A stretch of 64,000 nt of DNA from Actinomycetes bacterium (GCA_038145175.1 JAYQPE010000004.1:111206-175205), one strand, 5' to 3'; numbered from the stretch's first letter, positions 1 to 64,000 are shown. A program made the numbers and translations. The notes: generated from the letters alone by a model not told the origin.

Positions 1-1
1 T

Positions 2-958
2 TTATTAATTGTTTCTTTATCTAGTTTTTTTGCAGGACTTGCAAATGATTTTGTGCACTTACTCGTTCTTCGAGGAGCTGGTGGATTAGGTAGCACTATG
101 TTTTCTGTTGCGTCTTTTTCACTTCTACTTCGAATTGTTTCAGCTGATCAAAGAGGAAGAGCAGCAGCTGCGTTTCAAGGTGGATTTTTAATCGGTGGAT
201 TAGCAGGACCTGCAGTTGGTGGAATTGTGATTGCTATTTCTTTGAGAGCACCTTTCTTTGTCTACTCTTTCACTCTATTGTTTGCAGCTGCCGCGTCTGC
301 ATTTTTCTTAAATAAACATGAGAAAAAAGATGGTCAACAAAAAGAAAGATCTAAAGTATTTAATCAAATGAAACTTTTTATAGTTGCAGTAAAAAATAGA
401 GCTTATGCTGCTGCCTTATCTGTAAACCTTGCTACTGGTTTTGTTTCTTTTGGAATTAGATCTTCAATTATTCCTATATTTGTTGTTGAAGAATTACGAT
501 CTAGTCCTTCGTTAATTGGGTTGGGATTTTTAGCCACCAGTATTACTCAAGCCGCATTTTTATCTTTTGCTGGAAAAGCAACAGACTTAAATGGTAGAAA
601 ACCTTCTATGATTTTTGGAACAAGTACTTTATTTATTTCTGTATTAGTTTTAGTTATTTTTGAAACACCTTTAGGATTCTTAGTTTCTATGGCAATTGCA
701 GGAATAGGAGCAGCCTTTATGGGATCTGCTCCTGCTGCAGTAGTTGGAGATGTCACTGGTGGAAAACAAAGTGGACCTGTTGTTGCTGCTTTTCAAATGA
801 CCAGTGATTTTGGTTCAATCATTGGACCTATTGTTGCTGGAAGCTTGGTTGATTCCTTGGGCTTTGCGGCTGCTTTTTTAACTGGCGCTGCTATTTCACT
901 TTTAGCAGTATTTTTCTCAATCATCATGCCTGAGACAAAACCTAAAATAAATAAATAA
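2..958 (+). CDS. MFS transporter (5'-truncated by window edge)
   Basis: The frame is open from base 2 (LLIVSLSSFFAGLAND...) into the ORF 53..958. It has multiple TM helices, an MFS loop motif (GKATDLNGRK) and GPAVGG/GPIVAG motifs. Confidence 0.85.
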   Translation, partial: LLIVSLSSFFAGLANDFVHLLVLRGAGGLGSTMFSVASFSLLLRIVSADQRGRAAAAFQGGFLIGGLAGPAVGGIVIAISLRAPFFVYSFTLLFAAAASAFFLNKHEKKDGQQKERSKVFNQMKLFIVAVKNRAYAAALSVNLATGFVSFGIRSSIIPIFVVEELRSSPSLIGLGFLATSITQAAFLSFAGKATDLNGRKPSMIFGTSTLFISVLVLVIFETPLGFLVSMAIAGIGAAFMGSAPAAVVGDVTGGKQSGPVVAAFQMTSDFGSIIGPIVAGSLVDSLGFAAAFLTGAAISLLAVFFSIIMPETKPKINK

Positions 959-1013
959 TTGGCATAAATTTAGAACTTAAAGCACAATAGATAGTAAGCG
1001 TGAGGAGAACTAA

Positions 1014-1532
1014 TTGACTGAAACTGCATATTTTGCTCTGGGTTGCTTTTGGGGTGCGGAAAGAAGATTTTGGCAAACAGAAGGTGTAATAGAAACAAGC
1101 GTTGGTTATATGGGTGGGACTGTAAAAAATCCAAGTTATGAATTAGTTTGCACAGGAACTACAAATCATGCTGAAGCTGTAAAAGTTGTATTTGATCCTT
1201 TAAAAGTTTCATACCGTCAACTATTAGAAATGTTTTGGACAATTCATGATCCAACTCAAGGAAATCGTCAAGGAAATGACATCGGATCGCAATATCGAAG
1301 TGTGATTTTTTATGTAAATGAATCACAGAAAAAAGAAGCAGAACTGACTAAAAATATTTATGAAGAAGCTATTAAAAAAGAAGGTTTTGGTTCAATCACC
1401 ACTCAAATTATTCCAAGTAAAGATCATGAATATTTTGAAGCAGAGGAATATCATCAAAAGTATTTAAAGAAAAATCCAAATGGCTATGATTGTCATGCAC
1501 GAACTGGAGTATTTTTTCCAAGTTTGGTTTAA
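1014..1532 (+). CDS. msrA: peptide-methionine (S)-S-oxide reductase MsrA
   Basis: GCFWG catalytic motif, HDPTQGNRQGNDIGSQYRS, AEEYHQKYL; GGAG SD before a TTG start. Confidence 0.97.
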   Translation: MTETAYFALGCFWGAERRFWQTEGVIETSVGYMGGTVKNPSYELVCTGTTNHAEAVKVVFDPLKVSYRQLLEMFWTIHDPTQGNRQGNDIGSQYRSVIFYVNESQKKEAELTKNIYEEAIKKEGFGSITTQIIPSKDHEYFEAEEYHQKYLKKNPNGYDCHARTGVFFPSLV

Positions 1533-1534
1533 AA

Positions 1535-1568
1535 AATTAAAGGGGCCAATTTCTTGGCCCCTTTAATT
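1535..1568. terminator. bidirectional intrinsic terminator between convergent msrA and YccA-family gene
   Basis: Perfect 15-bp inverted repeat aattaaaggggccaa-tttc-ttggcccctttaatt with A/T-rich flanks on both sides. Confidence 0.85.
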
Positions 1569-1582
1569 CAAATAATCTTTTG

Positions 1583-2413
1583 TTATTCTCTTCTTCCTGC
1601 AAGTATTGCAAAAAGACGTAACATTTCTAGATATAACCAAACTAAAGTTACGGTTAATCCAAAAGCTAATCTCCATGATTCTTTTTCTGGCAAATTCATT
1701 GAAGTTGCTGAACGAATTGCTTGGAAATCAAGCATTAATGAAAATGTGGCAAGTCCTACTCCAAATAGTGCAAGCAAGATTCCAATTCCACCAACGCCAT
1801 AAAAGCCCCATCCATTTCCAACACCCATGAATGCAGCAATTAATGAAATAACAGCAATGACTAAATAGGAAATCATTGCCACCATCATCATGCGAGTAAA
1901 TTTCGCATCAACTTTAATGATTCCTGATCTAAACAAGAACAACATTGTGCCAAAAGCAACTATGGTACTCATGATTGTATTTCCTACAATGTTTGTTCCA
2001 TCAGCAACAATTAAGTTTTGATAGATGTATGAAATTCCACCAACAAATATTCCTTGCATTACTGCATATGCAATAACTAAAGCTGGTGAAACATTTTTCT
2101 TAAACGTATTTACTAAACCAAGTACAAGGCCAGCTATTGCTGCCATGATTGCTAATCCTGGAGCATTCCAACCAACAAATGCGCCAACGAGTAAAAGTCC
2201 TAACATCACAAAAGATTTCATAACTACGTCGTCCATAGTTACAACTCTTTCGCCAGGTTTAGCTGGGGTTACACCAGGAAATGTTCTTTCTTGTGTTTGT
2301 TCAACTGGTGTTGAAGTAAGAATTGAACTGTCGTTGCCACCTCTGTTATTTAAAACAGATCCAGGTTGTTGAAAGTCGGCATAACGACGTATGACTGGAT
2401 TTCTAGATTCCAT
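1583..2413 (-). CDS. Bax inhibitor-1/YccA family membrane protein
   Basis: MESRNPV start, MTMDDVVMK-like segment, 7 TMs, C-terminal AFGLTVTLVWLYLEMLRL typical of actinobacterial YccA/BI-1 proteins. Confidence 0.9.
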   Translation of the reverse strand: MESRNPVIRRYADFQQPGSVLNNRGGNDSSILTSTPVEQTQERTFPGVTPAKPGERVVTMDDVVMKSFVMLGLLLVGAFVGWNAPGLAIMAAIAGLVLGLVNTFKKNVSPALVIAYAVMQGIFVGGISYIYQNLIVADGTNIVGNTIMSTIVAFGTMLFLFRSGIIKVDAKFTRMMMVAMISYLVIAVISLIAAFMGVGNGWGFYGVGGIGILLALFGVGLATFSLMLDFQAIRSATSMNLPEKESWRLAFGLTVTLVWLYLEMLRLFAILAGRRE

Positions 2414-2643
2414 CTTTTTTCTTTGTCTCCTTTAGAAGAACTATCTTGGGAAGGCCTTTTTATTTCCTCCTATTTTCAAGGTAACACGTTTTTAAAAGAC
2501 TTGCTTTCTAACCTTGAAATTAAGCACGAAACTATAGGTCAAAGGTGCGTATTTGCCCTGAAAAAAACTAGGGTCTGGCTTTCATTATCTATCGATGTAG
2601 TGCGAGAATAAATGCAGTAATTTCCACCCCGTACGGAGGAATA

Positions 2644-2937
2644 GTGGCAGCACGTAAGAAGTCAAAAAAACGCGCCTCTAAAAAGAGCGCTAAACGTAAG
2701 GTAGCAAAAAAGAAAGTAACTAAGAAGAAATCTGCAAAGAAATCTTCTAAGAAAAAAGCTACAAAAAAGAAAGTAGCTAAGAAGAAATCTGCAAAGAAAT
2801 CTTCCAAGAAAAAAGCTACAAAAAAGAAGGCTTCAAAAAAGAAATCTTCTAAGAAATCTGCTCCAAAGGCAGCAGCACCAGCTGCTCCAGCAGCAGAAAC
2901 TCCTGCACCATCACCATTCAATCCACTTAGCTGGTAA
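2644..2937 (+). CDS. histone H1-like Lys/Ala/Ser-rich basic protein (putative nucleoid protein)
   Basis: GGAGGA SD before GTG; about half the residues are Lys in KKKSAKKSSKKKAT repeats, followed by an Ala/Pro tail and a strong terminator. Confidence 0.8.
   Translation: MAARKKSKKRASKKSAKRKVAKKKVTKKKSAKKSSKKKATKKKVAKKKSAKKSSKKKATKKKASKKKSSKKSAPKAAAPAAPAAETPAPSPFNPLSW
2710..2823 (+). repeat. two tandem 57-bp (19-codon) copies inside the histone-like gene
   Basis: 2710-2766 and 2767-2823 differ at only 2 positions (KKVT/AKKKSAKKSSKKKATK). Confidence 0.9.
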
Positions 2938-2970
2938 TTAATTAGTTAAGTAATTGTTTGGCAAAAAGCT

Positions 2971-3010
2971 TTAGGGCCATTTCGCGAGTTAAATTGCGAA
3001 ATGGCCCTAA
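2971..3010 (+). terminator. intrinsic terminator hairpin after histone-like gene
   Basis: Perfect 15-bp stem ttagggccatttcgc / gcgaaatggccctaa with a 10-nt loop. Confidence 0.8.
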
Positions 3011-3032
3011 AAATTTAAGATAGAAAGAGAAT

Positions 3033-3482
3033 ATGAAGAAAAATATCTCAGTTGTAATTACTTCTTTCTTATTATTATTTGTATTCTCTTCTCCAAGTTT
3101 TGCCTACTTGCCAATGAAAAAATGTAAAAGTGATGATAGCAAGTGTGCAAAAACTGCAAACACTAAACAATTAAGAAACTTTGCAATAATTGATAACAAG
3201 CATTATATAAATGAACATAATTATCGAGTTTTAGGAAAAATTTCTGCTGAGACAATGTCTGGAAGAGAATTTGCTGCCGCTGAAAAAATTAAGAATTACG
3301 CAAATGCATCCTATGGTGTATGCAAAGATTTAATGCAACAAATGTCTAATCTTTACGCCACAAGAGCTTCTACTTACTTTCCACAAGATCAAGTTGATGT
3401 TAGAGCAGGATTGAATGGACAAATAGTGGCTTTAGAAGATCAATTGCACTCAAACTGCAATAAAGTAAAGATGCGCTGGTAG
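3033..3482 (+). CDS. hypothetical exported protein
   Basis: Sec signal peptide (MKKNISVVITSFLLLFVFSSPSFA), four Cys, helical character; no family recognised. Confidence 0.65.
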   Translation: MKKNISVVITSFLLLFVFSSPSFAYLPMKKCKSDDSKCAKTANTKQLRNFAIIDNKHYINEHNYRVLGKISAETMSGREFAAAEKIKNYANASYGVCKDLMQQMSNLYATRASTYFPQDQVDVRAGLNGQIVALEDQLHSNCNKVKMRW

Positions 3483-4055
3483 TTAGTAAGAAATTAATTT
3501 TTCATTAATTCGATTAATAAATTCTTGAGGCTGACCTATTGGCCCATTAATTCTTTCAACTAGTTTGCCATTTTTGTCAACTAATAAAGTAATTGGTAAA
3601 CCAGTAATTCCATAAAACTCTCGCAGAAGGCTTCTTGGATCTTGAACACTGGCAAAAGGTAATTGCCATTTATAAGAAGCTTGAAGTGAATCTTTTTCAT
3701 TATCTTGATATGCAATGCCTAAAAAGTTAATTTTTCCACTTAACTTTTTATATGCGGCATTAAAAGCAACAGCATCGTCTGCACAAATTGTGCACCAAGA
3801 AGCCCAAAAACTAATGACTATAGGTTTATCACTTTGAACGCCTGCCAAATTTACTAATTGGTCATGACCTAAACACTCCAAAACAGCAGGAGCAATAACT
3901 CCTCTAGCATTATTTGTTTCTAATTCAGATGTTGGACATTTGGGCGTTAAATAATTTGTGGCATCACTTTTAAGAAAAGCGCCGCTATTTTCTCCAGAAC
4001 TACAAGCTATTACCGTTAATGAAACTATTAATAAAATAAGTGCTTTAACTTTCAT
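3483..4055 (-). CDS. TlpA/ResA-like thioredoxin-fold lipoprotein
   Basis: Lipobox-like VIAC, FWASWCTIC (CxxC), GITGLPITLLVD motif. Confidence 0.88.
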   Translation of the reverse strand: MKVKALILLIVSLTVIACSSGENSGAFLKSDATNYLTPKCPTSELETNNARGVIAPAVLECLGHDQLVNLAGVQSDKPIVISFWASWCTICADDAVAFNAAYKKLSGKINFLGIAYQDNEKDSLQASYKWQLPFASVQDPRSLLREFYGITGLPITLLVDKNGKLVERINGPIGQPQEFINRINEKLISY

Positions 4056-4136
4056 TTTTATATTCTATAAATCATAGTTAGTTATCTATCAAGTGAGACT
4101 AAAATCAAACCTTGAACTCAATCATTGTTAAGTCTT

Positions 4137-5855
4137 TTATTTTTTATTTATTAGTCCAACCATTTCAGATCGACGTAATTCTCTTCTTAAAATTTTTCCA
4201 ATTGGGCTTTTTGGAAGATCTGTAACAATGACCACAGATTTAGGAAGTTTATAACGCGCTAATGATTTCTCACAATGAGCAATTACTTCTTCTTGGGATA
4301 AAGTTCCCGAAGCTGCAACTATGTAAGCACATACTCTTTCACCAGTGTTTTCATCAGGTAATCCAATAACTCCAACTTCTTTCACATTTGGAAGTTTGGC
4401 AATTTCTTCTTCAATTTCATTTGGATATACATTAAAGCCACTAACTAAAATCATGTCTTTTTTGCGATCAACGATTTTGAAATAGCCGTCTTCATCCATT
4501 TGCGCAATATCACCGGTATAAAGCCAACCATTTTTTAAAGTGTTTGTTGTTTCTTTTTCGTTATTCCAGTAACCAAGCATTATTTGTGGACCTTGAGCAA
4601 TTAATTCGCCAGATTCACCAATATTTACTTCTTTGCCACTTTCATCAACTATGCGAATATCAGTTGATGGCATAGGTATTCCAATTGAACCAGGTTTAGA
4701 AATTCCACCCAATGGATTAAAAGTTAAGACTGGAGAAGATTCTGTTAAACCAAAACCCTCTACTAGTGGAGAATTAGTTAATTTTTGCCAATCAGTAGCA
4801 ACTGATTGATGTAATGACATTCCACCTGCAACAGAAGCGCTCAAATGTTTTGGTGGATTTTCTAAGAACCAAGGTTCCTTCAATAGTGCACCATACAAAG
4901 TATTCACACCTGAAACCCAAGTAATTTTGTAATTTTCAAATGCTTTTTTCATATTGCTTGGTGGTCTTGGATTTGGAATTATTATGTTTCTTCCACCCAT
5001 GTAATAAAGCCCTAAAAGATTTACTGTGAATGCAAAAATATGATAAAGCGGAAGTGCAGTAAGAATAGTTTCTTTTCCTGCCAACAAGAATTTGTCTACC
5101 ATTTGCATCATCTGCAAGGTATTAATTACTAAATTCTTATGGGTAAGCATTGCGCCTTTGGAAACTCCTGTAGTTCCTCCTGTGTATTGAAGGGCAGCAA
5201 TTGATTCAGTCTTAATGTCTTTTGCGTAATCAAGAACTTGACTTCTTTTTGCATGACTATGTCCAAGACTCAATGCTTGATTAAATTTTGTGTGTTTAAC
5301 TGTAATTTTTGGTATAGATTTATGTACAACTTTTTGAACAAATCTAATAAGTCCACCGGCTAAAGTTGGAAAGTATTCCGAAATTTTAACCGTTATAACA
5401 GCTTCAATATTAGTTTTTGGTAATACTTCCGGTAAACGATCAGCGAACATATCAATTATCACTACAGCTTTGGCTTGCGAATCTGAGAATTGATGAATCA
5501 TTTCAGAGGCGGTGTAAAGAGGATTGGTGTTTACTAAAACACAGCCTGCTTTTAATATTCCAAAAGCTACAATTGGATAACTCAAACAATTAGGCATTTG
5601 TACTGCTACTCGATCTCCAGGAATTAGATTTATTACTTCACGTAAATAAACTGCAAAATCATCTGATAAATCATCTATTTGCTGGAAAGTTAATGAACCA
5701 TGCATTCCATTTGGCATGCATTGGGTAAAAGCAATAGTTTTGGCATATGTATTACTTGCCCGACGAATTAAATCTGGAAGATGTGCAATATCGGTTGGAG
5801 CAATGTATGGACTTACTCCTGCTGGATATTTTGTTAACCAAGGTTGATTTGCCAT
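4137..5855 (-). CDS. fadD: long-chain-fatty-acid--CoA ligase
   Basis: LQYTGGTTGVSKGAMLTH AMP-binding motif, EGFGLTESSP, GWLYTGD, DRKKDMILVSGFNVYPNEIE. Start chosen at MANQPWL; the ORF track extends it to 5900. Confidence 0.92.
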   Translation of the reverse strand: MANQPWLTKYPAGVSPYIAPTDIAHLPDLIRRASNTYAKTIAFTQCMPNGMHGSLTFQQIDDLSDDFAVYLREVINLIPGDRVAVQMPNCLSYPIVAFGILKAGCVLVNTNPLYTASEMIHQFSDSQAKAVVIIDMFADRLPEVLPKTNIEAVITVKISEYFPTLAGGLIRFVQKVVHKSIPKITVKHTKFNQALSLGHSHAKRSQVLDYAKDIKTESIAALQYTGGTTGVSKGAMLTHKNLVINTLQMMQMVDKFLLAGKETILTALPLYHIFAFTVNLLGLYYMGGRNIIIPNPRPPSNMKKAFENYKITWVSGVNTLYGALLKEPWFLENPPKHLSASVAGGMSLHQSVATDWQKLTNSPLVEGFGLTESSPVLTFNPLGGISKPGSIGIPMPSTDIRIVDESGKEVNIGESGELIAQGPQIMLGYWNNEKETTNTLKNGWLYTGDIAQMDEDGYFKIVDRKKDMILVSGFNVYPNEIEEEIAKLPNVKEVGVIGLPDENTGERVCAYIVAASGTLSQEEVIAHCEKSLARYKLPKSVVIVTDLPKSPIGKILRRELRRSEMVGLINKK

Positions 5856-6541
5856 TTTTACTCTTTCACCAAAATAGGGGCCTTTATACATACTAACCAC
5901 AATTTAAAAATCAAACCAGACAATTTTCTAATTTTTTTTATCGATAGTAGTAGTAAATAATGTAGATAAAGTGAGCATTTACCACCTGTTTTTGAGAAAA
6001 AGTATGATTCCTGCAAAAGTTCCACCAGAGGTACTCAAACCTTACTTGGCAATTCTTAACTTTTTACCAATATGGTCTTAGGGGAAGATTATTTGTGCCA
6101 TCAAATTTATTTACCACTCCTAGAAATTGATGGATCTGAATGTTGTTTATTTCAAAACCAATTTGACTTATCAACATAGAAGTTCATTTTTCTTTTCTAT
6201 GTTAATTTTTTATTATTTAGTTTTTTGGTCTCAATTAAGAATTACAAATCTACTTTCTTCCAAATACCATCTCAGACTACATCTTTTTATCAAATTTTTG
6301 ATAGAAATTTATTAAATAAGTTATAAGAAAAATTATCGATACTTTATTTTTAGCATACAAAAAAATATTCACTACTTTTCTACTATTCAATTTTAATAGA
6401 TTTTAACTTGGTTTGAATCTTAAATCTTGGACGTTTTAACGTTCAATACACGTTCAAACGAAAATCCCCTCAGGAATAAAATAGATTTTTCTGTTATTAT
6501 TAGTAAAAGCATAGAACCAAAGATTTTGGAGGCGTTAAATC

Positions 6542-6820
6542 ATGAAAGACAAAAATACTAATTCAAAAAGTTTTAAGGAATCCATTCAATCTATCTGGTC
6601 AGTAAATTCAGACGAAATTTCAAAAATTGTAGAAATTGAAGAAGAATGTGGTCCAACAAAAACCTGCAAAAATATGAAAGAAATAACTTTTGAAGGATTT
6701 GCAGAATCAGGTGGTAGTTTATCGGATGCATGGAAAGCAACTCTTGCACGAGAAGGAAAATTAAATGAAGGTAAAGGAAGCATTAAAGATATTATTCTTG
6801 GATCTAAAGAGAACCGTTAA
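6542..6820 (+). CDS. hypothetical protein, first gene of coxD-coxE operon
   Basis: GGAGG SD, 92 aa, 14 bp upstream of coxD on the same strand; ECGPTKTC motif. Confidence 0.7.
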   Translation: MKDKNTNSKSFKESIQSIWSVNSDEISKIVEIEEECGPTKTCKNMKEITFEGFAESGGSLSDAWKATLAREGKLNEGKGSIKDIILGSKENR

Positions 6821-6834
6821 ATTTTAAATTAAAC

Positions 6835-7698
6835 ATGGAAGAAATAAAATCAGTTGAATCTTTAACAAAACAACTAAAACAAATTGGCTATATTGCCGAC
6901 AGAGGGCTTTCAACTTCTATTTTAATTTCATTAAAAATGGGACGTCCCCTGCTTTTAGAAGGAGAAGTGGGAGTAGGAAAAACTGAACTAGCAAAAGCTC
7001 TTGCAAAATTATTTAATCGAGAATTAATCCGTTTACAGTGTTACGAAGGCATTGATACTAATCAAGCATTATACGAATGGGATTATGCTCGACAAATACT
7101 TGAAATTCGAGCCATGAATGAAACAGGAAATAAAAAAAATGAAGTAGACAAACTTTTCAGTGAGAAGTTTTTAATTGAAAGACCATTACTTTCTGCCATC
7201 AGAGCAGGGGATAAATCAGTATTACTTATTGATGAAATTGACCGAGCAGATGATGAATTTGAGGCATTTTTACTCGAATTACTATCAGATTTTCAAATAT
7301 CAATTCCTGAAATTGGAACTATTAAAGCAAAAACTAAACCCATAATTATTTTAACTTCAAATCGTACTCGTGAACTTCATGATGCTCTAAAAAGACGTTG
7401 CCTTTACAACTGGATTGGTTTTCCCAGTGTTGAGCAAGAATTAGAAATAATTAGGAGTCGCATTCCTGATGTAACAGAAAAATTAGCTTCTAAAGTTGTT
7501 GAGGCAGTTAATCGCCTTAGAGAAATGGAATTAGAAAAATCACCTGGTGTCGCAGAAGCTATAGATTGGGTTTCCTCATTGCAGGCAATTCAGGCAGATG
7601 ATTTAACCGCTGAAAGTGCCATGGATAGTTTAGGTGCAATTTTAAAAGACCGAAGTGATATAGAAACTGTTAAAGAAAATCTTCAAGAAATAGTTTAA
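6835..7698 (+). CDS. coxD: MoxR-family AAA+ ATPase, CoxD-like CODH maturation chaperone
   Basis: Walker A LLLEGEVGVGKT, RLQCYEG, Walker B LLIDEIDRAD, TSNRTRELHDALKRRC; paired with a vWA protein inside a cox island. Confidence 0.9.
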   Translation: MEEIKSVESLTKQLKQIGYIADRGLSTSILISLKMGRPLLLEGEVGVGKTELAKALAKLFNRELIRLQCYEGIDTNQALYEWDYARQILEIRAMNETGNKKNEVDKLFSEKFLIERPLLSAIRAGDKSVLLIDEIDRADDEFEAFLLELLSDFQISIPEIGTIKAKTKPIIILTSNRTRELHDALKRRCLYNWIGFPSVEQELEIIRSRIPDVTEKLASKVVEAVNRLREMELEKSPGVAEAIDWVSSLQAIQADDLTAESAMDSLGAILKDRSDIETVKENLQEIV

Positions 7699-7699
7699 A

Positions 7700-8833
7700 G
7701 TGTCTTTTGATTCAACATTTGAAGAACTATTTGTCGAATTTGGAGATTTATTACGCAAATCTGGCCAATCAATTGGTTCCGACGATATTTTAGTTTTTTG
7801 TGATGCCGTTTCTAAATTAAATCCTTCTGATCTTGTTGATATTTATTGGTCAGGTCGATCAACGTTAATTCATAAAAAAGATTCTATTCCAATTTATAAT
7901 CAAAAATTTAGGGAATTTTTTTTAAATGCTGAATCAATCTCTAATGATCCTAGAAAAAAGAAAATTCAAGCCACTTCCATAGCGACTGCTACTTTTGAAA
8001 TTCCAGAAGTTGAAGAAGGAACACCGGGTGAAGGTGAAGAAGAAGAAAAAAAGATGGGTTTTGTTTCTTCTACAACAGATATTTTTAGATCAAAAGAATT
8101 TAAAGATTGTTCTCCCGAAGAGCTTGCCAAAATGCGACAGATGATGAATGTTTTTAAATTATCTCCTCCTGAGAGAAGAACTAGAAGATATCAACTTAAA
8201 AAAAATGGAAATAAATTAAGTATGAGAAATATTGCTAAACAAGTTATGAGAAATCATGGAGAAATCGATGAACTAGTTTATGTAAGTAAAAAAAGAAAAC
8301 TTAGACCAATCGTTTTTATATTAGACATTTCTGGTTCAATGGCTGATTATTCTCGAAATCTTTTACAATTTGCCCATGCTGCACGCAGCGCCCATGAAAA
8401 AGTAGAAGTTTTTTGTTTTGGTACCAGACTAACTCGTATTACCAAAATTTTGGACCATAGATCACCAGATGAAGCAATGAAAATTGCTGGTAATGCAGTT
8501 TTAGATTGGGATGGTGGTACTCGAATTGGTGACTCTATCGAAACTTTTTTAAAAAAATGGGGCCGAAATGGAACCAGTAGAGGAGCTATAGTGGTTATTT
8601 GTTCTGATGGTCTTGATCGAGGTGATCCTCGAATTTTATTTGAAGCTATGGAAAGATTATCAAGATTAAGTTACAGAATTTTATGGATGAATCCTCATAA
8701 AGGTGATCAATTAAATTTTAAACCCAACACCATGGGTATGATTGTGGCAGATCCATTTATTGATCAAATTGTTTCTGGCCATAATTTGAATAGTTTAAAA
8801 GAATTTACTAAATCATTAGTTAATTTAAGATAA
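7700..8833 (+). CDS. coxE: vWA-domain protein, CoxE-like
   Basis: MIDAS DISGS, EVFCFGTRLTRIT, WDGGTRIG, SDGLDRG; directly follows coxD. Confidence 0.9.
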   Translation: MSFDSTFEELFVEFGDLLRKSGQSIGSDDILVFCDAVSKLNPSDLVDIYWSGRSTLIHKKDSIPIYNQKFREFFLNAESISNDPRKKKIQATSIATATFEIPEVEEGTPGEGEEEEKKMGFVSSTTDIFRSKEFKDCSPEELAKMRQMMNVFKLSPPERRTRRYQLKKNGNKLSMRNIAKQVMRNHGEIDELVYVSKKRKLRPIVFILDISGSMADYSRNLLQFAHAARSAHEKVEVFCFGTRLTRITKILDHRSPDEAMKIAGNAVLDWDGGTRIGDSIETFLKKWGRNGTSRGAIVVICSDGLDRGDPRILFEAMERLSRLSYRILWMNPHKGDQLNFKPNTMGMIVADPFIDQIVSGHNLNSLKEFTKSLVNLR

Positions 8834-8850
8834 AAAGATAGGAGAATACA

Positions 8851-9153
8851 ATGAAATTTAGTGTTTCAGTTTTTGCCGAAGGTGACAAAGAAATTTCTTT
8901 ATCAGAGATTGTGGAATTTGCAGATGCAGTAGCTCCACTTTCAGGAATTGCCTCTGGTGCAGGAAGTATGTCTTATGGAGCACAACTAGTTATTGAAGCC
9001 GAGAATTCAGATCTTGCAGTTGAAAAAGCGATTGTCGCATTTACAGAAGCAGCAAAATTAGCAAAATTACCTAGCTGGCCGGTTACAAAGGTTGAAACAA
9101 TCTCTGAAGTTGAAGATTTTGAAGACGAATACATAGGCGATGATCAGCCTTGA
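8851..9153 (+). CDS. hypothetical acidic small alpha/beta protein
   Basis: GGAGA SD, 100 aa, operonic with coxE and overlapping the next gene; no family recognised. Confidence 0.7.
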   Translation: MKFSVSVFAEGDKEISLSEIVEFADAVAPLSGIASGAGSMSYGAQLVIEAENSDLAVEKAIVAFTEAAKLAKLPSWPVTKVETISEVEDFEDEYIGDDQP

Positions 9154-9584
9154 TTCGATTAGGTTCTTTAGCAGGTTATGCATTTGAAGGTCCCAGAGTT
9201 TTAATGGGTTGGAGTCCACCAACGATTCCTGGTGTTTATGCAATTATGTCCAGATCAAATCCCAAAAATAAACCTCAACAATATTCTGTTATTTACGTAG
9301 GCCATGCAGAAGATCTTTCCCAAATTGGTTTTCCCTTAAAACATCCATATGCCCAGTCTTGGATCAAAAGATCTGGGGACAAATTTAATCTTTTTGTCTG
9401 CTATCTAGAAATTCTAGGTGGAACAGTTGCCCACCGCGAACAAATATCAAAAGAATTACAATCAATTTATAAACCAAGTTGCAACGATGAAGTTTACGAT
9501 AAAGCGTGGAAAGATGAATGGATCGGCGAATACAACTCAATAACGACAGATCCACTTACTACTAATCGTGATCCAAATCTTTAA
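9150..9584 (+). CDS. GIY-YIG-like domain protein
   Basis: PGVYAI ... IYVGHAEDL and a C-terminal ELQSIYKPSCN match the GIY...YIG and E..I..P..N pattern. Confidence 0.6.
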   Translation: MIRLGSLAGYAFEGPRVLMGWSPPTIPGVYAIMSRSNPKNKPQQYSVIYVGHAEDLSQIGFPLKHPYAQSWIKRSGDKFNLFVCYLEILGGTVAHREQISKELQSIYKPSCNDEVYDKAWKDEWIGEYNSITTDPLTTNRDPNL

Positions 9585-9941
9585 TTAATCAGCTTTTAGA
9601 CCAATTCCTTCGAATTGTCTCGAACGTCGAACTCCCATTGCTGGACGAGCAGGTTCTGGTTTACTGTGATCTGGTTTATATGTTGCGCCAACCACAATGC
9701 CTTCTGCCATTCCATAGAGCAAAGGTAATGCACCTGCCACAACTCCACCTGTTCTATTAATTCGTTTTAGAGCAGGTTCAATGACTTCTGCGTTTCCTTT
9801 AATCTTCCAAACTAAGTCGGCTGCTTCTTCTAAATTTGTAGCAACTTTTTTTAATTGGATTCCTACAATTAACAAATAAATTGCAAGTCCTGCGATTAAA
9901 GCAACTATGTCAATTATTGTTAAAATAATTAATGTTCTCAT
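9585..9941 (-). CDS. small single-pass membrane protein, cox-array member 5
   Basis: N-terminal TM plus amphipathic heptad helix and a C-terminal extension; ATGA overlap with member 4. Confidence 0.8.
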   Translation of the reverse strand: MRTLIILTIIDIVALIAGLAIYLLIVGIQLKKVATNLEEAADLVWKIKGNAEVIEPALKRINRTGGVVAGALPLLYGMAEGIVVGATYKPDHSKPEPARPAMGVRRSRQFEGIGLKAD

Positions 9942-10228
9942 GAGCGCACCTTATCCAATACTCTGCCTAAGAAAAGATGATGTTGAAGACCTTCTGCTAA
10001 AACTCCATCAACACCTTCAGATACATCTGTTAATAATTTTGCATTTGCAGTATTTGCTTCAGCAGTTGTCAAAGTTGCTTTGATTGCTTTAACCCGCTTA
10101 TCTATCCTGCGAACTAAAATAACCAAAATTGTCAGCAATGCTGCAACAGCTAGAACTACAACAAATCCTAAAACAATTGCTGCAGTCCAAAGTGTTACTA
10201 CTGTTTCTGAAAGAGTTCCTGAATCCAT
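9938..10228 (-). CDS. small single-pass membrane protein, cox-array member 4
   Basis: GGAGG SD; TM, then RRID...NTAN heptad helix. Confidence 0.8.
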   Translation of the reverse strand: MDSGTLSETVVTLWTAAIVLGFVVVLAVAALLTILVILVRRIDKRVKAIKATLTTAEANTANAKLLTDVSEGVDGVLAEGLQHHLFLGRVLDKVRS

Positions 10229-10230
10229 TT

Positions 10231-10488
10231 CTAACCTCCCAATCTGTTTCTGCCTCGTTTGAGCCCATCAATTATTGATGTTGCAAAGGCAATAGTTGTT
10301 TTTAAATCTTTTAAAGGTGCAGTGTTAGTTGCTGCATTTACTAAACCGTCGTTTATTTTCCCAGCTTGTCCGCCAATTCGATAAGCAAGTAAAAGAATCG
10401 GAACGACTAGCGCCACCACTACGAGCACCACTACCAAGCCAATAAAAAATCCTAAAGCCCAACCAGTATGTCCACCAAAAATACTCAT
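10231..10488 (-). CDS. small single-pass membrane protein, cox-array member 3
   Basis: AAGGAGA SD; TM, then YRIG...NTAPL heptad helix. Confidence 0.8.
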   Translation of the reverse strand: MSIFGGHTGWALGFFIGLVVVLVVVALVVPILLLAYRIGGQAGKINDGLVNAATNTAPLKDLKTTIAFATSIIDGLKRGRNRLGG

Positions 10489-10496
10489 ATGTCTCC

Positions 10497-10724
10497 TTAA
10501 ATTGTTTCTGCAAAATCTCGAACGGGTTTAAGACTTGAATTAACGGCAGGAACTGCTGCAGGAACTGGAGAAGTTTTAGCGGCAATAACTTGTACCCCGC
10601 CATCTAGTGCATCTAAAGTTTTTGCCACAGCTCGAAGATGACCTATGACTCGACTTAAACCTAAGGCAGCTGCGGCAATTATTAATGTCGCAAGTACCAA
10701 AGTCACAATTGCTACGGTTGGCAT
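10497..10724 (-). CDS. small single-pass membrane protein, cox-array member 2
   Basis: GGAGA SD; TM, then LRAV...KTSPV heptad helix. Confidence 0.8.
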   Translation of the reverse strand: MPTVAIVTLVLATLIIAAAALGLSRVIGHLRAVAKTLDALDGGVQVIAAKTSPVPAAVPAVNSSLKPVRDFAETI

Positions 10725-10733
10725 TTTGTTCTC

Positions 10734-10988
10734 CTATCCCAATAATTTGGCAACTGAGCCTGCGTATCTCACAGCTCCATTTGCTACATCTGAAATAACA
10801 GCACCTGTTTCATTTAGCAATTCAGGAGTGTTGTTAATTTCTCCAATTAAGGCAACTCCGCCTTCTAGTGCGTCATCTGCTGCTGATCGAATTCGCTCAA
10901 GTGAACCTAAAACTAGATTCAGTAAGGCAATTAGCACAGGAACAATCACAACCAACAAAACTAAATTTCCTATAGCCCATAAAGACAT
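10734..10988 (-). CDS. small single-pass membrane protein, cox-array member 1
   Basis: GGAGA SD immediately after the coxG stop; TM, then ERIR...NNTPEL heptad helix. Confidence 0.8.
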   Translation of the reverse strand: MSLWAIGNLVLLVVIVPVLIALLNLVLGSLERIRSAADDALEGGVALIGEINNTPELLNETGAVISDVANGAVRYAGSVAKLLG

Positions 10989-11000
10989 GTTTTATTTCTC

Positions 11001-11588
11001 CTATCTTCTTTGTAATGGTTTGTAGGGAAAAAAGAATCTGCCAAACACACGCACTGCTGCTCTTTTGAAAGCATTGAAACCAATTGCTAATCCGCTTGCT
11101 GCTTTTGGTCCAGCTACAGTATTTGGATCAAGTCCTAAAGAAATAGCACGTATTCGAGCTTGAGCGCTACTTGCTGTTTGATTAACTAAGACTGCGGTTA
11201 CGTCGTTAATTAAACCTCTACCATATTGAGCTGCCGCACCTGAAACTTGCAAATCCAGCGCAATAGTTGCTTTAGTGCCTCCACCTAATGAAGCTAAATT
11301 AATAGTTAATAGTGCATCAGCATTTCCGCGACCTTTTTTATCTGCACCTTTAGCATCTATAACTGTTACCTTTTTGGCTACATCGCGATTAACAATTTTG
11401 GCTACACCTGCAAATTCCAATTTCACTGGTCCTGCAGAAATGATAACGTCACCTTCATAGGATCCATCGGGCATTTGATTAGTTAAATTTGCACCTGGAA
11501 TACAAGGTGCTACTTGAGATAAATCACCAAAAAAATTCCATACTGAATCGATTGGTTGATCTAGTTCAATTACTTGCGAAATTATCAT
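11001..11588 (-). CDS. coxG: CoxG (SRPBCC/START-fold) CODH accessory protein
   Basis: VAPCIPGA, KGADKKGRGNA, VSGAAAQYGRGLINDV signature; downstream of coxL. Confidence 0.9.
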   Translation of the reverse strand: MIISQVIELDQPIDSVWNFFGDLSQVAPCIPGANLTNQMPDGSYEGDVIISAGPVKLEFAGVAKIVNRDVAKKVTVIDAKGADKKGRGNADALLTINLASLGGGTKATIALDLQVSGAAAQYGRGLINDVTAVLVNQTASSAQARIRAISLGLDPNTVAGPKAASGLAIGFNAFKRAAVRVFGRFFFPYKPLQRR

Positions 11589-11589
11589 C

Positions 11590-12543
11590 TTATCTCCTTT
11601 GCGCTAAGAATGAAGTTGGATTTTTTTCAAACGATGTCCTACAGCCAGGTGCGCAAAAATAAAAAGTATTTCCTTCATATTCAAATGGTCTATTTGATTT
11701 TTGCGCCAAAACGGTCATGCCACATACTGGATCAATTACTTCAGCTACTTCAGAAGTTTTGATTTGAGAATTCGTAACCTTTGCAAATTCTCCTAAAGCA
11801 CGTAATTTAACTAACTCTGCAAGAATTGACACAGCCATTTCTCTATGAGTGGTGTGACCCAAATCTAAGCCCACTGGAATTTTGACTTTTTCTATTTTTT
11901 CAGGCGCAATTTTTTTACTTGCCAGATAATCAAGGACAACTTGTCCACGCTTTTTAGAAGCTACCACACCTATAAATACTGGTGAATTATTTAGAGCAGT
12001 TTCTACTGCTTCTTCGTCACCATGACCTTGTGTTGCAACTACAACTATTGAAGATTCTGAAACCATGTTGCTCGTAAAATCTTCTACATCAACTAAAGTT
12101 ACATTCCAATCAAGATTTTGAATTAAAGTTGATAATGTTACTGCCATTGGTGAGCGTCCAACTATTAAAACTTGAGGCACTTTCAACATTGGTTCAATAT
12201 AAATTTGTAATGCCCCATCAGATTGACAAGAAATTGGTATAGCTAACACTCCATCTGGAATATGTAGTCCTGCAAATTCAGCTTCTTGACCCAACCAAAT
12301 AAGTTTTGCTTTACCTTCTGCTAAAACCTTTTTTGCTTCTTTAATTAAGACAGGTTCTGCGCAAGCACCACCAATCCAACCAAATATTTCACCTGATTCT
12401 GTAACAATTGCTTTTGAACCGCTTTGTCCTGAAGATGGTCCTTGTCGCCACACAACTGTTGCCATGACAAATGAGTGACCTTGATTTGTCAGTTCAACAG
12501 CACGTTGTATTACGCCAATTCCTTCAACAGCGTGATTATTCAT
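11590..12543 (-). CDS. XdhC/CoxF-family maturation protein with C-terminal YHS domain
   Basis: WIGGACAE, ISCQSDG, ATQGHGDE, PVGLDLG; C-terminal DPVCGMTV...FYFCAPGCRTSF (YHS/TRASH). Confidence 0.88.
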   Translation of the reverse strand: MNNHAVEGIGVIQRAVELTNQGHSFVMATVVWRQGPSSGQSGSKAIVTESGEIFGWIGGACAEPVLIKEAKKVLAEGKAKLIWLGQEAEFAGLHIPDGVLAIPISCQSDGALQIYIEPMLKVPQVLIVGRSPMAVTLSTLIQNLDWNVTLVDVEDFTSNMVSESSIVVVATQGHGDEEAVETALNNSPVFIGVVASKKRGQVVLDYLASKKIAPEKIEKVKIPVGLDLGHTTHREMAVSILAELVKLRALGEFAKVTNSQIKTSEVAEVIDPVCGMTVLAQKSNRPFEYEGNTFYFCAPGCRTSFEKNPTSFLAQRR

Positions 12544-14924
12544 TAATCACCAACTCGAACTGGAGGCATTCCTGATATATCACGGCCTTCATGAATAGCG
12601 GCATAAACACGATCTGGAAGTAATGGCATATCAATATTTCTTACCCCAAAACCTTTAACTGCATCCATCACTGCGTTAACAAATGCAGCTGGACCTCCAA
12701 CCGTGGCACATTCACCAATTCCTTTAGCCCCAATTGGGTGATGTGGACATGGTGTTACAACTTCATGTAATTCAAATCCTGGAGTTTCCCAAGCAGTTGG
12801 TAGTAAATAATCCATGTAATTTGAACCAACACAATTTCCTTCTTCATCAAAAGTAATAAATTGCATACTTGACATTGCATAAGCTTCAGTTAATCCACCC
12901 ATGATTTGTCCTTCAACAATCATTGGATTAATGCGCACTCCACAATCATCAACCGCAACTACTTTTAATACATCCCACACACCAGTTTCTGGATCAACTT
13001 CAACTGTGGCAATGTAACAAGCAAATGGCCAAGTTAGATTTGGTGGATCATAATAAGAAACATTTTCTAGTCCAGGTTCCATTCCATCTGGCATATTTGT
13101 GTAAGCAGCTACAGCACATTCTTGAATGGTTACACCTTTATCTTTAGCACCTCGGACAAAGAATCGACCTAGTTCCCATTCAATATCTTCCTCAGATACT
13201 TCTAATAAGTGTGCAGCTAATTTTCTTGCTTTTGCTCTAATTTTTCTTGCCACCATGGCAACAGCAGCACCGGCGACAGGTGTAGATCTTGACGCATAAG
13301 TTCCCATCCCAAATGGGGCTGTATCTGTGTCACCTTCTTCTACCACAATGTCATCGGCAGGAATGCCTAATTCATGTGCAACTATTTGAGCCCAAGTAGT
13401 TTCATGTCCTTGCCCTTGAGATTTAGCACCAGTACGAAGTAATGCTTTACCAGTAGCATGTACGCGAAGTTCAGCAGAGTCAAACATTTTTATTCCCAAA
13501 ATGTCATATTCTCTTGAATTTCCCGCGCCAAGTGGTTCTGTCATTGTGGATATACCAATTCCTAATAATTTTCCACGCTTGGCTGCTTCTGCTTTTTGTT
13601 TTAAGAAATCTTTATAGCCAATAGCTTCTAATCCAATATCTAAGCATTTTCCATATTGACCAGAATCCGTTAAAAATCCAAATGGGGTTCTATATGGAAA
13701 CATATCGTCTTTCACAAAATTGATACGACGAAATTCAGCTTGATCCATACCAATATCATCAGCTGCTGCTTGCATCATTCTTTCTTGGAAAAACATTGCT
13801 TCAGTGACGCGGAAAGAACATCTATAAGCAACCCCACCTGGTGCTTTATTTGTATAAACTCCTGTAGCTGTTAGATGAGCAACAGGAATGTCGTATGCAG
13901 CAAATGCTGAATGCATCAAACCTATTTTAAATTTACTTGGTTGAGCATCAGAAAAAAATGCACCTTGATCTGAAGTTGTGTGCATGCGAATACCTAAAAT
14001 TTTTCCATCTTTTCGCATTGCAACTTGACCTTTCAAATACACATCTCTTGCAAAATGTGTTGAAATCAAATTTCCTGATTTATCTTCAATCCACTTCACA
14101 GGTTTCTCAGTGAGAATTGAGGCAAGAATTGAAATTACATAACCTGGATAAACTGGCACCTTGTTGCCAAATCCTCCACCTAAATCTGGTGAAATAATTC
14201 GAATTTGATGCTCAGGAAGTTCTGCAACTAAAGCAACTGCTGCACGAATAATGTGTGGTGCTTGAGTTGTCATGTAAACAGTTAATTTGCTGGTTGCACG
14301 ATCAAAATCTGCAATTGAACCACAAGTTTCCATTGGTGATGGATGTGATCTTGGATAGTGAAGTTCTAAATTTGAAATTTTGTCTGCAGCAGCAAAAGCT
14401 TTATCTGTACCAGCTTTATCGCCAATTTCCCAATCGTAAACATGATTATTTACTTGACCACTTTTATCATCACGAATAACTGGTGCACTTGGCTCCATTG
14501 CTTGGAAAGGATTTACTAATGCAGGTAAAGTTTCATAATCAACTTTAATTTTCGCAACAGCATCTTTAGCAATATATGGATCATCTGCCACTACCGCAGC
14601 AACTTCTTGACCTTGAAAACGAACTTTATCCGTAGCTAAGACTGCTTGTGTGTCATAAGACAACGTTGGCATCCAAGCTAAATTTCTAGCAGCCATCATT
14701 TCACCGGTTAAAACTAAACGAACTCCTGGAACTTCCCAGGCTGCACTAACATCAATTGATTTAATACGCGCATGCGCTACAGGACTTCTTAATATTTCCA
14801 TGTGCAACATGCCAGGAAGAACTATGTCATCAACATAATTTCCTTTACCTCTAAGAAATCTGTTGTCTTCTACTCTTTTGCGGCTTGCACCCATTCCACC
14901 TATTTTTATTTCATCTATTGTCAT
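12543..14924 (-). CDS. coxL: aerobic carbon monoxide dehydrogenase large subunit, form I
   Basis: Form I active-site loop VAYRCSFR with the Cu-ligating Cys; QGQGHETT, GTYASRS, AKGIGE motifs; M-S-L gene order. Confidence 0.96.
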   Translation of the reverse strand: MTIDEIKIGGMGASRKRVEDNRFLRGKGNYVDDIVLPGMLHMEILRSPVAHARIKSIDVSAAWEVPGVRLVLTGEMMAARNLAWMPTLSYDTQAVLATDKVRFQGQEVAAVVADDPYIAKDAVAKIKVDYETLPALVNPFQAMEPSAPVIRDDKSGQVNNHVYDWEIGDKAGTDKAFAAADKISNLELHYPRSHPSPMETCGSIADFDRATSKLTVYMTTQAPHIIRAAVALVAELPEHQIRIISPDLGGGFGNKVPVYPGYVISILASILTEKPVKWIEDKSGNLISTHFARDVYLKGQVAMRKDGKILGIRMHTTSDQGAFFSDAQPSKFKIGLMHSAFAAYDIPVAHLTATGVYTNKAPGGVAYRCSFRVTEAMFFQERMMQAAADDIGMDQAEFRRINFVKDDMFPYRTPFGFLTDSGQYGKCLDIGLEAIGYKDFLKQKAEAAKRGKLLGIGISTMTEPLGAGNSREYDILGIKMFDSAELRVHATGKALLRTGAKSQGQGHETTWAQIVAHELGIPADDIVVEEGDTDTAPFGMGTYASRSTPVAGAAVAMVARKIRAKARKLAAHLLEVSEEDIEWELGRFFVRGAKDKGVTIQECAVAAYTNMPDGMEPGLENVSYYDPPNLTWPFACYIATVEVDPETGVWDVLKVVAVDDCGVRINPMIVEGQIMGGLTEAYAMSSMQFITFDEEGNCVGSNYMDYLLPTAWETPGFELHEVVTPCPHHPIGAKGIGECATVGGPAAFVNAVMDAVKGFGVRNIDMPLLPDRVYAAIHEGRDISGMPPVRVGD

Positions 14925-14933
14925 GTTTGCTCC

Positions 14934-15461
14934 TTAGTTTCCTGATGCTCGCATTTTTTCAGCAGCCCATAGAACTGATTTAACAATGTTTTGATAACCA
15001 GTACATCTGCATAAATTTCCTGATAATGCCCAACGAACTTCATCTTCTGTTGGATTTGGATTTTCTTCCAATAAAGCTTTTGCTGCCATCATCATTCCTG
15101 GTGTGCAAAAACCACAATGCAAACCGTGTTCTTGTTTAAATCCTTCTTGTATTGGATGCAACTCACTTGGAGTAGCCAAACCTTCAACTGTTTCAACTTT
15201 ATGACCATCTGCTTGCACCGCTAGCATTGTGCAACTTTTAATTGGTCGACCATCAAACAATACTGTGCATGCACCACAATTTGTTGTGTCACAACCTGTA
15301 TGGGTTCCAGTCATTTTGAAACCTTGACGCAACAAATGTGCTAGTAGTAAGCGTGGTTCAACATCTGCAGTTCTATCAACACCATTTACTTTTATTGTGA
15401 CGCGGCGAACTGGTACGTCACCTTCTGGTTTTGGTGCAACTTCATCGTAGAGACTTGTCAT
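14934..15461 (-). CDS. coxS: CODH small (2x[2Fe-2S]) subunit
   Basis: [11 protein letters not shown]...C and CGFCTPG...NLCRCTGY. Confidence 0.95.
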
Positions 15462-15462
15462 T

Positions 15463-16335
15463 TTATGCTGCTACCTTTCTTTGATTTAAATTATTTAGAA
15501 TTCTTGTCACAAAAGTTGAAACAATTTGACGTTTATAACTTGCACTACCTCGATTGTCTGTGCGAGGTTCAGCAGAAGCTGCAGCTAATTGTGCAGCTTT
15601 TGCAATATTTGTTTCATTCAATGATTGACCTTCTAAAGATTTCGCTGCATCAGCGGCATTAATTGTTTTTCCACCTACACCGCCTAAAGCAATTCCTGCT
15701 CTATGAACTTTGCCATTGACCATATCTAGTGAAACCGCAACTGAAGCAGTTGCAAAATCACCAACTCTTCTTTCAAGCTTTAAATATCCACCTAAGTTTT
15801 CACCTTTGAATGCAGGTACAACTGCCTCGATCGCAATTTCGTTAAATTCCATTGCATTTGTAAATGGACCAGTAACGAAATCTGTCATTGGTATTTCTCT
15901 TTTACCTTTTGGTCCTTGAACTACTAAATATCCATTAGTGGCGATCATGGTTGCTGCCCAATCGCCTTGGGGGTCGGCATGACAAACAGAACCAACAAAA
16001 GTTCCGCGAGCACGAACGATTGGATCAGCAACCAAATGTGCAGCTGCTGCAATTGTTGGTTGTGCAGCTTTAATTATTTTCGATTTTTCTAAATCTTCAT
16101 GTCTGCATAAAGCACCAATTCTAAAAGAACCGTCTTCAGCGACCCGGTGATAATTCAATCCTGGAATATTATTTATATCTACTAACATTTCTGGAGCAGC
16201 AAATCTTAATTTAAGCATTGGTACTAAACTTTGTCCTCCGGCAATAATTTTTGCTTCACCTTTACCAGCAGTCAGTAATGAAATCGCTTCTTCAATAGAT
16301 TTTGGTGCTTCATATTTAAATCTACTTGGATACAT
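15463..16335 (-). CDS. coxM: CODH medium (FAD) subunit
   Basis: AGGQSLVPMLKLR, VRARGTFVGSVCHADP, KLERRVGDFA. Confidence 0.95.
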   Translation of the reverse strand: MYPSRFKYEAPKSIEEAISLLTAGKGEAKIIAGGQSLVPMLKLRFAAPEMLVDINNIPGLNYHRVAEDGSFRIGALCRHEDLEKSKIIKAAQPTIAAAAHLVADPIVRARGTFVGSVCHADPQGDWAATMIATNGYLVVQGPKGKREIPMTDFVTGPFTNAMEFNEIAIEAVVPAFKGENLGGYLKLERRVGDFATASVAVSLDMVNGKVHRAGIALGGVGGKTINAADAAKSLEGQSLNETNIAKAAQLAAASAEPRTDNRGSASYKRQIVSTFVTRILNNLNQRKVAA

Positions 16336-16381
16336 TTACAATTCCTTTCTTTTCCTTATTTCTTTTTGCAAAACTAAACTT

Positions 16382-16633
16382 TTACTTTTTTTTCTTCTTG
16401 CCACGTTCATCAGCAACTGCAGTTGGTTCATCTGCACTATCTGGATCTGGTCTTTTTTCTTGATGTGGTGGCCATGGTCCTTTAACAGGTTGTCCTGCAA
16501 CTTTTAGATATTCAGTAATTTGTGGCCACGCCCAAATAGTTGGACTATCACCTTTTTTTGGAGAGTTTTCAATTAGCTCAAAAAATCTTGGATTACCTTT
16601 TTCTTTACCGGTTGATTCAAAAGCCATTGTCAA
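16382..16633 (-). CDS. hypothetical protein heading the coxMSL operon
   Basis: AAGGAG SD, 83 aa, 46 bp upstream of coxM on the same strand; Trp/Pro-rich core. Confidence 0.7.
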   Translation of the reverse strand: MTMAFESTGKEKGNPRFFELIENSPKKGDSPTIWAWPQITEYLKVAGQPVKGPWPPHQEKRPDPDSADEPTAVADERGKKKKK

Positions 16634-16750
16634 CTCCTTTTGATTCTTAATTGAATTCCGTGTTAGGTCATCAATCTAGTTGAAACTTACTCAAACCATA
16701 CATCCGGTTACGCCTACCAGACAATAACTTTTTTCAACAATTTCTATTGA

Positions 16751-17341
16751 CTAAAGAGGGCGCCCTCTCAAGTCTGTTGCCAGGTCCACATCGTCTAGCC
16801 CAGCTTTTTGCTTAAAAACTTCTTCAGCCACATCTGACCTTGAACTCAAAAATGCCTTTGCCCCTGTATCACCTGAAACTGTGCTTATGACTTCATCCCA
16901 GTATTGGGAGGCTATCTTAACCGGGTGGCCTTGTATCCCTTCAAATTTTGCAACTACCAAATCAGCTGGATTGTCAAGTACTTTTTTAATAATTTCAACA
17001 GTGAGCCAAGGTAAATCTACAAGTGTGATCAAAACATGAGTTATTTGATTTTCATTTTTGGCCTCAAGTTTTTTATTTTGTTTTTGTAAAGCTTTAAGGC
17101 CACTTTTTATGGAAGTACTAACCCCTTCAGCCCAATCTGTATTTATAACTATTTCGCTATTATTTACCTCACCAATCCAGGCTCCCAACACCACAAAAAC
17201 AAAATCACAACCTGACTTATTTAATAAATTAACCGCATGATCTACCAGTCTTTCTCCATTAAATAAAACACTTGCTTTAGGTTGACCAATCCGAGTTCCT
17301 GCTCCAGCGGCAAGAACTAAACCGGCAGTTACGTTAGTCAT
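16751..17341 (-). CDS. mocA: molybdenum cofactor cytidylyltransferase (MocA-like nucleotidyltransferase)
   Basis: LAAGAGTRIGQPK, GVSTSIKSG, LVDLP, GHPV, GDTGAK; CODH uses MCD. Confidence 0.82.
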   Translation of the reverse strand: MTNVTAGLVLAAGAGTRIGQPKASVLFNGERLVDHAVNLLNKSGCDFVFVVLGAWIGEVNNSEIVINTDWAEGVSTSIKSGLKALQKQNKKLEAKNENQITHVLITLVDLPWLTVEIIKKVLDNPADLVVAKFEGIQGHPVKIASQYWDEVISTVSGDTGAKAFLSSRSDVAEEVFKQKAGLDDVDLATDLRGRPL

Positions 17342-17358
17342 TTGGATACAATCTCTTA

Positions 17359-18498
17359 ATGAGAGAAATTATTGAAAGTCTTCGAACTTGGTTTAATTCT
17401 GACCTTGATTTCACAATTGCTACAGTAACGCGAACTTGGAGTTCTTCTCCACGTCCCATCGGTGCTGCAATGGCTGTTTCTAAAAATGAAGAAATTGTGG
17501 GAAGTGTTTCAGGTGGCTGTGTTGAAGGTGCCTTATTTGAAGCATCTCTTGAAGTTTTAAAAGATGGTAAGCCAAAAGTATTGATGTATGGCGTAAGCGA
17601 TGATGATGCAATAGAAGTTGGTTTAACCTGTGGTGGAACTATTGAACTTTTTGTTCAACTTGTTAATAAAAAAACTTTTCCAAATTTTAATGAAGTAGCA
17701 GATACAATTCTCAAAGATTTACCTATCGCCATTGCAACTATAACAAGTGGCAGTGAAAATATTGGTTGTCGAATAATTTTATTTCAAAATTCTTTTGAAG
17801 GCAGCCTAAATAATGCAGGTCTGGAAGAATCTGTTTTAGAAGATGCTCGTGGACTATTGAATCATGGTAATACTAGAACTTTAAAATTTGGAGTCAATGG
17901 TGAAAGAAGAATAGATAATGTAAATATATTTGTAGAATCTTTTGCACGAGCTCCAAGAATGATAGTTTTTGGTGCAATAGATTTTGCAACAGCTGTAGCA
18001 AATATTGGAAAGTTTTTAGGTTATTACGTAATAGTTTGTGATGCCCGACCAATATTTGCCACTAAACGCAGATTTCCAAATGCTGATGAAATTATAGTTT
18101 CTTGGCCACATAAATATCTTTCAAGTATTGAAGTTGACGAAAGAACTGTACTTTGTGTTTTAACCCATGATCCTAAATTTGATATACCACTTTTAGAAAT
18201 AGCTTTAAAAACCAAAGCAGGATATATCGGGGCTATGGGAAGTAGAAGAACTCATGAAGATCGTTTAAAAAAATTACAAGAAATTGGAATTTCTAAAAAT
18301 GAACTTTCTAGACTTAGATCACCAATTGGTTTAGATCTTGGGGCAAGAACTCCGGAAGAAACGGCAGTGTCTATAGCTGCTGAAATTATTTCAAATATTT
18401 ATGGTGGAACAAATAATTCTTTATCTACAAATTCAAATTTAAAAATTCATAAAGATTCTTTAGCAAGTGAGAATGAATTACCACCTAAGTTAAATTAA
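17359..18498 (+). CDS. XdhC/CoxI-family protein (canonical)
   Basis: SSPRPIGA, GSVSGGCVE, GLTCGGTIELFV, LTHDPKFD, GAMGSRRT, SPIGLDLGARTPEETAVSIAAE. Confidence 0.92.
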   Translation: MREIIESLRTWFNSDLDFTIATVTRTWSSSPRPIGAAMAVSKNEEIVGSVSGGCVEGALFEASLEVLKDGKPKVLMYGVSDDDAIEVGLTCGGTIELFVQLVNKKTFPNFNEVADTILKDLPIAIATITSGSENIGCRIILFQNSFEGSLNNAGLEESVLEDARGLLNHGNTRTLKFGVNGERRIDNVNIFVESFARAPRMIVFGAIDFATAVANIGKFLGYYVIVCDARPIFATKRRFPNADEIIVSWPHKYLSSIEVDERTVLCVLTHDPKFDIPLLEIALKTKAGYIGAMGSRRTHEDRLKKLQEIGISKNELSRLRSPIGLDLGARTPEETAVSIAAEIISNIYGGTNNSLSTNSNLKIHKDSLASENELPPKLN

Positions 18499-18501
18499 AA
18501 C

Positions 18502-18990
18502 TTAGTTTTCTCTTTTGTGATCTCCACCATTAATTTGATCTAAAGTATGTTCTAAAATTGGCATGATTACTTCCAAACCATCTTTCACTCCACCTATTGA
18601 TCCAGGTAAATTAATTATCAACGTTTTATTTGCAATACCTGCAATACCTCTTGAAATAATTGCAGTTGGTATCCCTTTTTTCACACCATAATTTCTTATA
18701 GCTTCAGCAATTCCAGGTGATTCACGTTGAATAACTTTTTTTGTCATTTCAGGAGTCAAATCCATTGGTGTATGACCTGTTCCACCAGTAGTAATAACAA
18801 TATCTTTTAAATTATTTACAGCTTCTTGTAATTTTTGAGTAACTATTTCCCCATCTGAAATAACTAGAGGTCCTTCTACTTCTAGTCCAGCATTTGTTAG
18901 CGTTTCAAATATTAAAGGTCCAGAAGTATCTTCCCAAACACCTTGAGCAGCTCTTGTGGAAACTGTTATTACCAAAGCTTTATATTTCAT
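18502..18990 (-). CDS. moaB: molybdopterin adenylyltransferase MoaB/Mog
   Basis: EDTSGP, TTGGTGHTPMDLTPE, SRGIAG, NLPGS motifs. Start set 2 bp after the moaA stop. Confidence 0.88.
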   Translation of the reverse strand: MKYKALVITVSTRAAQGVWEDTSGPLIFETLTNAGLEVEGPLVISDGEIVTQKLQEAVNNLKDIVITTGGTGHTPMDLTPEMTKKVIQRESPGIAEAIRNYGVKKGIPTAIISRGIAGIANKTLIINLPGSIGGVKDGLEVIMPILEHTLDQINGGDHKREN

Positions 18991-18991
18991 T

Positions 18992-19993
18992 TCATCCCCC
19001 AATAGCAGACATTGGGCGTTGAGGTTTGATAAAAGTTGGCAAATTAATTTGATGGCCGGCTAATTTATCTTTTACCGTTTGTTGTAAAACACTGGTAATT
19101 TTTGTTACTTTTTCTTCATTATTTAATTGATTACTTCTCAAAATATCTCTTAAATTAGACTCAGTTCTAGAAAAAAGGCAAGAACGAATTTGGCCATCTG
19201 AAGTTAATCTAAGTCGATCACACGATCCACAAAATGGCTTACTAATACTTGCAATAATTCCCACATATTGCGGTCCGCCATTTATTAAAAATTTTTCTGC
19301 CGGAGCTGATCCTCGAGTTGGGACAGCACTTAAATTATAAATATTTTTTAAGGAATCAAATATTTCATCTGCGGTAATAAAATTATTTCGGCTCCAAGCA
19401 TTACCTGCATCAAGAGGCATTTGCTCAATAAATCTAAGTTCTAATTCAGATTCAAGTGCCCATTTTACTAACGCTGGTGCTTCGTCATCATTTATTCCTC
19501 GTAATAAAACTGAATTTATTTTTATAGGTTTTAATCCAGATTTTTTAGCTGCTTCAATACCTTTAAATACATCTTGTATGCGATTTCGTTTCGTAATTTC
19601 CATAAAACGATCTGCTTGTAAAGTGTCTAAACTTACGTTAATTCTTTTTAATCCCGCATCTACAAGTTCCTCAGCTTTTTTAGCTAAGGCAAGTCCGTTA
19701 GTAGTCATAGATATTTCCGGCGGATTTTTAATTTCATTAATTTGTGCCACAATTTCAACAATGTCTGGACGGATAAGTGGTTCTCCACCAGTAAGTCGTA
19801 TTTCGGTGATTCCACAATCAACAGCAATTTTTATTACTTCTACTAATTCAGGTGTTGTTAAATGATCTTTTGATGGAATCCAAAGATTAAAATCTTCAGG
19901 CATACAATATGAGCATCTCAAATTACATTTATCGGTAAGTGAAATTCTTAAGTCTTTATGCACTCGACCAAAAGAATCGATTAGTTGTGTCAT
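18992..19993 (-). CDS. moaA: GTP 3',8-cyclase MoaA
   Basis: Radical SAM CNLRCSYC, RLTGGEP, FCGSCDRLR and C-terminal MSAIGG; ATGA overlap with moaE. Confidence 0.96.
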   Translation of the reverse strand: MTQLIDSFGRVHKDLRISLTDKCNLRCSYCMPEDFNLWIPSKDHLTTPELVEVIKIAVDCGITEIRLTGGEPLIRPDIVEIVAQINEIKNPPEISMTTNGLALAKKAEELVDAGLKRINVSLDTLQADRFMEITKRNRIQDVFKGIEAAKKSGLKPIKINSVLLRGINDDEAPALVKWALESELELRFIEQMPLDAGNAWSRNNFITADEIFDSLKNIYNLSAVPTRGSAPAEKFLINGGPQYVGIIASISKPFCGSCDRLRLTSDGQIRSCLFSRTESNLRDILRSNQLNNEEKVTKITSVLQQTVKDKLAGHQINLPTFIKPQRPMSAIGG

Positions 19994-20409
19994 GCTGAAT
20001 TCACCCACTCATCACTTCCGTCTTCAAAATATTGATGCTTCCATATGGGTAATTTCTCTTTAACACGACTAACCGCTACAGAGCAGGCATTAAAAGCAAC
20101 ATCACGATGTTTCGAAGCAACTATAACCGCAAAAGCTATATCTTGAATTTGTAAGATTCCAAATCTATGCACCATTACTAAAGACTCAAGTTTAAATTCT
20201 TGAATTAATTCATTTGCAATTGATTGCAAAACTTTTTCTGCGCTAGGATGGATTTCATAATCCAATGATTTAACATTTTTATTATTATCATGATTTCTGA
20301 CATTTCCAGAAAAAACAACAATTGCGCCACTTGCAGAATTTACAGCAGATTTTCTAAGTTCATCTAAATCAATTTGTTCATCAGTTACTGCAGTATAGGT
20401 ATAGGTCAT
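19990..20409 (-). CDS. moaE: molybdopterin synthase catalytic subunit MoaE
   Basis: GAIVVFSGNVRNH, HRFG, HRDVAF, KLPIWKHQYFEDGSDEWV. Confidence 0.93.
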   Translation of the reverse strand: MTYTYTAVTDEQIDLDELRKSAVNSASGAIVVFSGNVRNHDNNKNVKSLDYEIHPSAEKVLQSIANELIQEFKLESLVMVHRFGILQIQDIAFAVIVASKHRDVAFNACSVAVSRVKEKLPIWKHQYFEDGSDEWVNSA

Positions 20410-20440
20410 TGTTTTGTTTCCCAAACTCCATTTTTATGCT

Positions 20441-21607
20441 CTAACAAGAGAGCCATCTAACTAGTGTTCCTTTTTCATTTAACCCAGGAGGCAATATTGC
20501 AAAGCCAGAAGAATTTGCTAAACCTCTTAACATCGCCGAACCTAAAAATTTTGCGGGCATAAATTCCCCATTAATCACATTTCCTGGTATTTGACGCGAA
20601 AATCCTGTTGGAGTAGAAATTTCTACTCCCATTTTAATAAAAATCTCTTTTTCTTTTTTTCTTCCTAATAATGAGTAAATTAAAGGAATTCCAAATGAGG
20701 TCAAAGAAGAAATAGCAGATAAAGGATTTCCAGGAAGTGAAATTACAATAATTGTTTTCCCGCTTTTATTTAATACGGTATTTATCAAAATATGATATCC
20801 GGGACGAACTTTTACTCTATCTATTAAAAATTTACCATTAAATTTTTCAATCATAGGTTTTACAAAATCTCTTGGTCCATCAGCTGTTCCACCTGTAGTG
20901 ATGATAATTTCACTAGAATCTATTTCTTTATCAAAGAGATTAATTAATGTGTTTAAATCATCTTTCACAAAATAAGTTTTATTTATTTCTACCCCGTAAT
21001 TTAAAAGAAAAGAGGGAAGTTGTATTCCTAGTGCATCTCGAATTTGACCATCTTTGGGTATACCTTGCTCTAATAATTCATCTCCTAGAATAAAAATAGA
21101 AACTTTAGGTTTAACAACAACTTTAACTTCATCGACTCCACTCGCTGCAAATAATCCAAGATGAAAGGGATTTATCTTTTCACCTGCTCCAAGCAGTAAA
21201 TCTCCTGTATTACATTCTGCTCCAGCTTCCCGAATATTTTCACCCATTTTTGAATCACCAGTTATTAATCCATCTTTTTCAACAGTTTTTTCCCAAGGAA
21301 TTACTGCTTCACCACCAAACGGTAAAACTCCGCCTGTAGCTATGCGCATTGTTTCTCCAGATTTAAGTTGTGTTGATTCTTTTGTTCCGGTAATAACTTC
21401 ACCAATAATTTTCCAAGGACCAGATCCTGAAACAACCCAACCATCCATTGCAGATGTCCTATACGCAGGAACAACTGTTAGTGCTAAAACATTTTCAAAT
21501 AAAATTCTGTCAACTGCTTGATTTATTGATATTTTTTCAAATTGTAAACTCTTAAATGTACTTTCACAAATTTCACGAGCTTCTTGCCAAGAACGTTCAC
21601 TCTTCAT
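20441..21607 (-). CDS. moeA: molybdopterin molybdotransferase MoeA
   Basis: SAMDGW, RIATGGVLP, GDELL, TTGGTADG, LPGNPLSA, SAMLRGLA. Confidence 0.92.
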   Translation of the reverse strand: MKSERSWQEAREICESTFKSLQFEKISINQAVDRILFENVLALTVVPAYRTSAMDGWVVSGSGPWKIIGEVITGTKESTQLKSGETMRIATGGVLPFGGEAVIPWEKTVEKDGLITGDSKMGENIREAGAECNTGDLLLGAGEKINPFHLGLFAASGVDEVKVVVKPKVSIFILGDELLEQGIPKDGQIRDALGIQLPSFLLNYGVEINKTYFVKDDLNTLINLFDKEIDSSEIIITTGGTADGPRDFVKPMIEKFNGKFLIDRVKVRPGYHILINTVLNKSGKTIIVISLPGNPLSAISSLTSFGIPLIYSLLGRKKEKEIFIKMGVEISTPTGFSRQIPGNVINGEFMPAKFLGSAMLRGLANSSGFAILPPGLNEKGTLVRWLSC

Positions 21608-21778
21608 TACTTCATTATGTCACTTGTTCAATTGTGCTACTATAAAAACCTGTGGGAATGACTGGGACAGACCGGTTCTTACAATCCAAAATCAAAAAAT
21701 CTTTGAGGTGTTTTGTCATGGAAAAAAATATTTCTAAATTTTATTTCATAACTAATATTAATAAAATATTTAAATAGT

Positions 21779-22522
21779 ATGGATTTATTTTTTATTGCGC
21801 TTTTAATTTGTTTTCTTATAATTTCAATTCTTTACTCTTCTGTGGGGCACGCAGGAGCATCTGGTTACCTAGCCACAATGGCTATTTTTGGATTATCACC
21901 TTTAATAATGAGACCTACGGCTCTAGCGTTAAATATATTAGTATCGAGCATTGTCACATTTAGATTTTCGCAAGCAAATTTAATTAAATGGAAAACTCTA
22001 ATTCCACTAATTATTACTTCAATTCCCATGGCTTTTATAGGAGGAAGGATTATACTTGCAGAAAATATTTATAAACCAATTCTGGGAATAGTCTTATTAT
22101 TTGCTTCATTAAGATTATTTCAAACTGCTAAAAAAAATTCTGTAGCAGTTGATTTTTTTAAAAATATTTCAACTCCATTTTTACTTTTTATTGGAGCAAT
22201 TTTAGGTTTACTCTCAGGAATAACAGGAACTGGCGGTGGAATATTTCTCACACCATTACTTGTAATTTTTGGGATTGCTGGTGCTAGAACTGCAGGTGGA
22301 CTTTCTGCTGCATTTATTTTAGTTAATTCGATTTCTGGGCTAGTTGGAAATTATTCGTCTGTCCAAAACTTGCCTGAAAATCTTGTTTACTCTTTAATTA
22401 TTGTTGCGATTGGCGGTTTTATTGGCTCTGGTTTAGGTGTAAAAAAATTAGGTCATCCGGCGCTAAAAATATTATTAGGTTTAGTACTTGTTATTGCAGG
22501 TATAAAATTAATTTTGTTGTGA
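21779..22522 (+). CDS. sulfite exporter TauE/SafE (TSUP) family permease
   Basis: VGHAGASGYLA, GLLSGITGTGGGIFLTP, 8 TM segments. Confidence 0.88.
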   Translation: MDLFFIALLICFLIISILYSSVGHAGASGYLATMAIFGLSPLIMRPTALALNILVSSIVTFRFSQANLIKWKTLIPLIITSIPMAFIGGRIILAENIYKPILGIVLLFASLRLFQTAKKNSVAVDFFKNISTPFLLFIGAILGLLSGITGTGGGIFLTPLLVIFGIAGARTAGGLSAAFILVNSISGLVGNYSSVQNLPENLVYSLIIVAIGGFIGSGLGVKKLGHPALKILLGLVLVIAGIKLILL

Positions 22523-22665
22523 ATAATTAATTTGATTCTTTTCTAATTCTGTTATTTTATTGTGCAGTTTAAGCATCATGTAGAACATGATGCTATCTAA
22601 AGTAATCATGATTGCCATCACGGTCCACATTAAAGACATGTTATGCAAAAAAGAATTATGCATAA

Positions 22666-23589
22666 TTACTCCTGTTTCAAAATTGATCTATGAACATTTA
22701 TTGCTTCTGCAAGTATAGATATCGCAATTTCACTCGGGTTTGCTGCACCAATACTTAAACCAGCCGGGCCATGTACCCGAGATAAATCAGTTATTTCTTT
22801 AAATGTTATTAACCAATTTGCTCTATTTTCTTGCATGGCTCGAGATCCTAAAGCACCGATATAGCCAGCGTTACTTTCTAGTGCCGAAGCAAGATTTGAA
22901 CTTGACTGTTCAACATCATGTCCCATTATTACCACTGAATCGATTGAAGTAAGATTCGCCACAAGTCCCTTAACATTTTCTGGACGTGGATCTGTTTTTA
23001 CTTGCCAACCTAATAATTTGGCATTTAATTGAAGCGCATTTGCAATTGGCCCTGTTCCAGCAATTATCAATTTTGGTGTTGGCCGAAGTATTGTAACTAC
23101 TGAATTATCAAATTCAACTACTTTACTATCCCCTGTCAAAAATAATTCTTGTATATCTGCAGCAGCTGTTCCAATATTTTCTTTGGAAAAAATTTCTATT
23201 TTTTCAATAATTAAATCTTTGTGATAAACAACAATTGCAACACTTTTTCTATTGAATAATATTTTCCATAAATCTTCAGGAAATTGATGAGCTGGTGCAA
23301 TAATAAAACGGGAGACAGAATTTAATGGCAAATTTGAAATACTTGCTTCTAATGGACCAACTATTAAATTAGCTAATCTACCTTTCGTGAGCTCTCTTTC
23401 AGCAATGTCTTGAAGTTGACCATCAAATACTCCACCTGCAACTGAGCCAACTCTTCCTCCACCTTGAGTTATCGCAATTGAGTCACTTGCAATTACATTG
23501 TTTAGAAATTCAGATGAAACTAACCAGGCAATGTCAGTTCTTGTATTTGCTCGAAGGCAAGCCTCTACACTTAGCGCTAAATCATACAT
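22666..23589 (-). CDS. divergent XdhC-family protein
   Basis: GRVGSVAGG, IIAGTGPIA, GYIGALGSR, GPAGLSIGAANPSEIAISILAE; lacks both N-domain Cys. Confidence 0.85.
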   Translation of the reverse strand: MYDLALSVEACLRANTRTDIAWLVSSEFLNNVIASDSIAITQGGGRVGSVAGGVFDGQLQDIAERELTKGRLANLIVGPLEASISNLPLNSVSRFIIAPAHQFPEDLWKILFNRKSVAIVVYHKDLIIEKIEIFSKENIGTAAADIQELFLTGDSKVVEFDNSVVTILRPTPKLIIAGTGPIANALQLNAKLLGWQVKTDPRPENVKGLVANLTSIDSVVIMGHDVEQSSSNLASALESNAGYIGALGSRAMQENRANWLITFKEITDLSRVHGPAGLSIGAANPSEIAISILAEAINVHRSILKQE

Positions 23590-23640
23590 TTCATTAGTAT
23601 ATAAACTAAGCAAAATTTGCAAAATAACGTTGGAGCGAAC

Positions 23641-23877
23641 GTGGTAACAGTGAACTTTTATGCTTCGGCAAAAGGTTTAGTAGGTGTTCCAGCTTTACAA
23701 GTGGAATCTGATTCCTTTGAAAAAATATTAGATAAATTGAAGAAAGATTATCCAAATTTAAATAAAATATTACCTAGTTGTACTTTTCTTGTTAATGGCA
23801 ATTTAGTTAAAAAATTTGATTTAATGGTAGATAGTGGTTCTAATATTGACATTTTGCCAGCATTTGCAGGAGGTTAA
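23641..23877 (+). CDS. moaD: MoaD/ThiS sulfur carrier
   Basis: Ubiquitin-like, DILPAFAGG C-terminus; GGAG SD before GTG at 23641. Confidence 0.9.
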   Translation: MVTVNFYASAKGLVGVPALQVESDSFEKILDKLKKDYPNLNKILPSCTFLVNGNLVKKFDLMVDSGSNIDILPAFAGG

Positions 23878-23892
23878 TATTATTCAAATAAG

Positions 23893-23966
23893 TGCCCTCG
23901 GTGGGACTCGAACCCACACTTGACAGATTTTAAGTCTGCTGCCTCTGCCGATTGGGCTACGAGGGC
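23893..23966 (-). tRNA. tRNA-Leu(TAA), short variable arm
   Basis: Cloverleaf GCCCTCG...CTTAAAA loop...GTTCGAGT...CGAGGGCA; lies at the conserved actinobacterial position downstream of ppx. Confidence 0.93.
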
Positions 23967-23984
23967 AATAGGTACAGATTACTT

Positions 23985-24692
23985 TCAGGCTGAAATCAGT
24001 TTGCGAGCAGAGCCAAAGACTGAATCAAACATGCTTTCAGTAAGTCTGCCAGTAAAGGTGTTTTGTTGACTTGGGTGGTAGCTACCCAAAAGTGTTATTT
24101 GATGATTGTTTTTTTGAAAAACAATTTTTGCGCCATGAAAAAATTTGGTTTTTGTTTTTGCCACAAATCCCTGATCTTTCAAAATCTCTAAAGATTGTTT
24201 CCAGGCAAAACTTCCCAATGCAATTACTACTTTTAGATTGTTTTCAATTAATTGCCATTCGATATCAAACCAATTTTTACAATTATCACGTTCTTTAATA
24301 TTGGGTTTATTATCTGGTGGGGCACATCTTACTGCTGTTAAAACTCTGGCATTTATTAATTTAAGTCCATCTTTTTTGTTTATTGATTCTGGTTTGTTTG
24401 CAAAACCTTGTTTATTCATTGCTCTATATAACCAATCACCACTTCTATCTCCGGTAAAAATACGGCCAGTTCTATTTGCACCATGAGCACCTGGGGCAAG
24501 GCCTACCACTAACAATTTTGGTTTTGAATCCCCAAAACCTGGAACTGGTTTTCCCCAATAAGTTTCATTTTCATAGGATTTTCTTTTTTCTCGAGCTACG
24601 TTTCGAGTCCATTTAACAAGTCTGGGACATTTTTGACAATCACAAATTGCTTTTTCTAACTTTGTTAAATTATTTATTGAACTTGCGACCAA
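23985..24692 (-). CDS. udgB: uracil-DNA glycosylase family 5 (UdgB-like, 4Fe-4S)
   Basis: CQKCPRL, YWGKPVPGFG, GLAPGAHGANRTGRIFTGD, RCAPPDNKP, YHPSQQNT. Confidence 0.92.
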   Translation of the reverse strand: MVASSINNLTKLEKAICDCQKCPRLVKWTRNVAREKRKSYENETYWGKPVPGFGDSKPKLLVVGLAPGAHGANRTGRIFTGDRSGDWLYRAMNKQGFANKPESINKKDGLKLINARVLTAVRCAPPDNKPNIKERDNCKNWFDIEWQLIENNLKVVIALGSFAWKQSLEILKDQGFVAKTKTKFFHGAKIVFQKNNHQITLLGSYHPSQQNTFTGRLTESMFDSVFGSARKLISA

Positions 24693-25597
24693 GCCACACC
24701 GTCCAAAATATCTCTTTCACTAGCTATTAAATTTTTTGCACCAATTGCATACATTACTTCATCTAAAACAATTGCACCAGCTGTGATTACTTCAATTCTT
24801 CCTTCATGCATATAAGGAAGTTTTTTTCTCTCATCAATTGTAAGAGAAATAAAGTCTTTTACAGTTTGGCTAATTTGATCATTTGTAATTGATGCACCAT
24901 GCAAAATATCTGGATCATATTTAGTTAAACCTAAGCTATGGGCTGCAACTGTGGTGACTGTTCCTGCAACTCCAACAACAGTTATTGCTTTATTCCAGTC
25001 AACTTTTTCTTTAGCTTTAGCTAACTCTTTTTGAATATCACTTCTGATCGCTTCTTCTTGTTCTTTGGTGGGATTTCCTCCAGGAGCATGACGTTCTGTC
25101 ATTCGAACACATCCCACATTCATGGAATATGCTCCCTCGATTTCTTTATCCCCCACAACTAATTCAGTCGATCCTCCACCTAAATCAATAATTAAAAATG
25201 GTGCAGGATGTTTACTTCTTAAAGATTTTGTTGCTCCATCAAAAGACAGTTTTGCTTCTAAAGTTCCAGGAATAACTTCAGGAACTACTCTTAATCGATC
25301 AATTACACCTTTTATAAACATCGCTTTATTTAACGCATCTCTAGTTGCTGAAGTTGCAACGAATTTCAAATGCTCCACATTATGTTTTTTTAATAATTCT
25401 TCATATTCATCAATTGCTTTAAAAGTTCTTTCTAAGGCACGAGGAGAAAAGGCTTTTGTTTTATCTACACCTTCACCAAGGCGCACTATGCGCATTTCTC
25501 TAACTACATCTTTATCAATATTTTTATCTTTATCTATATCTGAAATGAGTAAACGAATTGAATTAGTTCCACAATCTATTGCTGCAACTCGTTTCAT
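24674..25597 (-). CDS. ppx: Ppx/GppA family exopolyphosphatase
   Basis: AAIDCGTNSIRLL, ATSATRDA, DLGGGSTE, ERDILDG. Confidence 0.93.
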   Translation of the reverse strand: MKRVAAIDCGTNSIRLLISDIDKDKNIDKDVVREMRIVRLGEGVDKTKAFSPRALERTFKAIDEYEELLKKHNVEHLKFVATSATRDALNKAMFIKGVIDRLRVVPEVIPGTLEAKLSFDGATKSLRSKHPAPFLIIDLGGGSTELVVGDKEIEGAYSMNVGCVRMTERHAPGGNPTKEQEEAIRSDIQKELAKAKEKVDWNKAITVVGVAGTVTTVAAHSLGLTKYDPDILHGASITNDQISQTVKDFISLTIDERKKLPYMHEGRIEVITAGAIVLDEVMYAIGAKNLIASERDILDGVAWSQVQ

Positions 25598-26085
25598 AAT
25601 TTGTCCTCGATGCAAGATTTTTTATACCAGTTACCTAATCTTTCCAAAGCATCATCACCCACTGGATTTATCCCTTTACCTACTGCTAAAGAGTGAGCAA
25701 CTAAAGCATGTAAACATTTAACTCGATCTGGCATTCCACCTGCTGAAATATTATTAATTTCTTCATTTTCACCGTATTGATTTCGTCTATTTAAATAATC
25801 AAGATGAGCTAATTTATATTTTTCTAGAAAATCTTTATCAGTCCTTAATCTTTCTTCATATTCTTTCATTAATCCTGATGCCTCTAAAGAGCCGATCAGA
25901 GAATTTAAAGTGGCACAAGTTAGGTAGAAATGAGTAGGGAAAGGTTCACCATCATCTAAAGACGGTTTAGTTGAAACCACACAAGGATTTCCACATTTAC
26001 ATCTGTTACTAACTTCAATTAATCCTCTGGGAGTCCTATTTAATTGAACAGTTATGGCCGTTATATCTTTTTGATCCACACTCAT
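25594..26085 (-). CDS. DUF501 family protein
   Basis: QLNRTPRG, PFPTHFYLTC, GGMPDRVKCLHAL; conserved position between divIC and ppx. Confidence 0.92.
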   Translation of the reverse strand: MSVDQKDITAITVQLNRTPRGLIEVSNRCKCGNPCVVSTKPSLDDGEPFPTHFYLTCATLNSLIGSLEASGLMKEYEERLRTDKDFLEKYKLAHLDYLNRRNQYGENEEINNISAGGMPDRVKCLHALVAHSLAVGKGINPVGDDALERLGNWYKKSCIEDKL

Positions 26086-26549
26086 TTAGGTGCATTCGGT
26101 CTGATAATTAATTTTTCATTGGCATCATATTTCTTAACTCCAGTGTCTGCTTCAAGCCAAGAATCATAAAGATTTAGATACCAAGGTTGGGCAGGTATTG
26201 ATTCTCCAGACCAAGCAGAAACACTAGGTGCAGTAGTAACTGGTTGAGGATTTCCATCAAGTCCAATTACATTAAATACAATTTCACCTGGCAAAACATA
26301 ATGCAGACGAGCTCTTGCTTGAGCAGCGACAAAATTTGGATCTTGCCATTTAGCTTGAACATCTTTTAGCATTTGTACTTGCTTTTCACTTTGCGCAACT
26401 TGAATTTTTAATGCTTCAATTCTTGCTCTTTGAGCAACTAAATCTCTAATAGGAGAAGCAAGCATCAAGATAAGAATTATTACTGCAGAGAGAAGAACTA
26501 CAAGCCTTCCGTTAATTGAAGGTCGTTGAATTCTTCTTGGTTGTTTCAT
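26082..26549 (-). CDS. ftsB: septum formation initiator DivIC/FtsB
   Basis: TM + coiled coil + WQDPNFVAAQARARLHYVLPGE; follows eno. Confidence 0.85.
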   Translation of the reverse strand: MKQPRRIQRPSINGRLVVLLSAVIILILMLASPIRDLVAQRARIEALKIQVAQSEKQVQMLKDVQAKWQDPNFVAAQARARLHYVLPGEIVFNVIGLDGNPQPVTTAPSVSAWSGESIPAQPWYLNLYDSWLEADTGVKKYDANEKLIIRPNAPK

Positions 26550-26567
26550 ACCTTCTAATTAACTACT

Positions 26568-27881
<1,314 letters not shown>

Positions 27882-27921
27882 TCAACTGGTGCAGACATTA
27901 AAAGTGTGTAAATTTATAAGC

Positions 27922-28782
27922 ATGCTTGCACCCGAATTAACCTTTGGTGAACCAAATACAAATTCAAATGATCAAGGTTACTTTGGTCCAGGAACTATTA
28001 CTTGGAAAATTCATGCCGATGTCATGGCTGTAATTGGTGGAGTAAGAGCTTTATTTTTACAAGCTTTAGAACCAAAAGCATTTGGCGGTGTTCAAGCCCA
28101 TTCTCGTTACAGAGAAGAACCTTTTGGCAGATTACTAAGAACTGCAGAATATATAGGTGTAATTTCTTTTGGCACAAAAGAAGAAGCAGATAGAGCTGCT
28201 TCCAAAGTAAGAGCGATGCATAGAGCACTTAATCTTGATCAACCTGAACTTCTGTTATGGGTTCACAATGGTTTTACTGATTCACTATTAAATATCGCTT
28301 TACGTTCTGGAATGAAATTAAGTCAAGAAGATCAAGACAAATACGTTAAAGAGCAATTAATTGCTGCGCAATTAATTGGTTTAGACCCAAAAATTTGTCC
28401 TGCAACTGTTCAGGAATTAAAGCAGTATTACCAAGATAAAAGAAGTTATTTAGTTGCAGATAAAAAGGTGAGAGAAGCAGCTCGCTTTATTTTTCTTCCA
28501 CCCATGCATGGTTTCTTTCGATACTTAACCCCGTCTCAATTTATGTGGGCCATTGTGGCAAGTTTGTCTTTTGCATCATTGCCAAGATGGGTTAGAAAAA
28601 TGTATGGAGATTCCTGGAGAGGTTCCACCCTTGCTGGTCCTTGGTTTGTTGATTACACCACTAATTTGACTTTACAAATAATAAGGAGAGTTTTACTTAA
28701 ACTTCCGGATAAAGCCAAAAAAGGTCCTCACGTAACAGCTGCCCAAATAAGATTAAAACAGGAAATTAAATTAACTTTCTAA
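27922..28782 (+). CDS. oxygenase MpaB family / DUF2236 protein
   Basis: GYFGPGTITWKIH, GGVRALFLQ, RLLRTAEY, LLLWVH. Start set at ATG 27922 to avoid overlapping eno. Confidence 0.85.
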   Translation: MLAPELTFGEPNTNSNDQGYFGPGTITWKIHADVMAVIGGVRALFLQALEPKAFGGVQAHSRYREEPFGRLLRTAEYIGVISFGTKEEADRAASKVRAMHRALNLDQPELLLWVHNGFTDSLLNIALRSGMKLSQEDQDKYVKEQLIAAQLIGLDPKICPATVQELKQYYQDKRSYLVADKKVREAARFIFLPPMHGFFRYLTPSQFMWAIVASLSFASLPRWVRKMYGDSWRGSTLAGPWFVDYTTNLTLQIIRRVLLKLPDKAKKGPHVTAAQIRLKQEIKLTF

Positions 28783-29439
28783 GTCTTTTCTGTAATTAGT
28801 AATAGCTTTTCTTAAAGCGGTCTCTGCATCAATTTCTTTTTCATGACATTTTGCTACAAAAGACAATAAGAATTGTCCAACTTTTTCCTCATCAGTAATC
28901 TGATTCTCCACAAGTTTTACTGCATCAGTAATTTCAACTTGTTTTAAGTCTTTATCAAAGTTTTCAACTCGATTAATTAATTTTTGTGCTTGCATTAGTG
29001 CAGGCAAAGCTTTTGGTAAACCTTCTGTGACTCTAGTTCTATTTTTTTCCTTCTTTTTTATTACTTCCCAGTTATCTTTGACATCACTTGAAGTTAATTT
29101 TGAATCATTTTCAAACACATGAGGATGTCTTTTAATTAACTTGTTTTTAATGATTTCAGCAACATCATCTATATCAAAGGGATCAGTTGAATGTTCTTGG
29201 CCAATCTTTGAATGAAAAACTACTTGTAATAAAACATCACCCAACTCTTCTTTGATTGCTTCCCTGTTGTTTTCATCAACAGCTTCTGCAAATTCGTAAG
29301 TTTCTTCAATTAAGTATTCAATTAAAGATTCGTGTGTTTGTTCTAAATCCCAAGGACAACCATCTTTAGAACGAAGAATATTCATTAATTCAATTAATCC
29401 AGCAACTCCAGTTTTTGTTGGTGGATTTTTATTTGGCAT
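28771..29439 (-). CDS. mazG: MazG nucleoside triphosphate pyrophosphohydrolase
   Basis: LRSKDGCPWDLEQTH, EETYE, EELGDVLLQVVFH, KLIKRHPHVF. Confidence 0.94.
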   Translation of the reverse strand: MPNKNPPTKTGVAGLIELMNILRSKDGCPWDLEQTHESLIEYLIEETYEFAEAVDENNREAIKEELGDVLLQVVFHSKIGQEHSTDPFDIDDVAEIIKNKLIKRHPHVFENDSKLTSSDVKDNWEVIKKKEKNRTRVTEGLPKALPALMQAQKLINRVENFDKDLKQVEITDAVKLVENQITDEEKVGQFLLSFVAKCHEKEIDAETALRKAITNYRKDLES

Positions 29440-29442
29440 TAA

Positions 29443-30060
29443 TTAACGCCCAGGTGCAACATCTTCAGGTAAGCCAAAAGCTGGTTCACTGAATTCATTT
29501 GCCGGTGGTGCAATAGAACCATCTTCTGGAATCCACTTACCAAATCTTGGATTTATTTTTACATTTTTTTCACTAGCTTTTAAGATAACAAATTCTTCAC
29601 CTTTAAATCTTTGGTTATCAATAGTGCTATCTGGTGCTAAAACTTTTCCAATTGCATCTAGAGCTCTATTTTGACTTAAAACTTCTTTAATCAGTAAAGG
29701 TGGCACATTTCTAGAACCTGCAAAGACAGCTAATGCATCCGATCCACCAGTTTGTTTTTCTAGGGCGTCGTAATCTTTTGCAACTAAGCTTTGATCAACA
29801 ATAGCTCCAGTTTCTGTCACTGCTTGAGAAATAATTTGGCCAATAATTAATCGAGCCAAAACTCCCCGGCTTTGGGAAGTACCTTGATCATTATTTTCAA
29901 TAGGCACTACTTTTCTTAAATCATTTAAGTAAAAACTCAACTCTTCTTCAGTAATTCGATAATCGCCCACATAAGCTGCAGTTCCTGGATTTTGCTGACC
30001 ACAAGCAACAAGAATTGTTGAAAAAATAAGCAAAAGAGAAGTTTTAATAATCTTTTTCAA
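29443..30060 (-). CDS. SurA N-terminal-like lipoprotein
   Basis: Lipobox LVAC, PGTAAYVG, VKINPRFGKW; conserved position between mfd and mazG. Confidence 0.75.
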   Translation of the reverse strand: MKKIIKTSLLLIFSTILVACGQQNPGTAAYVGDYRITEEELSFYLNDLRKVVPIENNDQGTSQSRGVLARLIIGQIISQAVTETGAIVDQSLVAKDYDALEKQTGGSDALAVFAGSRNVPPLLIKEVLSQNRALDAIGKVLAPDSTIDNQRFKGEEFVILKASEKNVKINPRFGKWIPEDGSIAPPANEFSEPAFGLPEDVAPGR

Positions 30061-30062
30061 AA

Positions 30063-33000
30063 TTATCCTTTCAATTCATCTTCAAATAAGTCATTAATTA
30101 AGTTTGTAACCCAATCAATTATTTCTTCGTTCTTTAATACTTGACCATTAACAAGTGCTGTTGTTGGTGCAGGTACCAAAATACTGCGTACCGTGGCTCT
30201 AACTTGAGTTCCAGGGTAGTTCCTATTAATTCTAATTATTCTGGAATCTGGCAAATCAAGTGGTGAAATTCTTATTGATCTTGCTTGTTGCACAATTTCA
30301 CTTACGCCTACTTTTCTTGCCAAAACTCTTAATTTAGAAACCTTTAACAAAATTTCTACCGGTTTTGTGAATTTTCCAAATCGATCAAGCAGTTCTTCCT
30401 CAATCTCATTTACTTCTTGTTCGGTTTTTGCATCAGCTAATCTTCGATAAATTTGCATACGCAATTTTTCTTCTTTTATATAACTTATTGGCAAATGTGC
30501 ATCTAAAGTCAATTCAATTTTTATTTCTGAATCTGACTTTAATTCTTCACCTTTTGCAGAAGCCAATGCTTCACCAACCAAGCGAACGTATAAATCAAAT
30601 CCCACTTCAGCAATATGACCTGATTGTTCACCTCCCAAAATATTTCCAGCGCCTCTAATTTCTAAATCTTTTAAAGCAACTGCCATTCCTGAACCTAAAT
30701 CTGTATGTTGAGCAATTGTTGCTAAACGATCATATGCATTTTCAGTTAATGGTTTATCTTCTGGGAAAAAGAAATATGCATATGCTCTTTCTCTGCCTCT
30801 GCCAACTCTTCCTCTTATTTGATGAAGCTGTGATAAACCGAAACGATCCGCTCTATCAACAATTAAGGTATTTGCATTTGGAATATCTAAACCGGATTCA
30901 ACTATTGTGGTTGAAATTAGCACATCATATTTTTGAGCCCAGAAATCTAAGATAACTTGTTCTAATTCATGTTCATTCATTTGTCCATGAGCAATAGCAA
31001 ATCTTGCTTCTGGAACTAAATCTCTTAAATCTTCATAAACTTTATCAATTGAGGCAACTCTGTTATGAACATAAAAAACTTGGCCTTCGCGTAATAATTC
31101 TCTTCTAATTGCTGCTGCAATTTGTTTTTTGTCAGTTTGGCCTACAAAAGTTAATACAGGAAGTCTTTCTTCAGGTGGGGTTTGAATCACAGACATTTCT
31201 CTAATTCCGGTAATAGCCATTTCTAAAGTTCTAGGAATTGGAGTAGCAGACATTGTTAAAAAGTCCACATTTGTTCTTAATGCTTTTAAGTGTTCTTTGT
31301 GTTCAACCCCAAATCTTTGCTCCTCATCTACTATTACTAAACCTAAGTCTTTAAATCTCACATCGGAAGTTAATAAGCGATGAGTACCGATGACTACATC
31401 AACAGTTCCTTCCCTGATTCCTTCTAATGTTTCGTTTATTTCTTTAGTGCTTTGAAATCTAGAAAGTGGTTGTATTTTTATAGGAAATGGGGCAAATCTT
31501 TCTGAAAATGTTGCAAAATGTTGCTGAACTAATAATGTCGTTGGAACTAATATTGCAACTTGTTTTCCATCTTGAGTTGCTTTAAATGCAGCTCTTACTG
31601 CAATTTCTGTTTTTCCATATCCCACATCTCCTGCAATTACTCGATCCATGGGAACACTTTTTTCCATATCTTTTTTAACCTCTTCAATGCAAGAAAGTTG
31701 ATCAGGAGTTTCAACATAGGCAAAGGCATCTTCTAGTTCTCTTTGCCAAGGTGTATCTGGGGAAAAAGCAAAACCTTTAGCAGCTTGTCTTGCTGCATAA
31801 AGTCTTATTAATTCTGCAGCAATTTGTTTAACAGCTTTTCTAGCTCTGCCTTTTGTTTTTTCCCAATCAATTCCACCTAATCGATTTAAAGTTGGAATTT
31901 CTGCACCAATAAATTTTGTTATTTGATCTAATTGATCAGTGGGTACAAATAAACGATCTTTAGGTTGACCTCTCTTAGATGATGCGTATTCAATTACTAA
32001 ATATTCTCTAGTTGCATTACCGATTGTTCGACTCGTCATTTCTACATATTTTCCAACACCATGTTGTTCATGAACTACATAATCACCAGGGGTTAGGGAC
32101 AAAACATCAACACTGTTCTTTCTTTTTGAAGGTAATTTTGAAACATCTTTCATGCTGCTTTTCGCACCAACAATGTCTGTGTCTGTAATTAATATAAATT
32201 TTTGTTCAGGTAAAGAAAAACCATGATTTAGATCAGAAACAATTAAATTAACAACATTTTTCGTTAATTCATTATTTGTGATTTTTGCAGCAATATCTGC
32301 ATTTGAAAACTGTTCTAAATATCTCTGGATTGATCCCAATCCAGCTGAAGTAATTACTACTTGCCAACCAAGAGTCAATTTGTTTCTTATTTCAGTTATT
32401 AAATTAGGAAAATCTCCCCTAAAACCTTCGATAACTTTTGCTTTTAAATCAAGGGCTTCAAATGCTAAATCATCAACGTGACCTATAAATGGGCTAACTT
32501 GCCACCATTTCAAATCATTTTTTAAAGCGTTTTTTTCAATTGTTTCTAGTTCTCTAAATCCGCCATGCAAGATTTCTTGAGGTACTTCTGCTCCAGTGGT
32601 TGTATTAGACCAGGCTGCGTTAAGAAATTCATCAGCTGTTTTTAAAACTTCTTGGGCTCTAGTTTTAGTTTTTTCTGCATCACTTAATAAAACAATACTT
32701 TGAGATTTAAATAAATCAGTAAATAAAGATAGTGGACCAAGAGGAATAAATTCTTCATTCAAAAAGGGCTCTTTACATGCAGGTGCCCATAATCCGTGAG
32801 TTGCAATATTTAAACTTCTTTGATCTGCTACAGAAAAATTTCTGATTTCTTCAACTTCATCACCAAAAAAATCTACTCTTAAAGGATGTTCTGTACCTGG
32901 AATAAAAATATCTAGAATGCCACCACGAACTGCAAACTCTCCTCTTTTTTCAACAATTTCAACTCGTTCGTAACCTAATTCAACTAATTGAGTAATAGCT

Positions 33001-33476
33001 TTTGTTAAATCAATTGAATCTCCAGGTTTTAAAGCTAAAGGTTCTAAATCTTGTAACGATTTCAAAATTGGTTGCATTAAAGATCTAATAGGGGCAACTA
33101 CCACATCAAGCTTTCTTGCTTGGAAAAAATTGTTATCTGGATTACTCAATCTTCTAATTACCGCTAAACGTTGACCCACTATGTCTTTTGTTGGTTCAAT
33201 TTTTTCATGAGGCAAAGTCTCCCAAGCAGGAAAATTAGCAACAGAAATTTCTTTACTCCATAAAGATAATTCGTGCACTAATCGATCTGCCTCTTTAGTG
33301 TTTGAAGTAACGGCAAGAATTATTGATTCAGAATTATTAATTAAATGGTTTGTAATAAATGAAAAAATAGTGTTTGGGGCTGCAATCTTAAATGTTGATT
33401 CTGTTGAAATTGCTTTGGTTAAGTCCTGCCAAACCTGATGCTTACTTATTTCTTGAACTAATTGATTTAAACTCAT
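30063..33476 (-). CDS. mfd: transcription-repair coupling factor
   Basis: CarD-like domain (PGDYVVHEQHGVG), GDVGYGKTE, DEEQRFGV, QIRGRVGR, TRCF C-terminus. Confidence 0.98.
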   Translation of the reverse strand: MSLNQLVQEISKHQVWQDLTKAISTESTFKIAAPNTIFSFITNHLINNSESIILAVTSNTKEADRLVHELSLWSKEISVANFPAWETLPHEKIEPTKDIVGQRLAVIRRLSNPDNNFFQARKLDVVVAPIRSLMQPILKSLQDLEPLALKPGDSIDLTKAITQLVELGYERVEIVEKRGEFAVRGGILDIFIPGTEHPLRVDFFGDEVEEIRNFSVADQRSLNIATHGLWAPACKEPFLNEEFIPLGPLSLFTDLFKSQSIVLLSDAEKTKTRAQEVLKTADEFLNAAWSNTTTGAEVPQEILHGGFRELETIEKNALKNDLKWWQVSPFIGHVDDLAFEALDLKAKVIEGFRGDFPNLITEIRNKLTLGWQVVITSAGLGSIQRYLEQFSNADIAAKITNNELTKNVVNLIVSDLNHGFSLPEQKFILITDTDIVGAKSSMKDVSKLPSKRKNSVDVLSLTPGDYVVHEQHGVGKYVEMTSRTIGNATREYLVIEYASSKRGQPKDRLFVPTDQLDQITKFIGAEIPTLNRLGGIDWEKTKGRARKAVKQIAAELIRLYAARQAAKGFAFSPDTPWQRELEDAFAYVETPDQLSCIEEVKKDMEKSVPMDRVIAGDVGYGKTEIAVRAAFKATQDGKQVAILVPTTLLVQQHFATFSERFAPFPIKIQPLSRFQSTKEINETLEGIREGTVDVVIGTHRLLTSDVRFKDLGLVIVDEEQRFGVEHKEHLKALRTNVDFLTMSATPIPRTLEMAITGIREMSVIQTPPEERLPVLTFVGQTDKKQIAAAIRRELLREGQVFYVHNRVASIDKVYEDLRDLVPEARFAIAHGQMNEHELEQVILDFWAQKYDVLISTTIVESGLDIPNANTLIVDRADRFGLSQLHQIRGRVGRGRERAYAYFFFPEDKPLTENAYDRLATIAQHTDLGSGMAVALKDLEIRGAGNILGGEQSGHIAEVGFDLYVRLVGEALASAKGEELKSDSEIKIELTLDAHLPISYIKEEKLRMQIYRRLADAKTEQEVNEIEEELLDRFGKFTKPVEILLKVSKLRVLARKVGVSEIVQQARSIRISPLDLPDSRIIRINRNYPGTQVRATVRSILVPAPTTALVNGQVLKNEEIIDWVTNLINDLFEDELKG

Positions 33477-34249
33477 GAAATTGCCTGTAAAACATCCTTA
33501 AATAACTCTTTTTTACACACGATGACATTTTCTACTCGTAAATTTTCTTTATTAAGTTTTATTGGATTTCCAGAAATATCACTAACTATTAATCCTGCTT
33601 TATCTGCAACTGCTAAAGGAGCAGCAATATCCCATTCATAAAAACCTGTAGTGTGAACATAAAAGTCTGCATTTCCTTCCAAAATTTCAACTACTTTTGC
33701 TCCAACTGAACCCACACTTTTTACTTCTAAACCACCATAATTTGTATCAAAAAATTCAATAAACTTTGGCATTTCCATAGGTGGTCTTGAACCTGAAACT
33801 AATAATCTAGGAATTTTATTTGAAGTAGGAATGTGCAAATTGTCATTTGAAGTGTAAATCTTTTTTGTTTCAGGAATTCCCACTACAGCTATAGAAATAT
33901 TGCTTAAATCTTTTGACTCTTTTTCCCATAATGCAATATGAATTGCATAATCTTTACGATTATTAGCAAAATAAAAAGTGCCATCTAATGGATCAATTAT
34001 CCAGCATCTTTGAGCCGTTAATCTTTCTTTTGGATCTAATCCTTCTTCACTTAACACCACATCATTTGGTCTATATTTACTAAACTCTTTCATTAAGAAA
34101 TCATGAGAGTATTTATCCGCACTTTTGCCATATTCTTTTCGTTTTGTTAAATCTTCGGGTAAAGGATTTTCTTTCTTAAATTGATCTAAAACATCCATTA
34201 CTAGTTCTGCTAGTTCAATGGCAAAATCTAAATCTGATTCTTCCTGCAT
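33473..34249 (-). CDS. cysQ: 3'(2'),5'-bisphosphate nucleotidase CysQ / inositol monophosphatase family
   Basis: LSEEG, WIIDPLDGT, EWDIAA motifs. Confidence 0.8.
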   Translation of the reverse strand: MQEESDLDFAIELAELVMDVLDQFKKENPLPEDLTKRKEYGKSADKYSHDFLMKEFSKYRPNDVVLSEEGLDPKERLTAQRCWIIDPLDGTFYFANNRKDYAIHIALWEKESKDLSNISIAVVGIPETKKIYTSNDNLHIPTSNKIPRLLVSGSRPPMEMPKFIEFFDTNYGGLEVKSVGSVGAKVVEILEGNADFYVHTTGFYEWDIAAPLAVADKAGLIVSDISGNPIKLNKENLRVENVIVCKKELFKDVLQAIS

Positions 34250-34251
34250 GA

Positions 34252-34827
34252 TTAACCGTTATTCAAATTCTGAGCTTGACTAACTCCAAAATTAACAACA
34301 TCAGAAATTGCTTTATTTCCCATATTTAAAAATTCAGTTAATTTAGATTTTTCAAAGAAGTTAAATGGTTTTAAAACAAAATCTGCTGGATCCATATCCC
34401 CTGGGGGTCTTCCTATACCTAAACGAATTCTTATGTATTCCCCAGAATCTAGAGAATTTCTGATTGACTTTAAACCATTGTGGCCATTATCTCCGCCACC
34501 TTGTTTTATACGAATATCTCCATATTCAAGATCTAATTCATCGTGTAAAACAATTAAATTATCTAGATCAATTTTGAAGAAATTCAATATTGCTGAAACT
34601 GGACCACCAGATTCATTCATATAACAAGTAAGAGTTGTAAAAATAACTTTGTTTAAGCCTAATTTTGTTTCACAAATATTAGCGTTAAGTTTTTTAGTTA
34701 ATTTTAAATTTTCGCCCAATTCACTAACCCCATGTTCAATAACCATGGCACCAATGTTGTGACGAGTTGATTGATAACTTTTCCCAGGATTACCTAAACC
34801 AACGACTAACCAGTTAGTGTTAGTCAT
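34252..34827 (-). CDS. pth: peptidyl-tRNA hydrolase
   Basis: VGLGNPG, TRHNIG, YMNESG, HDELD, GGGDNGHNGLKSI. Confidence 0.97.
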   Translation of the reverse strand: MTNTNWLVVGLGNPGKSYQSTRHNIGAMVIEHGVSELGENLKLTKKLNANICETKLGLNKVIFTTLTCYMNESGGPVSAILNFFKIDLDNLIVLHDELDLEYGDIRIKQGGGDNGHNGLKSIRNSLDSGEYIRIRLGIGRPPGDMDPADFVLKPFNFFEKSKLTEFLNMGNKAISDVVNFGVSQAQNLNNG

Positions 34828-34864
34828 AATTTAGCCTTACTGTTATAAGTTTTTTTTACCTTAA

Positions 34865-35395
34865 TTATTTCTTTGCTTTATCTGCTTCAGGTTCTTTTGT
34901 TTCAGCAGCAGGAGCAGCAGCTTCGGTGCCTGCAGCAGGAGCAGCAGCACCTTCAGTTGTTGCAGCGGCCGCAACTGGAGCAACTTCACCAAGATCCATT
35001 TTGGATTTGGCAGCAAGTTCAAGACGAGCTGCTAATTGTTCTGCAGCAACTTCATCTGCTCTTGCAGCAAGATCTAATCTTTCTTTTTGTTCTTTGTCAT
35101 TTAAGACAACTAAATCAACGTGTTTGTAAATTGGCTTTATTGGATCTTTTTGAATTTGTCTTGGAGCAACAACAAATTTCTTGCCATCTAATTCTAAATT
35201 AATTGTTGCGTAAGGAACTCTTAACGCAAGGGATGCATCGTGTTGGTCTAAAGAAACATGAATTGGATCTTGACCATTTCCATAAACAACTGCTGGTAAG
35301 CGATTTGCTTGGCGATCTCTGCGGGAAGCACCTTTACCGAATTTTTCTCGTTTTTGTGCTGAGAGGGAAAATACTGTTTGCTTATCTTTTGACAT
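34865..35395 (-). CDS. rplY: 50S ribosomal protein L25/Ctc with Ala/Glu-rich tail
   Basis: GKGASRRDR...LPAVVYG...QKDPIK...HVDL; conserved prs-rplY-pth position. Confidence 0.9.
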   Translation of the reverse strand: MSKDKQTVFSLSAQKREKFGKGASRRDRQANRLPAVVYGNGQDPIHVSLDQHDASLALRVPYATINLELDGKKFVVAPRQIQKDPIKPIYKHVDLVVLNDKEQKERLDLAARADEVAAEQLAARLELAAKSKMDLGEVAPVAAAATTEGAAAPAAGTEAAAPAAETKEPEADKAKK

Positions 35396-35413
35396 TTTTA
35401 ATCGAACCTTTCC

Positions 35414-35449
35414 GTCGATCACGGTGATTTTTTTATCACCCTCGCCGAA
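35414..35449 (-). promoter_or_regulatory. candidate structured 5' leader of rplY
   Basis: GC-rich element TTCGGCGAG-GGTGAT-AAAAAA-ATCACC-GTGATCGAC: a 6-bp stem with a purine-rich 5x5 internal loop, about 20 nt upstream of the rplY start. Confidence 0.45.
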
Positions 35450-35507
35450 TTGCGTAAGAAAAACATTACTAAAGCACTATTTGATGGTTAGAACTTAGGG
35501 GCTTTTT

Positions 35508-36497
35508 CTAGAAGAGAGAAGGTTGTCTTTCATCAAAAAGACTGGTTACCGAACCCTCTCTAAATACTTCTCTCACAGCATCTGCAATAAGTGGGGCGAT
35601 TGGCAAAATTGTTAATTTGTTAAATCTAGATTCAGCAACTATTGGCAAAGTATCTGTGACCACAACTTCTGAAATTCTTGATTGTTGTAATTTTTCTGCT
35701 GCTTTTCCTGACAAAATTCCATGAGTGGCTGTGACTATTACATCTTTTGCACCATTATCAAATAGTGTTTCAGCAGCTTTGGCAATAGTTCCACCTGTAT
35801 CAATCATGTCATCAACAAGAACACAAACTCTGCCCTTAACTTCACCAACAACTTCAAACATTTTTACTTCATTAGGCACATCTGGATCTCTGCGCTTATG
35901 AATAATTGCTAAAGGAGAACCCAAAATATCTGTCCAACGCTCTGCCACTCTTACGCGACCTGAATCAGGTGACACAACAGTTATGTCTTCTCGATCAACT
36001 TTTGATTGGATGTGATTTGCCAATATTTTTATAGCAAACAAGTGATCAACTGGACCATCAAAGAATCCTTGAATTTGTGCGGTATGTAAATCAACTGTCA
36101 TGATGCGATCAGCACCTGCTGTTTTTAAAAGATCTGCCATCAAACGAGCAGAGATAGGTTCTCTACCTCTGTGTTTTTTATCTTGTCTGGCATAGCCGTA
36201 ATAAGGCATGATCACTGAAATTCTTCTGGCACTTGCTCTTCTTAAGGCATCAATTAATAAAAGTTGTTCCATGATCCATTTGTTAATTGGATAAGTGTGT
36301 GATTGCAACACGAATGCATCGCAACCTCTAACAGATTCTTCAAAACGAACAAATACTTCACCATTGGCAAAGTCGTATGCGGAAAGTTTTGCTAATTCAA
36401 CGCCTAATTCGCGAGCAACAGCTTCTGCTAATTCAGGATGAGATCGGCCTGCGGCAAGAAGCAAGCGCTTACTGGTGACTGTCTCGACCTCGGCCAC
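35508..36497 (-). CDS. prs: ribose-phosphate pyrophosphokinase
   Basis: FANGE, YGYARQDKK, DLHTAQIQGFFD, VSPDSG, DDMIDTGGT. Confidence 0.98.
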   Translation of the reverse strand: MAEVETVTSKRLLLAAGRSHPELAEAVARELGVELAKLSAYDFANGEVFVRFEESVRGCDAFVLQSHTYPINKWIMEQLLLIDALRRASARRISVIMPYYGYARQDKKHRGREPISARLMADLLKTAGADRIMTVDLHTAQIQGFFDGPVDHLFAIKILANHIQSKVDREDITVVSPDSGRVRVAERWTDILGSPLAIIHKRRDPDVPNEVKMFEVVGEVKGRVCVLVDDMIDTGGTIAKAAETLFDNGAKDVIVTATHGILSGKAAEKLQQSRISEVVVTDTLPIVAESRFNKLTILPIAPLIADAVREVFREGSVTSLFDERQPSLF

Positions 36498-36553
36498 TTC
36501 AATCTCTTTTCTTTAAAAGATTTTTTCTGTGGTGCTAACTCTAATTGTTCCAG

Positions 36554-38059
36554 TTACTTCTTTTTCTTCTTTGGCGGGGTTTGTCTTTTAGCGTTTTTGG
36601 TTTTCTTTTTGGAAGGTTTGGTTACTTTGGCCTTGGCTTTAGATTTGGTTTTCTTAGTCCCTTTTTTCACAGATTTTGCATACTGAGAATTTGGTCTTTT
36701 CCTTACAGTCCAACCTTCAATATTTCTTTGTTTAGTTCTTTCCACCCCAAGAGCACCAGCAGGAACATTTTCTGTAATCACAGATCCAGCAGCGGTATAT
36801 GCGCCATCACCAATTTTTACTGGCGCTACCAACATGGTGTCTGAACCAATTTTTACATAATTTCCAACCACTGTTTTATGTTTTTCTATTCCGTCATAGT
36901 TAACAAAAACTGTGGCAGCACCAATATTTGATTCAATTCCAATTGTTGCATCCCCTACATAGGAAAGATGCGGAACTTTTGAACCATCTCCTACTGTGGA
37001 GTTTTTAATTTCTACATAAGCTCCTGCTTTAACTCCATCTTTTAATTTGGTGCCAGGTCTTAAATAAGTAAAAGGTCCAACTTGGCAATTGTTACCAACA
37101 ATTGCCTCATCAAGTGTTGATTTAACGATTTTAGAATTTTCTCCAATTTTAGAGTTTGTTAATAACGAATCTGGTCCAACAACAGATCCTGATTCAACAC
37201 TGGTATTTCCAATTAAATGTGTATTGGTGTCAAGGAAAACATCACTTGCTAATGAAACTGATAAATCAATGATTACTGATTCTGGATTTCGCATAGTTAC
37301 CCCTTGCAACATCCAGTGCTCATTAATTTGTTGTTGTTTTATTCTTTGCACTTCTGCCAATTGTGTTTGATCATTAATTCCAAGTGCTTCAACATAGTTT
37401 TCGCAAACTACTGCAGTTACTGTCTCGTTAAGATTATTTATAGCCTCAACTACATCTGTTAGATAGATTTCTTTTTGAGCATTTTTGCTGCCAAGTTTTG
37501 AGACCGCTTGTTTTAACAGATCGGCATCAAATACGTAAACACCTGTATTGATTTCAGTAATTTCTAATTCATCACTGCTTGCATCTTTGTGTTCAACGAT
37601 TCTTAAGACTTTGTCGTCTTCTTTAATTATTCGTCCATATCCTGTTGGATCTGGAAACTCAGCTGTTAATACTGCTGCTTTAGAAGATTTAGCTGCTTTT
37701 ATTAATTGAGTTAATGTTTGACTACTTAAAAGCGGAGTATCCGAGGCTAAAACTAGGACTAAACCTTTAACACTTTTCAAACTTGCCAAAGCGGTTTGTA
37801 CAGCATGGCCTGTACCCAATTGTTTGGTTTGTACTGCTGTTTGGACTTTTGGATATTCACTATTTATATATTGCTTAACCAATTCTTTTTGATGCCCAAT
37901 TACTACCAGGTTTTGTTGAGCTTTGAGTTCTTTAACTGTGTTTAAAACGTGACCTAAAATTGGTAAACCGCAAACTTCATGAAGCACTTTTGGTGAAGCA
38001 GATTTCATGCGTGTGCCTTCACCAGCGGCTAACACAATTGCGACATTTAAATTACTCAC
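36554..38059 (-). CDS. glmU: bifunctional GlmU with Lys-rich C-terminal extension
   Basis: LAAGEGTRMKS, LGTGHAV, YLTD, GPFTYLRPG, KVPHLSYVGDA, NYDG hexapeptide repeats. Confidence 0.97.
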   Translation of the reverse strand: MSNLNVAIVLAAGEGTRMKSASPKVLHEVCGLPILGHVLNTVKELKAQQNLVVIGHQKELVKQYINSEYPKVQTAVQTKQLGTGHAVQTALASLKSVKGLVLVLASDTPLLSSQTLTQLIKAAKSSKAAVLTAEFPDPTGYGRIIKEDDKVLRIVEHKDASSDELEITEINTGVYVFDADLLKQAVSKLGSKNAQKEIYLTDVVEAINNLNETVTAVVCENYVEALGINDQTQLAEVQRIKQQQINEHWMLQGVTMRNPESVIIDLSVSLASDVFLDTNTHLIGNTSVESGSVVGPDSLLTNSKIGENSKIVKSTLDEAIVGNNCQVGPFTYLRPGTKLKDGVKAGAYVEIKNSTVGDGSKVPHLSYVGDATIGIESNIGAATVFVNYDGIEKHKTVVGNYVKIGSDTMLVAPVKIGDGAYTAAGSVITENVPAGALGVERTKQRNIEGWTVRKRPNSQYAKSVKKGTKKTKSKAKAKVTKPSKKKTKNAKRQTPPKKKKK

Positions 38060-38092
38060 GTAGTCGATGTTATTAGTTAGTAAAAAGTGTTG

Positions 38093-38164
38093 CTCCGGGA
38101 CAGGGACTCGAACCCCGATTCACGGCTCCAAAGGCCGGTGTCCTGCCAATTAGACGATCCCGGA
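38093..38164 (-). tRNA. tRNA-Gln(TTG)
   Basis: TCCGGGA acceptor, CTTTGGA anticodon loop, GTTCGAGT T-loop; conserved position upstream of glmU. Confidence 0.95.
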
Positions 38165-38243
38165 ATAGCTTTTACTTTATTTTCGTGTGCAGAAAAAGCA
38201 ACGCTCGCTAAAGCCTAACCTTTAAGGGATGTAGCGTTGAGTT

Positions 38244-39005
38244 GTGCCTACCAATTCAACGAGTGAACCTACAAAAGATGAGTTAAAAGCTGCCAAAAAA
38301 TTACTCAAAGCACAAGAAAAAATGCAAAAAGAAAATGTTAAAGCCCGAGAAAGAATTGCAAAGGCCGCATTAGAAGTAGAACGCGAAGCAGGTCGTGTTC
38401 GTATGAGTGGCATTGAAAGACGCGAACAATTAATTAATGTGGCAAGACATTTATTTGCTGAAAAAGGCTACGAAGCAGTTTCAGTTGAAGAAATAGCGCA
38501 AATGGCTTTAGTTTCAAAGCCAGTAATTTATGAACACTTTGGCAGTAAAGAAGGTTTATACGCAGTAATTCTTGATAGAGAAACTAGAGAATTATTAAGA
38601 ACTGTTATTTCAAATATGGAAAGTGGTCATCCTCGAGAAATGTTGGAACAAGCAGTTTATGCTTTCTTTACCTACATTGATGAACATCCAGATGGTTATC
38701 GTGTTTTAATTAAAGATGCTCCAGCTGCTCAAGGTGCTGGTGCTTATTCTGGTTTAGTTAATGACATTGTTGATAAATGTGAACAGGTTTTAGGAAATGC
38801 TTTTGACAAATATGGTTTACCTAGAAAATCTGCTGGAATTTATGCCAGAACTTTAGTTGGCTCTGTTGCTTTAAGTGGTCAATGGTGGCAAGAAGAACGA
38901 CATGTTTCAAAAGATGAAATTGTTGCCCAAGTAGTTAACTTTGTGTGGAATGGTTTAACTGATTTACAAGCAAAACCAACTTTAAAACTTCAAAAAACTA
39001 TTTAA
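38244..39005 (+). CDS. TetR/AcrR family regulator
   Basis: RREQLINVARHLFAEKGYEAVSVEEIA...SKPVIYEHFGSKEGLY; conserved ispE-glmU neighbourhood. Confidence 0.93.
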   Translation: MPTNSTSEPTKDELKAAKKLLKAQEKMQKENVKARERIAKAALEVEREAGRVRMSGIERREQLINVARHLFAEKGYEAVSVEEIAQMALVSKPVIYEHFGSKEGLYAVILDRETRELLRTVISNMESGHPREMLEQAVYAFFTYIDEHPDGYRVLIKDAPAAQGAGAYSGLVNDIVDKCEQVLGNAFDKYGLPRKSAGIYARTLVGSVALSGQWWQEERHVSKDEIVAQVVNFVWNGLTDLQAKPTLKLQKTI

Positions 39006-39927
39006 TTCTTGCTCCAGGTACTGGACCATATGCAGTGACTGCTTGTTTACAAGTACCACTACTTAATAAATCAATTGCAATATCTGAAGCAGCAGTGTCA
39101 TCAAAACATAGAAATACACAAGTTGGTCCAGATCCAGAAACTATTCCTTTCAATGCTCCTGCATCTTCTCCTGCGCGAAGAAGTCTTCTTAATTCTGGTT
39201 TTAATGAAATTGCTGCAGGTTGTAAATCATTAACTAAATTATTTGCAACCTCATTTGGATCTCCGGCGCCAAGTGCTTTTAATAATTCCAAAGAAATTTC
39301 TGGATCTTCTACTTCTTTATCTTTAGTTAAATGATCAAATTCTGCATAAACTTCTGGAGTTGATAAACCATCATTACTTGTTGCTATTACCCAATGCAAA
39401 GAATTTCTATGAAGAACTGGAGTTAACTGTTCTCCTCTGCCATAACCTAAAGCAGTATTTCCATGAAGTAAAAATGGAACATCAGATCCAACTTTTGCAG
39501 CAATACTATTTAATTCATCAATTGTTAGGTGAAATTCCCATAAATGATTTATTCCTAAAATTGTGGCAGCAGCATCAGCACTTCCTCCGGCCATTCCTCC
39601 GGCAATAGGAATTGATTTATGAATATGAACTCTTGCATGAATTGGCTGATTTACATGTTTGGCAATTTCGGTGATTGCTTTATTAACTAAATTATCTTTA
39701 TTTGTTGGAACTTTTTCTGAATTATCACCTGCTACAGAGATTTCTTCTTGTCCAGGTCTTACTTTGCTTATAGTTACTTCGTCATAAATAGAAACCGCAT
39801 GAAAAACTGTCGCTAACTCGTGAAATCCATCTTCACCAAGTGGAGCTACTTTTAAAGAAAGATTAATTTTGGCAGGAACTTTTACAGTGCAATGTTTTGG
39901 TGCTAAATCTTGGATTGCAGCTGTCAT
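38998..39927 (-). CDS. ispE: 4-diphosphocytidyl-2C-methyl-D-erythritol kinase
   Basis: PAKINL, KSIPIAGGMAGGSADAAA, GSDVPF, SGSGPT. Confidence 0.97.
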   Translation of the reverse strand: MTAAIQDLAPKHCTVKVPAKINLSLKVAPLGEDGFHELATVFHAVSIYDEVTISKVRPGQEEISVAGDNSEKVPTNKDNLVNKAITEIAKHVNQPIHARVHIHKSIPIAGGMAGGSADAAATILGINHLWEFHLTIDELNSIAAKVGSDVPFLLHGNTALGYGRGEQLTPVLHRNSLHWVIATSNDGLSTPEVYAEFDHLTKDKEVEDPEISLELLKALGAGDPNEVANNLVNDLQPAAISLKPELRRLLRAGEDAGALKGIVSGSGPTCVFLCFDDTAASDIAIDLLSSGTCKQAVTAYGPVPGARIK

Positions 39928-40799
39928 GATTTTTTAACAGTTGTTAATAAACCACTTTTTTTCATGACATAAGTCAATCGCACGTAGTCATCTTCCGTTA
40001 AAGCTTCCCCACGAAGTTGTGGGTCAATGTTTGCACTTTGAAGTAAATTAGATGCTTTTTCACTTCCCCCGCAAAGAGAACTTAATGCGGAACGAAGCAT
40101 TTTTCTTCTTTGTTCAAAGGCTAAATCTATTACTTTAAAAAGTTCATTCTTTATTGATTCATCTATTTCTTTATCTCTCTTAATTTCTACAAGATCAGAA
40201 TCCACATTTGGTATCGGCCAAAAAACATTTCTTGATATAGCAAAAGATTTTTTAACACTTGCATACCATTGCACTTTTACACTGGGTGATCCATAAGTTT
40301 TTGACCCAGGCTTACTTGCTAAACGATCTGCCACTTCTGACTGGACCATCACTAAATAATTAGTAATACTTGGAAAGTTTTCTAAAATGTGCAAGATTAC
40401 TGGTACTGAAACATTGTAAGGAAGATTTGCAACAAGTAAATTAGGTGAATCTGCAATATCTGATTTATTTAAAAGTAATGCATCTTTATTTACTACTTTT
40501 AACTTTTCTGCAGTAAATCCTTTACTTTCAGCAGTTTTTGGAAGTAATTTGGCTAATCTTTCATCAATTTCTACAGCGCTAACTTTTGCTTTAGTTTGAA
40601 GAAGCGCAAGAGTTAAAGAGCCAAGCCCAGGTCCGATCTCTAAAACGTGTGAATTGCTATCAACTTTTGCTATTTTTACTATTTTTTCTACCGTGTTTTG
40701 ATCAATTACAAAGTTTTGGCCAAGCTTTTTGGTGGGCTTTAAATCAAGTGATTTAGCTAATTCTCTTATTTCTGAAGCAGTCAATAACTGATTAGACAT
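39924..40799 (-). CDS. rsmA: 16S rRNA dimethyltransferase RsmA/KsgA
   Basis: KKLGQNF, EIGPGLGSLT, ANLPYNV, MVQSEVADRL, QRRKMLR. Confidence 0.97.
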   Translation of the reverse strand: MSNQLLTASEIRELAKSLDLKPTKKLGQNFVIDQNTVEKIVKIAKVDSNSHVLEIGPGLGSLTLALLQTKAKVSAVEIDERLAKLLPKTAESKGFTAEKLKVVNKDALLLNKSDIADSPNLLVANLPYNVSVPVILHILENFPSITNYLVMVQSEVADRLASKPGSKTYGSPSVKVQWYASVKKSFAISRNVFWPIPNVDSDLVEIKRDKEIDESIKNELFKVIDLAFEQRRKMLRSALSSLCGGSEKASNLLQSANIDPQLRGEALTEDDYVRLTYVMKKSGLLTTVKKS

Positions 40800-41693
40800 C
40801 TAGAATTTTCCAAATAGTTTTTCAGCATTATTTCTAGTTGCATTTGTAATAGTTAATAAATCAACATTCATTTCTTGAGCCATCGTTTGTAAAGTTAAGG
40901 GAATCATGAACGAAGCATTTGGATAACCCCGATAAGGCATCGGTGTTAAAAATGGAGCATCTGTTTCAACTAATACATTTTCTAATGGCGTTACTTGTAG
41001 AGCATCTCTTAAGTTCTGGGCATTTTTAAATGTACAAGTTCCAGCAAAAGATAAATACCAACCTCTTTTAACTAATTCTTTAGCAAATTCAGCATCTGCA
41101 GAGTAGCAATGAAATATAACTTGATTGGCTTTTTCTTCATCCAAAATTCTTAAGGCATCTAAGTGAGCATCACGATCATGAACCATTACTGGTTTATTAA
41201 ATTTATTAGCAATTTGAATATGTTTTCTAAATGAATACTCTTGAAAATCTCTTCCTTCTTGTCCAGTTCTAAAGAAATCAACACCTGTTTCTCCTATTGC
41301 TTTCACTGCATCATCTTTAGCTAAATCTTCAATTTCAGCAATGGCTTCATCCAGTGCACTCGGACTTTTTTCATGCGCTATAAGAGGTGCATCATTTGGA
41401 TGAATTGCCACAGTTGCATGCACTTGAGAAAATTCTTTGGCAGTTTCTACTGCCCACTTAGAACTTGGAACATCAACTCCTACTTGCACAATTCCAGTTA
41501 TTCCCACCGACGCTGCTTTTTCTAATGCATCTTCCACGCTCAAAAAAATATCTTTATCTTCAATATCTAAATGACAATGTGAATCAATAGTTGTGGCAGG
41601 TAATTTTTCTGGCAATGGTGGATACGATGTTTTTTTTGATTCAATCACACCAAAATCTTTTCTTGCTCTTAAGCCGTTATCTTTATTGTTCAT
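40800..41693 (-). CDS. tatD: TatD family hydrolase
   Basis: DSHCHLD, AIHPN, GETGVDFF, HDRDAH, VIFHCYS, ETDAPFL. Start set at MNNKD, overlapping the metG stop. Confidence 0.95.
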   Translation of the reverse strand: MNNKDNGLRARKDFGVIESKKTSYPPLPEKLPATTIDSHCHLDIEDKDIFLSVEDALEKAASVGITGIVQVGVDVPSSKWAVETAKEFSQVHATVAIHPNDAPLIAHEKSPSALDEAIAEIEDLAKDDAVKAIGETGVDFFRTGQEGRDFQEYSFRKHIQIANKFNKPVMVHDRDAHLDALRILDEEKANQVIFHCYSADAEFAKELVKRGWYLSFAGTCTFKNAQNLRDALQVTPLENVLVETDAPFLTPMPYRGYPNASFMIPLTLQTMAQEMNVDLLTITNATRNNAEKLFGKF

Positions 41694-43269
41694 CTTCAGC
41701 AAGTCTTGGAAAAACTGCTTCACCTTTTGTAACTTTACTTCCCACTGGCAATTTTGCCCAAGTTCCAACTTCTGAAATTTTTTGCTCACTTATTTTTCCA
41801 ATAGTTTCATTTGCCCCAATTATGTGCCAAATTTTTTCTGTAGCTTTTGGCATTACTGGGTGATATAAAACAGATATGGCACGGAGTGCCTCTGCTACGC
41901 AATAAAGAACGGTAGCTAAACGTTCTTTATTTGCTTCATCTTTTGCTAATTTCCAAGGTTCCTGTTCTGTGACATAAAGATTTGCTGCATCTACGATTTT
42001 TTTAATTGCCAAAATTCCCTCAGAGAAATCAAGTTTGCACATTGCTTCATCTGCTTCCAGGCTTGATTTCTTAATGATTTCAACAATTATTTGGTCTTTT
42101 TCGTTTAATTTTCCAGGTTGTGGAATTTTAGAATCAAAATATTTTTCCACCATCGCAGCTAATCTTGATGCAAGATTTCCTAAACCATTTGCTAATTCTG
42201 CGGTGTATCTTGCGGTTAAATCTTCCCAAGAAAATGATCCGTCTTGACCAAATCTAATTGCAGATAAAAAGTAATAACGGAATGCATCTGAACCGACATA
42301 ATCAACAATTTGGGAAGGTGCAATTCCGGTTAATTTTGTTTTACTCATTTTTTCGCCACCTACTAATAACCATCCATGAGCAAATACACATTTAGCAGGT
42401 TCTAGTCCTGCAGCCATTAACATGGCTGGCCAATACACTGCATGAAAACGTAAAATATCTTTTCCAACAAGATTTATATCGATTGGCCAAACGCTTTCAA
42501 ATAATTTTGCATCTTCAGAATTTTTTTCTGCGCCAAAACCTGTAGCAGTCGCGTAATTAAGTAATGCATCAAACCAAACATAAACAACTTGATTTTTATC
42601 CCAAGGTAAATCTATTCCCCAAGAAACAGCTGATCTTGACATTGAAATATCTTCCAAACCTTGTTTCAAAAAAGACATCACTTCGTTATAGGCAGATTGA
42701 GGTTGGATTGCTTCAGGATTTTTAGTGAAATGATCAATTAATGGTTGTTGAAATTCTTTTAATTTAAAGAACCAATTCTTTTCCTTTAACATTTCAACTG
42801 GCTTTGAATGTATTGGGCAAAGTTCTTGTCCATTCTCTACTTTTAAATCCCCAGGAAGTTTAAATTCTTCACAACCAACGCAATATGGACCTTCGTAACT
42901 TCCTTCATAAACATAGCCGCGATCTTTAACAACTTGCCAAAACTTTTGCACAGCAATTTTATGTTTGTCAGAAGTGGTTCTAATAAAGTCATCATTTGCT
43001 ACATCAATTGTTTCTAAAACTGGAAGCCAAGCTTCTTTAACTAATTTGTCTGCCCAATCTTGTGGTTTGTAATTATTTGCTTCTGCTGTTCTTTGAACTT
43101 TTGTGCCATGTTCATCAGTTCCAGTTAGAAACCAAACTTTTTCACCACGTTGTCTTCTCCAACGAGTTAAAACATCTCCTGCAGTTGTGGTGTAGGCATG
43201 ACCTATGTGAGGAGCATCATTTACATAGTAAATAGGTGTTGCTAAATAGAAAGTATCTTTGCTACTCAT
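41683..43269 (-). CDS. metG: methionine--tRNA ligase (short form, no C-terminal tRNA-binding domain)
   Basis: PIYYVNDAPHIGH, YVWFDAL, GKDILRFH, KMSKT. Confidence 0.97.
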   Translation of the reverse strand: MSSKDTFYLATPIYYVNDAPHIGHAYTTTAGDVLTRWRRQRGEKVWFLTGTDEHGTKVQRTAEANNYKPQDWADKLVKEAWLPVLETIDVANDDFIRTTSDKHKIAVQKFWQVVKDRGYVYEGSYEGPYCVGCEEFKLPGDLKVENGQELCPIHSKPVEMLKEKNWFFKLKEFQQPLIDHFTKNPEAIQPQSAYNEVMSFLKQGLEDISMSRSAVSWGIDLPWDKNQVVYVWFDALLNYATATGFGAEKNSEDAKLFESVWPIDINLVGKDILRFHAVYWPAMLMAAGLEPAKCVFAHGWLLVGGEKMSKTKLTGIAPSQIVDYVGSDAFRYYFLSAIRFGQDGSFSWEDLTARYTAELANGLGNLASRLAAMVEKYFDSKIPQPGKLNEKDQIIVEIIKKSSLEADEAMCKLDFSEGILAIKKIVDAANLYVTEQEPWKLAKDEANKERLATVLYCVAEALRAISVLYHPVMPKATEKIWHIIGANETIGKISEQKISEVGTWAKLPVGSKVTKGEAVFPRLAEDEQ

Positions 43270-44108
43270 GAATCTAATCTTAGAGATGCTTCATAAAGTT
43301 TGCTTCTAGACAATCCTCGTTGTGTAGAAATTTCTGAAACTGCGTCTTTAAAACTCATTCCTTTTGCAACTAAGTCTTTAACACTTTTGATCGCAGCATC
43401 ATCAACTTCTGGTTTTTTCGAATTATCAATACCTGCAATTACTAAAGTAATTTCTCCTAAGACTTCATTGTTGGTAGCCCATTCAACTAATTCTTTTAAG
43501 GTGCCTCGAATAACCTCTTCATAAGTTTTAGAAATCTCTCTCACCACAGCAGCTTTTCTATTCTCACCTGTAATTTCTAAAATATCTTCAAGAGTTTCTT
43601 TTGTTCTTCGAGGAGATTCAAACAAAATCATTGTTCTTGATTCTTTGTTTAAATTATTTAATATTTCGGTTCTTTCTTTTCCTTTTCGGGGAATGAATCC
43701 TTCAAATGAAAATCTATCTGTAGGTAATCCCGATAAAACTAATGCTGATGTGACTGCACTTGGACCAGGTAACACAGTTATTGAAATCTTTTCATCAATT
43801 GATTTATTGATTAACTTAAATCCTGGATCACTTATAGCTGGAGTTCCTGCATCAGAAATAACCACTATGGTTTTGCCTTCTTTTAATTTGGAAATTAAAT
43901 CAGGAATTTTCTCTATTTCGTTTTCTTCAAAAAGTGAAATCACTAAAGCTTTTATCTCTAGGTTTAAATCTTGAAATAGACGTCTAGCTTTTCGGGTATC
44001 TTCAGCGGCAATAATGTCTGCTTTCAAAAGGGCTTGGATTAAACGACTCGAGGCATCTAAAGGATTACCCAAGGGCGTTGCCGCCAAAATTAATTGCCCG
44101 CCACTCAT
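43266..44108 (-). CDS. rsmI: 16S rRNA (cytidine1402-2'-O)-methyltransferase
   Basis: ATPLGN, AAEDTR, SDAGTPAISDPG, FESPRR, REISKTYEE, GEITLV. Confidence 0.95.
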   Translation of the reverse strand: MSGGQLILAATPLGNPLDASSRLIQALLKADIIAAEDTRKARRLFQDLNLEIKALVISLFEENEIEKIPDLISKLKEGKTIVVISDAGTPAISDPGFKLINKSIDEKISITVLPGPSAVTSALVLSGLPTDRFSFEGFIPRKGKERTEILNNLNKESRTMILFESPRRTKETLEDILEITGENRKAAVVREISKTYEEVIRGTLKELVEWATNNEVLGEITLVIAGIDNSKKPEVDDAAIKSVKDLVAKGMSFKDAVSEISTQRGLSRSKLYEASLRLDS

Positions 44109-44153
44109 AGCCTTAATCCTTTCAGGTTTATGTTGGTCGTAATCTTTTGAGTC

Positions 44154-45695
44154 GTGGGACAAAATATGCCAGCACATGCCCGAATAAATAGAGATATTCA
44201 TAAAACCAACGAGTTAGTTGATGTTATGCCTAAACAGCAACTACTCAGTTGGGGCTTAACTTTTTTAATCACTGCAATCGGCGCTTTAGTTCGCTGGCCC
44301 AGATTAAGTCAGCCGAATGAAATAGTCTTTGATGAAACTTATTACGTCAAAGATGCTTATGCGATATTAAAAAATGGATATGAGCGAACTGCTGTAGAAA
44401 ATGCTGATCAATTAATTTTGCAAGGTCGAACAGATGTATTTGAATCATCTGGTTCATTTGTAGCTCATCCGCCCATGGGTAAATGGGTAATTGCATTTGG
44501 TGAACAAATTGGTGGATTAAATTCTTTTGGTTGGCGAATTGGTGTTGCAGTTATGGGAACACTTTTAGTTTTAGTAACTACAAGAGTTGCGATCAGATTA
44601 ATTCGCTCAATTTGGTTTGGTGCCTTAGCAGGATTTTTAATTGCAATTGATGGTTTAGCAATTGTAATGAGTAGAACGGCCTTACTAGATGGAATTATGG
44701 CAACTTTTTTGATGCTAGGTATTTGGTGTGTTTTATTAGATAGAGATTATTCAAGAAGCAGAATAAGTAGAAAATTAATTTCTGAATCTAAATTTGGTGG
44801 TAGATGGACTTGGCATCCTTGGAGATTTCTGGCAGGAATATTTTTTGGACTTGCCATTGCCACAAAATGGAATGCTCTTTGGTATTTGGCAGCTATTTTA
44901 TTACTTTCATTTATTTGGGATATTTCATTTAGAAAACTTCGTCGATCAAAAAATCCAATAATTGGAACAATTCTTTTGGATTCATGGCTTTTAAGTTTTC
45001 AAATGATTTTGATTGCATTTGTTACCTATCTTGTTTCGTGGTTTGGCTGGATTAGAACTGATGGTGGTTGGGGTCGAGCAATTTCAGAAAGTTCGTCAAC
45101 CTTTGATAACTTTGAGCAAATTTTAATTGCACTATATAGATATCACGATCAAATTTGGAATTTCCATATCAATTTAACAACTGATCATAGTTATGAATCT
45201 TATGCTTTGACTTGGCCTATTCTTTATCGTCCCACTTCATTTTTTTATAAAGAAAATTTGCCAAATTGTGCCAGTAGTAATTGTGCTCAAGAAGTTTTAG
45301 CTATTGGTAATCCTTTAATTTGGTGGATATCTGTTGTAGCACTTTTATTACTCCTTATTAATTTCTTAAGATCTAGAAATTGGAGATCTGGCACTATTCT
45401 TTTTCTATTTTTAGTAGGTTGGGCACCTTGGTTAATTTTGCCTGAAAGAACGATGTTTTATTTTTATGCAATATCTTTCTTACCATTTTTAGTTATTGCT
45501 ATTTCTTATGTGGCAAACATTATTTATCAAGGATTAGTTGTACGAGGACAATCGTTAAAACCGTATTACTTTATTGGAATTAGTCTGTTAATTGCAACAA
45601 CTATTTTGTCTATTTATTTTTACCCAATTTGGACAGCTATTTCATTACCAAAAGAGGAATGGCTAGCCCGTATGTGGTTTAGTAAGTGGATCTAA
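44154..45695 (+). CDS. pmt: protein O-mannosyltransferase (GT39/PMT)
   Basis: VFDETYYVKDA, AHPPMGKW, SRTALLD, KWNAL, GNPLIWW, ERTMFYFY. Exact start uncertain. Confidence 0.92.
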   Translation: MGQNMPAHARINRDIHKTNELVDVMPKQQLLSWGLTFLITAIGALVRWPRLSQPNEIVFDETYYVKDAYAILKNGYERTAVENADQLILQGRTDVFESSGSFVAHPPMGKWVIAFGEQIGGLNSFGWRIGVAVMGTLLVLVTTRVAIRLIRSIWFGALAGFLIAIDGLAIVMSRTALLDGIMATFLMLGIWCVLLDRDYSRSRISRKLISESKFGGRWTWHPWRFLAGIFFGLAIATKWNALWYLAAILLLSFIWDISFRKLRRSKNPIIGTILLDSWLLSFQMILIAFVTYLVSWFGWIRTDGGWGRAISESSSTFDNFEQILIALYRYHDQIWNFHINLTTDHSYESYALTWPILYRPTSFFYKENLPNCASSNCAQEVLAIGNPLIWWISVVALLLLLINFLRSRNWRSGTILFLFLVGWAPWLILPERTMFYFYAISFLPFLVIAISYVANIIYQGLVVRGQSLKPYYFIGISLLIATTILSIYFYPIWTAISLPKEEWLARMWFSKWI

Positions 45696-46255
45696 GCGCC
45701 TTTAGCTTTCTTTAATGCTTCGAAGAATTTAGCACCTTCTGTCACTTCTTGCTCAACTTTTTCTTCTACTTTTTCAAATGGTCTTTCATCCATAATTAAA
45801 TCTCGTTCAGGATCAGTTTTAATAAATGTTTTTGTTTCAAATGGTTTTTTATGAATAACATAGTTTTTTCTAATTACATTTGTCACAATTGGTTTTGATT
45901 CATCACTTAATCTTTGTGCTGCAATAAATGCTGTAGTTAACCAAAGCAATAAAATTCCTAGTGGAACAAAGCTAAAAGTTTGAGGAACATAATTAAAATA
46001 TGAAGCAATAATTATTCCAATATTTACAAGAAATAATAAGTAAGTAACATTTCTTCTTCTTTTTGCAGCTGTTAAAGAAACTGAACCTTTATCACTTTTT
46101 CTATCTGGAATTAATTGACTAATTGATTTCATAGCATTGTTAAACCTTGCTATTGATTTTGTTTCATTTGATTGTTCGCGATTTTTTGCAAAAGTGGGAT
46201 ATAGGACTATTGCCCAAAGACCTAGCACGATAGCTAGCAGTAAACCTGACCCCAT
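45692..46255 (-). CDS. SepX/GlpR-like divisome membrane protein
   Basis: N-terminal LLAIVLGLWAIVLYP TM, RFNNAM, AAKRRR followed by two TMs; downstream of rimJ as in Actinomycetota. Confidence 0.6.
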   Translation of the reverse strand: MGSGLLLAIVLGLWAIVLYPTFAKNREQSNETKSIARFNNAMKSISQLIPDRKSDKGSVSLTAAKRRRNVTYLLFLVNIGIIIASYFNYVPQTFSFVPLGILLLWLTTAFIAAQRLSDESKPIVTNVIRKNYVIHKKPFETKTFIKTDPERDLIMDERPFEKVEEKVEQEVTEGAKFFEALKKAKGA

Positions 46256-46327
46256 GTTAATAGGTTAGAAGTTTTAGGGATTATTTATTTAAAAAAATTG
46301 GGGTGTGTTTAAAAAATAATTTACTTT

Positions 46328-46918
46328 TTAGTTATTTTTTAGTTTTAAAACTAAAGATTCAGTTACTTCTTCTTCATGTATTGCATAAATCACATGATCT
46401 CGCCAAGCTCCATTTATATGTAAAAAGTTAGGTCTGATGCCCTCTTTTCTTAAACCAAGTTTTTCAGCAACTCTAATTGATTTTTCATTTTCTGGTCTTA
46501 TCGCAATTTCAATTCGATGTAATTTCAATTTTTCAAAACAATAATCAATAGCCATAGCAACAGCAAGTGGTGTATAACCTTTACCAGCAAACTCTTGTCC
46601 AATCCAGTAACCAATGTAGGCACTTCTGGTGGAGCCATAATTAATATTTCCAACTGTTACTTGTCCTGCTAATTTTTTATCCACTTGCATAACAAAAGGA
46701 AGACTTCTTTGCTCTTTAGCTTCTAGTCTTAATCTTTTAACTATTTGAAAAAAGTTTAATTTTCCATCACTAAATTCTTCAGGAACTGTTGCTTCCCATT
46801 CTTTAAACCAATTTTCATTTTGATCTCTAATTTTTGCCCAAGCAAATTTGTCTTTATATTTTAAAGGTCTTAAAATTAAATTATCTTGTTTTAAAACTAC
46901 GGGCCAAAAAGGCGCCAT
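46328..46918 (-). CDS. rimJ: RimJ/RimL-family GNAT acetyltransferase
   Basis: WEAT, IGYWIGQEFAGKG, LHRIEIAIRPEN, EGIRPNFLHINGAWRDH. Confidence 0.88.
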   Translation of the reverse strand: MAPFWPVVLKQDNLILRPLKYKDKFAWAKIRDQNENWFKEWEATVPEEFSDGKLNFFQIVKRLRLEAKEQRSLPFVMQVDKKLAGQVTVGNINYGSTRSAYIGYWIGQEFAGKGYTPLAVAMAIDYCFEKLKLHRIEIAIRPENEKSIRVAEKLGLRKEGIRPNFLHINGAWRDHVIYAIHEEEVTESLVLKLKNN

Positions 46919-46920
46919 AA

Positions 46921-47832
46921 TTAATTACCTAAAGTTTTTACGAAATCTTTTAGCCATTGAGTAAATGCAGGACCAAAATCTTTTCTTTCACTTGCTAATT
47001 GCACCACTGATTGTAGATATGACAATTTATCTCCTGTGTCATAACGTCTGCCTTTAAAAATAACTGCATGTAATCCACCACCATCATTTGTGTTTACGTC
47101 TTTTGCCAAAGTTTTCATTGCATCTGTTAATTGAATTTCTCCATTTTTACCTGGCTTTGTATTTTCTAACACTTCAAAGACTTTTGGATTAAATAAATAT
47201 CTACCGATGACTGCAAAGTTACTCGGTGCATCTTTTTGGTTTGGTTTTTCAACTAAATCAAGTACCTTTACAACACCTTCTTGATCAGTTTTTTCAATCT
47301 TTGCTGAACCATATAGATGAATTTCACTTGGAGCAACTTCCATCAACAACACAACTGATCCACCATGTTTTTGTTGAACTTCAAACATTTTTTGTAAAAC
47401 ATAATCTCTTGGATCAATTAAGTCATCACCAAGTAAAACCGCAAATGATTCATTTCCAACATGTTCTTTTGCCATCAAAACTGCATGACCTAAACCTTTA
47501 GGAACACCTTGACGCACGAAATGTATTTTGGCTAATTCAGCAGGATCTTTTACTTTTTCTAACAAGTCATTTTTGTTTTGTTTTGCTAATTCATTTTCTA
47601 ATTCAGGGGAATCATCAAAGTGATCCTCTAAAGCGCGTTTGCTTCTGCCGGTTATAAATAAAACATCATCGAGTCCTGCTGCCACTGCTTCTTCCACTAC
47701 ATATTGAATTGCAGGCTTATCAACTACAGGAAGCATTTCTTTTGGAGTAGCTTTTGTGGCAGGTAAAAACCTAGTTCCATATCCTGCAACTGGAACCACT
47801 GCTTTTAAAACTTTTTTCACGCTTTTTCCCAA
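46921..47832 (-). CDS. galU: UTP--glucose-1-phosphate uridylyltransferase
   Basis: VAGYGTRFLPATKATPKEMLP, KGLGHAV, VEKP, GEIQLTDA, RYDTG. Confidence 0.97.
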   Translation of the reverse strand: MGKSVKKVLKAVVPVAGYGTRFLPATKATPKEMLPVVDKPAIQYVVEEAVAAGLDDVLFITGRSKRALEDHFDDSPELENELAKQNKNDLLEKVKDPAELAKIHFVRQGVPKGLGHAVLMAKEHVGNESFAVLLGDDLIDPRDYVLQKMFEVQQKHGGSVVLLMEVAPSEIHLYGSAKIEKTDQEGVVKVLDLVEKPNQKDAPSNFAVIGRYLFNPKVFEVLENTKPGKNGEIQLTDAMKTLAKDVNTNDGGGLHAVIFKGRRYDTGDKLSYLQSVVQLASERKDFGPAFTQWLKDFVKTLGN

Positions 47833-47893
47833 ATCCTTCTAGCTACTTACTTTATGCATAAAGATTACGCGTACCAAGTATGCTTCTTGTCCA

Positions 47894-48478
47894 ATGCCTA
47901 CACAAGAACCCCAAGAGACCAAGCAATCGTTGCGAAAACGTCTGCAAGAAACAAGACGAAATACTAAATTAAGTGATTTCGATATTGACCAACTAACTAA
48001 ACGCGGACTGTTTGAACTATCCAAAACTAGTGGTGATGTATGCATTTACATGTCGTTACCAGAAGAACCACCTACAAAAGAATTAATTAATGAAGTTAGA
48101 AAACTTGGAAGAAATGTTTGGTTACCAAGAATTAACGGTGATGATCTTTTATGGATAAAAAATCCAGATAGTTTTGCTCAAGGACCTTTTGGCATTGAAG
48201 AGCCTGTGGGTGAAGGAGATTTAGCTAAAGAAATAAAAAACCTAGGTGCAGTAATTTTGCCGGGCCTTGCAGTTGATGTTAACGGCACAAGATTAGGTAA
48301 AGGTAAAGGATTTTATGATCGAGTCCTAGCTCAAATCTCTGAAGATGTGAAAAGAATTGTTTTGTTATTTGATTTGGAATTTATCTTAGAAATTCCTAAA
48401 GAATCTCACGATATGAGTGTTCATACTATTGCCACACCGTATAGATCAATTCATTTCACTACACCAGAAGCTGACTAA
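47894..48478 (+). CDS. 5-formyltetrahydrofolate cyclo-ligase
   Basis: KQSLRKR, EEPPT, GIEEP, PGLAVD...RLGKGKGFYDR. Confidence 0.93.
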   Translation: MPTQEPQETKQSLRKRLQETRRNTKLSDFDIDQLTKRGLFELSKTSGDVCIYMSLPEEPPTKELINEVRKLGRNVWLPRINGDDLLWIKNPDSFAQGPFGIEEPVGEGDLAKEIKNLGAVILPGLAVDVNGTRLGKGKGFYDRVLAQISEDVKRIVLLFDLEFILEIPKESHDMSVHTIATPYRSIHFTTPEAD

Positions 48479-48870
48479 ACCGGAACTGAAGTTCCTATGA
48501 AAAACCCAATACCAAAAGCAGCAAGTCCTGCCCCAAAAGTAAATGCGGCGTATCCAAAAGTTGTAGTCCAGTTTCTTTTTTCAGTGTTCTCATGCATTTC
48601 TAAAGCAAGAGTTGAAAAAGTAGATAAAGATCCTGCAAAACCAACAGTTAAAAATGGTTGAAACCAGGATTGCCAACCTTGCATGGCAAAAAAGGCGTCA
48701 GAAAATAAAGCGGTTATAAGACCTAGAACAAATGAAGCAATGATATTTGATGGAAGTGATCCCATCGATATTTTTGAATTTTTTGTAATAAATCTGAAGC
48801 GATAACGAAGCATTGCACCAAATGCACCTCCGATTGCAACAGCAAACAATGTTGAAACAGTCTCGTTCAT
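48475..48870 (-). CDS. crcB: fluoride channel FluC/CrcB
   Basis: GGAFGAMLRY, GFAGSLSTFST. Confidence 0.88.
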   Translation of the reverse strand: MNETVSTLFAVAIGGAFGAMLRYRFRFITKNSKISMGSLPSNIIASFVLGLITALFSDAFFAMQGWQSWFQPFLTVGFAGSLSTFSTLALEMHENTEKRNWTTTFGYAAFTFGAGLAAFGIGFFIGTSVPV

Positions 48871-49262
48871 TTGTTACTTCTTTGCTTAGATTTTTTCAAC
48901 GCATAACTTGTAGCTATATAACAAGCAACAAAAGTTATAAAGACATATGAAAAGGCATAAATCCAATTTTGTGATTGAAGTTGCCAAGTAGTTTCTAAAA
49001 TAAAAGTAGAAAAAGTTGTAAAGCCACCTAAAACCCCAACTACCCAAAAATGCCAAACATCTAAGGAATGTTTTCTATGACCGGCAATCCAACCAATTAA
49101 TAAACAACCCAAGATATTAATTAATAAAGTTGGCCAGGCAAACCCTTCTTTTCCTAAGGGTAAAAGAGCTAATGAATCATCTAATCGAATTGAAATCATC
49201 CAACGCACAACACTTCCAATCGCACCGCCAAGTGCAATTAAAAGATATGGGGGAAAGTGCAT
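48867..49262 (-). CDS. crcB: fluoride channel FluC/CrcB (second paralogue)
   Basis: GGAIGSVVRW, TLLINILGC, GVLGGFTTFST. Start set at MHFPP. Confidence 0.88.
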   Translation of the reverse strand: MHFPPYLLIALGGAIGSVVRWMISIRLDDSLALLPLGKEGFAWPTLLINILGCLLIGWIAGHRKHSLDVWHFWVVGVLGGFTTFSTFILETTWQLQSQNWIYAFSYVFITFVACYIATSYALKKSKQRSNK

Positions 49263-49320
49263 ATATATAAATAGTAAGTCCAAGATGCTTATAAGTTGAG
49301 TAATTGGCACAATATGTTCT

Positions 49321-49608
49321 ATGCCCACTTATCAATATGCATGTACAGATTGTGAACATGAATTTGAAGTTGTGCAATCTTTTTCTGATGCTGCAATTTC
49401 CAAATGTGAAGAATGTGGTGGCGAAGTTAGAAAGAAGTTTGGTGCTGTAGGAGTTGTTTTTAAAGGCTCGGGGTTTTATAGAACAGATTCCAGAGAAAAG
49501 AAAAAACCTGAAACAAAGCCTAAAAAAGATGAAAAAGCTAAAGATGCTCCTAAGAAAGATACCCCTAAGGCTGAGAAAAAAGCCACAAAAACAAAAACTG
49601 ACAAATAG
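49321..49608 (+). CDS. FmdB family zinc-ribbon protein
   Basis: MPTYQYACTDC...CEECGG...VVFKGSGFYRTD, Lys-rich tail. Confidence 0.93.
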   Translation: MPTYQYACTDCEHEFEVVQSFSDAAISKCEECGGEVRKKFGAVGVVFKGSGFYRTDSREKKKPETKPKKDEKAKDAPKKDTPKAEKKATKTKTDK

Positions 49609-49668
49609 TTATCCACAGTTTAATTTATAAGCCCGACCTGATTTATTTAAATCATTTATTTTTGAATA

Positions 49669-50283
49669 ATGAAAAAATTAGAAGTAAACATAACAAAAAA
49701 AGATCTATTCACACTATTTAAGATTTATCGAAAAACTATTGCTTATTGTCTCTTAGCAATAGTTATTTACTCACTGGTTGACAAAGTTGCAAATAATTTT
49801 GCTACCCGTGAAACAATTGTGGCAAATAGAGACCTGTCTAGTGGCACAGTTTTAAGTAGTAATGATTTAAAAATTATTCGAATTCCAATTTCAGGAATTG
49901 CGCCAAATAGTTTAATAAGTGAAGAAATTGTGGGCAAAATGTTAACTTCAAATATTTCTGCTAATGAACAACTAACTTCCTCAAGACTTATCTCAAGTGG
50001 TCAAAATGATAAAAATCAAAGAATTGTTGGAGTTCGAATAAATGATTCAGAAATTGCCTCAATTTTAAAACCTGGTGCAATTGTTGATGTTGTAAAACTT
50101 AATAATTCTCAAGGTATTTTTGGTGGGTTAATAGCCCAAAAAGTTATGGTCGTTGCTTTGGCTGAAAAGAAGTCTTCTTTTGGTGCAAATGCTGGTTTGG
50201 TTGTTTTAGTGAGCACTTCAACAAAAGATGCATTAGAACTTGCAATTAATTCAGGAGAAAAACTAACTGTTTTAATGCACTAA
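49669..50283 (+). CDS. SAF/CpaB-domain protein
   Basis: TM, then VANRDLSSGTVL, LKPGAIVDV; conserved position after FmdB. Confidence 0.8.
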   Translation: MKKLEVNITKKDLFTLFKIYRKTIAYCLLAIVIYSLVDKVANNFATRETIVANRDLSSGTVLSSNDLKIIRIPISGIAPNSLISEEIVGKMLTSNISANEQLTSSRLISSGQNDKNQRIVGVRINDSEIASILKPGAIVDVVKLNNSQGIFGGLIAQKVMVVALAEKKSSFGANAGLVVLVSTSTKDALELAINSGEKLTVLMH

Positions 50284-50326
50284 ATTAAATTACTTTTATT
50301 AAATCAATTAGGCTAGAAATTACTTC

Positions 50327-50399
50327 GCCCTCGTAGCTCAACGGATAGAGCGACTGCGTCCTAAGCAATAGGTTGGGGGTTCAATTCCCTCCGAGGGCA
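50327..50399 (+). tRNA. tRNA-Arg(CCT)
   Basis: GCCCTCG acceptor, GCTC/GAGC D-stem, GTCCTAA loop, GTTCAATT T-loop, CGAGGGCA. Confidence 0.88.
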
Positions 50400-50455
50400 C
50401 ATACACACTATTTAAATAACGCACTTTTATCATTTAGAAGACTAAAGTTAAACGC

Positions 50456-50914
50456 ATGTTTGATTTGGCAATGATTGATCCGTGGCAACAATTAACTGTA
50501 ATTTTTAATACAATTCTTGCTGCAATTCTTGGTTCAATTATTGGATACGAAAGAGATCGGGCAGGAAAATCTGCAGGTCCAAGAACTATGGCTTTAGTTG
50601 CAGCTGCAGCTGCAATAGTTGTTTCCATGGGAGAAATTGTTGGACTAAATGCACAATTTGGTGATCCAACTAGATCAATGCATGCAATCATGACTGGCAT
50701 TGGTTTTCTTGGTGCTGGTTTAATTTTTTCTAATCAAGCAAAAGGAATTAAAGGTGTAACAACTGCTGCAACTGTTTTTGCAACAGCAGCAATGGGTTGC
50801 GGAGTTGGTTTAGGTTTTCAATTAGCAGCAGCAGCTATGACACTTGTGGTAATTGCAATTTTAAGATCAACCCAAGTTTTAGAAAGAACACTTCATTCTG
50901 GAAGTGATGATTAA
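50456..50914 (+). CDS. MgtC/SapB family membrane protein (no C-terminal ACT domain)
   Basis: GSIIGYERD...AGPRTMALV...DPTR...GIGFLGAG...GVTTAA. Confidence 0.88.
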   Translation: MFDLAMIDPWQQLTVIFNTILAAILGSIIGYERDRAGKSAGPRTMALVAAAAAIVVSMGEIVGLNAQFGDPTRSMHAIMTGIGFLGAGLIFSNQAKGIKGVTTAATVFATAAMGCGVGLGFQLAAAAMTLVVIAILRSTQVLERTLHSGSDD

Positions 50915-51696
50915 GAGTTGTAATCAACTCTTCCATAACTTACTCTTTTTGCATAAATATTTGTTTTAGCAAGTCTTAAGCCAGGACGTCTGGCATGCCA
51001 AATCTTTCCTTTACCTGCATAAATTGCAACGTGATAAACAGTTCCTTTTTTATTATGAAAGAAAACTAAATCTCCAACTTTTAATTCATCTCTACTTATT
51101 TTTGGAGTTTCTCTTCTCATATCTCTGGAAGTTCTGCCAAAAGTTACCCCAACTGGTTTCATGGCCCATAACACAAAACCTGAACAATCAAATCCATTAG
51201 TTGTTGTGCCACCGCGTCTATAACGAGCTCCTTTAACACTTGCAGCTCTATCTAAAACAACTGCAACTTTCTTTGCTCTTTCTTCATCTAAACCTTCACT
51301 AATTAATTCATCTGGATTGACTTCTTTGACTGTCTCTTCTTCAATTACTCCTTCTTCTTTTACAGGAGTATTACTTTCTTCTCTATTTATTGCTTCAAAA
51401 ATTGCTTTCCATCCAAGTGGTCCTAAAACGGTGCCATCATCAGTGTCGCCTTGAACTTCATAAAATTCTGCAATTGCAGCAGTTGTGGCAGGTCCATATT
51501 TTCCATTTGCTACAGGAATTGGATAACCAAGTTTGATTAAAGCTTTCTGAACTTTTTTAACAGAGTCATTTTCAACACCACGGGTTAATTTTTCAATACC
51601 TGGATAATCAGGAATTTCATCAGCAAATGAAGGCATTGAATAGCCAGTTGTAATTAATAGTGTGGCCAATGTTGAGATCAATATTTTCTTTAACAC
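50911..51696 (-). CDS. secreted NlpC/P60 peptidoglycan hydrolase with PG-binding domain
   Basis: Signal peptide, VKKVQKALIKLGY...GKYGPATTAAI PG-binding motif, FDCSGF, GDLVFF, HVAIYAG. Confidence 0.92.
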   Translation of the reverse strand: MLKKILISTLATLLITTGYSMPSFADEIPDYPGIEKLTRGVENDSVKKVQKALIKLGYPIPVANGKYGPATTAAIAEFYEVQGDTDDGTVLGPLGWKAIFEAINREESNTPVKEEGVIEEETVKEVNPDELISEGLDEERAKKVAVVLDRAASVKGARYRRGGTTTNGFDCSGFVLWAMKPVGVTFGRTSRDMRRETPKISRDELKVGDLVFFHNKKGTVYHVAIYAGKGKIWHARRPGLRLAKTNIYAKRVSYGRVDYNS

Positions 51697-51842
51697 CGTT
51701 CCAAAATAACACAGGAATTTTCAAGCCTTGCTGCAATTTTTTCTATTTGTGGGAAGAATTTATTGATCTTTTGTGCTTAAAGTGACATATGTCTCCTCAA
51801 GTTATTCATAATGCATTTCAATTTGTGCTTGATTGAAATAGC

Positions 51843-52208
51843 ATGAATTTTGTGAAAATTGATAAATCTCAAATCAGTCACGCACTATATATATGCATCA
51901 TTCCTATGGTTTCCTCTCTTTATATAGGTGAACTTCTTACTTTTCTTTTCGTCTTTTCACTTGTTTATGCTTTTTATAAACAACCTAAAAAGATTTCTCA
52001 AATCTGGTTAACTTCTGTCTTTTTACTTTGGATTGTTTATGGTTTAGCAGGACTAATTGGCTTAATTCCTTTAGCTGGTGAAGAAGGAAGTGGTGAAACC
52101 ATTTGGTCATTTGGATTTGAGTCTTTTATCTTTATGTTCTTTTTAGTGTTAATTCCAACCTTTATCGGTCGTTTAATCGGCAAAAGGTTTAAAAAAGTTA
52201 GAAAATAA
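51843..52208 (+). CDS. hypothetical membrane protein
   Basis: 121 aa, about 4 hydrophobic segments, basic C-terminus. Confidence 0.6.
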   Translation: MNFVKIDKSQISHALYICIIPMVSSLYIGELLTFLFVFSLVYAFYKQPKKISQIWLTSVFLLWIVYGLAGLIGLIPLAGEEGSGETIWSFGFESFIFMFFLVLIPTFIGRLIGKRFKKVRK

Positions 52209-52246
52209 AAGTAGTCAAGATTAGGTTTGGCAACTAATCTGTACTC

Positions 52247-53638
52247 ATGCCTAGTGTGATGTGGTTTAGAAGAGATCTTCGACTTAATGACCATCCGGCT
52301 TTAAATGCGGCAATAGATAGCGCTTTTGAAGATGGCGATAAAAACGTGGTAGCACTATTCAATATTGATCCCAAAGTATTTGATGATGCAGGAAATCCTT
52401 TAAAGGCTTATCAAGATGCTTCTTTAAAATCATTAGATGAATCTTTAAACAACAATTTACTAATAAGACATGGGGATCCAAAAAAAGTAATAGTTGAAGT
52501 AGCAATTGCTGCAAAAGCTAAAACTGTTCATATCTCAGAAGATTTTGAACCATATGGTCGAAAAAGAGATATTGAAGTTGAAAAAGAATTAGCAAAAAAT
52601 GGCATAAAACTAATTAGAACAGGTTCTGCATATGCAGTAGCACCTTTTAGAGTCACTAAAGATGATGGAACTCCTTATCGAGTTTTTACTCCTTTCTATA
52701 AATCTTGGCTAAATCATGGTTGGAGAAAACCAGCACCTAAATTTAAAAAAGAACCAAATTGGATAAAACCATTAAAAAATGAAGGAAGACCAAAAGTAAC
52801 AAGTGAAATAGAAATTCCTAAAGCTGGAGAAAAAAATGCTTTAGATTTATTTACTAAATTTTTAAAATCAGGAATTAAGGGATATGACCAAAATAGAAAT
52901 AGACCAGATCTAGAAGGCACTTCTAAATTAAGTATTCCTTTAAGGTTTGGTGAAATTCATCCCCGCACAATATTGATGGAATTAAATGATTCAAAAGATC
53001 ATGACACTTTTAGAAAAGAAATCTGTTGGCGTGAATTTTATGCAGAAGTTTTAGCAACTGCTCCAGAAAGTGAAACTAAATCTCTAGATCAAAAATGGGA
53101 ATTAATGGGTTGGGATTTAGAAAAAGATTACAAGCAAAAACTTAAAATCTGGCAAGAAGGAAAAACAGGTTTTCCTTTAGTTGATGCTGGCATGAGACAA
53201 CTAAAAGAATCTGGTTGGATGCATAATCGAGTTCGAATGGTTGTGGCATCTTTTTTGGTTAAAGATTTACATATTCACTGGCGACATGGTGCCGAATGGT
53301 TTATGAAAAATTTACTTGATGGAGATATCGCGAGCAACTCTCACGGTTGGCAATGGACTGCAGGTTGTGGCACAGATGCATCTCCTTATTACCGAATTTT
53401 TAATCCCATGATGCAAGCAGAAAAGTTTGATCCAAATGCTGATTATGTTCGTAAATGGATTCCAGAATTAAGACATCTAAAAGGTATTAGTGCTCATACT
53501 CCTTGGGATCAACCTGATGGCTATAAACATGGTTATCCAAAAAGAATGGTTGATCATCAAATAGAACGTGATGAAACTTTAAGAAGATATAAAGCAAGTA
53601 AGGGAGAAAAAGTTATTAAGGAGAAATTCTCTCGATAA
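52247..53638 (+). CDS. phrB: deoxyribodipyrimidine (CPD) photolyase, class I-like
   Basis: WFRRDLRLNDHPAL, YRVFTPF, TSKLS..LRFGEI, WREFY, GWMHNRVRM, WQWTAGCGTD, RIFNP. Confidence 0.94.
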   Translation: MPSVMWFRRDLRLNDHPALNAAIDSAFEDGDKNVVALFNIDPKVFDDAGNPLKAYQDASLKSLDESLNNNLLIRHGDPKKVIVEVAIAAKAKTVHISEDFEPYGRKRDIEVEKELAKNGIKLIRTGSAYAVAPFRVTKDDGTPYRVFTPFYKSWLNHGWRKPAPKFKKEPNWIKPLKNEGRPKVTSEIEIPKAGEKNALDLFTKFLKSGIKGYDQNRNRPDLEGTSKLSIPLRFGEIHPRTILMELNDSKDHDTFRKEICWREFYAEVLATAPESETKSLDQKWELMGWDLEKDYKQKLKIWQEGKTGFPLVDAGMRQLKESGWMHNRVRMVVASFLVKDLHIHWRHGAEWFMKNLLDGDIASNSHGWQWTAGCGTDASPYYRIFNPMMQAEKFDPNADYVRKWIPELRHLKGISAHTPWDQPDGYKHGYPKRMVDHQIERDETLRRYKASKGEKVIKEKFSR

Positions 53639-54263
53639 CCCATCCAGAGTTATTTATGGTGTATCTAATTCGATCATGCAATCTTGAAGGTCTACCTTGC
53701 CAAAACTCAATACTATTTACACTTACTAAATAACCACCCCAATGTTTTGGCATTGGTACTTCATCTGGATATTGCTTCATAAATTCAGAAACTTTCTTTT
53801 CTAATTCTTCTCGAGATTTAATAACTTCTGATTGATTACTTACCCAAGCACTAATTTTTGAACCATAAGGCCTAGTTTTGAAATAATCTTTTGAATCCTC
53901 TTCACTTATTTCACTAGCTGTTCCTTTAATAATTACTTGCCTGTGTAAATCAATCCAAGAAAATAACAGAGTACAAAATGGATTTGCTTTTAAATCTTTT
54001 GCTTTATCTGAATTTTTGTTTGTAAAGAAAATAAATCCATTTTCATCAAATGATTTTAATAAAACATTTCTTAAACCAGGTTGGCCATCTTTATTACTTG
54101 TAGCTAACACCATTGCATTTGGTTCAGATATTTGTTTAGCAATTGCTTCATTCATCCAAGTTTGAAATTGTTTAAAGGGGTTGTTAGATATGTCACTTTC
54201 ATTTAAATCGCCTTGCTCGTAAGAGATTCTTAAAGATTCAAACCAATCTTTGGAAGTTGACAT
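53616..54263 (-). CDS. pdxH: pyridoxamine 5'-phosphate oxidase
   Basis: EPNAMVLAT, RNVLLK, RQVIIKG, YFKTRP, WGGY, EFWQGRPSRLHDR. Confidence 0.96.
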   Translation of the reverse strand: MSTSKDWFESLRISYEQGDLNESDISNNPFKQFQTWMNEAIAKQISEPNAMVLATSNKDGQPGLRNVLLKSFDENGFIFFTNKNSDKAKDLKANPFCTLLFSWIDLHRQVIIKGTASEISEEDSKDYFKTRPYGSKISAWVSNQSEVIKSREELEKKVSEFMKQYPDEVPMPKHWGGYLVSVNSIEFWQGRPSRLHDRIRYTINNSGWVIERISP

Positions 54264-54337
54264 AACCCGATTCCACCATGTGGAATTGATTAAGCAAAGA
54301 TAGACTCACAAGATTTCTTCAACCAGAAAGGCAAACG

Positions 54338-55444
54338 ATGCCAGATTTCGTGCCAGGTCTGGAAGGAATTGTTGCTTTTGAAACCACAATCGCTGAACCA
54401 GATCGCGAAGGTGGAGCTCTTAGATATCGCGGTGTAGATATTGAAGATCTTGTTGGCAGAGTTAGTTTTGGTCCTGTTTGGGGACTTTTAGTTGACGATA
54501 ATTTTTCTCCAGGTTTACCAATTCCAGATCCTCACCAAATTCCAATTAGAACTGGTGACACCAGAGTTGATATTCAAAGTTCAGTTGCTCAACTTGGGGC
54601 ACGTTGGAAACTAAAACCTATTTTAGATATTGATCATGTTCAAGTTAGAGAAGATTTATCAAGAGTTACCGCAACCGCATTAATGTATGTTGCTCAATCT
54701 GCTCGCGGTGAGCAAACTCCAGTTTCAGAGGATCACATTGCTAAATCTTCAACTTCAGTTGAAAGATTTATGAAACGTTGGCGTGGAGAACCAGATCCAA
54801 AACATATAAAAGCAGTTGATGCTTATTTTGTTTCTGCAGCAGAACATGGCATGAATGCTTCAACTTTCACAGCAAGAGTTATAGCTTCAACTGGAGCAGA
54901 TGTTGCAGCTTCTATTTCAGGTGCAATTGGTGCAATGAGTGGACCATTACATGGTGGTGCCCCAAGTCGAGTGCTGCACATGATTGAAGAAATAGAAAAA
55001 GGTGTTGATCCAGAAACTTATGTGAAGCGTTTACTTGACTCTAAAGAAAGATTAATGGGCTTTGGTCACAGAGTTTATAGAGCACAAGATCCAAGAGCAA
55101 AAGTTTTAAGAAGAACTGCAAAAGAATTAGGTGCTCCTCGTTATGAAATTGCTGAAGCTTTAGAAAAAGCTGCGTTAAAAGAATTACATGAAAGACATCC
55201 TGAAAGAGTTTTAGAAACAAATGTTGAATTCTGGGCTGCAATTGTTTTAGATTATGCCCAAGTTCCTGCACACTTATTTACTTCAATGTTTACTTGTGCT
55301 CGTTTAGCAGGTTGGTCTGCTCATATTTTGGAGCAAAAAAATACCGGTAAATTAGTTAGACCTTCTGCTACTTACATCGGTAAAGGTCCAAGAAGTGCAG
55401 ATTCTGTTGCAGGTTTTTCAGACAAAATAAAACCTTCTTACTAA
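54338..55444 (+). CDS. citA: citrate synthase 2 (actinobacterial CitA type)
   Basis: FVPGLEG, EHGMNASTF, GPLHGGA, MGFGHRVY, ETNVEFW. Confidence 0.93.
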   Translation: MPDFVPGLEGIVAFETTIAEPDREGGALRYRGVDIEDLVGRVSFGPVWGLLVDDNFSPGLPIPDPHQIPIRTGDTRVDIQSSVAQLGARWKLKPILDIDHVQVREDLSRVTATALMYVAQSARGEQTPVSEDHIAKSSTSVERFMKRWRGEPDPKHIKAVDAYFVSAAEHGMNASTFTARVIASTGADVAASISGAIGAMSGPLHGGAPSRVLHMIEEIEKGVDPETYVKRLLDSKERLMGFGHRVYRAQDPRAKVLRRTAKELGAPRYEIAEALEKAALKELHERHPERVLETNVEFWAAIVLDYAQVPAHLFTSMFTCARLAGWSAHILEQKNTGKLVRPSATYIGKGPRSADSVAGFSDKIKPSY

Positions 55445-55446
55445 AC

Positions 55447-56565
55447 ATGTCAGAAATTCCAAATATTGTAATTCCTGAAAATTTAAAACCAAAAGATTTA
55501 AGATTTGGTTCGGGTCCAAGTAAAATTAGAGCAACTCAATTAGCAGCACTTGTTGCCTCAAATCCTTCCTATTTAGGCACAAGTCATCGACAAAAAACTG
55601 TTAGAGATGTTGTGAAATCTTTAAGAGAAGGTTTACATAAATTATTTAATTTGCCTGATGGTTATGAAGTTTTAATTGGAAATGGTGGCACGACTGCATT
55701 TTGGGATGCAGCAATTTTTTGCTTAATAAAAGAGAATGGACAGTTTTTATCATTTGGTGAATTTAGTAATAAATTTGCACAAGGAGCCAAAAATACACCT
55801 TTTTTAAAAAATGTTGACATCATAAAATCAGAACCAGGTGATGCTCCAGATTACGCACCTAATTCTAGTTTTGATGTTTATGCCACAGCCCATAATGAAA
55901 CAAGTACAGGTGTAATGAAGGAAGTTAAAAGACCTAAAGCTGAAGGTTTACATTTAATTGATGCAACTTCTGCTGCAGGTGGAGCAATGGTTGATCCTAA
56001 AGAATTTGATGCTTACTATTTTGGTCCACAAAAATCTTTTGGTTCAGACGGTGGATTATTTGTAGCAATTTTAAGTCCTGCAGCAATTTCTAGAATTGAA
56101 GAAATTAAAAAAACCAATAGGTGGCAACCACCATTCTTAGATCTATCAATAACTTTAGAAAATTCAAGATTAAATCAGACTTATAACACTCCAGCACTTG
56201 CCACAATTCATATGTTTGAAAATCAAGTTGCTTGGTTTAATGAAAATGGTGGTCTTGCTTGGTCAAGTAATAAATCAAAAACATCTGCAGAATTTCTCTA
56301 TAATTGGGCTGAATCAAGAGACTTTGCCAAACCTTTTGTTGACAAGAAAGAATTAAGATCAAGTGTTGTAGCAACAATTGATTTCATTGATTCCATAGAT
56401 GCTTTACAAATTTCAGCAATACTTCGTGCAAATGGAATTGTTGATACAGATTCATATAGAAAAATTGGAAAAAATCAAATCAGAGTTGGTGTTTTTCCAT
56501 CTGTTGAATTAAGTGATGTTGAAGCATTAACTAATTGCATAGATTACATAGTAGAAAAACTTTAG
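55447..56565 (+). CDS. serC: phosphoserine aminotransferase
   Basis: RFGSGPSK, GTSHRQ, HNETSTG, DATSAAG, QKSFGSDGG, YNTPA, SYRKIG. Confidence 0.95.
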   Translation: MSEIPNIVIPENLKPKDLRFGSGPSKIRATQLAALVASNPSYLGTSHRQKTVRDVVKSLREGLHKLFNLPDGYEVLIGNGGTTAFWDAAIFCLIKENGQFLSFGEFSNKFAQGAKNTPFLKNVDIIKSEPGDAPDYAPNSSFDVYATAHNETSTGVMKEVKRPKAEGLHLIDATSAAGGAMVDPKEFDAYYFGPQKSFGSDGGLFVAILSPAAISRIEEIKKTNRWQPPFLDLSITLENSRLNQTYNTPALATIHMFENQVAWFNENGGLAWSSNKSKTSAEFLYNWAESRDFAKPFVDKKELRSSVVATIDFIDSIDALQISAILRANGIVDTDSYRKIGKNQIRVGVFPSVELSDVEALTNCIDYIVEKL

Positions 56566-56627
56566 TTCTAATAAAAATATACCAAATAAGGTATTGAAAA
56601 TTTTATAAAAACCATTAAGGTACGCCC

Positions 56628-56879
56628 GTGATATACCTTGATGCGGAAATCCAACAACGTCGCATTGCGTTTGGTAAATCTATGAAAAAAATTCGCATCC
56701 AAGCAAAAATAAGTCAAGAAAGATTAGCTGAAGTCGCAGGTTTAGATCGTAAAACGATTTCTCGAATAGAAAATGGTCATCTCTCCCCTTCTCTAGATAA
56801 CTTATGGGCTATCGCTGATGCATTAGACATGCAAGCCTATGAATTACTTTTGCCCATGGCAAGAAAAGACTCTAAATAA
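56628..56879 (+). CDS. XRE-family HTH regulator
   Basis: SQERLAEVAGLDRKTISRIENG...PSLDNL. Confidence 0.9.
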   Translation: MIYLDAEIQQRRIAFGKSMKKIRIQAKISQERLAEVAGLDRKTISRIENGHLSPSLDNLWAIADALDMQAYELLLPMARKDSK

Positions 56880-56955
56880 AAGTTTGAATTAAAGCAGCAA
56901 TAACTAATCCAAAAAGTACTAATAATGTGATGATTCTTCTAGTTTTTGTGTTCAT
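56872..56955 (-). CDS. putative 27-aa single-TM small protein (not in ORF track)
   Basis: My translation: MNTKTRRIITLLVLFGLVIAALIQTFI*; basic N-terminus plus a ~19-residue hydrophobic helix. No SD seen. Confidence 0.45.
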   Translation of the reverse strand: MNTKTRRIITLLVLFGLVIAALIQTFI

Positions 56956-57010
56956 AAACGCTTAGTTAATAATACGAAATTACTTAACCTTGGCATAATT
57001 AGTCTTACCT

Positions 57011-57442
57011 ATGAGCACAAATCTTTCAAAAGAAGAAAAACAGGAAGTCTTTGGATTTTTTGATCCCGACCAATACGAAGATGAAGTTAAAGAAAAATAT
57101 AGTCAAACAGATGCCTATAAACAGTCGAATGCAAAAACTAAGAATTACACCAAAGAAGATTGGGCGCAAATGGCTTTGGAGTCAGATTTCATAGTTCAAA
57201 GATTTAAGAATCTTATGGAAAAAGGAATTGATCCTGAGAGTGCTGAAGCCAAAGAAGTAGCTGAAGCCCACAGGCAACACATCACTAAATGGTTTTATAA
57301 CTGCAGCTATGAGATCCACTCAGGTTTAGCGTTTATGTATATCTTGGATGAGAGATTTAAAGAAAACTATGAAAAACATGCAATTGGGCTTGCTCAATAT
57401 ATTCATGATGCAATCACTGCAAATTCGATAGAGAATATATAA
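57011..57442 (+). CDS. stand-alone TipAS antibiotic-recognition domain protein
   Basis: YEDEVKEKY..TDAYKQS, HRQHITKWFYNCSYEIHSGLAFMYILDERF, GLAQYIHDAI. Confidence 0.88.
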   Translation: MSTNLSKEEKQEVFGFFDPDQYEDEVKEKYSQTDAYKQSNAKTKNYTKEDWAQMALESDFIVQRFKNLMEKGIDPESAEAKEVAEAHRQHITKWFYNCSYEIHSGLAFMYILDERFKENYEKHAIGLAQYIHDAITANSIENI

Positions 57443-57736
57443 ATGAGCGAATATCAAATCACAAGTTGGAAAAACATTCCATCATTAGTCACAGTTAGAG
57501 AAGGTGACAAAGTTGTAAAAACTCAATTGCCTCAAAGATTTCAAGAAGCAATTGATGAAGCAGCAATGAGACTTAATGAAACTGACGCTGATAGTTATAT
57601 GAACGGTTGGAATAGATCTGAATGGATCAAAGCAGATGGAGAACCGGCTATAATTGCAGAACAGGTTGTTGCTGGTATTGAGAAAGATTTCTCCGAGGAA
57701 AACCTCGCGGCATTACTTGATGAATTAGGTAAATAG
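57443..57736 (+). CDS. 'Virulence factor' (PF13769-like) small protein
   Basis: WKNIPSLV...LPQRFQEAIDEAAM...DSYMNGW. Confidence 0.75.
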   Translation: MSEYQITSWKNIPSLVTVREGDKVVKTQLPQRFQEAIDEAAMRLNETDADSYMNGWNRSEWIKADGEPAIIAEQVVAGIEKDFSEENLAALLDELGK

Positions 57737-57770
57737 TAAAACTAATTTTATTAAGGATGGAGAAATCTAT

Positions 57771-58652
57771 ATGACAAATATTTACGATTTATTAGATCAA
57801 GGAAAAACATTAATCAGTGATGGTGCTATGGGCACCATGTTGCAAGAAGCTGGTTTAACTGATGGCGGTGCACCTGAATTATGGAATGTAGAACATCCTG
57901 CCAAAGTTGCAGAAATATTAGATAGTTATGCAAAAAATGGTGCAAATCTTTTAACCACAAATACATTCGGTGGTACTAAACCAAGATTACAAATGCATCA
58001 ATTAGAAGATAGAGTTTTTGAATTAAATAAAGCAGCTGCAGAACTTGCTAAAAAAGTTGCCAGTAAATATCCAGAATGTTTTGTCATGGGAGATATTGGT
58101 CCAAGTGGTGAATTAATGGAACCAATGGGCACATTAACAATTGATCAAGCCAAAGAAATTTTTGCTGAACAAATTAAAGGTTTAGTTGCAGGTGGAGTGG
58201 ACGCAATTTTGATTGAAACGATGAGTGACTTGGCAGAAGTAGAAGCTGCTGTCAAAGCAAGTCAAGAAGTTGCTCCAGGTTTACCAATTATTGTTACTTT
58301 TTCGTTCGACACAAATTTAAGAACCATGATGGGTGTTAAACCAGAAATGGCGGTTAAACAAATTTCTGCATTAGGAGTTAGATTAATTGGGGCAAATTGT
58401 GGCCGTGGAACTGATGAAATGAAAATCATTGCCCAAGAATTAGCAAATGCAAGACAGCCTGGAACATATCTAATTACTCAATCAAATGCAGGTTTACCAA
58501 AACTTGTGGGAGATGAATTTATTTATGATGGCTCTCCAGAAGAAATGGCAAAATATGCCAAAGAAATGAAAGAAATCGGAATTAATGTTATTGGTTCTTG
58601 CTGCGGTTCAACACCTAAGCACACCAAAGCAATTAGTGAAGCTGTTAAATAA
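57771..58652 (+). CDS. stand-alone homocysteine S-methyltransferase (Bmt/split-MetH type)
   Basis: DGAMGTML, PELWN, TNTFGG, IETMSDL, GANCG, SNAGLP, GSCCGSTP with three Zn-Cys; no pterin or B12 domains fused. Confidence 0.88.
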   Translation: MTNIYDLLDQGKTLISDGAMGTMLQEAGLTDGGAPELWNVEHPAKVAEILDSYAKNGANLLTTNTFGGTKPRLQMHQLEDRVFELNKAAAELAKKVASKYPECFVMGDIGPSGELMEPMGTLTIDQAKEIFAEQIKGLVAGGVDAILIETMSDLAEVEAAVKASQEVAPGLPIIVTFSFDTNLRTMMGVKPEMAVKQISALGVRLIGANCGRGTDEMKIIAQELANARQPGTYLITQSNAGLPKLVGDEFIYDGSPEEMAKYAKEMKEIGINVIGSCCGSTPKHTKAISEAVK

Positions 58653-58660
58653 TTTCATAA

Positions 58661-59338
58661 ATGGATAATGACGAGTATTTAGTTAACAGACCTGATTTAG
58701 GTGATCGTTCCGAAGTTCAAGCTGGAGAGTTTTATCCAGTTGTTGGAGTTGGACCACATCCAAGACCTTGGCCAGAAGGTGAACAATATGATCCTCAATA
58801 TTTAGAAAATGGGGATAAAAGAAATGTGCTGGATAAATATAGATATTGGTCTGTGGCAGCAATTGTTAAAGATTTAGATAAATCCAGAAATCCATTACAT
58901 ATTGCAATTGAGAATTGGCAACATGATTTAAATATTGGTTCTGTGGTTAGAACTGCTAATGCTTTTAACGTTGCTGGAGTTCACATCATTGGTAAACGGG
59001 ATTGGAACAAAAGAGGTGCGATGGTTACCGATAAATATTTACATCTTTTCCATCACGCAACAATTAATGAATTTAGTCAATGGACTAAGAAGAATAATGT
59101 TCCTGTAATAGGAATAGATAATGTGGAAAATTGTGAACCTTTAGAGACAGCAAAATTACCTAATCCTTGTGCTTTTTTATTTGGTCAGGAAGGTCCAGGT
59201 TTATCTGAAGAAGCATTATCTATTTGTGAAAAAATTTATGAGATCAAACAATATGGTTCAACCAGATCAATGAACGCCTCCGCAGCAGGTGCGATTGCGA
59301 TGTTTGCTTGGGGTTTGCAACATATAAAGTCTAGCTAA
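58661..59338 (+). CDS. TrmH/SpoU family RNA methyltransferase
   Basis: ENWQHDLNIGSVVRTANAF, FGQEGPG, QYGSTRSMNASAA. Confidence 0.93.
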   Translation: MDNDEYLVNRPDLGDRSEVQAGEFYPVVGVGPHPRPWPEGEQYDPQYLENGDKRNVLDKYRYWSVAAIVKDLDKSRNPLHIAIENWQHDLNIGSVVRTANAFNVAGVHIIGKRDWNKRGAMVTDKYLHLFHHATINEFSQWTKKNNVPVIGIDNVENCEPLETAKLPNPCAFLFGQEGPGLSEEALSICEKIYEIKQYGSTRSMNASAAGAIAMFAWGLQHIKSS

Positions 59339-59891
59339 ATAATGATTTCGTAATAAATCTTTTTGTAATATGAATTTTTGATTTGAAGCTTGATGAATAC
59401 CTTCCTGGTGGAATCACAACGACTATTTTTTTACTTGGATGACTTAAATCAAATTTATTTATAACTGGTAGAAAATCTGCATCAGCACTTATCAAATACA
59501 CTTTACTAATTTCATTTTTGTCGAAACACTTTACTATACGAAGCGCAATATTAACATCGGTATATTTTTCTGAGTATTTTTTAATTAAATTTCCACATTT
59601 TTCACATTTTAATATACGTAATTTATATTCTCCAGTAAAAATTCTTACTGAATTTAATGATTTATTTTTTGTAATAAAACTTCTTTGTCTTTTTGCATTC
59701 TCCGAATTACCGAAAAAATACGATGTGCAAAGATCTATTTCTTCTATTTCCTCATCATCTTTAATTATTAAATTTGCTAACTTTTCTAGATTAATAGATA
59801 AAAAACGATCACCAAATCTATTTTTTACCGCATGAAAAAGATTTAAACCATCCACAATAAATACAACTTTTTTTCTATATCTTGATTGCAA
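59331..59891 (-). CDS. NYN-domain (PIN-like, LabA/DUF88) nuclease
   Basis: VDGLN, CEKCG, EKYTDVNIA, LISADADF with the catalytic Asp set intact; GGAGA SD before TTG. Confidence 0.85.
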   Translation of the reverse strand: MQSRYRKKVVFIVDGLNLFHAVKNRFGDRFLSINLEKLANLIIKDDEEIEEIDLCTSYFFGNSENAKRQRSFITKNKSLNSVRIFTGEYKLRILKCEKCGNLIKKYSEKYTDVNIALRIVKCFDKNEISKVYLISADADFLPVINKFDLSHPSKKIVVVIPPGRYSSSFKSKIHITKRFITKSLFS

Positions 59892-59922
59892 AATTTCTCC
59901 ATGATAGTATTAGATTTCAACC

Positions 59923-59966
59923 TGCATTGGTATAACCAATGCATAACGGCCCCGAAAGGGGTCGTT
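59923..59966. other. two tandem hairpins upstream of the NYN gene
   Basis: tgcattggt-ata-accaatgca (59923-59943) and aacggcccc-gaaa-ggggtcgtt (59945-59966). Confidence 0.7.
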
Positions 59967-60071
59967 CCTTTATATAAGCAAACTTTTTCATCTCACGTTT
60001 ACAGTCAATGAATAGTTGTGGATAACTAATAATGTGGAAAACTCAATTGGGGCATAGAATTTTGAAAACTT

Positions 60072-61541
60072 ATGAAAACTAAAAGAATAATTTTTCCTGA
60101 CCAACTCGGTGATCATTTTATTAATGATCATGATGGTGAGATCATCATTTTGATTAGTAAAGAAGATATGTGGGCTCGTAAAATGCATCGAGCTAAAGCC
60201 CAATGGTGGTTAAGTGCGATTTGGCATAAGAAAGAAGAACTGGGTAAAAGATGCGAAGTATTAGAAGTAAACACGGTAAAAGAATTTGTAAATAGTTTTA
60301 AAGGCAAAGCTTCTGTTATTGCTCCAACCGGTTATCGATCAAGAAAAGCATTCATGAATAAAGACAATTTTGAGAAACTACCTTCCAGAGGTTTTGTATT
60401 GAGTGAAAAAGATTTTGCTTTGTGGATAAGTAAAAGGGAAAATAAGAAATTAAAACTAGAAGATTTCTATAGATTTCAAAGAGTATTTCATTCCGTGTTG
60501 GTTGATGGAAAAGAAAATCCTGTTGGTGGAGCTTGGAATTTTGACCATGAAAATAGATTGCCTCCCCCAAAAAATGTTAAAACTCTTGATTTAGAAAAGC
60601 CTTATTATCCAAAAGAGGATGAAATTGATGAATTTGCTCGAAAAGAAATCAAACGATTAGAAAAAGAAGGCTTTAAATTCATTGGCACTGATAGTAAAAG
60701 AGTTTTTGCTGCTACTGAAAAGGAAGCAAATAAATTATTAAAAAACTTCTTTGAAACAAGATTAAAACAATTTGGACCATATGAAGATGCATCATTAATT
60801 GATGACTGGCATATGTCTCATTCTCTGCTTTCTGCACCATTAAACATTGGTTTACTTGATCCGATAAAAGTAATTAGAGATGCTGAAAAAGAATTAAAAA
60901 ATAAAGCACCAATAGCAAGTGTGGAGGGCTTTATTAGACAAATTCTTGGTTGGCGAGATTACATTTGGCATCTTTATTGGTATTTTGGCGAAGATTATTC
61001 GAATAAAAATAACCATTTAAATGCCAAAAAGAAATTACCAAATTGGCTAGAAGAATTGGATAATTCAAAAATTAAAGCAAATTGTTTAAGTCATGTAGTA
61101 AAAGATTTAAATGAAAGAGCTTGGGTACATCACATCCAACGACTAATGATTTTAGGAAGTTGGTGTATGCAACAAGGAATTAATCCTCAAGAATTAGTGG
61201 ATTGGTTTGATCGCGCTTTCATCGATGGTCATCCTTGGGTTATGGCAGCAAATGTAATTGGGATGAGCCAGTATGCAGATGGTGGAAAAATGTCTACCAA
61301 GCCTTACACCAGTGGTGGAAGTTATATAAATAAAATGAGTAATTTTTGTTCAAGTTGTGTCTATAAACCAGATGTAAGGGTGGGAAGTCAAGCTTGTCCA
61401 TTTACTGCTGGATATTGGAAATTTATTGATAAACATAAAGATGAATTTAAGAAAAATATCAGAATGAGCCAAAGTGTAAATGGGCTTAAAAGGTTGAAGG
61501 ATTTAAATCAATTATTGAAGGAAGATTCAAATACTATTTAA
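60072..61541 (+). CDS. FeS-BCP type cryptochrome/(6-4) photolyase
   Basis: IIFPDQL, GGAWNFDHENR, FGPYEDA, HSLLSAPLNIGLL, HHIQRLM, KPYTSGGSYINKMSNFC..C, ACPF (4Fe-4S Cys). Confidence 0.92.
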   Translation: MKTKRIIFPDQLGDHFINDHDGEIIILISKEDMWARKMHRAKAQWWLSAIWHKKEELGKRCEVLEVNTVKEFVNSFKGKASVIAPTGYRSRKAFMNKDNFEKLPSRGFVLSEKDFALWISKRENKKLKLEDFYRFQRVFHSVLVDGKENPVGGAWNFDHENRLPPPKNVKTLDLEKPYYPKEDEIDEFARKEIKRLEKEGFKFIGTDSKRVFAATEKEANKLLKNFFETRLKQFGPYEDASLIDDWHMSHSLLSAPLNIGLLDPIKVIRDAEKELKNKAPIASVEGFIRQILGWRDYIWHLYWYFGEDYSNKNNHLNAKKKLPNWLEELDNSKIKANCLSHVVKDLNERAWVHHIQRLMILGSWCMQQGINPQELVDWFDRAFIDGHPWVMAANVIGMSQYADGGKMSTKPYTSGGSYINKMSNFCSSCVYKPDVRVGSQACPFTAGYWKFIDKHKDEFKKNIRMSQSVNGLKRLKDLNQLLKEDSNTI

Positions 61542-61685
61542 TTAATTCTCTTTTTCTCATGTCATTAATGATATTTTCACAGAATAAATTAATTATTTGA
61601 ATCAGATTTAATGTTCACAAAAAAATCATTACATTTAAGTAATAATATTAACTTTTTTATTACTTTACTTTCACAACAATATATT

Positions 61686-62279
61686 TTAATCTATTTTAAA
61701 AGTCAAAATGTTTTGAATTAATTCGGCTAAAATCTTTTTCTTTTTCTCCGCGGAAGCTTTTTTGAAACCATCTAAATTAACTATTTCACCTGTAAAAATT
61801 AGGCCAGTGATAAGCGAGGACATTAAATTTGATCTAATTGCAAAGTTATCTAAGTTTATTGATTTAAATGAATTTAAGAATTGTTGTTCATATGTCTTTT
61901 TTAATATTTGTGCCGCTTTTTCTTCAGTCGATGCAGCACGAATTAAGCCTAAAATCGATTGGGGAAACGTTTTCTTTCCTTCGCCAAGAAGTATCTCGGT
62001 TATTGCAGCTCCCCATGTTTCTTTGGGAATAACTTTCAATAAATTCATAATTGCTTGAGCCTCTACAGGTGGCTCCATACTTTCTGCAAACAAAATTTCT
62101 TTAGTCTTGTAGTAGTGCATGATTAAACTTGGATCAACTTTGGCAATTTCAGCAATATGGCGAATAGTTGATTTCTCATAACCCAATTGAGCAAAACTAA
62201 TTTTGGCTGCCTTGATGATTTCAGCTTTAAGGTCAGTTGAATTCTTGGGTCTTCGACCCGGATTTTTGGTTTTTCCCAC
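61686..62279 (-). CDS. TetR family regulator
   Basis: GRRP, IIKAAKISFAQLGYEKSTIRHIAEIAKVDPSLIMHYYKTKE. Confidence 0.92.
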   Translation of the reverse strand: MGKTKNPGRRPKNSTDLKAEIIKAAKISFAQLGYEKSTIRHIAEIAKVDPSLIMHYYKTKEILFAESMEPPVEAQAIMNLLKVIPKETWGAAITEILLGEGKKTFPQSILGLIRAASTEEKAAQILKKTYEQQFLNSFKSINLDNFAIRSNLMSSLITGLIFTGEIVNLDGFKKASAEKKKKILAELIQNILTFKID

Positions 62280-62294
62280 ACCCTATTGTACATA

Positions 62295-62333
62295 ATTAAA
62301 CACTTGTTGTAATGTATTAAACACTTGTTTAAT
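62295..62333. promoter_or_regulatory. two TetR-type operators between divergent tetR and MFS genes
   Basis: Perfect palindrome attaaaca-ct-tgtttaat (62316-62333) and an imperfect copy 21 bp upstream (attaaacacttgtt at 62295). Confidence 0.75.
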
Positions 62334-62350
62334 TGTATGGGGGTAATTAG

Positions 62351-63853
62351 ATGTCTGCAGTATTTAACCGCAAAGGTGTACTTTCCACTGTTGGTCTAAG
62401 TCTTATGACGGTTGTCTCAGCAGTAGCTGGACTAAACGTGGCGCTTCCATCACTTGCTGTTGAGCTTTCGGCTACACAAACTCAATTAACTTGGATTGCA
62501 GATTCTTACACCGTTGTTTTCGCTGGATTACTTTTACTTGCAGGTGCAATTGGTGATAAGTATGGAAGAAAAAATATTTTAGCTATTGGTCTTGTGATTT
62601 TTGGTTTTGCCAGTTTAGGTGGATTTCTAGCGACTGATGCAAATTTTGTCATTTGGATGAGAGCAATCATGGGAATTGGCGCTGCTGCAATTATGCCTTC
62701 AACATTATCCGTAATTACAACTTCATTTCCTAAAGATGAAAAATCAAAAGCAGTTGGAATTTGGGTTGCCATAGTGTCTGCTGGAGCAATTGTTGGATTA
62801 TTTGGTTCTGCATTGCTATTGGAATTTTATGCCTGGAATTCATTCTTTGCACTTAATTTAATTTTGGCTGCGATATCTTGGATTGGAACTATAAAATTTG
62901 TACCTGAATCAAAAGATGAAGTGCTAAATAGATTAGATTATTTTGGAGGAATACTAAGCGTAATTGGAATTGGCGCTTTAGTATTTGGAATTATTGAGGG
63001 ACCTGAAAACGGTTGGTCAAATCCAATTACTATTACAAGTCTTACTTTTGGAATTTTGGGATTAATCTTTTTTGTTCTATGGGAATTAAGACTAAAAAAT
63101 CCATTACTAGATCCTCGTCTTTTTAAAAATAGGGGTTTTAGCGCAGGAACTATTTCTATTACTTTACAATTTTTTGGCCAATTTGGCTTTATTTTCTTAG
63201 TCGTTCAATATTTACAATTTGTTGTGGGTTTTTCTGCTTTAGAATCTGCTTTAAGAATTCTGCCTATGGCTTTAGTGGTTGGACCTACTTCTAGATTTGC
63301 TGGAAAATTAAATAAAACTATTTCTCAAAAATATTTAGGCTCAATCGGAATGTTTATGTTTGGTTTGGGCTTGTTCTTTATGAGATATCTAACTCCTGAC
63401 TTCAATTATGCCCAATTCTTATTTGCACTATTTTTCTTTGCATTTGGACTTGGCTTAGCCGCTACTCCTGCAACCACAGTCATTATGTCTTCCTTACCGC
63501 AAAGTAAACAAGGAGTTGCCTCAGCTGTTAATGACACTGCAAGAGAATTTGGAGCAGCATTAGGTATTGCGATTCTAGGTTCAGCTTTAACTAATAGTTA
63601 CAAAAACGAAATGGCAACAGTTACTGCAAATCTTCCTGCAGAAGTTAGTGAAAGAATAAATTCTTCATTGGCATTTACCCAAATCAATCCACCTGCTCAA
63701 TTGCAACCGGTTTGGGAAAACCTTGTTAACTCTGGTTTTGAAGCTTTCTCAAATGGAATGTCTACTTCATTAACTATTGCAGCAATATCCTCTTGGGTGG
63801 CAGCGGCGTTGATTTTTGTTGTTGCGCCAAAGCAAAATCAGAAAGCAAAATAA
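62351..63853 (+). CDS. DHA2 (EmrB/QacA) MFS efflux transporter
   Basis: LNVALPSL, GAIGDKYGRK, RAIMGIGAAAIMPST, DPRLF, GVASAVNDTAREFG; about 14 TMs. Confidence 0.93.
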   Translation: MSAVFNRKGVLSTVGLSLMTVVSAVAGLNVALPSLAVELSATQTQLTWIADSYTVVFAGLLLLAGAIGDKYGRKNILAIGLVIFGFASLGGFLATDANFVIWMRAIMGIGAAAIMPSTLSVITTSFPKDEKSKAVGIWVAIVSAGAIVGLFGSALLLEFYAWNSFFALNLILAAISWIGTIKFVPESKDEVLNRLDYFGGILSVIGIGALVFGIIEGPENGWSNPITITSLTFGILGLIFFVLWELRLKNPLLDPRLFKNRGFSAGTISITLQFFGQFGFIFLVVQYLQFVVGFSALESALRILPMALVVGPTSRFAGKLNKTISQKYLGSIGMFMFGLGLFFMRYLTPDFNYAQFLFALFFFAFGLGLAATPATTVIMSSLPQSKQGVASAVNDTAREFGAALGIAILGSALTNSYKNEMATVTANLPAEVSERINSSLAFTQINPPAQLQPVWENLVNSGFEAFSNGMSTSLTIAAISSWVAAALIFVVAPKQNQKAK

Positions 63854-63856
63854 AAG

Positions 63857-64000
63857 TTAGCTAATTAAAAACTTTGCAATTGCTTCATATAGTGGAATGC
63901 CAAATATTAAATTAAATGGAAACGTAATTCCGATTGAGCAAGTTAGAGCAAGGCCAAATTTTGCTTTAGGTAGCGCAATTGAAACAGCTGCAGGTGCTGC
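63857..64000 (-). CDS. sbtA: C-terminus of sodium-dependent bicarbonate transporter SbtA family permease (truncated by window edge)
   Basis: My translation of the minus strand: AAPAAVSIALPKAKFGLALTCSIGITFPFNLIFGIPLYEAIAKFLIS*. (S)xGITFPFNxxxGIPLY is the SbtA C-terminal signature. Confidence 0.75.
   Translation of the reverse strand, partial: AAPAAVSIALPKAKFGLALTCSIGITFPFNLIFGIPLYEAIAKFLIS

Follow-up and report, generated by a model that had tools for sequence, protein, structure and literature searches.

Among solved structures, the form I carbon monoxide dehydrogenases (CODHs) closest to the locus described here are the high-affinity enzyme of Mycobacterium smegmatis (8UEM), which the organism uses to persist on trace CO and not to grow (Cordero et al., 2019; PMC6794299), and the CoxMSL and CutMSL enzymes of Afipia (Oligotropha) carboxidovorans OM5 (1N5W) and Hydrogenophaga pseudoflava (1FFU). 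The genes of the latter two are located on a megaplasmid or the chromosome of large-genome carboxydotrophs with a CBB cycle. [quoted passage not shown] Flexible and replacement genomic islands of streamlined plankton have been described for Planktophila (PMC12817590). CO oxidation is not mentioned in that recent cultivation-based survey of Nanopelagicales, and the trait therefore seems under-noticed in these organisms.

The window analysed here is a 64,000-nt stretch of genome G000 (1.33 Mb, 35.5% GC), a MAG of 40 contigs that is 94% complete. The host is a planktonic actinobacterium, genome-streamlined as a sequence-only reading of the window had proposed; genome size and GC content, two WhiB-like ORFs and the Nanopelagicales labels of CoxL relatives in its family and order are in agreement with this. 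The region at approximately 6019–23891 is very probably a 17.9-kb flexible genomic island that carries a form I CODH as an old cassette, its slot being hypervariable and adjoining the 3′ end of tRNA-Leu(UAA). The enzyme type is already known, and the informative part is the gain and loss of the cassette among close relatives.

Gene content and identity of the CO dehydrogenase

Every gene named in the sequence-only reading was found by ORF listing, Pfam and NCBIfam (Table 1), and the left-hand gap of about 640 bp that it had noted corresponds to 641 bp without an ORF (5901–6541). The 18-kb cassette comprises ~27 genes. Its non-coding stretch upstream of the maturation operon contains no ORF and no Rfam match, and shows no BLASTN-level conservation with the island of a congener.

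Table 1. Features of the island and its flanks, in window coordinates.
Feature	Position	Strand	Evidence
fadD, long-chain acyl-CoA ligase; left flank, outside island	4137–5900	-	Pfam; orthologues 85–89% identical in G007, G005, G011, G009
Decayed copy of tRNA-Leu 3′ part, attR-like	6019–6064	-	29/44 positions match
AT-rich non-coding stretch in island, upstream of orf92-coxD-coxE operon	6065–6541	.	
Maturation operon orf92-coxD-coxE-orf100-orf144	6542–9584	+	Pfam, NCBIfam
orf92	6542–6820	+	
coxD, MoxR-type AAA+ ATPase (AAA_5)	6835–7698	+	Pfam
coxE (VWA_CoxE)	7700–8833	+	Pfam
orf100	8851–9153	+	
orf144	9150–9584	+	
Five small single-pass membrane ORFs (84, 75, 85, 96, 118 aa), downstream of coxG	9585–10988	-	
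Membrane ORFs individually	10734–10988, 10497–10724, 10231–10488, 9938–10228, 9585–9941	-	
Structural operon orf83-coxM-coxS-coxL-XdhC/YHS-coxG	11001–16633	-	Pfam, TIGR02416, PDB matches, trees
coxG (COXG)	11001–11588	-	Pfam
XdhC+YHS fusion, CoxF-like (XdhC_CoxI+XdhC_C+YHS)	11590–12543	-	Pfam
coxL (Mo-Cu/MCD)	12543–14924	-	Pfam, TIGR02416
coxS (2x[2Fe-2S])	14934–15461	-	Pfam
coxM (FAD)	15463–16335	-	Pfam
orf83	16382–16633	-	
Cofactor module, mocA-like to moaD	16751–23877	.	Pfam, NCBIfam
mocA-like cytidylyltransferase	16751–17341		
XdhC, second paralogue	17359–18498		
mog/moaB	18502–19002		
moaA	18992–20008		TIGR02666, 375 bits vs cut-off 284
moaE	19990–20424		
moeA	20441–21607		
TauE-family permease	21779–22522		
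Third XdhC paralogue, C-terminal domain only	22666–23622		
moaD, C-terminal GG	23617–23877		
tRNA-Leu(UAA), attL side	23892–23966	-	ARAGORN; Rfam 64.5 bits
udg + ppx/gppA; right core flank, outside island	23985–25615	-	Pfam

The island is predicted to encode a form I molybdenum-copper CO dehydrogenase, CoxMSL, a claim of the sequence-only reading on which motif, gene order, a curated HMM cut-off and phylogeny all agree. Residues 366–372 of CoxL are AYRCSFR (window 13809–13829), identical in all 83 of the 83 clade members examined, and coxM, coxS and coxL are adjacent in M-S-L order on one strand. CoxL scores 1106.5 bits against TIGR02416 (NCBIfam; equivalog cut-off 991.15), while the next-best family reaches 587 bits against a cut-off of 790. 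Its best matches among solved structures are M. smegmatis 8UEM (E 8e-290, 967 bits), H. pseudoflava CutL 1FFU and O. carboxidovorans 1N5W, and GAKGIGE and TTQAPH are conserved in the alignments with solved CODHs. In phylogenetic trees, the form I clade takes in 8UEM and 1FFU and is separated from form II-like copies with a support of 99 in the first tree and 100/100 in the second; the form II-like L013 and L114, which do not have the motif, fall outside. The accessory genes coxD (AAA+), coxE (VWA), coxF-type (XdhC-like) and coxG are all present as judged by Pfam, and the genome encodes no xanthine-oxidase-family large subunit other than CoxL. From family knowledge, CO oxidation would take place at a [CuSMoO2]-MCD centre, which Cys369 in the AYRCSFR loop holds in place. 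Electrons would then travel along the two CoxS [2Fe-2S] clusters, reach the FAD in CoxM and finally reduce membrane quinone, with CoxG assisting. A role in holding or sulfurating the cofactor is probable for the XdhC-YHS fusion, which may also supply copper, and the MocA-like enzyme would form the cytosine dinucleotide version of the cofactor.

The island shares its subunits, M-S-L order and loop with OM5 and H. pseudoflava (full-length CoxL alignment, E about 1e-280), as well as coxD, coxE, an XdhC-type coxF and coxG. Unlike those systems, it has no coxB/C/H/I/K homologues and instead contains five small membrane ORFs, orf83, orf92, orf100, orf144 and an XdhC with a fused YHS domain; its molybdenum cofactor (Moco) biosynthesis genes are physically linked to cox, and no true RuBisCO was found in its 1.33-Mb host. 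The M. smegmatis enzyme, the best solved-structure match, likewise belongs to an actinobacterial host and is accompanied by CoxG, but the loop reads AYACSFR in Mycobacterium, and the two CoxL types fall into different, well-separated form I subclades; several actinobacterial MAGs carry both. A further close match is provided by MAG clusters of the Nanopelagicales and Acidimicrobiia (for example ‘Ca. Planktophila sp.’, Nanopelagicales S36-B12, Ilumatobacteraceae), with CoxL 82–89% identical and a common block of ~16 genes, orf83-coxMSL-xdhC/YHS-coxG-small TM genes-orf144-orf100-coxE-coxD-orf92-xdhC. In contrast to these clusters, host GC is far lower here (35.5% vs 44–67%), moaA, moaE, mog, moaD and tauE have been added into the block, and the island lies behind tRNA-Leu with an att-like remnant. 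About 70 of 80 related loci have all five maturation-operon genes in this order. Four of the small membrane ORFs were queried and have counterparts of 50–82% identity in most of those 80, and five genes were called at that position in further CODH loci compared. The conserved partners of the CoxL clade are an 83-aa leader protein, five small membrane proteins, orf92, orf100, orf144 and the XdhC-YHS fusion.

The clade could in principle be a form I-like molybdo-hydroxylase acting on another substrate, placed in some actinobacteria beside a Mycobacterium-type CODH. Its stem is long (1.1–1.85 substitutions per site in both trees), TIGR02416 scores are lower than for Mycobacterium-type copies (~1100 vs ~1350), both CoxL types lie side by side in at least nine loci, and it has accessory genes of its own (orf83, the small membrane proteins, orf100, orf144 and orf92). 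We nevertheless regard a different substrate as highly improbable: the complete copper-binding loop is invariant across the clade members examined, the TIGR02416 score exceeds the curated equivalog cut-off, and coxD, coxE, the coxF-like gene and coxG are all specific to building or wiring the Mo-Cu site. In addition, the clade is sister to CutL of H. pseudoflava, a CODH of solved structure, but long branches may be responsible for this join. With the enzyme taken as a CODH, we tentatively suggest, without much confidence, that the clade may be a functionally distinct kind of Mo-Cu CODH, perhaps with its own module for docking at the membrane and with a copper chaperone built in. It could then be the main CO oxidiser of planktonic and sponge-associated Actinomycetota, kept beside the Mycobacterium-type enzyme in soil actinobacteria, where the roles of the two would differ.

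The tRNA-Leu slot among relatives

A form I CoxL was found in none of the 18 congeneric species representatives. As these genomes, too, are MAGs, an island could have escaped binning, as often happens; yet the slot itself lies within several of their contigs. In G009 the site is empty (tRNA-Leu, 135 bp, fadD), in G007 the same slot holds a 6-kb cassette of a deacetylase and a Liv-type ABC transporter, and in G005 and G011 it holds other cargo. The commonest state in the genus is udg, tRNA-Leu, trx, an arrangement that is probably ancestral there. The tRNA-Leu gene is found beside udg/ppx across the whole order, and the order ppx-(udg)-tRNA-Leu is conserved in the family and order. A second carrier lineage, P0001, is represented by at least seven contigs from several samples; its CoxL is 97% identical, and the tRNA next to which the island lies is the same. 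The P0001 flank matches that of G008 at 99.1% identity, and the G008 representative genome is without the island; the island therefore varies within a species. The comparison of sister genomes that the sequence-only reading had suggested thus supports an accessory island beside tRNA-Leu. A few genomes would have kept the cassette, while most relatives lost it or had it replaced.

The cassette lies directly 3′ of tRNA-Leu(UAA), the island starting 14 nt past the 3′ end of the tRNA. At its far end, a 46-nt remnant matches the tRNA-Leu 3′ half with ~66% identity; it is followed by TTTTGCAG and then by the region upstream of fadD, and homology with the empty site of G009 restarts directly after it. 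The remnant has an alignment score of 13, compared with 2.5 ± 1.6 for the null, and this score was reached by one other of ~18,260 sampled windows, real tRNAs excluded. The corresponding empirical p of ~1e-4 applies at the position predicted from the empty site, and its significance depends on that prediction; in a first, harsher local-alignment shuffle test the remnant failed. At the homologous place before fadD, G005 has a perfect 42-nt tRNA repeat and G011 a near-perfect one (score 44 of a possible 45). No integrase or recombinase was found among the ORFs of at least 80 aa in 5900–23900, all of which were assigned, the only free stretch being the 477 bp of non-coding DNA; the earlier remark that no integrase was visible holds over this interval. 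The suspicion that the tRNA border marks an island has in turn been strengthened by the empty site, the other cargo in relatives and the att-like remnant.

The tRNA-Leu 3′ end is thus in all likelihood the integration site, with the mechanism read from the repeats. The cassette would have entered, or been mobilised, by site-specific recombination at the tRNA 3′ half, after which the integrase would have been lost and the distal repeat decayed. Insertion at a tRNA 3′ end, a distal direct repeat of the tRNA 3′ half, alternative cargo, an empty site and within-species variation are all shared with tRNA-associated integrative and flexible islands, from which this one differs in having no integrase or other mobility gene, a host-like composition and a distal repeat of such low identity. 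The locus provides a natural series: a site with no insert, small cargo between fresh att repeats, an old island whose repeat has decayed, and within-species presence and absence. It illustrates how streamlined plankton turn over metabolic cassettes at a tRNA hotspot with no mobility genes visible.

Age and origin of the cassette

Composition, divergence and phylogeny indicate that the cassette is old in its lineage. GC3 is 0.12–0.28 in island genes and 0.15–0.21 in the flanks, so GC3, as part of the GC and codon-usage check proposed earlier, gives no host-deviant signal. Between G000 and P0001, nucleotide identity is 81–82% in the island and 79.9% in the flank. Under a site-heterogeneous model, CoxL falls within a clade (support 95/97) of Nanopelagicales-labelled sequences and genomes of the same family and order. 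Acquisition as an island, where taken to mean recent and foreign, is not supported by these results.

A recent transfer from a distant donor of higher GC, such as Acidimicrobiia, would explain why the cox core has 39% GC against ~34–35% around it, why many of the closest CoxL matches by raw identity (85–87%) are Acidimicrobiia MAGs, and why the island Moco genes duplicate native ones at protein identities of only 39–59%. The GC excess, however, arises entirely at codon positions 1 and 2, and the tree places CoxL in its own-order clade, apart from Acidimicrobiia. In addition, a congener with 80% flank identity has the same island at a similar identity, divergence from family relatives is similar for fast-evolving island genes and for flank genes (coxE 55% and xdhC 51–53% vs ppx 51% and udg 49%), and the att remnant is heavily decayed; such a simple foreign island is most unlikely. 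At the other extreme, a purely vertical CODH-Moco block may have stood at this site in the genus ancestor and been deleted repeatedly by streamlining, with no mobility. This reading and the integrative one agree on age and differ only on mechanism. It would fit the equal divergence of island and flank between G000 and the G008-like lineage, the fully ameliorated composition, the distant 1.1-Mb genome G061/L085, in which the cluster likewise adjoins udg-ppx, and the sister genus g5, in which CODH is common (roughly 21 out of 40 genomes). Against it, tRNA-Leu is directly followed by trx in the deep-branching G004 and G017 and in six other congeners, fadD, which flanks the island in G000, is limited to one subclade, and the far flank differs between carriers (fadD vs CFA synthase). 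Direct repeats of the tRNA 3′ half bracket the slot cargo, the footprint of integration rather than of random deletion, and presence differs between genomes with 99% identical flanks. We therefore consider strictly vertical descent improbable and favour an old cassette that was integrated at the tRNA.

Likely role of CO and the cofactor genes

No true RuBisCO was found in the 94%-complete assembly, in which an assembly gap could account for this, and a form IV RuBisCO-like protein scores 128–129 bits against cut-offs of 438–497. Because only this form IV protein is present, carboxydovory, as the sequence-only reading had proposed, is plausible and is the likely role: CO would most likely supplement respiration rather than sustain autotrophic growth. 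Some of the most reduced free-living actinobacterial genomes (1.1–1.3 Mb) still set aside 18 kb for oxidising CO, including duplicates of most Moco biosynthesis genes, an argument for CO as a worthwhile additional source of energy where they live.

The description of the island as self-contained holds only in part. Most Moco genes are within it (MoaA, MoaD, MoaE, Mog, MoeA and a MocA-like protein by Pfam and NCBIfam, the last below the TIGR03310 cut-off at 89 vs 186), but moaC and moeB were not found among the island ORFs by Pfam/NCBIfam, the Moco/MCD pathway is incomplete there, and a native set with moaC, mobA and fdhD exists elsewhere. The moaC gene is cleanly missing between moeA and moaE (junction near 20429–20436), whereas in the congener's island (L140) it is located exactly at the moeA/moaE junction; this looks like redundancy being trimmed. 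The missing MoaC step would be filled by the native Moco locus, which would itself serve a formate-dehydrogenase-like enzyme. The absence of moeB, or of a native moaD/tauE, in G000 could reflect an assembly gap. The native locus reads mobA-moaC-mog-fdhD-moaE-moaA on contig C25, which abuts contig C2 with moeA and a PF00384 gene (open frame of ~990 aa), and is syntenic with, and 83–88% identical to, that of G007.

Form I CODH and its partner genes

The CoxL encoded in the 17.9-kb CODH-Moco gene block (the island) carries AYRCSFR at residues 366-372 and scores 1106.5 bits against TIGR02416 (curated cut-off 991.15), with the next family far under its own cut-off. Its top solved-structure matches, all aligned over their full length, are CoxL of M. 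smegmatis (8UEM), CutL of H. pseudoflava (1FFU) and CoxL of O. carboxidovorans (1N5W). An exact look-up of the protein returned no matching record. Form I sequences were split from form II-like copies, which have no AYXCSFR-type motif, with support of 99 in a 102-sequence tree and 100/100 in a 43-sequence LG+C20 tree. The window CoxL lies inside a tight, long-stemmed form I clade whose members all carry AYRCSFR; Mycobacterium-type copies (AYACSFR or AYSCSFR) form a separate form I clade. It is the only xanthine-oxidase-family large subunit encoded in the host genome (G000). The sequence-only reading had assigned the enzyme to form I from its motif and gene order; the motif, the TIGR02416 score over the cut-off and the tree placement apart from form II all argue for that assignment.

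At least nine loci (L027, L034, L076, L077, L081, L083, L087, L090 and L092) from soil-type actinobacterial MAGs (Nocardioides, Micromonosporaceae, Streptosporangiaceae) hold an AYRCSFR-clade CODH and a Mycobacterium-type CODH side by side, the latter with AYACSFR or AYSCSFR. This co-occurrence hints at differing roles for the two enzymes.

Every gene named from the sequence was recovered by the ORF list and the Pfam and NCBIfam scans. The same sources revealed no recombinase gene in the island, an Rfam search of it found no Moco riboswitch or any other RNA element, and a promoter/terminator scan gave no signal above shuffled expectation.

Features of the CODH-Moco gene block and its borders (window coordinates)
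Feature	Position	Strand	Source
Non-coding gap	5901-6541		
Decayed copy of the tRNA-Leu 3′ part (remnant)	6019-6064		
orf83, coxM, coxS, coxL, XdhC+YHS fusion, coxG, then five small membrane ORFs		minus	ORF list, Pfam, NCBIfam
orf92, coxD (MoxR-type AAA+), coxE (VWA_CoxE), orf100, orf144		plus, divergent from the minus-strand cox genes	ORF list, Pfam, NCBIfam
Right part of island: MocA-like nucleotidyltransferase, full XdhC, mog/moaB, moaA, moaE, moeA, TauE-family permease, third XdhC (C-terminal domain only), moaD			ORF list, Pfam, NCBIfam
moeA/moaE junction	20429-20436		
TauE/SafE-family permease	21779-22522		
tRNA-Leu(UAA)	23892-23966	minus	

No Pfam family covers orf83 (16382-16633), orf92 (6542-6820), orf100 and orf144 (8851-9584) or the five small membrane ORFs (9585-10988). 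Most of 80 related loci share the same order of orf83, four small membrane proteins, orf144, orf100, orf92 and the XdhC-YHS fusion; the 75-aa membrane ORF was left out of the query set for this comparison. About 70 of these 80 CODH loci, whose CoxL belongs to this clade and which come from several actinobacterial orders, conserve the gene order, and the loci with these partner genes span Nanopelagicales, Acidimicrobiia, Nocardioides, Micromonosporaceae and others. The partner ORFs are genuine genes and members of this clade's CODH module.

The tRNA-Leu slot and its integration footprint

The core order orf434-orf155-orf163-ppx-(udg)-tRNA-Leu(UAA) is kept throughout the family and order, in genomes whose GC content ranges between 43 and 73%. 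In eight genomes of the genus, trx lies 1 to 70 bp from the tRNA-Leu or follows after about 1 kb, and tRNA-Leu followed by trx is likely the ancestral state of the slot in the genus. In the G000 subclade, fadD lies between tRNA-Leu and trx. One congener (G009) presents the empty site, with tRNA-Leu, 135 bp and fadD. The slot is occupied in G007 by a 6-kb cassette encoding a deacetylase and a Liv-type ABC transporter, in G005 by a gene for a 371-aa lipoprotein, in G011 by an SDR fragment and a large surface protein, and in G000 by the 17.9-kb CODH-Moco block. The presence/absence check in sister genomes that accompanied the sequence-only reading therefore came out variable, with an empty site, other cargo in three congeners, and form I CoxL in none of the 18 other species representatives of the genus.

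Across the family (93 species genomes, 8 genera), form I CoxL scored over the cut-off in 23 genomes: 1 of 19 in the host's own genus, 1 of 14 in the genus g6, about 21 of 40 in the genus g5, and none in the other five genera. A search of 5.8 billion proteins returned a single cluster at 97% identity to the window CoxL (P0001), encoded by seven or more contigs that come from an NCBI MAG and several metagenomes. On these contigs (36-37% GC) udg and tRNA-Leu are immediately followed by the same island, whose nucleotide identity to the G000 copy is 81-82%. In the udg-tRNA flank they match the representative of another congener (G008) at 99.1% identity; the slot of that representative contains only 1.3 kb before trx, and the island is thus polymorphic within that species. 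On the far flank of the P0001 lineage, a cyclopropane-fatty-acid-synthase-like gene takes the place of fadD, and no tRNA remnant was found at that end of its island.

In G005, the cargo lies between tRNA-Leu and a perfect 42-nt repeat of the tRNA 3′ part, which is followed by TTTTGCAG and fadD (L104:12243-13561). A tRNA-Leu 3′ copy with a score of 44, the maximum being 45, is found directly upstream of fadD in G011 (L103:1415-1460). No integrase was seen near either repeat in the stretches read, and the cargo is small. The two repeats point to an att site in the genus that is active or was so recently. At the homologous position in G000 the copy matches at 29/44 and the TTTTGCAG seen in G005 comes next, and homology with the G009 empty site restarts directly after this remnant. 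At the predicted position the remnant stands 6.5 SD over the window background, and among about 18,260 sampled windows a single other one outside real tRNAs reaches its score. That single stretch (53110-53155) is apparently coding and probably a chance match. A harsher, position-blind test (local alignment, +2/-3) was not significant, with 362 of 2000 shuffles of the 640-bp gap reaching the score, so the remnant rests on its position and on the congeners' repeats: it is convincing only when scored where the empty site predicts it, together with the repeats that G005 and G011 have at the corresponding site. We conclude that the tRNA-Leu 3′ half serves as a repeatedly used recombination site, and that the event in G000 is an old one.

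Age and origin of the island

The tRNA border had been read as compatible with acquisition of an island. An accessory block at tRNA-Leu is borne out, but a recent foreign import is not. The cox core has a GC content of 39%, against about 34-35% nearby, with the surplus at codon positions 1 and 2, while GC3 is equal in the island and its flanks. Between the two carriers, divergence of the island (81-82% identity) equals that of the flank (79.9%), and against family relatives the fast-evolving island genes have diverged much like the flank genes. The C20 tree groups the window CoxL in a single clade (95/97 support) with every sequence linked to its order, and places Acidimicrobiia outside that clade. 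Given the equal GC3, the equal divergence and the own-order CoxL clade, the island is best regarded as an old part of the lineage's flexible gene pool. Its patchiness could stem from excision on several occasions, from exchange between congeners or from the two combined.

In a distant small genome (G061, 1.1 Mb, 45% GC), a CODH cluster (L085) lies beside udg-ppx with an MFS transporter gene between them; no tRNA-Leu was detected between the cluster and udg-ppx. Among the 30 other relatives sampled, none has this CoxL type and two with large genomes have the Mycobacterium type. A quick LG+G4 tree placed the window CoxL as sister to that of L085, which suggested transfer between streamlined lineages, but the pairing was lost once taxa were added and the C20 mixture model was used, and it is treated as a compositional or long-branch artefact.

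Host physiology and the two Moco gene sets

The contig with the window is 182 kb long and belongs to a 1.33-Mb assembly (40 contigs, estimated 94% complete, 35.5% GC), which has two WhiB-like ORFs, consistent with an actinobacterium. For CoxL proteins of same-family and same-order genomes, near-identical NCBI records bear the labels Ca. Nanopelagicales, Nanopelagicaceae or Planktophila. As cultured Nanopelagicales reportedly have GC contents of 40-51% (PMC12817590), G000 represents a lower-GC lineage. The sole RuBisCO-family gene in G000 encodes a form IV RuBisCO-like protein (contig C16:3082-4245) whose best matches are MtnW-type enolases, all below cut-off, and CO would thus be a supplementary energy source for this organism.

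Form I CODH has already been reported in aquatic Actinomycetota MAGs of Nanopelagicales S36-B12 and Ilumatobacteraceae (PMC10305171). Actinomycetota were dominant among potential CO oxidisers in one marine metagenome group, which the paper further on equates with the Baltic Sea, and cox+ and cox- genomes occur together in 114 of the 234 species clusters of that study (PMC13203968). For marine MedAcidi genomes, form II only was reported (PMC4337565), and CO oxidation is unmentioned in a recent Nanopelagicales cultivation study (PMC12817590). What is added here is a further member with a well-resolved evolutionary context. The initial observation is confirmed and its interpretation partly supported; an old, flexible form I CODH-Moco island in a tRNA-Leu slot, providing for CO as supplementary energy, is very probably the best explanation.

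The island had been described as self-contained. It does hold most Moco genes, but moaC and moeB are both missing from it, and a second Moco locus is present outside the window, where contig C25 (mobA-like+DUF6457, moaC, mog, fdhD, moaE, moaA; C25:478-4229) abuts contig C2 (moeA and a PF00384 gene; C2:2871-6173). The PF00384 gene, whose open frame spans about 990 aa, is formate-dehydrogenase-like. This native locus is syntenic with that of G007 (83-88% identical). The native module and the second PF00384 gene occur together in the same 7 of 19 genus genomes, exactly those with moaA, so the native module is itself accessory. Island and native Moco copies share 39-59% protein identity; a genome of 1.33 Mb thus keeps separate Moco sets side by side for two enzymes. 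In a congener's island (L140:4059-4535), moaC lies between moeA and moaE, whereas in the G000 island this 446-bp gene is cleanly absent at the corresponding junction, a loss likely permitted by redundancy with the native moaC.

A TauE/SafE-family permease gene lies beside moaD in the island and also in the native Moco locus of G007 (L100:1535-2487). The two permeases share 73% protein and 71% nucleotide identity, and the association of this permease with molybdopterin synthase genes is a recurrent one.

Follow-up and report, generated by a model that had tools for sequence, protein, structure and literature searches.

Five small membrane proteins encoded behind coxG in an actinomycete CO dehydrogenase cluster match the HylTM1-5 proteins of group 1l [NiFe]-hydrogenases

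The window, a 64,000-nucleotide stretch of DNA from an Actinomycetes bacterium (GCA_038145175.1 JAYQPE010000004.1:111206-175205), carries a cluster for a form I Mo-Cu CO dehydrogenase (CODH) that ends in five consecutive small genes, here called S1 to S5. On the basis of profile comparison, their products are the CODH-linked orthologues of HylTM1-5, the proteins encoded by five small genes between hylS and hylL in group 1l hydrogenases (Ortiz et al., bioRxiv 10.1101/2020.08.06.239558). A preliminary description, made from the sequence of the window alone, had taken the array for an undescribed module specific to CODH; neither part of that claim survives, since all five are homologous to HylTM1-5 (hhalign 98.7-99.7%) and most of the distant homologues lie in hydrogenase clusters, with a few in other contexts. 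What is new is CODH as a partner of this known HylTM-type module. No paper tying HylTM-like genes to CODH was found; the literature searched treats HylTM only with group 1l hydrogenases, and the surveys of CODH gene clusters within it do not mention HylTM proteins. The match to HylTM1-5 suggests that S1-S5 probably tether the soluble CODH to the membrane quinone pool. How electrons are handed over to that pool from soluble high-affinity CO- and H2-oxidising enzymes is a live question, answered structurally, to our knowledge, only for the Huc hydrogenase, via HucM, and for mycobacterial CODH, via a CoxG anchored by a transmembrane (TM) helix. A five-protein module shared by Mo-CODH and the group 1l hydrogenase would indicate a common, transferable coupling device, and its CODH version is found in very abundant aquatic and soil Actinomycetota.

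The genes of the locus, by position in the window, are:

6835-9584, plus strand: coxD, coxE, a 100-aa acidic protein and a 144-aa protein; convergent block, conserved with the array
8851-9584, plus strand: within that block, the 100-aa acidic and 144-aa proteins, downstream of coxD-coxE
9585-9941, minus strand: S5, 118 aa; hhalign 98.7% to hydrogenase-linked S5; by profile, the orthologue of the third hyl small gene
9938-10228, minus strand: S4, 96 aa; hhalign 99.4% to hydrogenase-linked S4; by profile, the orthologue of the second hyl small gene
10231-10488, minus strand: S3, 85 aa, single-pass TM; hhalign 99.7% to hydrogenase-linked S3; by profile, the orthologue of the first hyl small gene
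10497-10724, minus strand: S2, 75 aa, single-pass TM; hhalign 98.7% to hydrogenase-linked S2; by profile, the orthologue of the fifth hyl small gene and a paralogue of S5
10734-10988, minus strand: S1, 84 aa, single-pass TM and helical tail; hhalign 99.5% to hydrogenase-linked S1; by profile, the orthologue of the fourth hyl small gene (HylTM4 if the proteins are numbered by gene order)
11001-11588, minus strand: coxG, SRPBCC quinone-shuttle homologue
11590-12543, minus strand: xdhC/coxF-like maturation gene with a YHS domain at the C-terminus
12543-14924, minus strand: coxL, form I Mo-Cu CO dehydrogenase large subunit; AYRCSFR motif; TIGR02416
14934-15461, minus strand: coxS
15463-16335, minus strand: coxM
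16382-16633, minus strand: 83-aa Trp/Pro-rich protein (p83), upstream of coxM; conserved in type A clusters, those arranged as in the window

With 1106.5 bits on TIGR02416 (cut-off 991.15) and an AYRCSFR motif, CoxL is placed in form I; coxM, coxS and coxL are accompanied by coxG and by accessory genes of the coxD/E/F type. The arrangement first described, five minus-strand ORFs of the lengths listed with gaps of no more than 9 bp, is confirmed from the sequence: S1 begins 12 bp past the coxG stop, the next three intervals are 9, 8 and 2 bp, and S4 and S5 share an ATGA overlap (-4 bp). GGAG-type Shine-Dalgarno sequences lie ahead of S1, S2, S3 and S4, in agreement with the four individual sites and one overlap reported at that time. 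No terminator-like sites were found on the minus strand between 9585 and 11000, and this, together with the spacing, suggests that S1-S5 are co-transcribed with coxG. The S5 stop codon abuts the stop of the convergent 144-aa gene (TTAATTAA). The 83-aa, 100-aa acidic and 144-aa proteins have no Pfam match. Nearly every type A locus whose flank reaches far enough has a homologue of the 83-aa ORF upstream of coxM, as do genomes G402 and G422; the genes for the other two are conserved together with the type A array in most of the 80 metagenome loci described below, and run convergent to it in nearly all.

Chance does not account for the five-gene array. All five genes were predicted independently by the JGI and ENA pipelines, 0 of 5 with a Pfam match, and the array is kept in the same order behind coxG in another genus (G022), in another family (G030) and in more distant Actinomycetota (G245, G399, G402, G422), other classes included. 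Between the window and the nearest metagenome loci, amino-acid identity is 51-82% and dN is 0.15-0.39; synonymous sites are saturated in 21 of the 24 comparisons, so that dN/dS could be computed for only three of the 24, with values of 0.04-0.20. S5 has 4337 relatives at E<=0.001 in a large protein collection, all of the named ones being called "hypothetical" or plainly mis-named; organism names among these relatives include Nanopelagicaceae and Ilumatobacteraceae. One close S5 homologue, P0013, is labelled "Nitrosomonadaceae bacterium" at NCBI and has a sequence of Nanopelagicaceae type; it is probably from a mis-binned or mislabelled MAG contig.

Metagenome contigs were also scanned with an S5 alignment, which gave at least 600 matches, and 80 loci were kept. 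The synteny of these 80 is near-invariant: p83-coxM-coxS-coxL-xdhC/YHS-coxG-S1-S2-S3-S4-S5, then the convergent GIY144-like gene, the acidic-100 gene, coxE and coxD. Of the 44 metagenome loci that extend far enough upstream, 42 have the array directly behind coxG, and coxL was found in 34 of 34, so that the array, as had been proposed, is a conserved and co-inherited part of this form I CODH operon.

Each of the five proteins has a single strongly hydrophobic 19-mer near its N-terminus (Kyte-Doolittle value, KD19, 2.65-3.43), with at most one Lys or Arg before it and basic residues after it, on which grounds an N-out/C-in topology is predicted. Hydrophobic periodicity beyond the TM helix is strongest at 100-105 degrees in four of the five; that of S4 has its maximum at 120 degrees and is nearly as strong at 105. 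These values uphold the common design of N-terminal TM helix, basic boundary and periodic helix that was attributed to the set, and the motifs quoted for it (NNTPE, KTSPV, NTAPL, NTANA and GNAEV) are all present; the "NT" is almost invariant in the S4 family. S1 and S2 lie in one reading frame, with 4 residues between them if read through, and modelling the pair as a stop-codon read-through fusion to mimic a multimer was rejected, because the N-out/C-in topology makes a 4-residue linker meaningless.

The AF2 monomer of S4 is one continuous 93-residue helix (pLDDT 82). Its C-terminal motif EGLEHHLFLGRVL is conserved, residues 79-95 (E-GL-HHLFLGRVL-KVR) being invariant among 48 type A S4 sequences; this stretch could be a ligand or contact site, and hydrogenase-linked S4 proteins usually have a single His at the position of the type A HH (e.g. 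EALKHDELL). For S5, AF2 gives a confident TM and stalk helix over residues 2-50, then, with low confidence, a second, Gly-rich hydrophobic helix (AGALPLLYGMAEGIV) over an invariant AGALPLLY segment, and last a disordered tail that bears a conserved PAMGxRRSR motif and is missing from the hydrogenase-linked S5 proteins, which are about 87 aa long. Such monomer shapes would be expected if the proteins are subunits of a stalk and depend on partners.

Searches of S1-S5 against Pfam, NCBIfam, PADLOC and PHROGs yielded no match above threshold, the weaker ones being TM or coiled-coil noise, and no cofactor- or quinone-binding motif is known in the five. Neither the S5 tail nor the CoxG tail showed convincing similarity to the conserved C-terminal extension of HylS. 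Profile matches in the PDB were to designed coiled-coil barrels and adhesin stalks and were treated as compositional, not as homology; the best matches of the S4-family alignment, to sc-apCC-4 and sc-apCC-6 (designed single-chain antiparallel coiled-coil barrels, dye-binding variants included), are of this compositional kind.

The link to hydrogenases comes from arrays that lie away from coxL, which were reached through weak S5 matches in other Actinomycetota. One of these, L039, encodes between the S1-S2 pair and the S3-S4-S5 triad both subunits of a [NiFe]-hydrogenase, small and large, together with two HycI-type proteases, and most of the others resemble it. The large subunit of this type is closest to the group 1h structure 5AA5, yet clearly distinct from it, and an alignment of such subunits led to 79 loci from many phyla; among the carriers of the hydrogenase-linked set are the named isolates Geodermatophilus chilensis, Pseudonocardia kunmingensis and Haloechinothrix halophila. 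With HMMs of the S families, the order HylS-S3-S4-S5-S1-S2-HylL, which agrees with that published for HylTM1-5, was found in at least eight phyla: Chloroflexota, Acidobacteriota, Gemmatimonadota, Rokubacteriota, Planctomycetota, Verrucomicrobiota, Bacteroidota and Pseudomonadota. Each cox-linked family pairs with exactly one hydrogenase-linked family at the hhalign values given above. If the HylTM numbering follows gene order, S3, S4, S5, S1 and S2 would be HylTM1-5, and the window order, TM4-5-1-2-3, is a circular shift of the hyl order. The all-against-all profile comparison suggested in the preliminary description shows paralogy within the array, but not the one uniform set that it implied; the five divide into two older groups, {S1,S3,S4} and {S2,S5}, each member of which has its own hydrogenase-linked counterpart. 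Two of the hydrogenase-linked loci (L043 in G226 and L047 in G413) each hold two arrays and two divergent 1l-type large subunits, with one S3-S4-S5 triad directly after a large-subunit gene.

How the module is shared between the two enzymes was followed in a sample of 401 Actinomycetota genomes, 82 of which have form I coxL and 35 the S4 family. HylL was counted as 1l-type at 728 bits or more if full-length, or as a recognisable partial copy; group 1h scores 575-640 bits. By this measure it is present in 21 genomes, all 21 of them S4-positive, and in 20 of the 21 the array and HylL are on one contig, within about 12 kb. Fourteen S4-positive genomes are without 1l HylL, and in 11 of these the array lies within 10 kb of form I coxL; the other three are G279 with an orphan S3-S5 triad, G246 with short contigs only, and G056 with a weak match. 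The co-occurrence with form I coxL, suggested earlier as a check, is found in 11 of the 35 S4-positive genomes, and 20 have the array beside 1l-type HylL. As no S4 family occurs outside the 35, a group 1h enzyme as the sole such hydrogenase brings no array. The 1.33-Mb genome to which the window belongs (G000) has no [NiFe]-hydrogenase and no PF00374 match, and G030, G245 and G399 likewise have the array and no [NiFe]-hydrogenase; in these four the module therefore cannot serve a hydrogenase. Among 151 Chloroflexota genomes searched, eight are S4-positive; six of the arrays adjoin 1l HylL and none of the eight genomes has a CODH-linked one.

A few arrays or triads have neither CODH nor hydrogenase nearby: the G279 triad (L051), three extra arrays in G196 (L158, L159, L160), G560:C35 and G569:C2. 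Their neighbours include a PAS-SpoIIE protein, an AMP-binding enzyme, a penicillin amidase and a DUF255 thioredoxin-like protein; no redox partner was found in the inspected neighbourhoods of the G279 triad and the three extra G196 arrays. In G422, two larger S-like paralogues (191 and 198 aa; L052, 8508-9782) lie directly downstream of the array, in each of which a TM helix precedes a long N-, T-, I- and S-rich stretch.

A second CODH-linked type, type B, has the order S3-S4-S5-S1-S2 and lies directly upstream of coxM in G183, G408 and G265, and 2-6 kb upstream of it in G196, G243 and G320. These arrays belong to a different CoxL clade from type A:

L143, 5117-6818: type B array
L149, 5251-7036: type B array
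L150, 5254-6962: type B array
L155-L157: type B arrays

In type B the long extension is on S2, not S5, and brings the protein to some 200-250 aa; VYTRG.L.LARLGRE and PRSP.IG are among its conserved blocks. The accompanying CoxG is short (130-172 aa). In a tree of the sampled form I CoxL proteins, the enzymes with type A and type B arrays form separate clades, each with 100% support, and the midpoint root falls between them. A tree of concatenated S3, S4 and S5 likewise separates the two cox-linked types into clades of 100% support, and these are nested among actinobacterial hydrogenase-linked arrays (94-95% support). Most simply read, the trees point to at least one recruitment of the module out of hydrogenase clusters, probably two, followed by inheritance together with the enzyme.

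Over its SRPBCC domain the CoxG of the window aligns with 8UDS, the structure of CoxG from M. smegmatis (E 6.7e-25). In mycobacterial CoxG a TM helix at the C-terminus provides the membrane anchor (Kropp et al., 10.1101/2024.01.09.574806; PDB 8UDS). The window protein has no such helix, its maximum KD19 over the last 60 residues being 0.85; the maximum never exceeds 1.49 in 42 type A orthologues, and the C-terminus has instead a conserved amphipathic ASGxxIG...RVFxRFFLPYxP in 42 of 42 loci. Nine of the ten CoxGs from array-free form I clusters do have a C-terminal TM helix (KD19 1.9-3.1, ending ...LLRRRR), whereas it is absent from CoxG in all array-linked clusters. The exception is G319 (L152), an array-free relative of the type A clade with a CoxG that is also TM-less. 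As the array-linked clusters make up two independent clades only, the contrast is no more than suggestive.

Taken with the homology, these observations make it fairly probable that S1-S5 make up a membrane stalk, a heteropentamer, on which CoxMSL/CoxG would dock for the delivery of electrons to menaquinone. The five proteins would insert N-out/C-in, and their long cytoplasmic amphipathic helices would pack into a single heteropentameric stalk or tube; soluble CoxMSL/CoxG docked on it could then pass CO electrons to menaquinone, which the stalk may itself conduct. The lineage-specific additions, the S5 tail in type A and the S2 extension in type B, may act as enzyme-specific adaptors. The hetero-oligomeric helical anchor or quinone stalk of the preliminary description is partly supported: it fits the predicted AlphaFold model of the hydrogenase-linked homologues, in which HylTM1-5 form an intertwined tube-like scaffold that anchors HylLS to the membrane (Nat Commun 2026, PMC13554262), and the window CoxG has no TM helix of its own. 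Two natural experiments offer themselves: clusters whose CoxG has a TM anchor can be compared with those that combine a TM-less CoxG and the array, and S5-tailed arrays with those in which S2 is extended. Tentatively, the docking stalk may be extended to a portable five-subunit "trace-gas coupling stalk", a heteromeric alpha-helical tube whose hydrophobic lumen would extract menaquinone; in Actinomycetota it would have been used first with group 1l hydrogenases and then attached at least twice to Mo-CODH, where it would replace the TM anchor of CoxG, with the S5 and S2 tails as adaptors.

A different emphasis would make the stalk chiefly a hydrophobic tube by which menaquinone is extracted from the bilayer and passed to CoxG or the FAD site of CoxM in the one enzyme and to the distal FeS cluster in Hyl, in functional convergence with HucM. 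The occurrence of one module on two unrelated quinone-reducing enzymes would suit such a tube, as would the designed alpha-helical barrels, some of them dye-binding, that are the best PDB matches of the S4 profile, a similarity of composition only; but S1-S5 have no sequence relation to DUF1641/HucM, and CoxG is already a quinone shuttle, next to which a second conduit may be redundant, and we regard this reading as rather unlikely. That S1-S5 are assembly or maturation helpers, holding for example the apo-enzyme at the membrane for delivery of metal or cofactor, and not subunits of the working enzyme, is improbable. In favour of it, their neighbours are maturation genes (xdhC-YHS upstream, convergent coxD and coxE), HycI proteases are encoded close to the hydrogenase-linked sets, and a metal could be bound by the invariant HH of S4. 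Against it, the metals and the maturation machinery both differ between CODH (Mo-Cu) and Hyl (NiFe), in most phyla the genes lie between two structural hydrogenase genes, and the proteins have no transporter-like features. An autonomous membrane module, acting as a channel or in stress or in the envelope and sharing no more than its location with these operons, would account for the arrays and triads without neighbouring CODH or hydrogenase in G279, G196, G560 and G569, but is most improbable given the near-perfect adjacency elsewhere (the 34/34 and 42/44 loci and the 20/21 genomes with a 1l hydrogenase), the agreement of array clades with CoxL clades, and the tight packing behind coxG, which suggests translational coupling.

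The docking stalk favoured here can be set beside three known systems. HucM is a helical stalk that joins the soluble group 2a hydrogenase Huc to membrane menaquinone, and is a homo-oligomer of one protein. The window set would resemble it in concept only, as a putative helical stalk between a soluble enzyme and membrane menaquinone, and, unlike that homo-oligomer, consists of five different single-pass proteins; S1-S5 have no match to DUF1641 (PF07849) at E<=1, and PDB profile searches with the S families did not find HucM chains. With mycobacterial Mo-CODH the window shares form I CoxMSL and a homologous CoxG SRPBCC domain, but its CoxG lacks the C-terminal TM helix and ends in the amphipathic RFFLPY tail, and the mycobacterial-type clusters sampled are, unlike the window, without an S1-S5 array. 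The third system, HylTM1-5, differs from the window set in setting and in detail: S1-S5 lie behind coxG of a form I Mo-CODH, in a genome without hydrogenase and outside any 1l cluster, S5 has an extra conserved tail, and S4 has the EGLEHHLFLGRVL motif where the hydrogenase-type C-terminus is shorter (e.g. EALKHDELL). In other respects the two sets are alike: both consist of five short ORFs with one predicted TM helix each, they match one to one in profile comparisons (made with hyl loci of many phyla), and both lie beside a soluble, cytoplasm-facing, quinone-reducing trace-gas enzyme.
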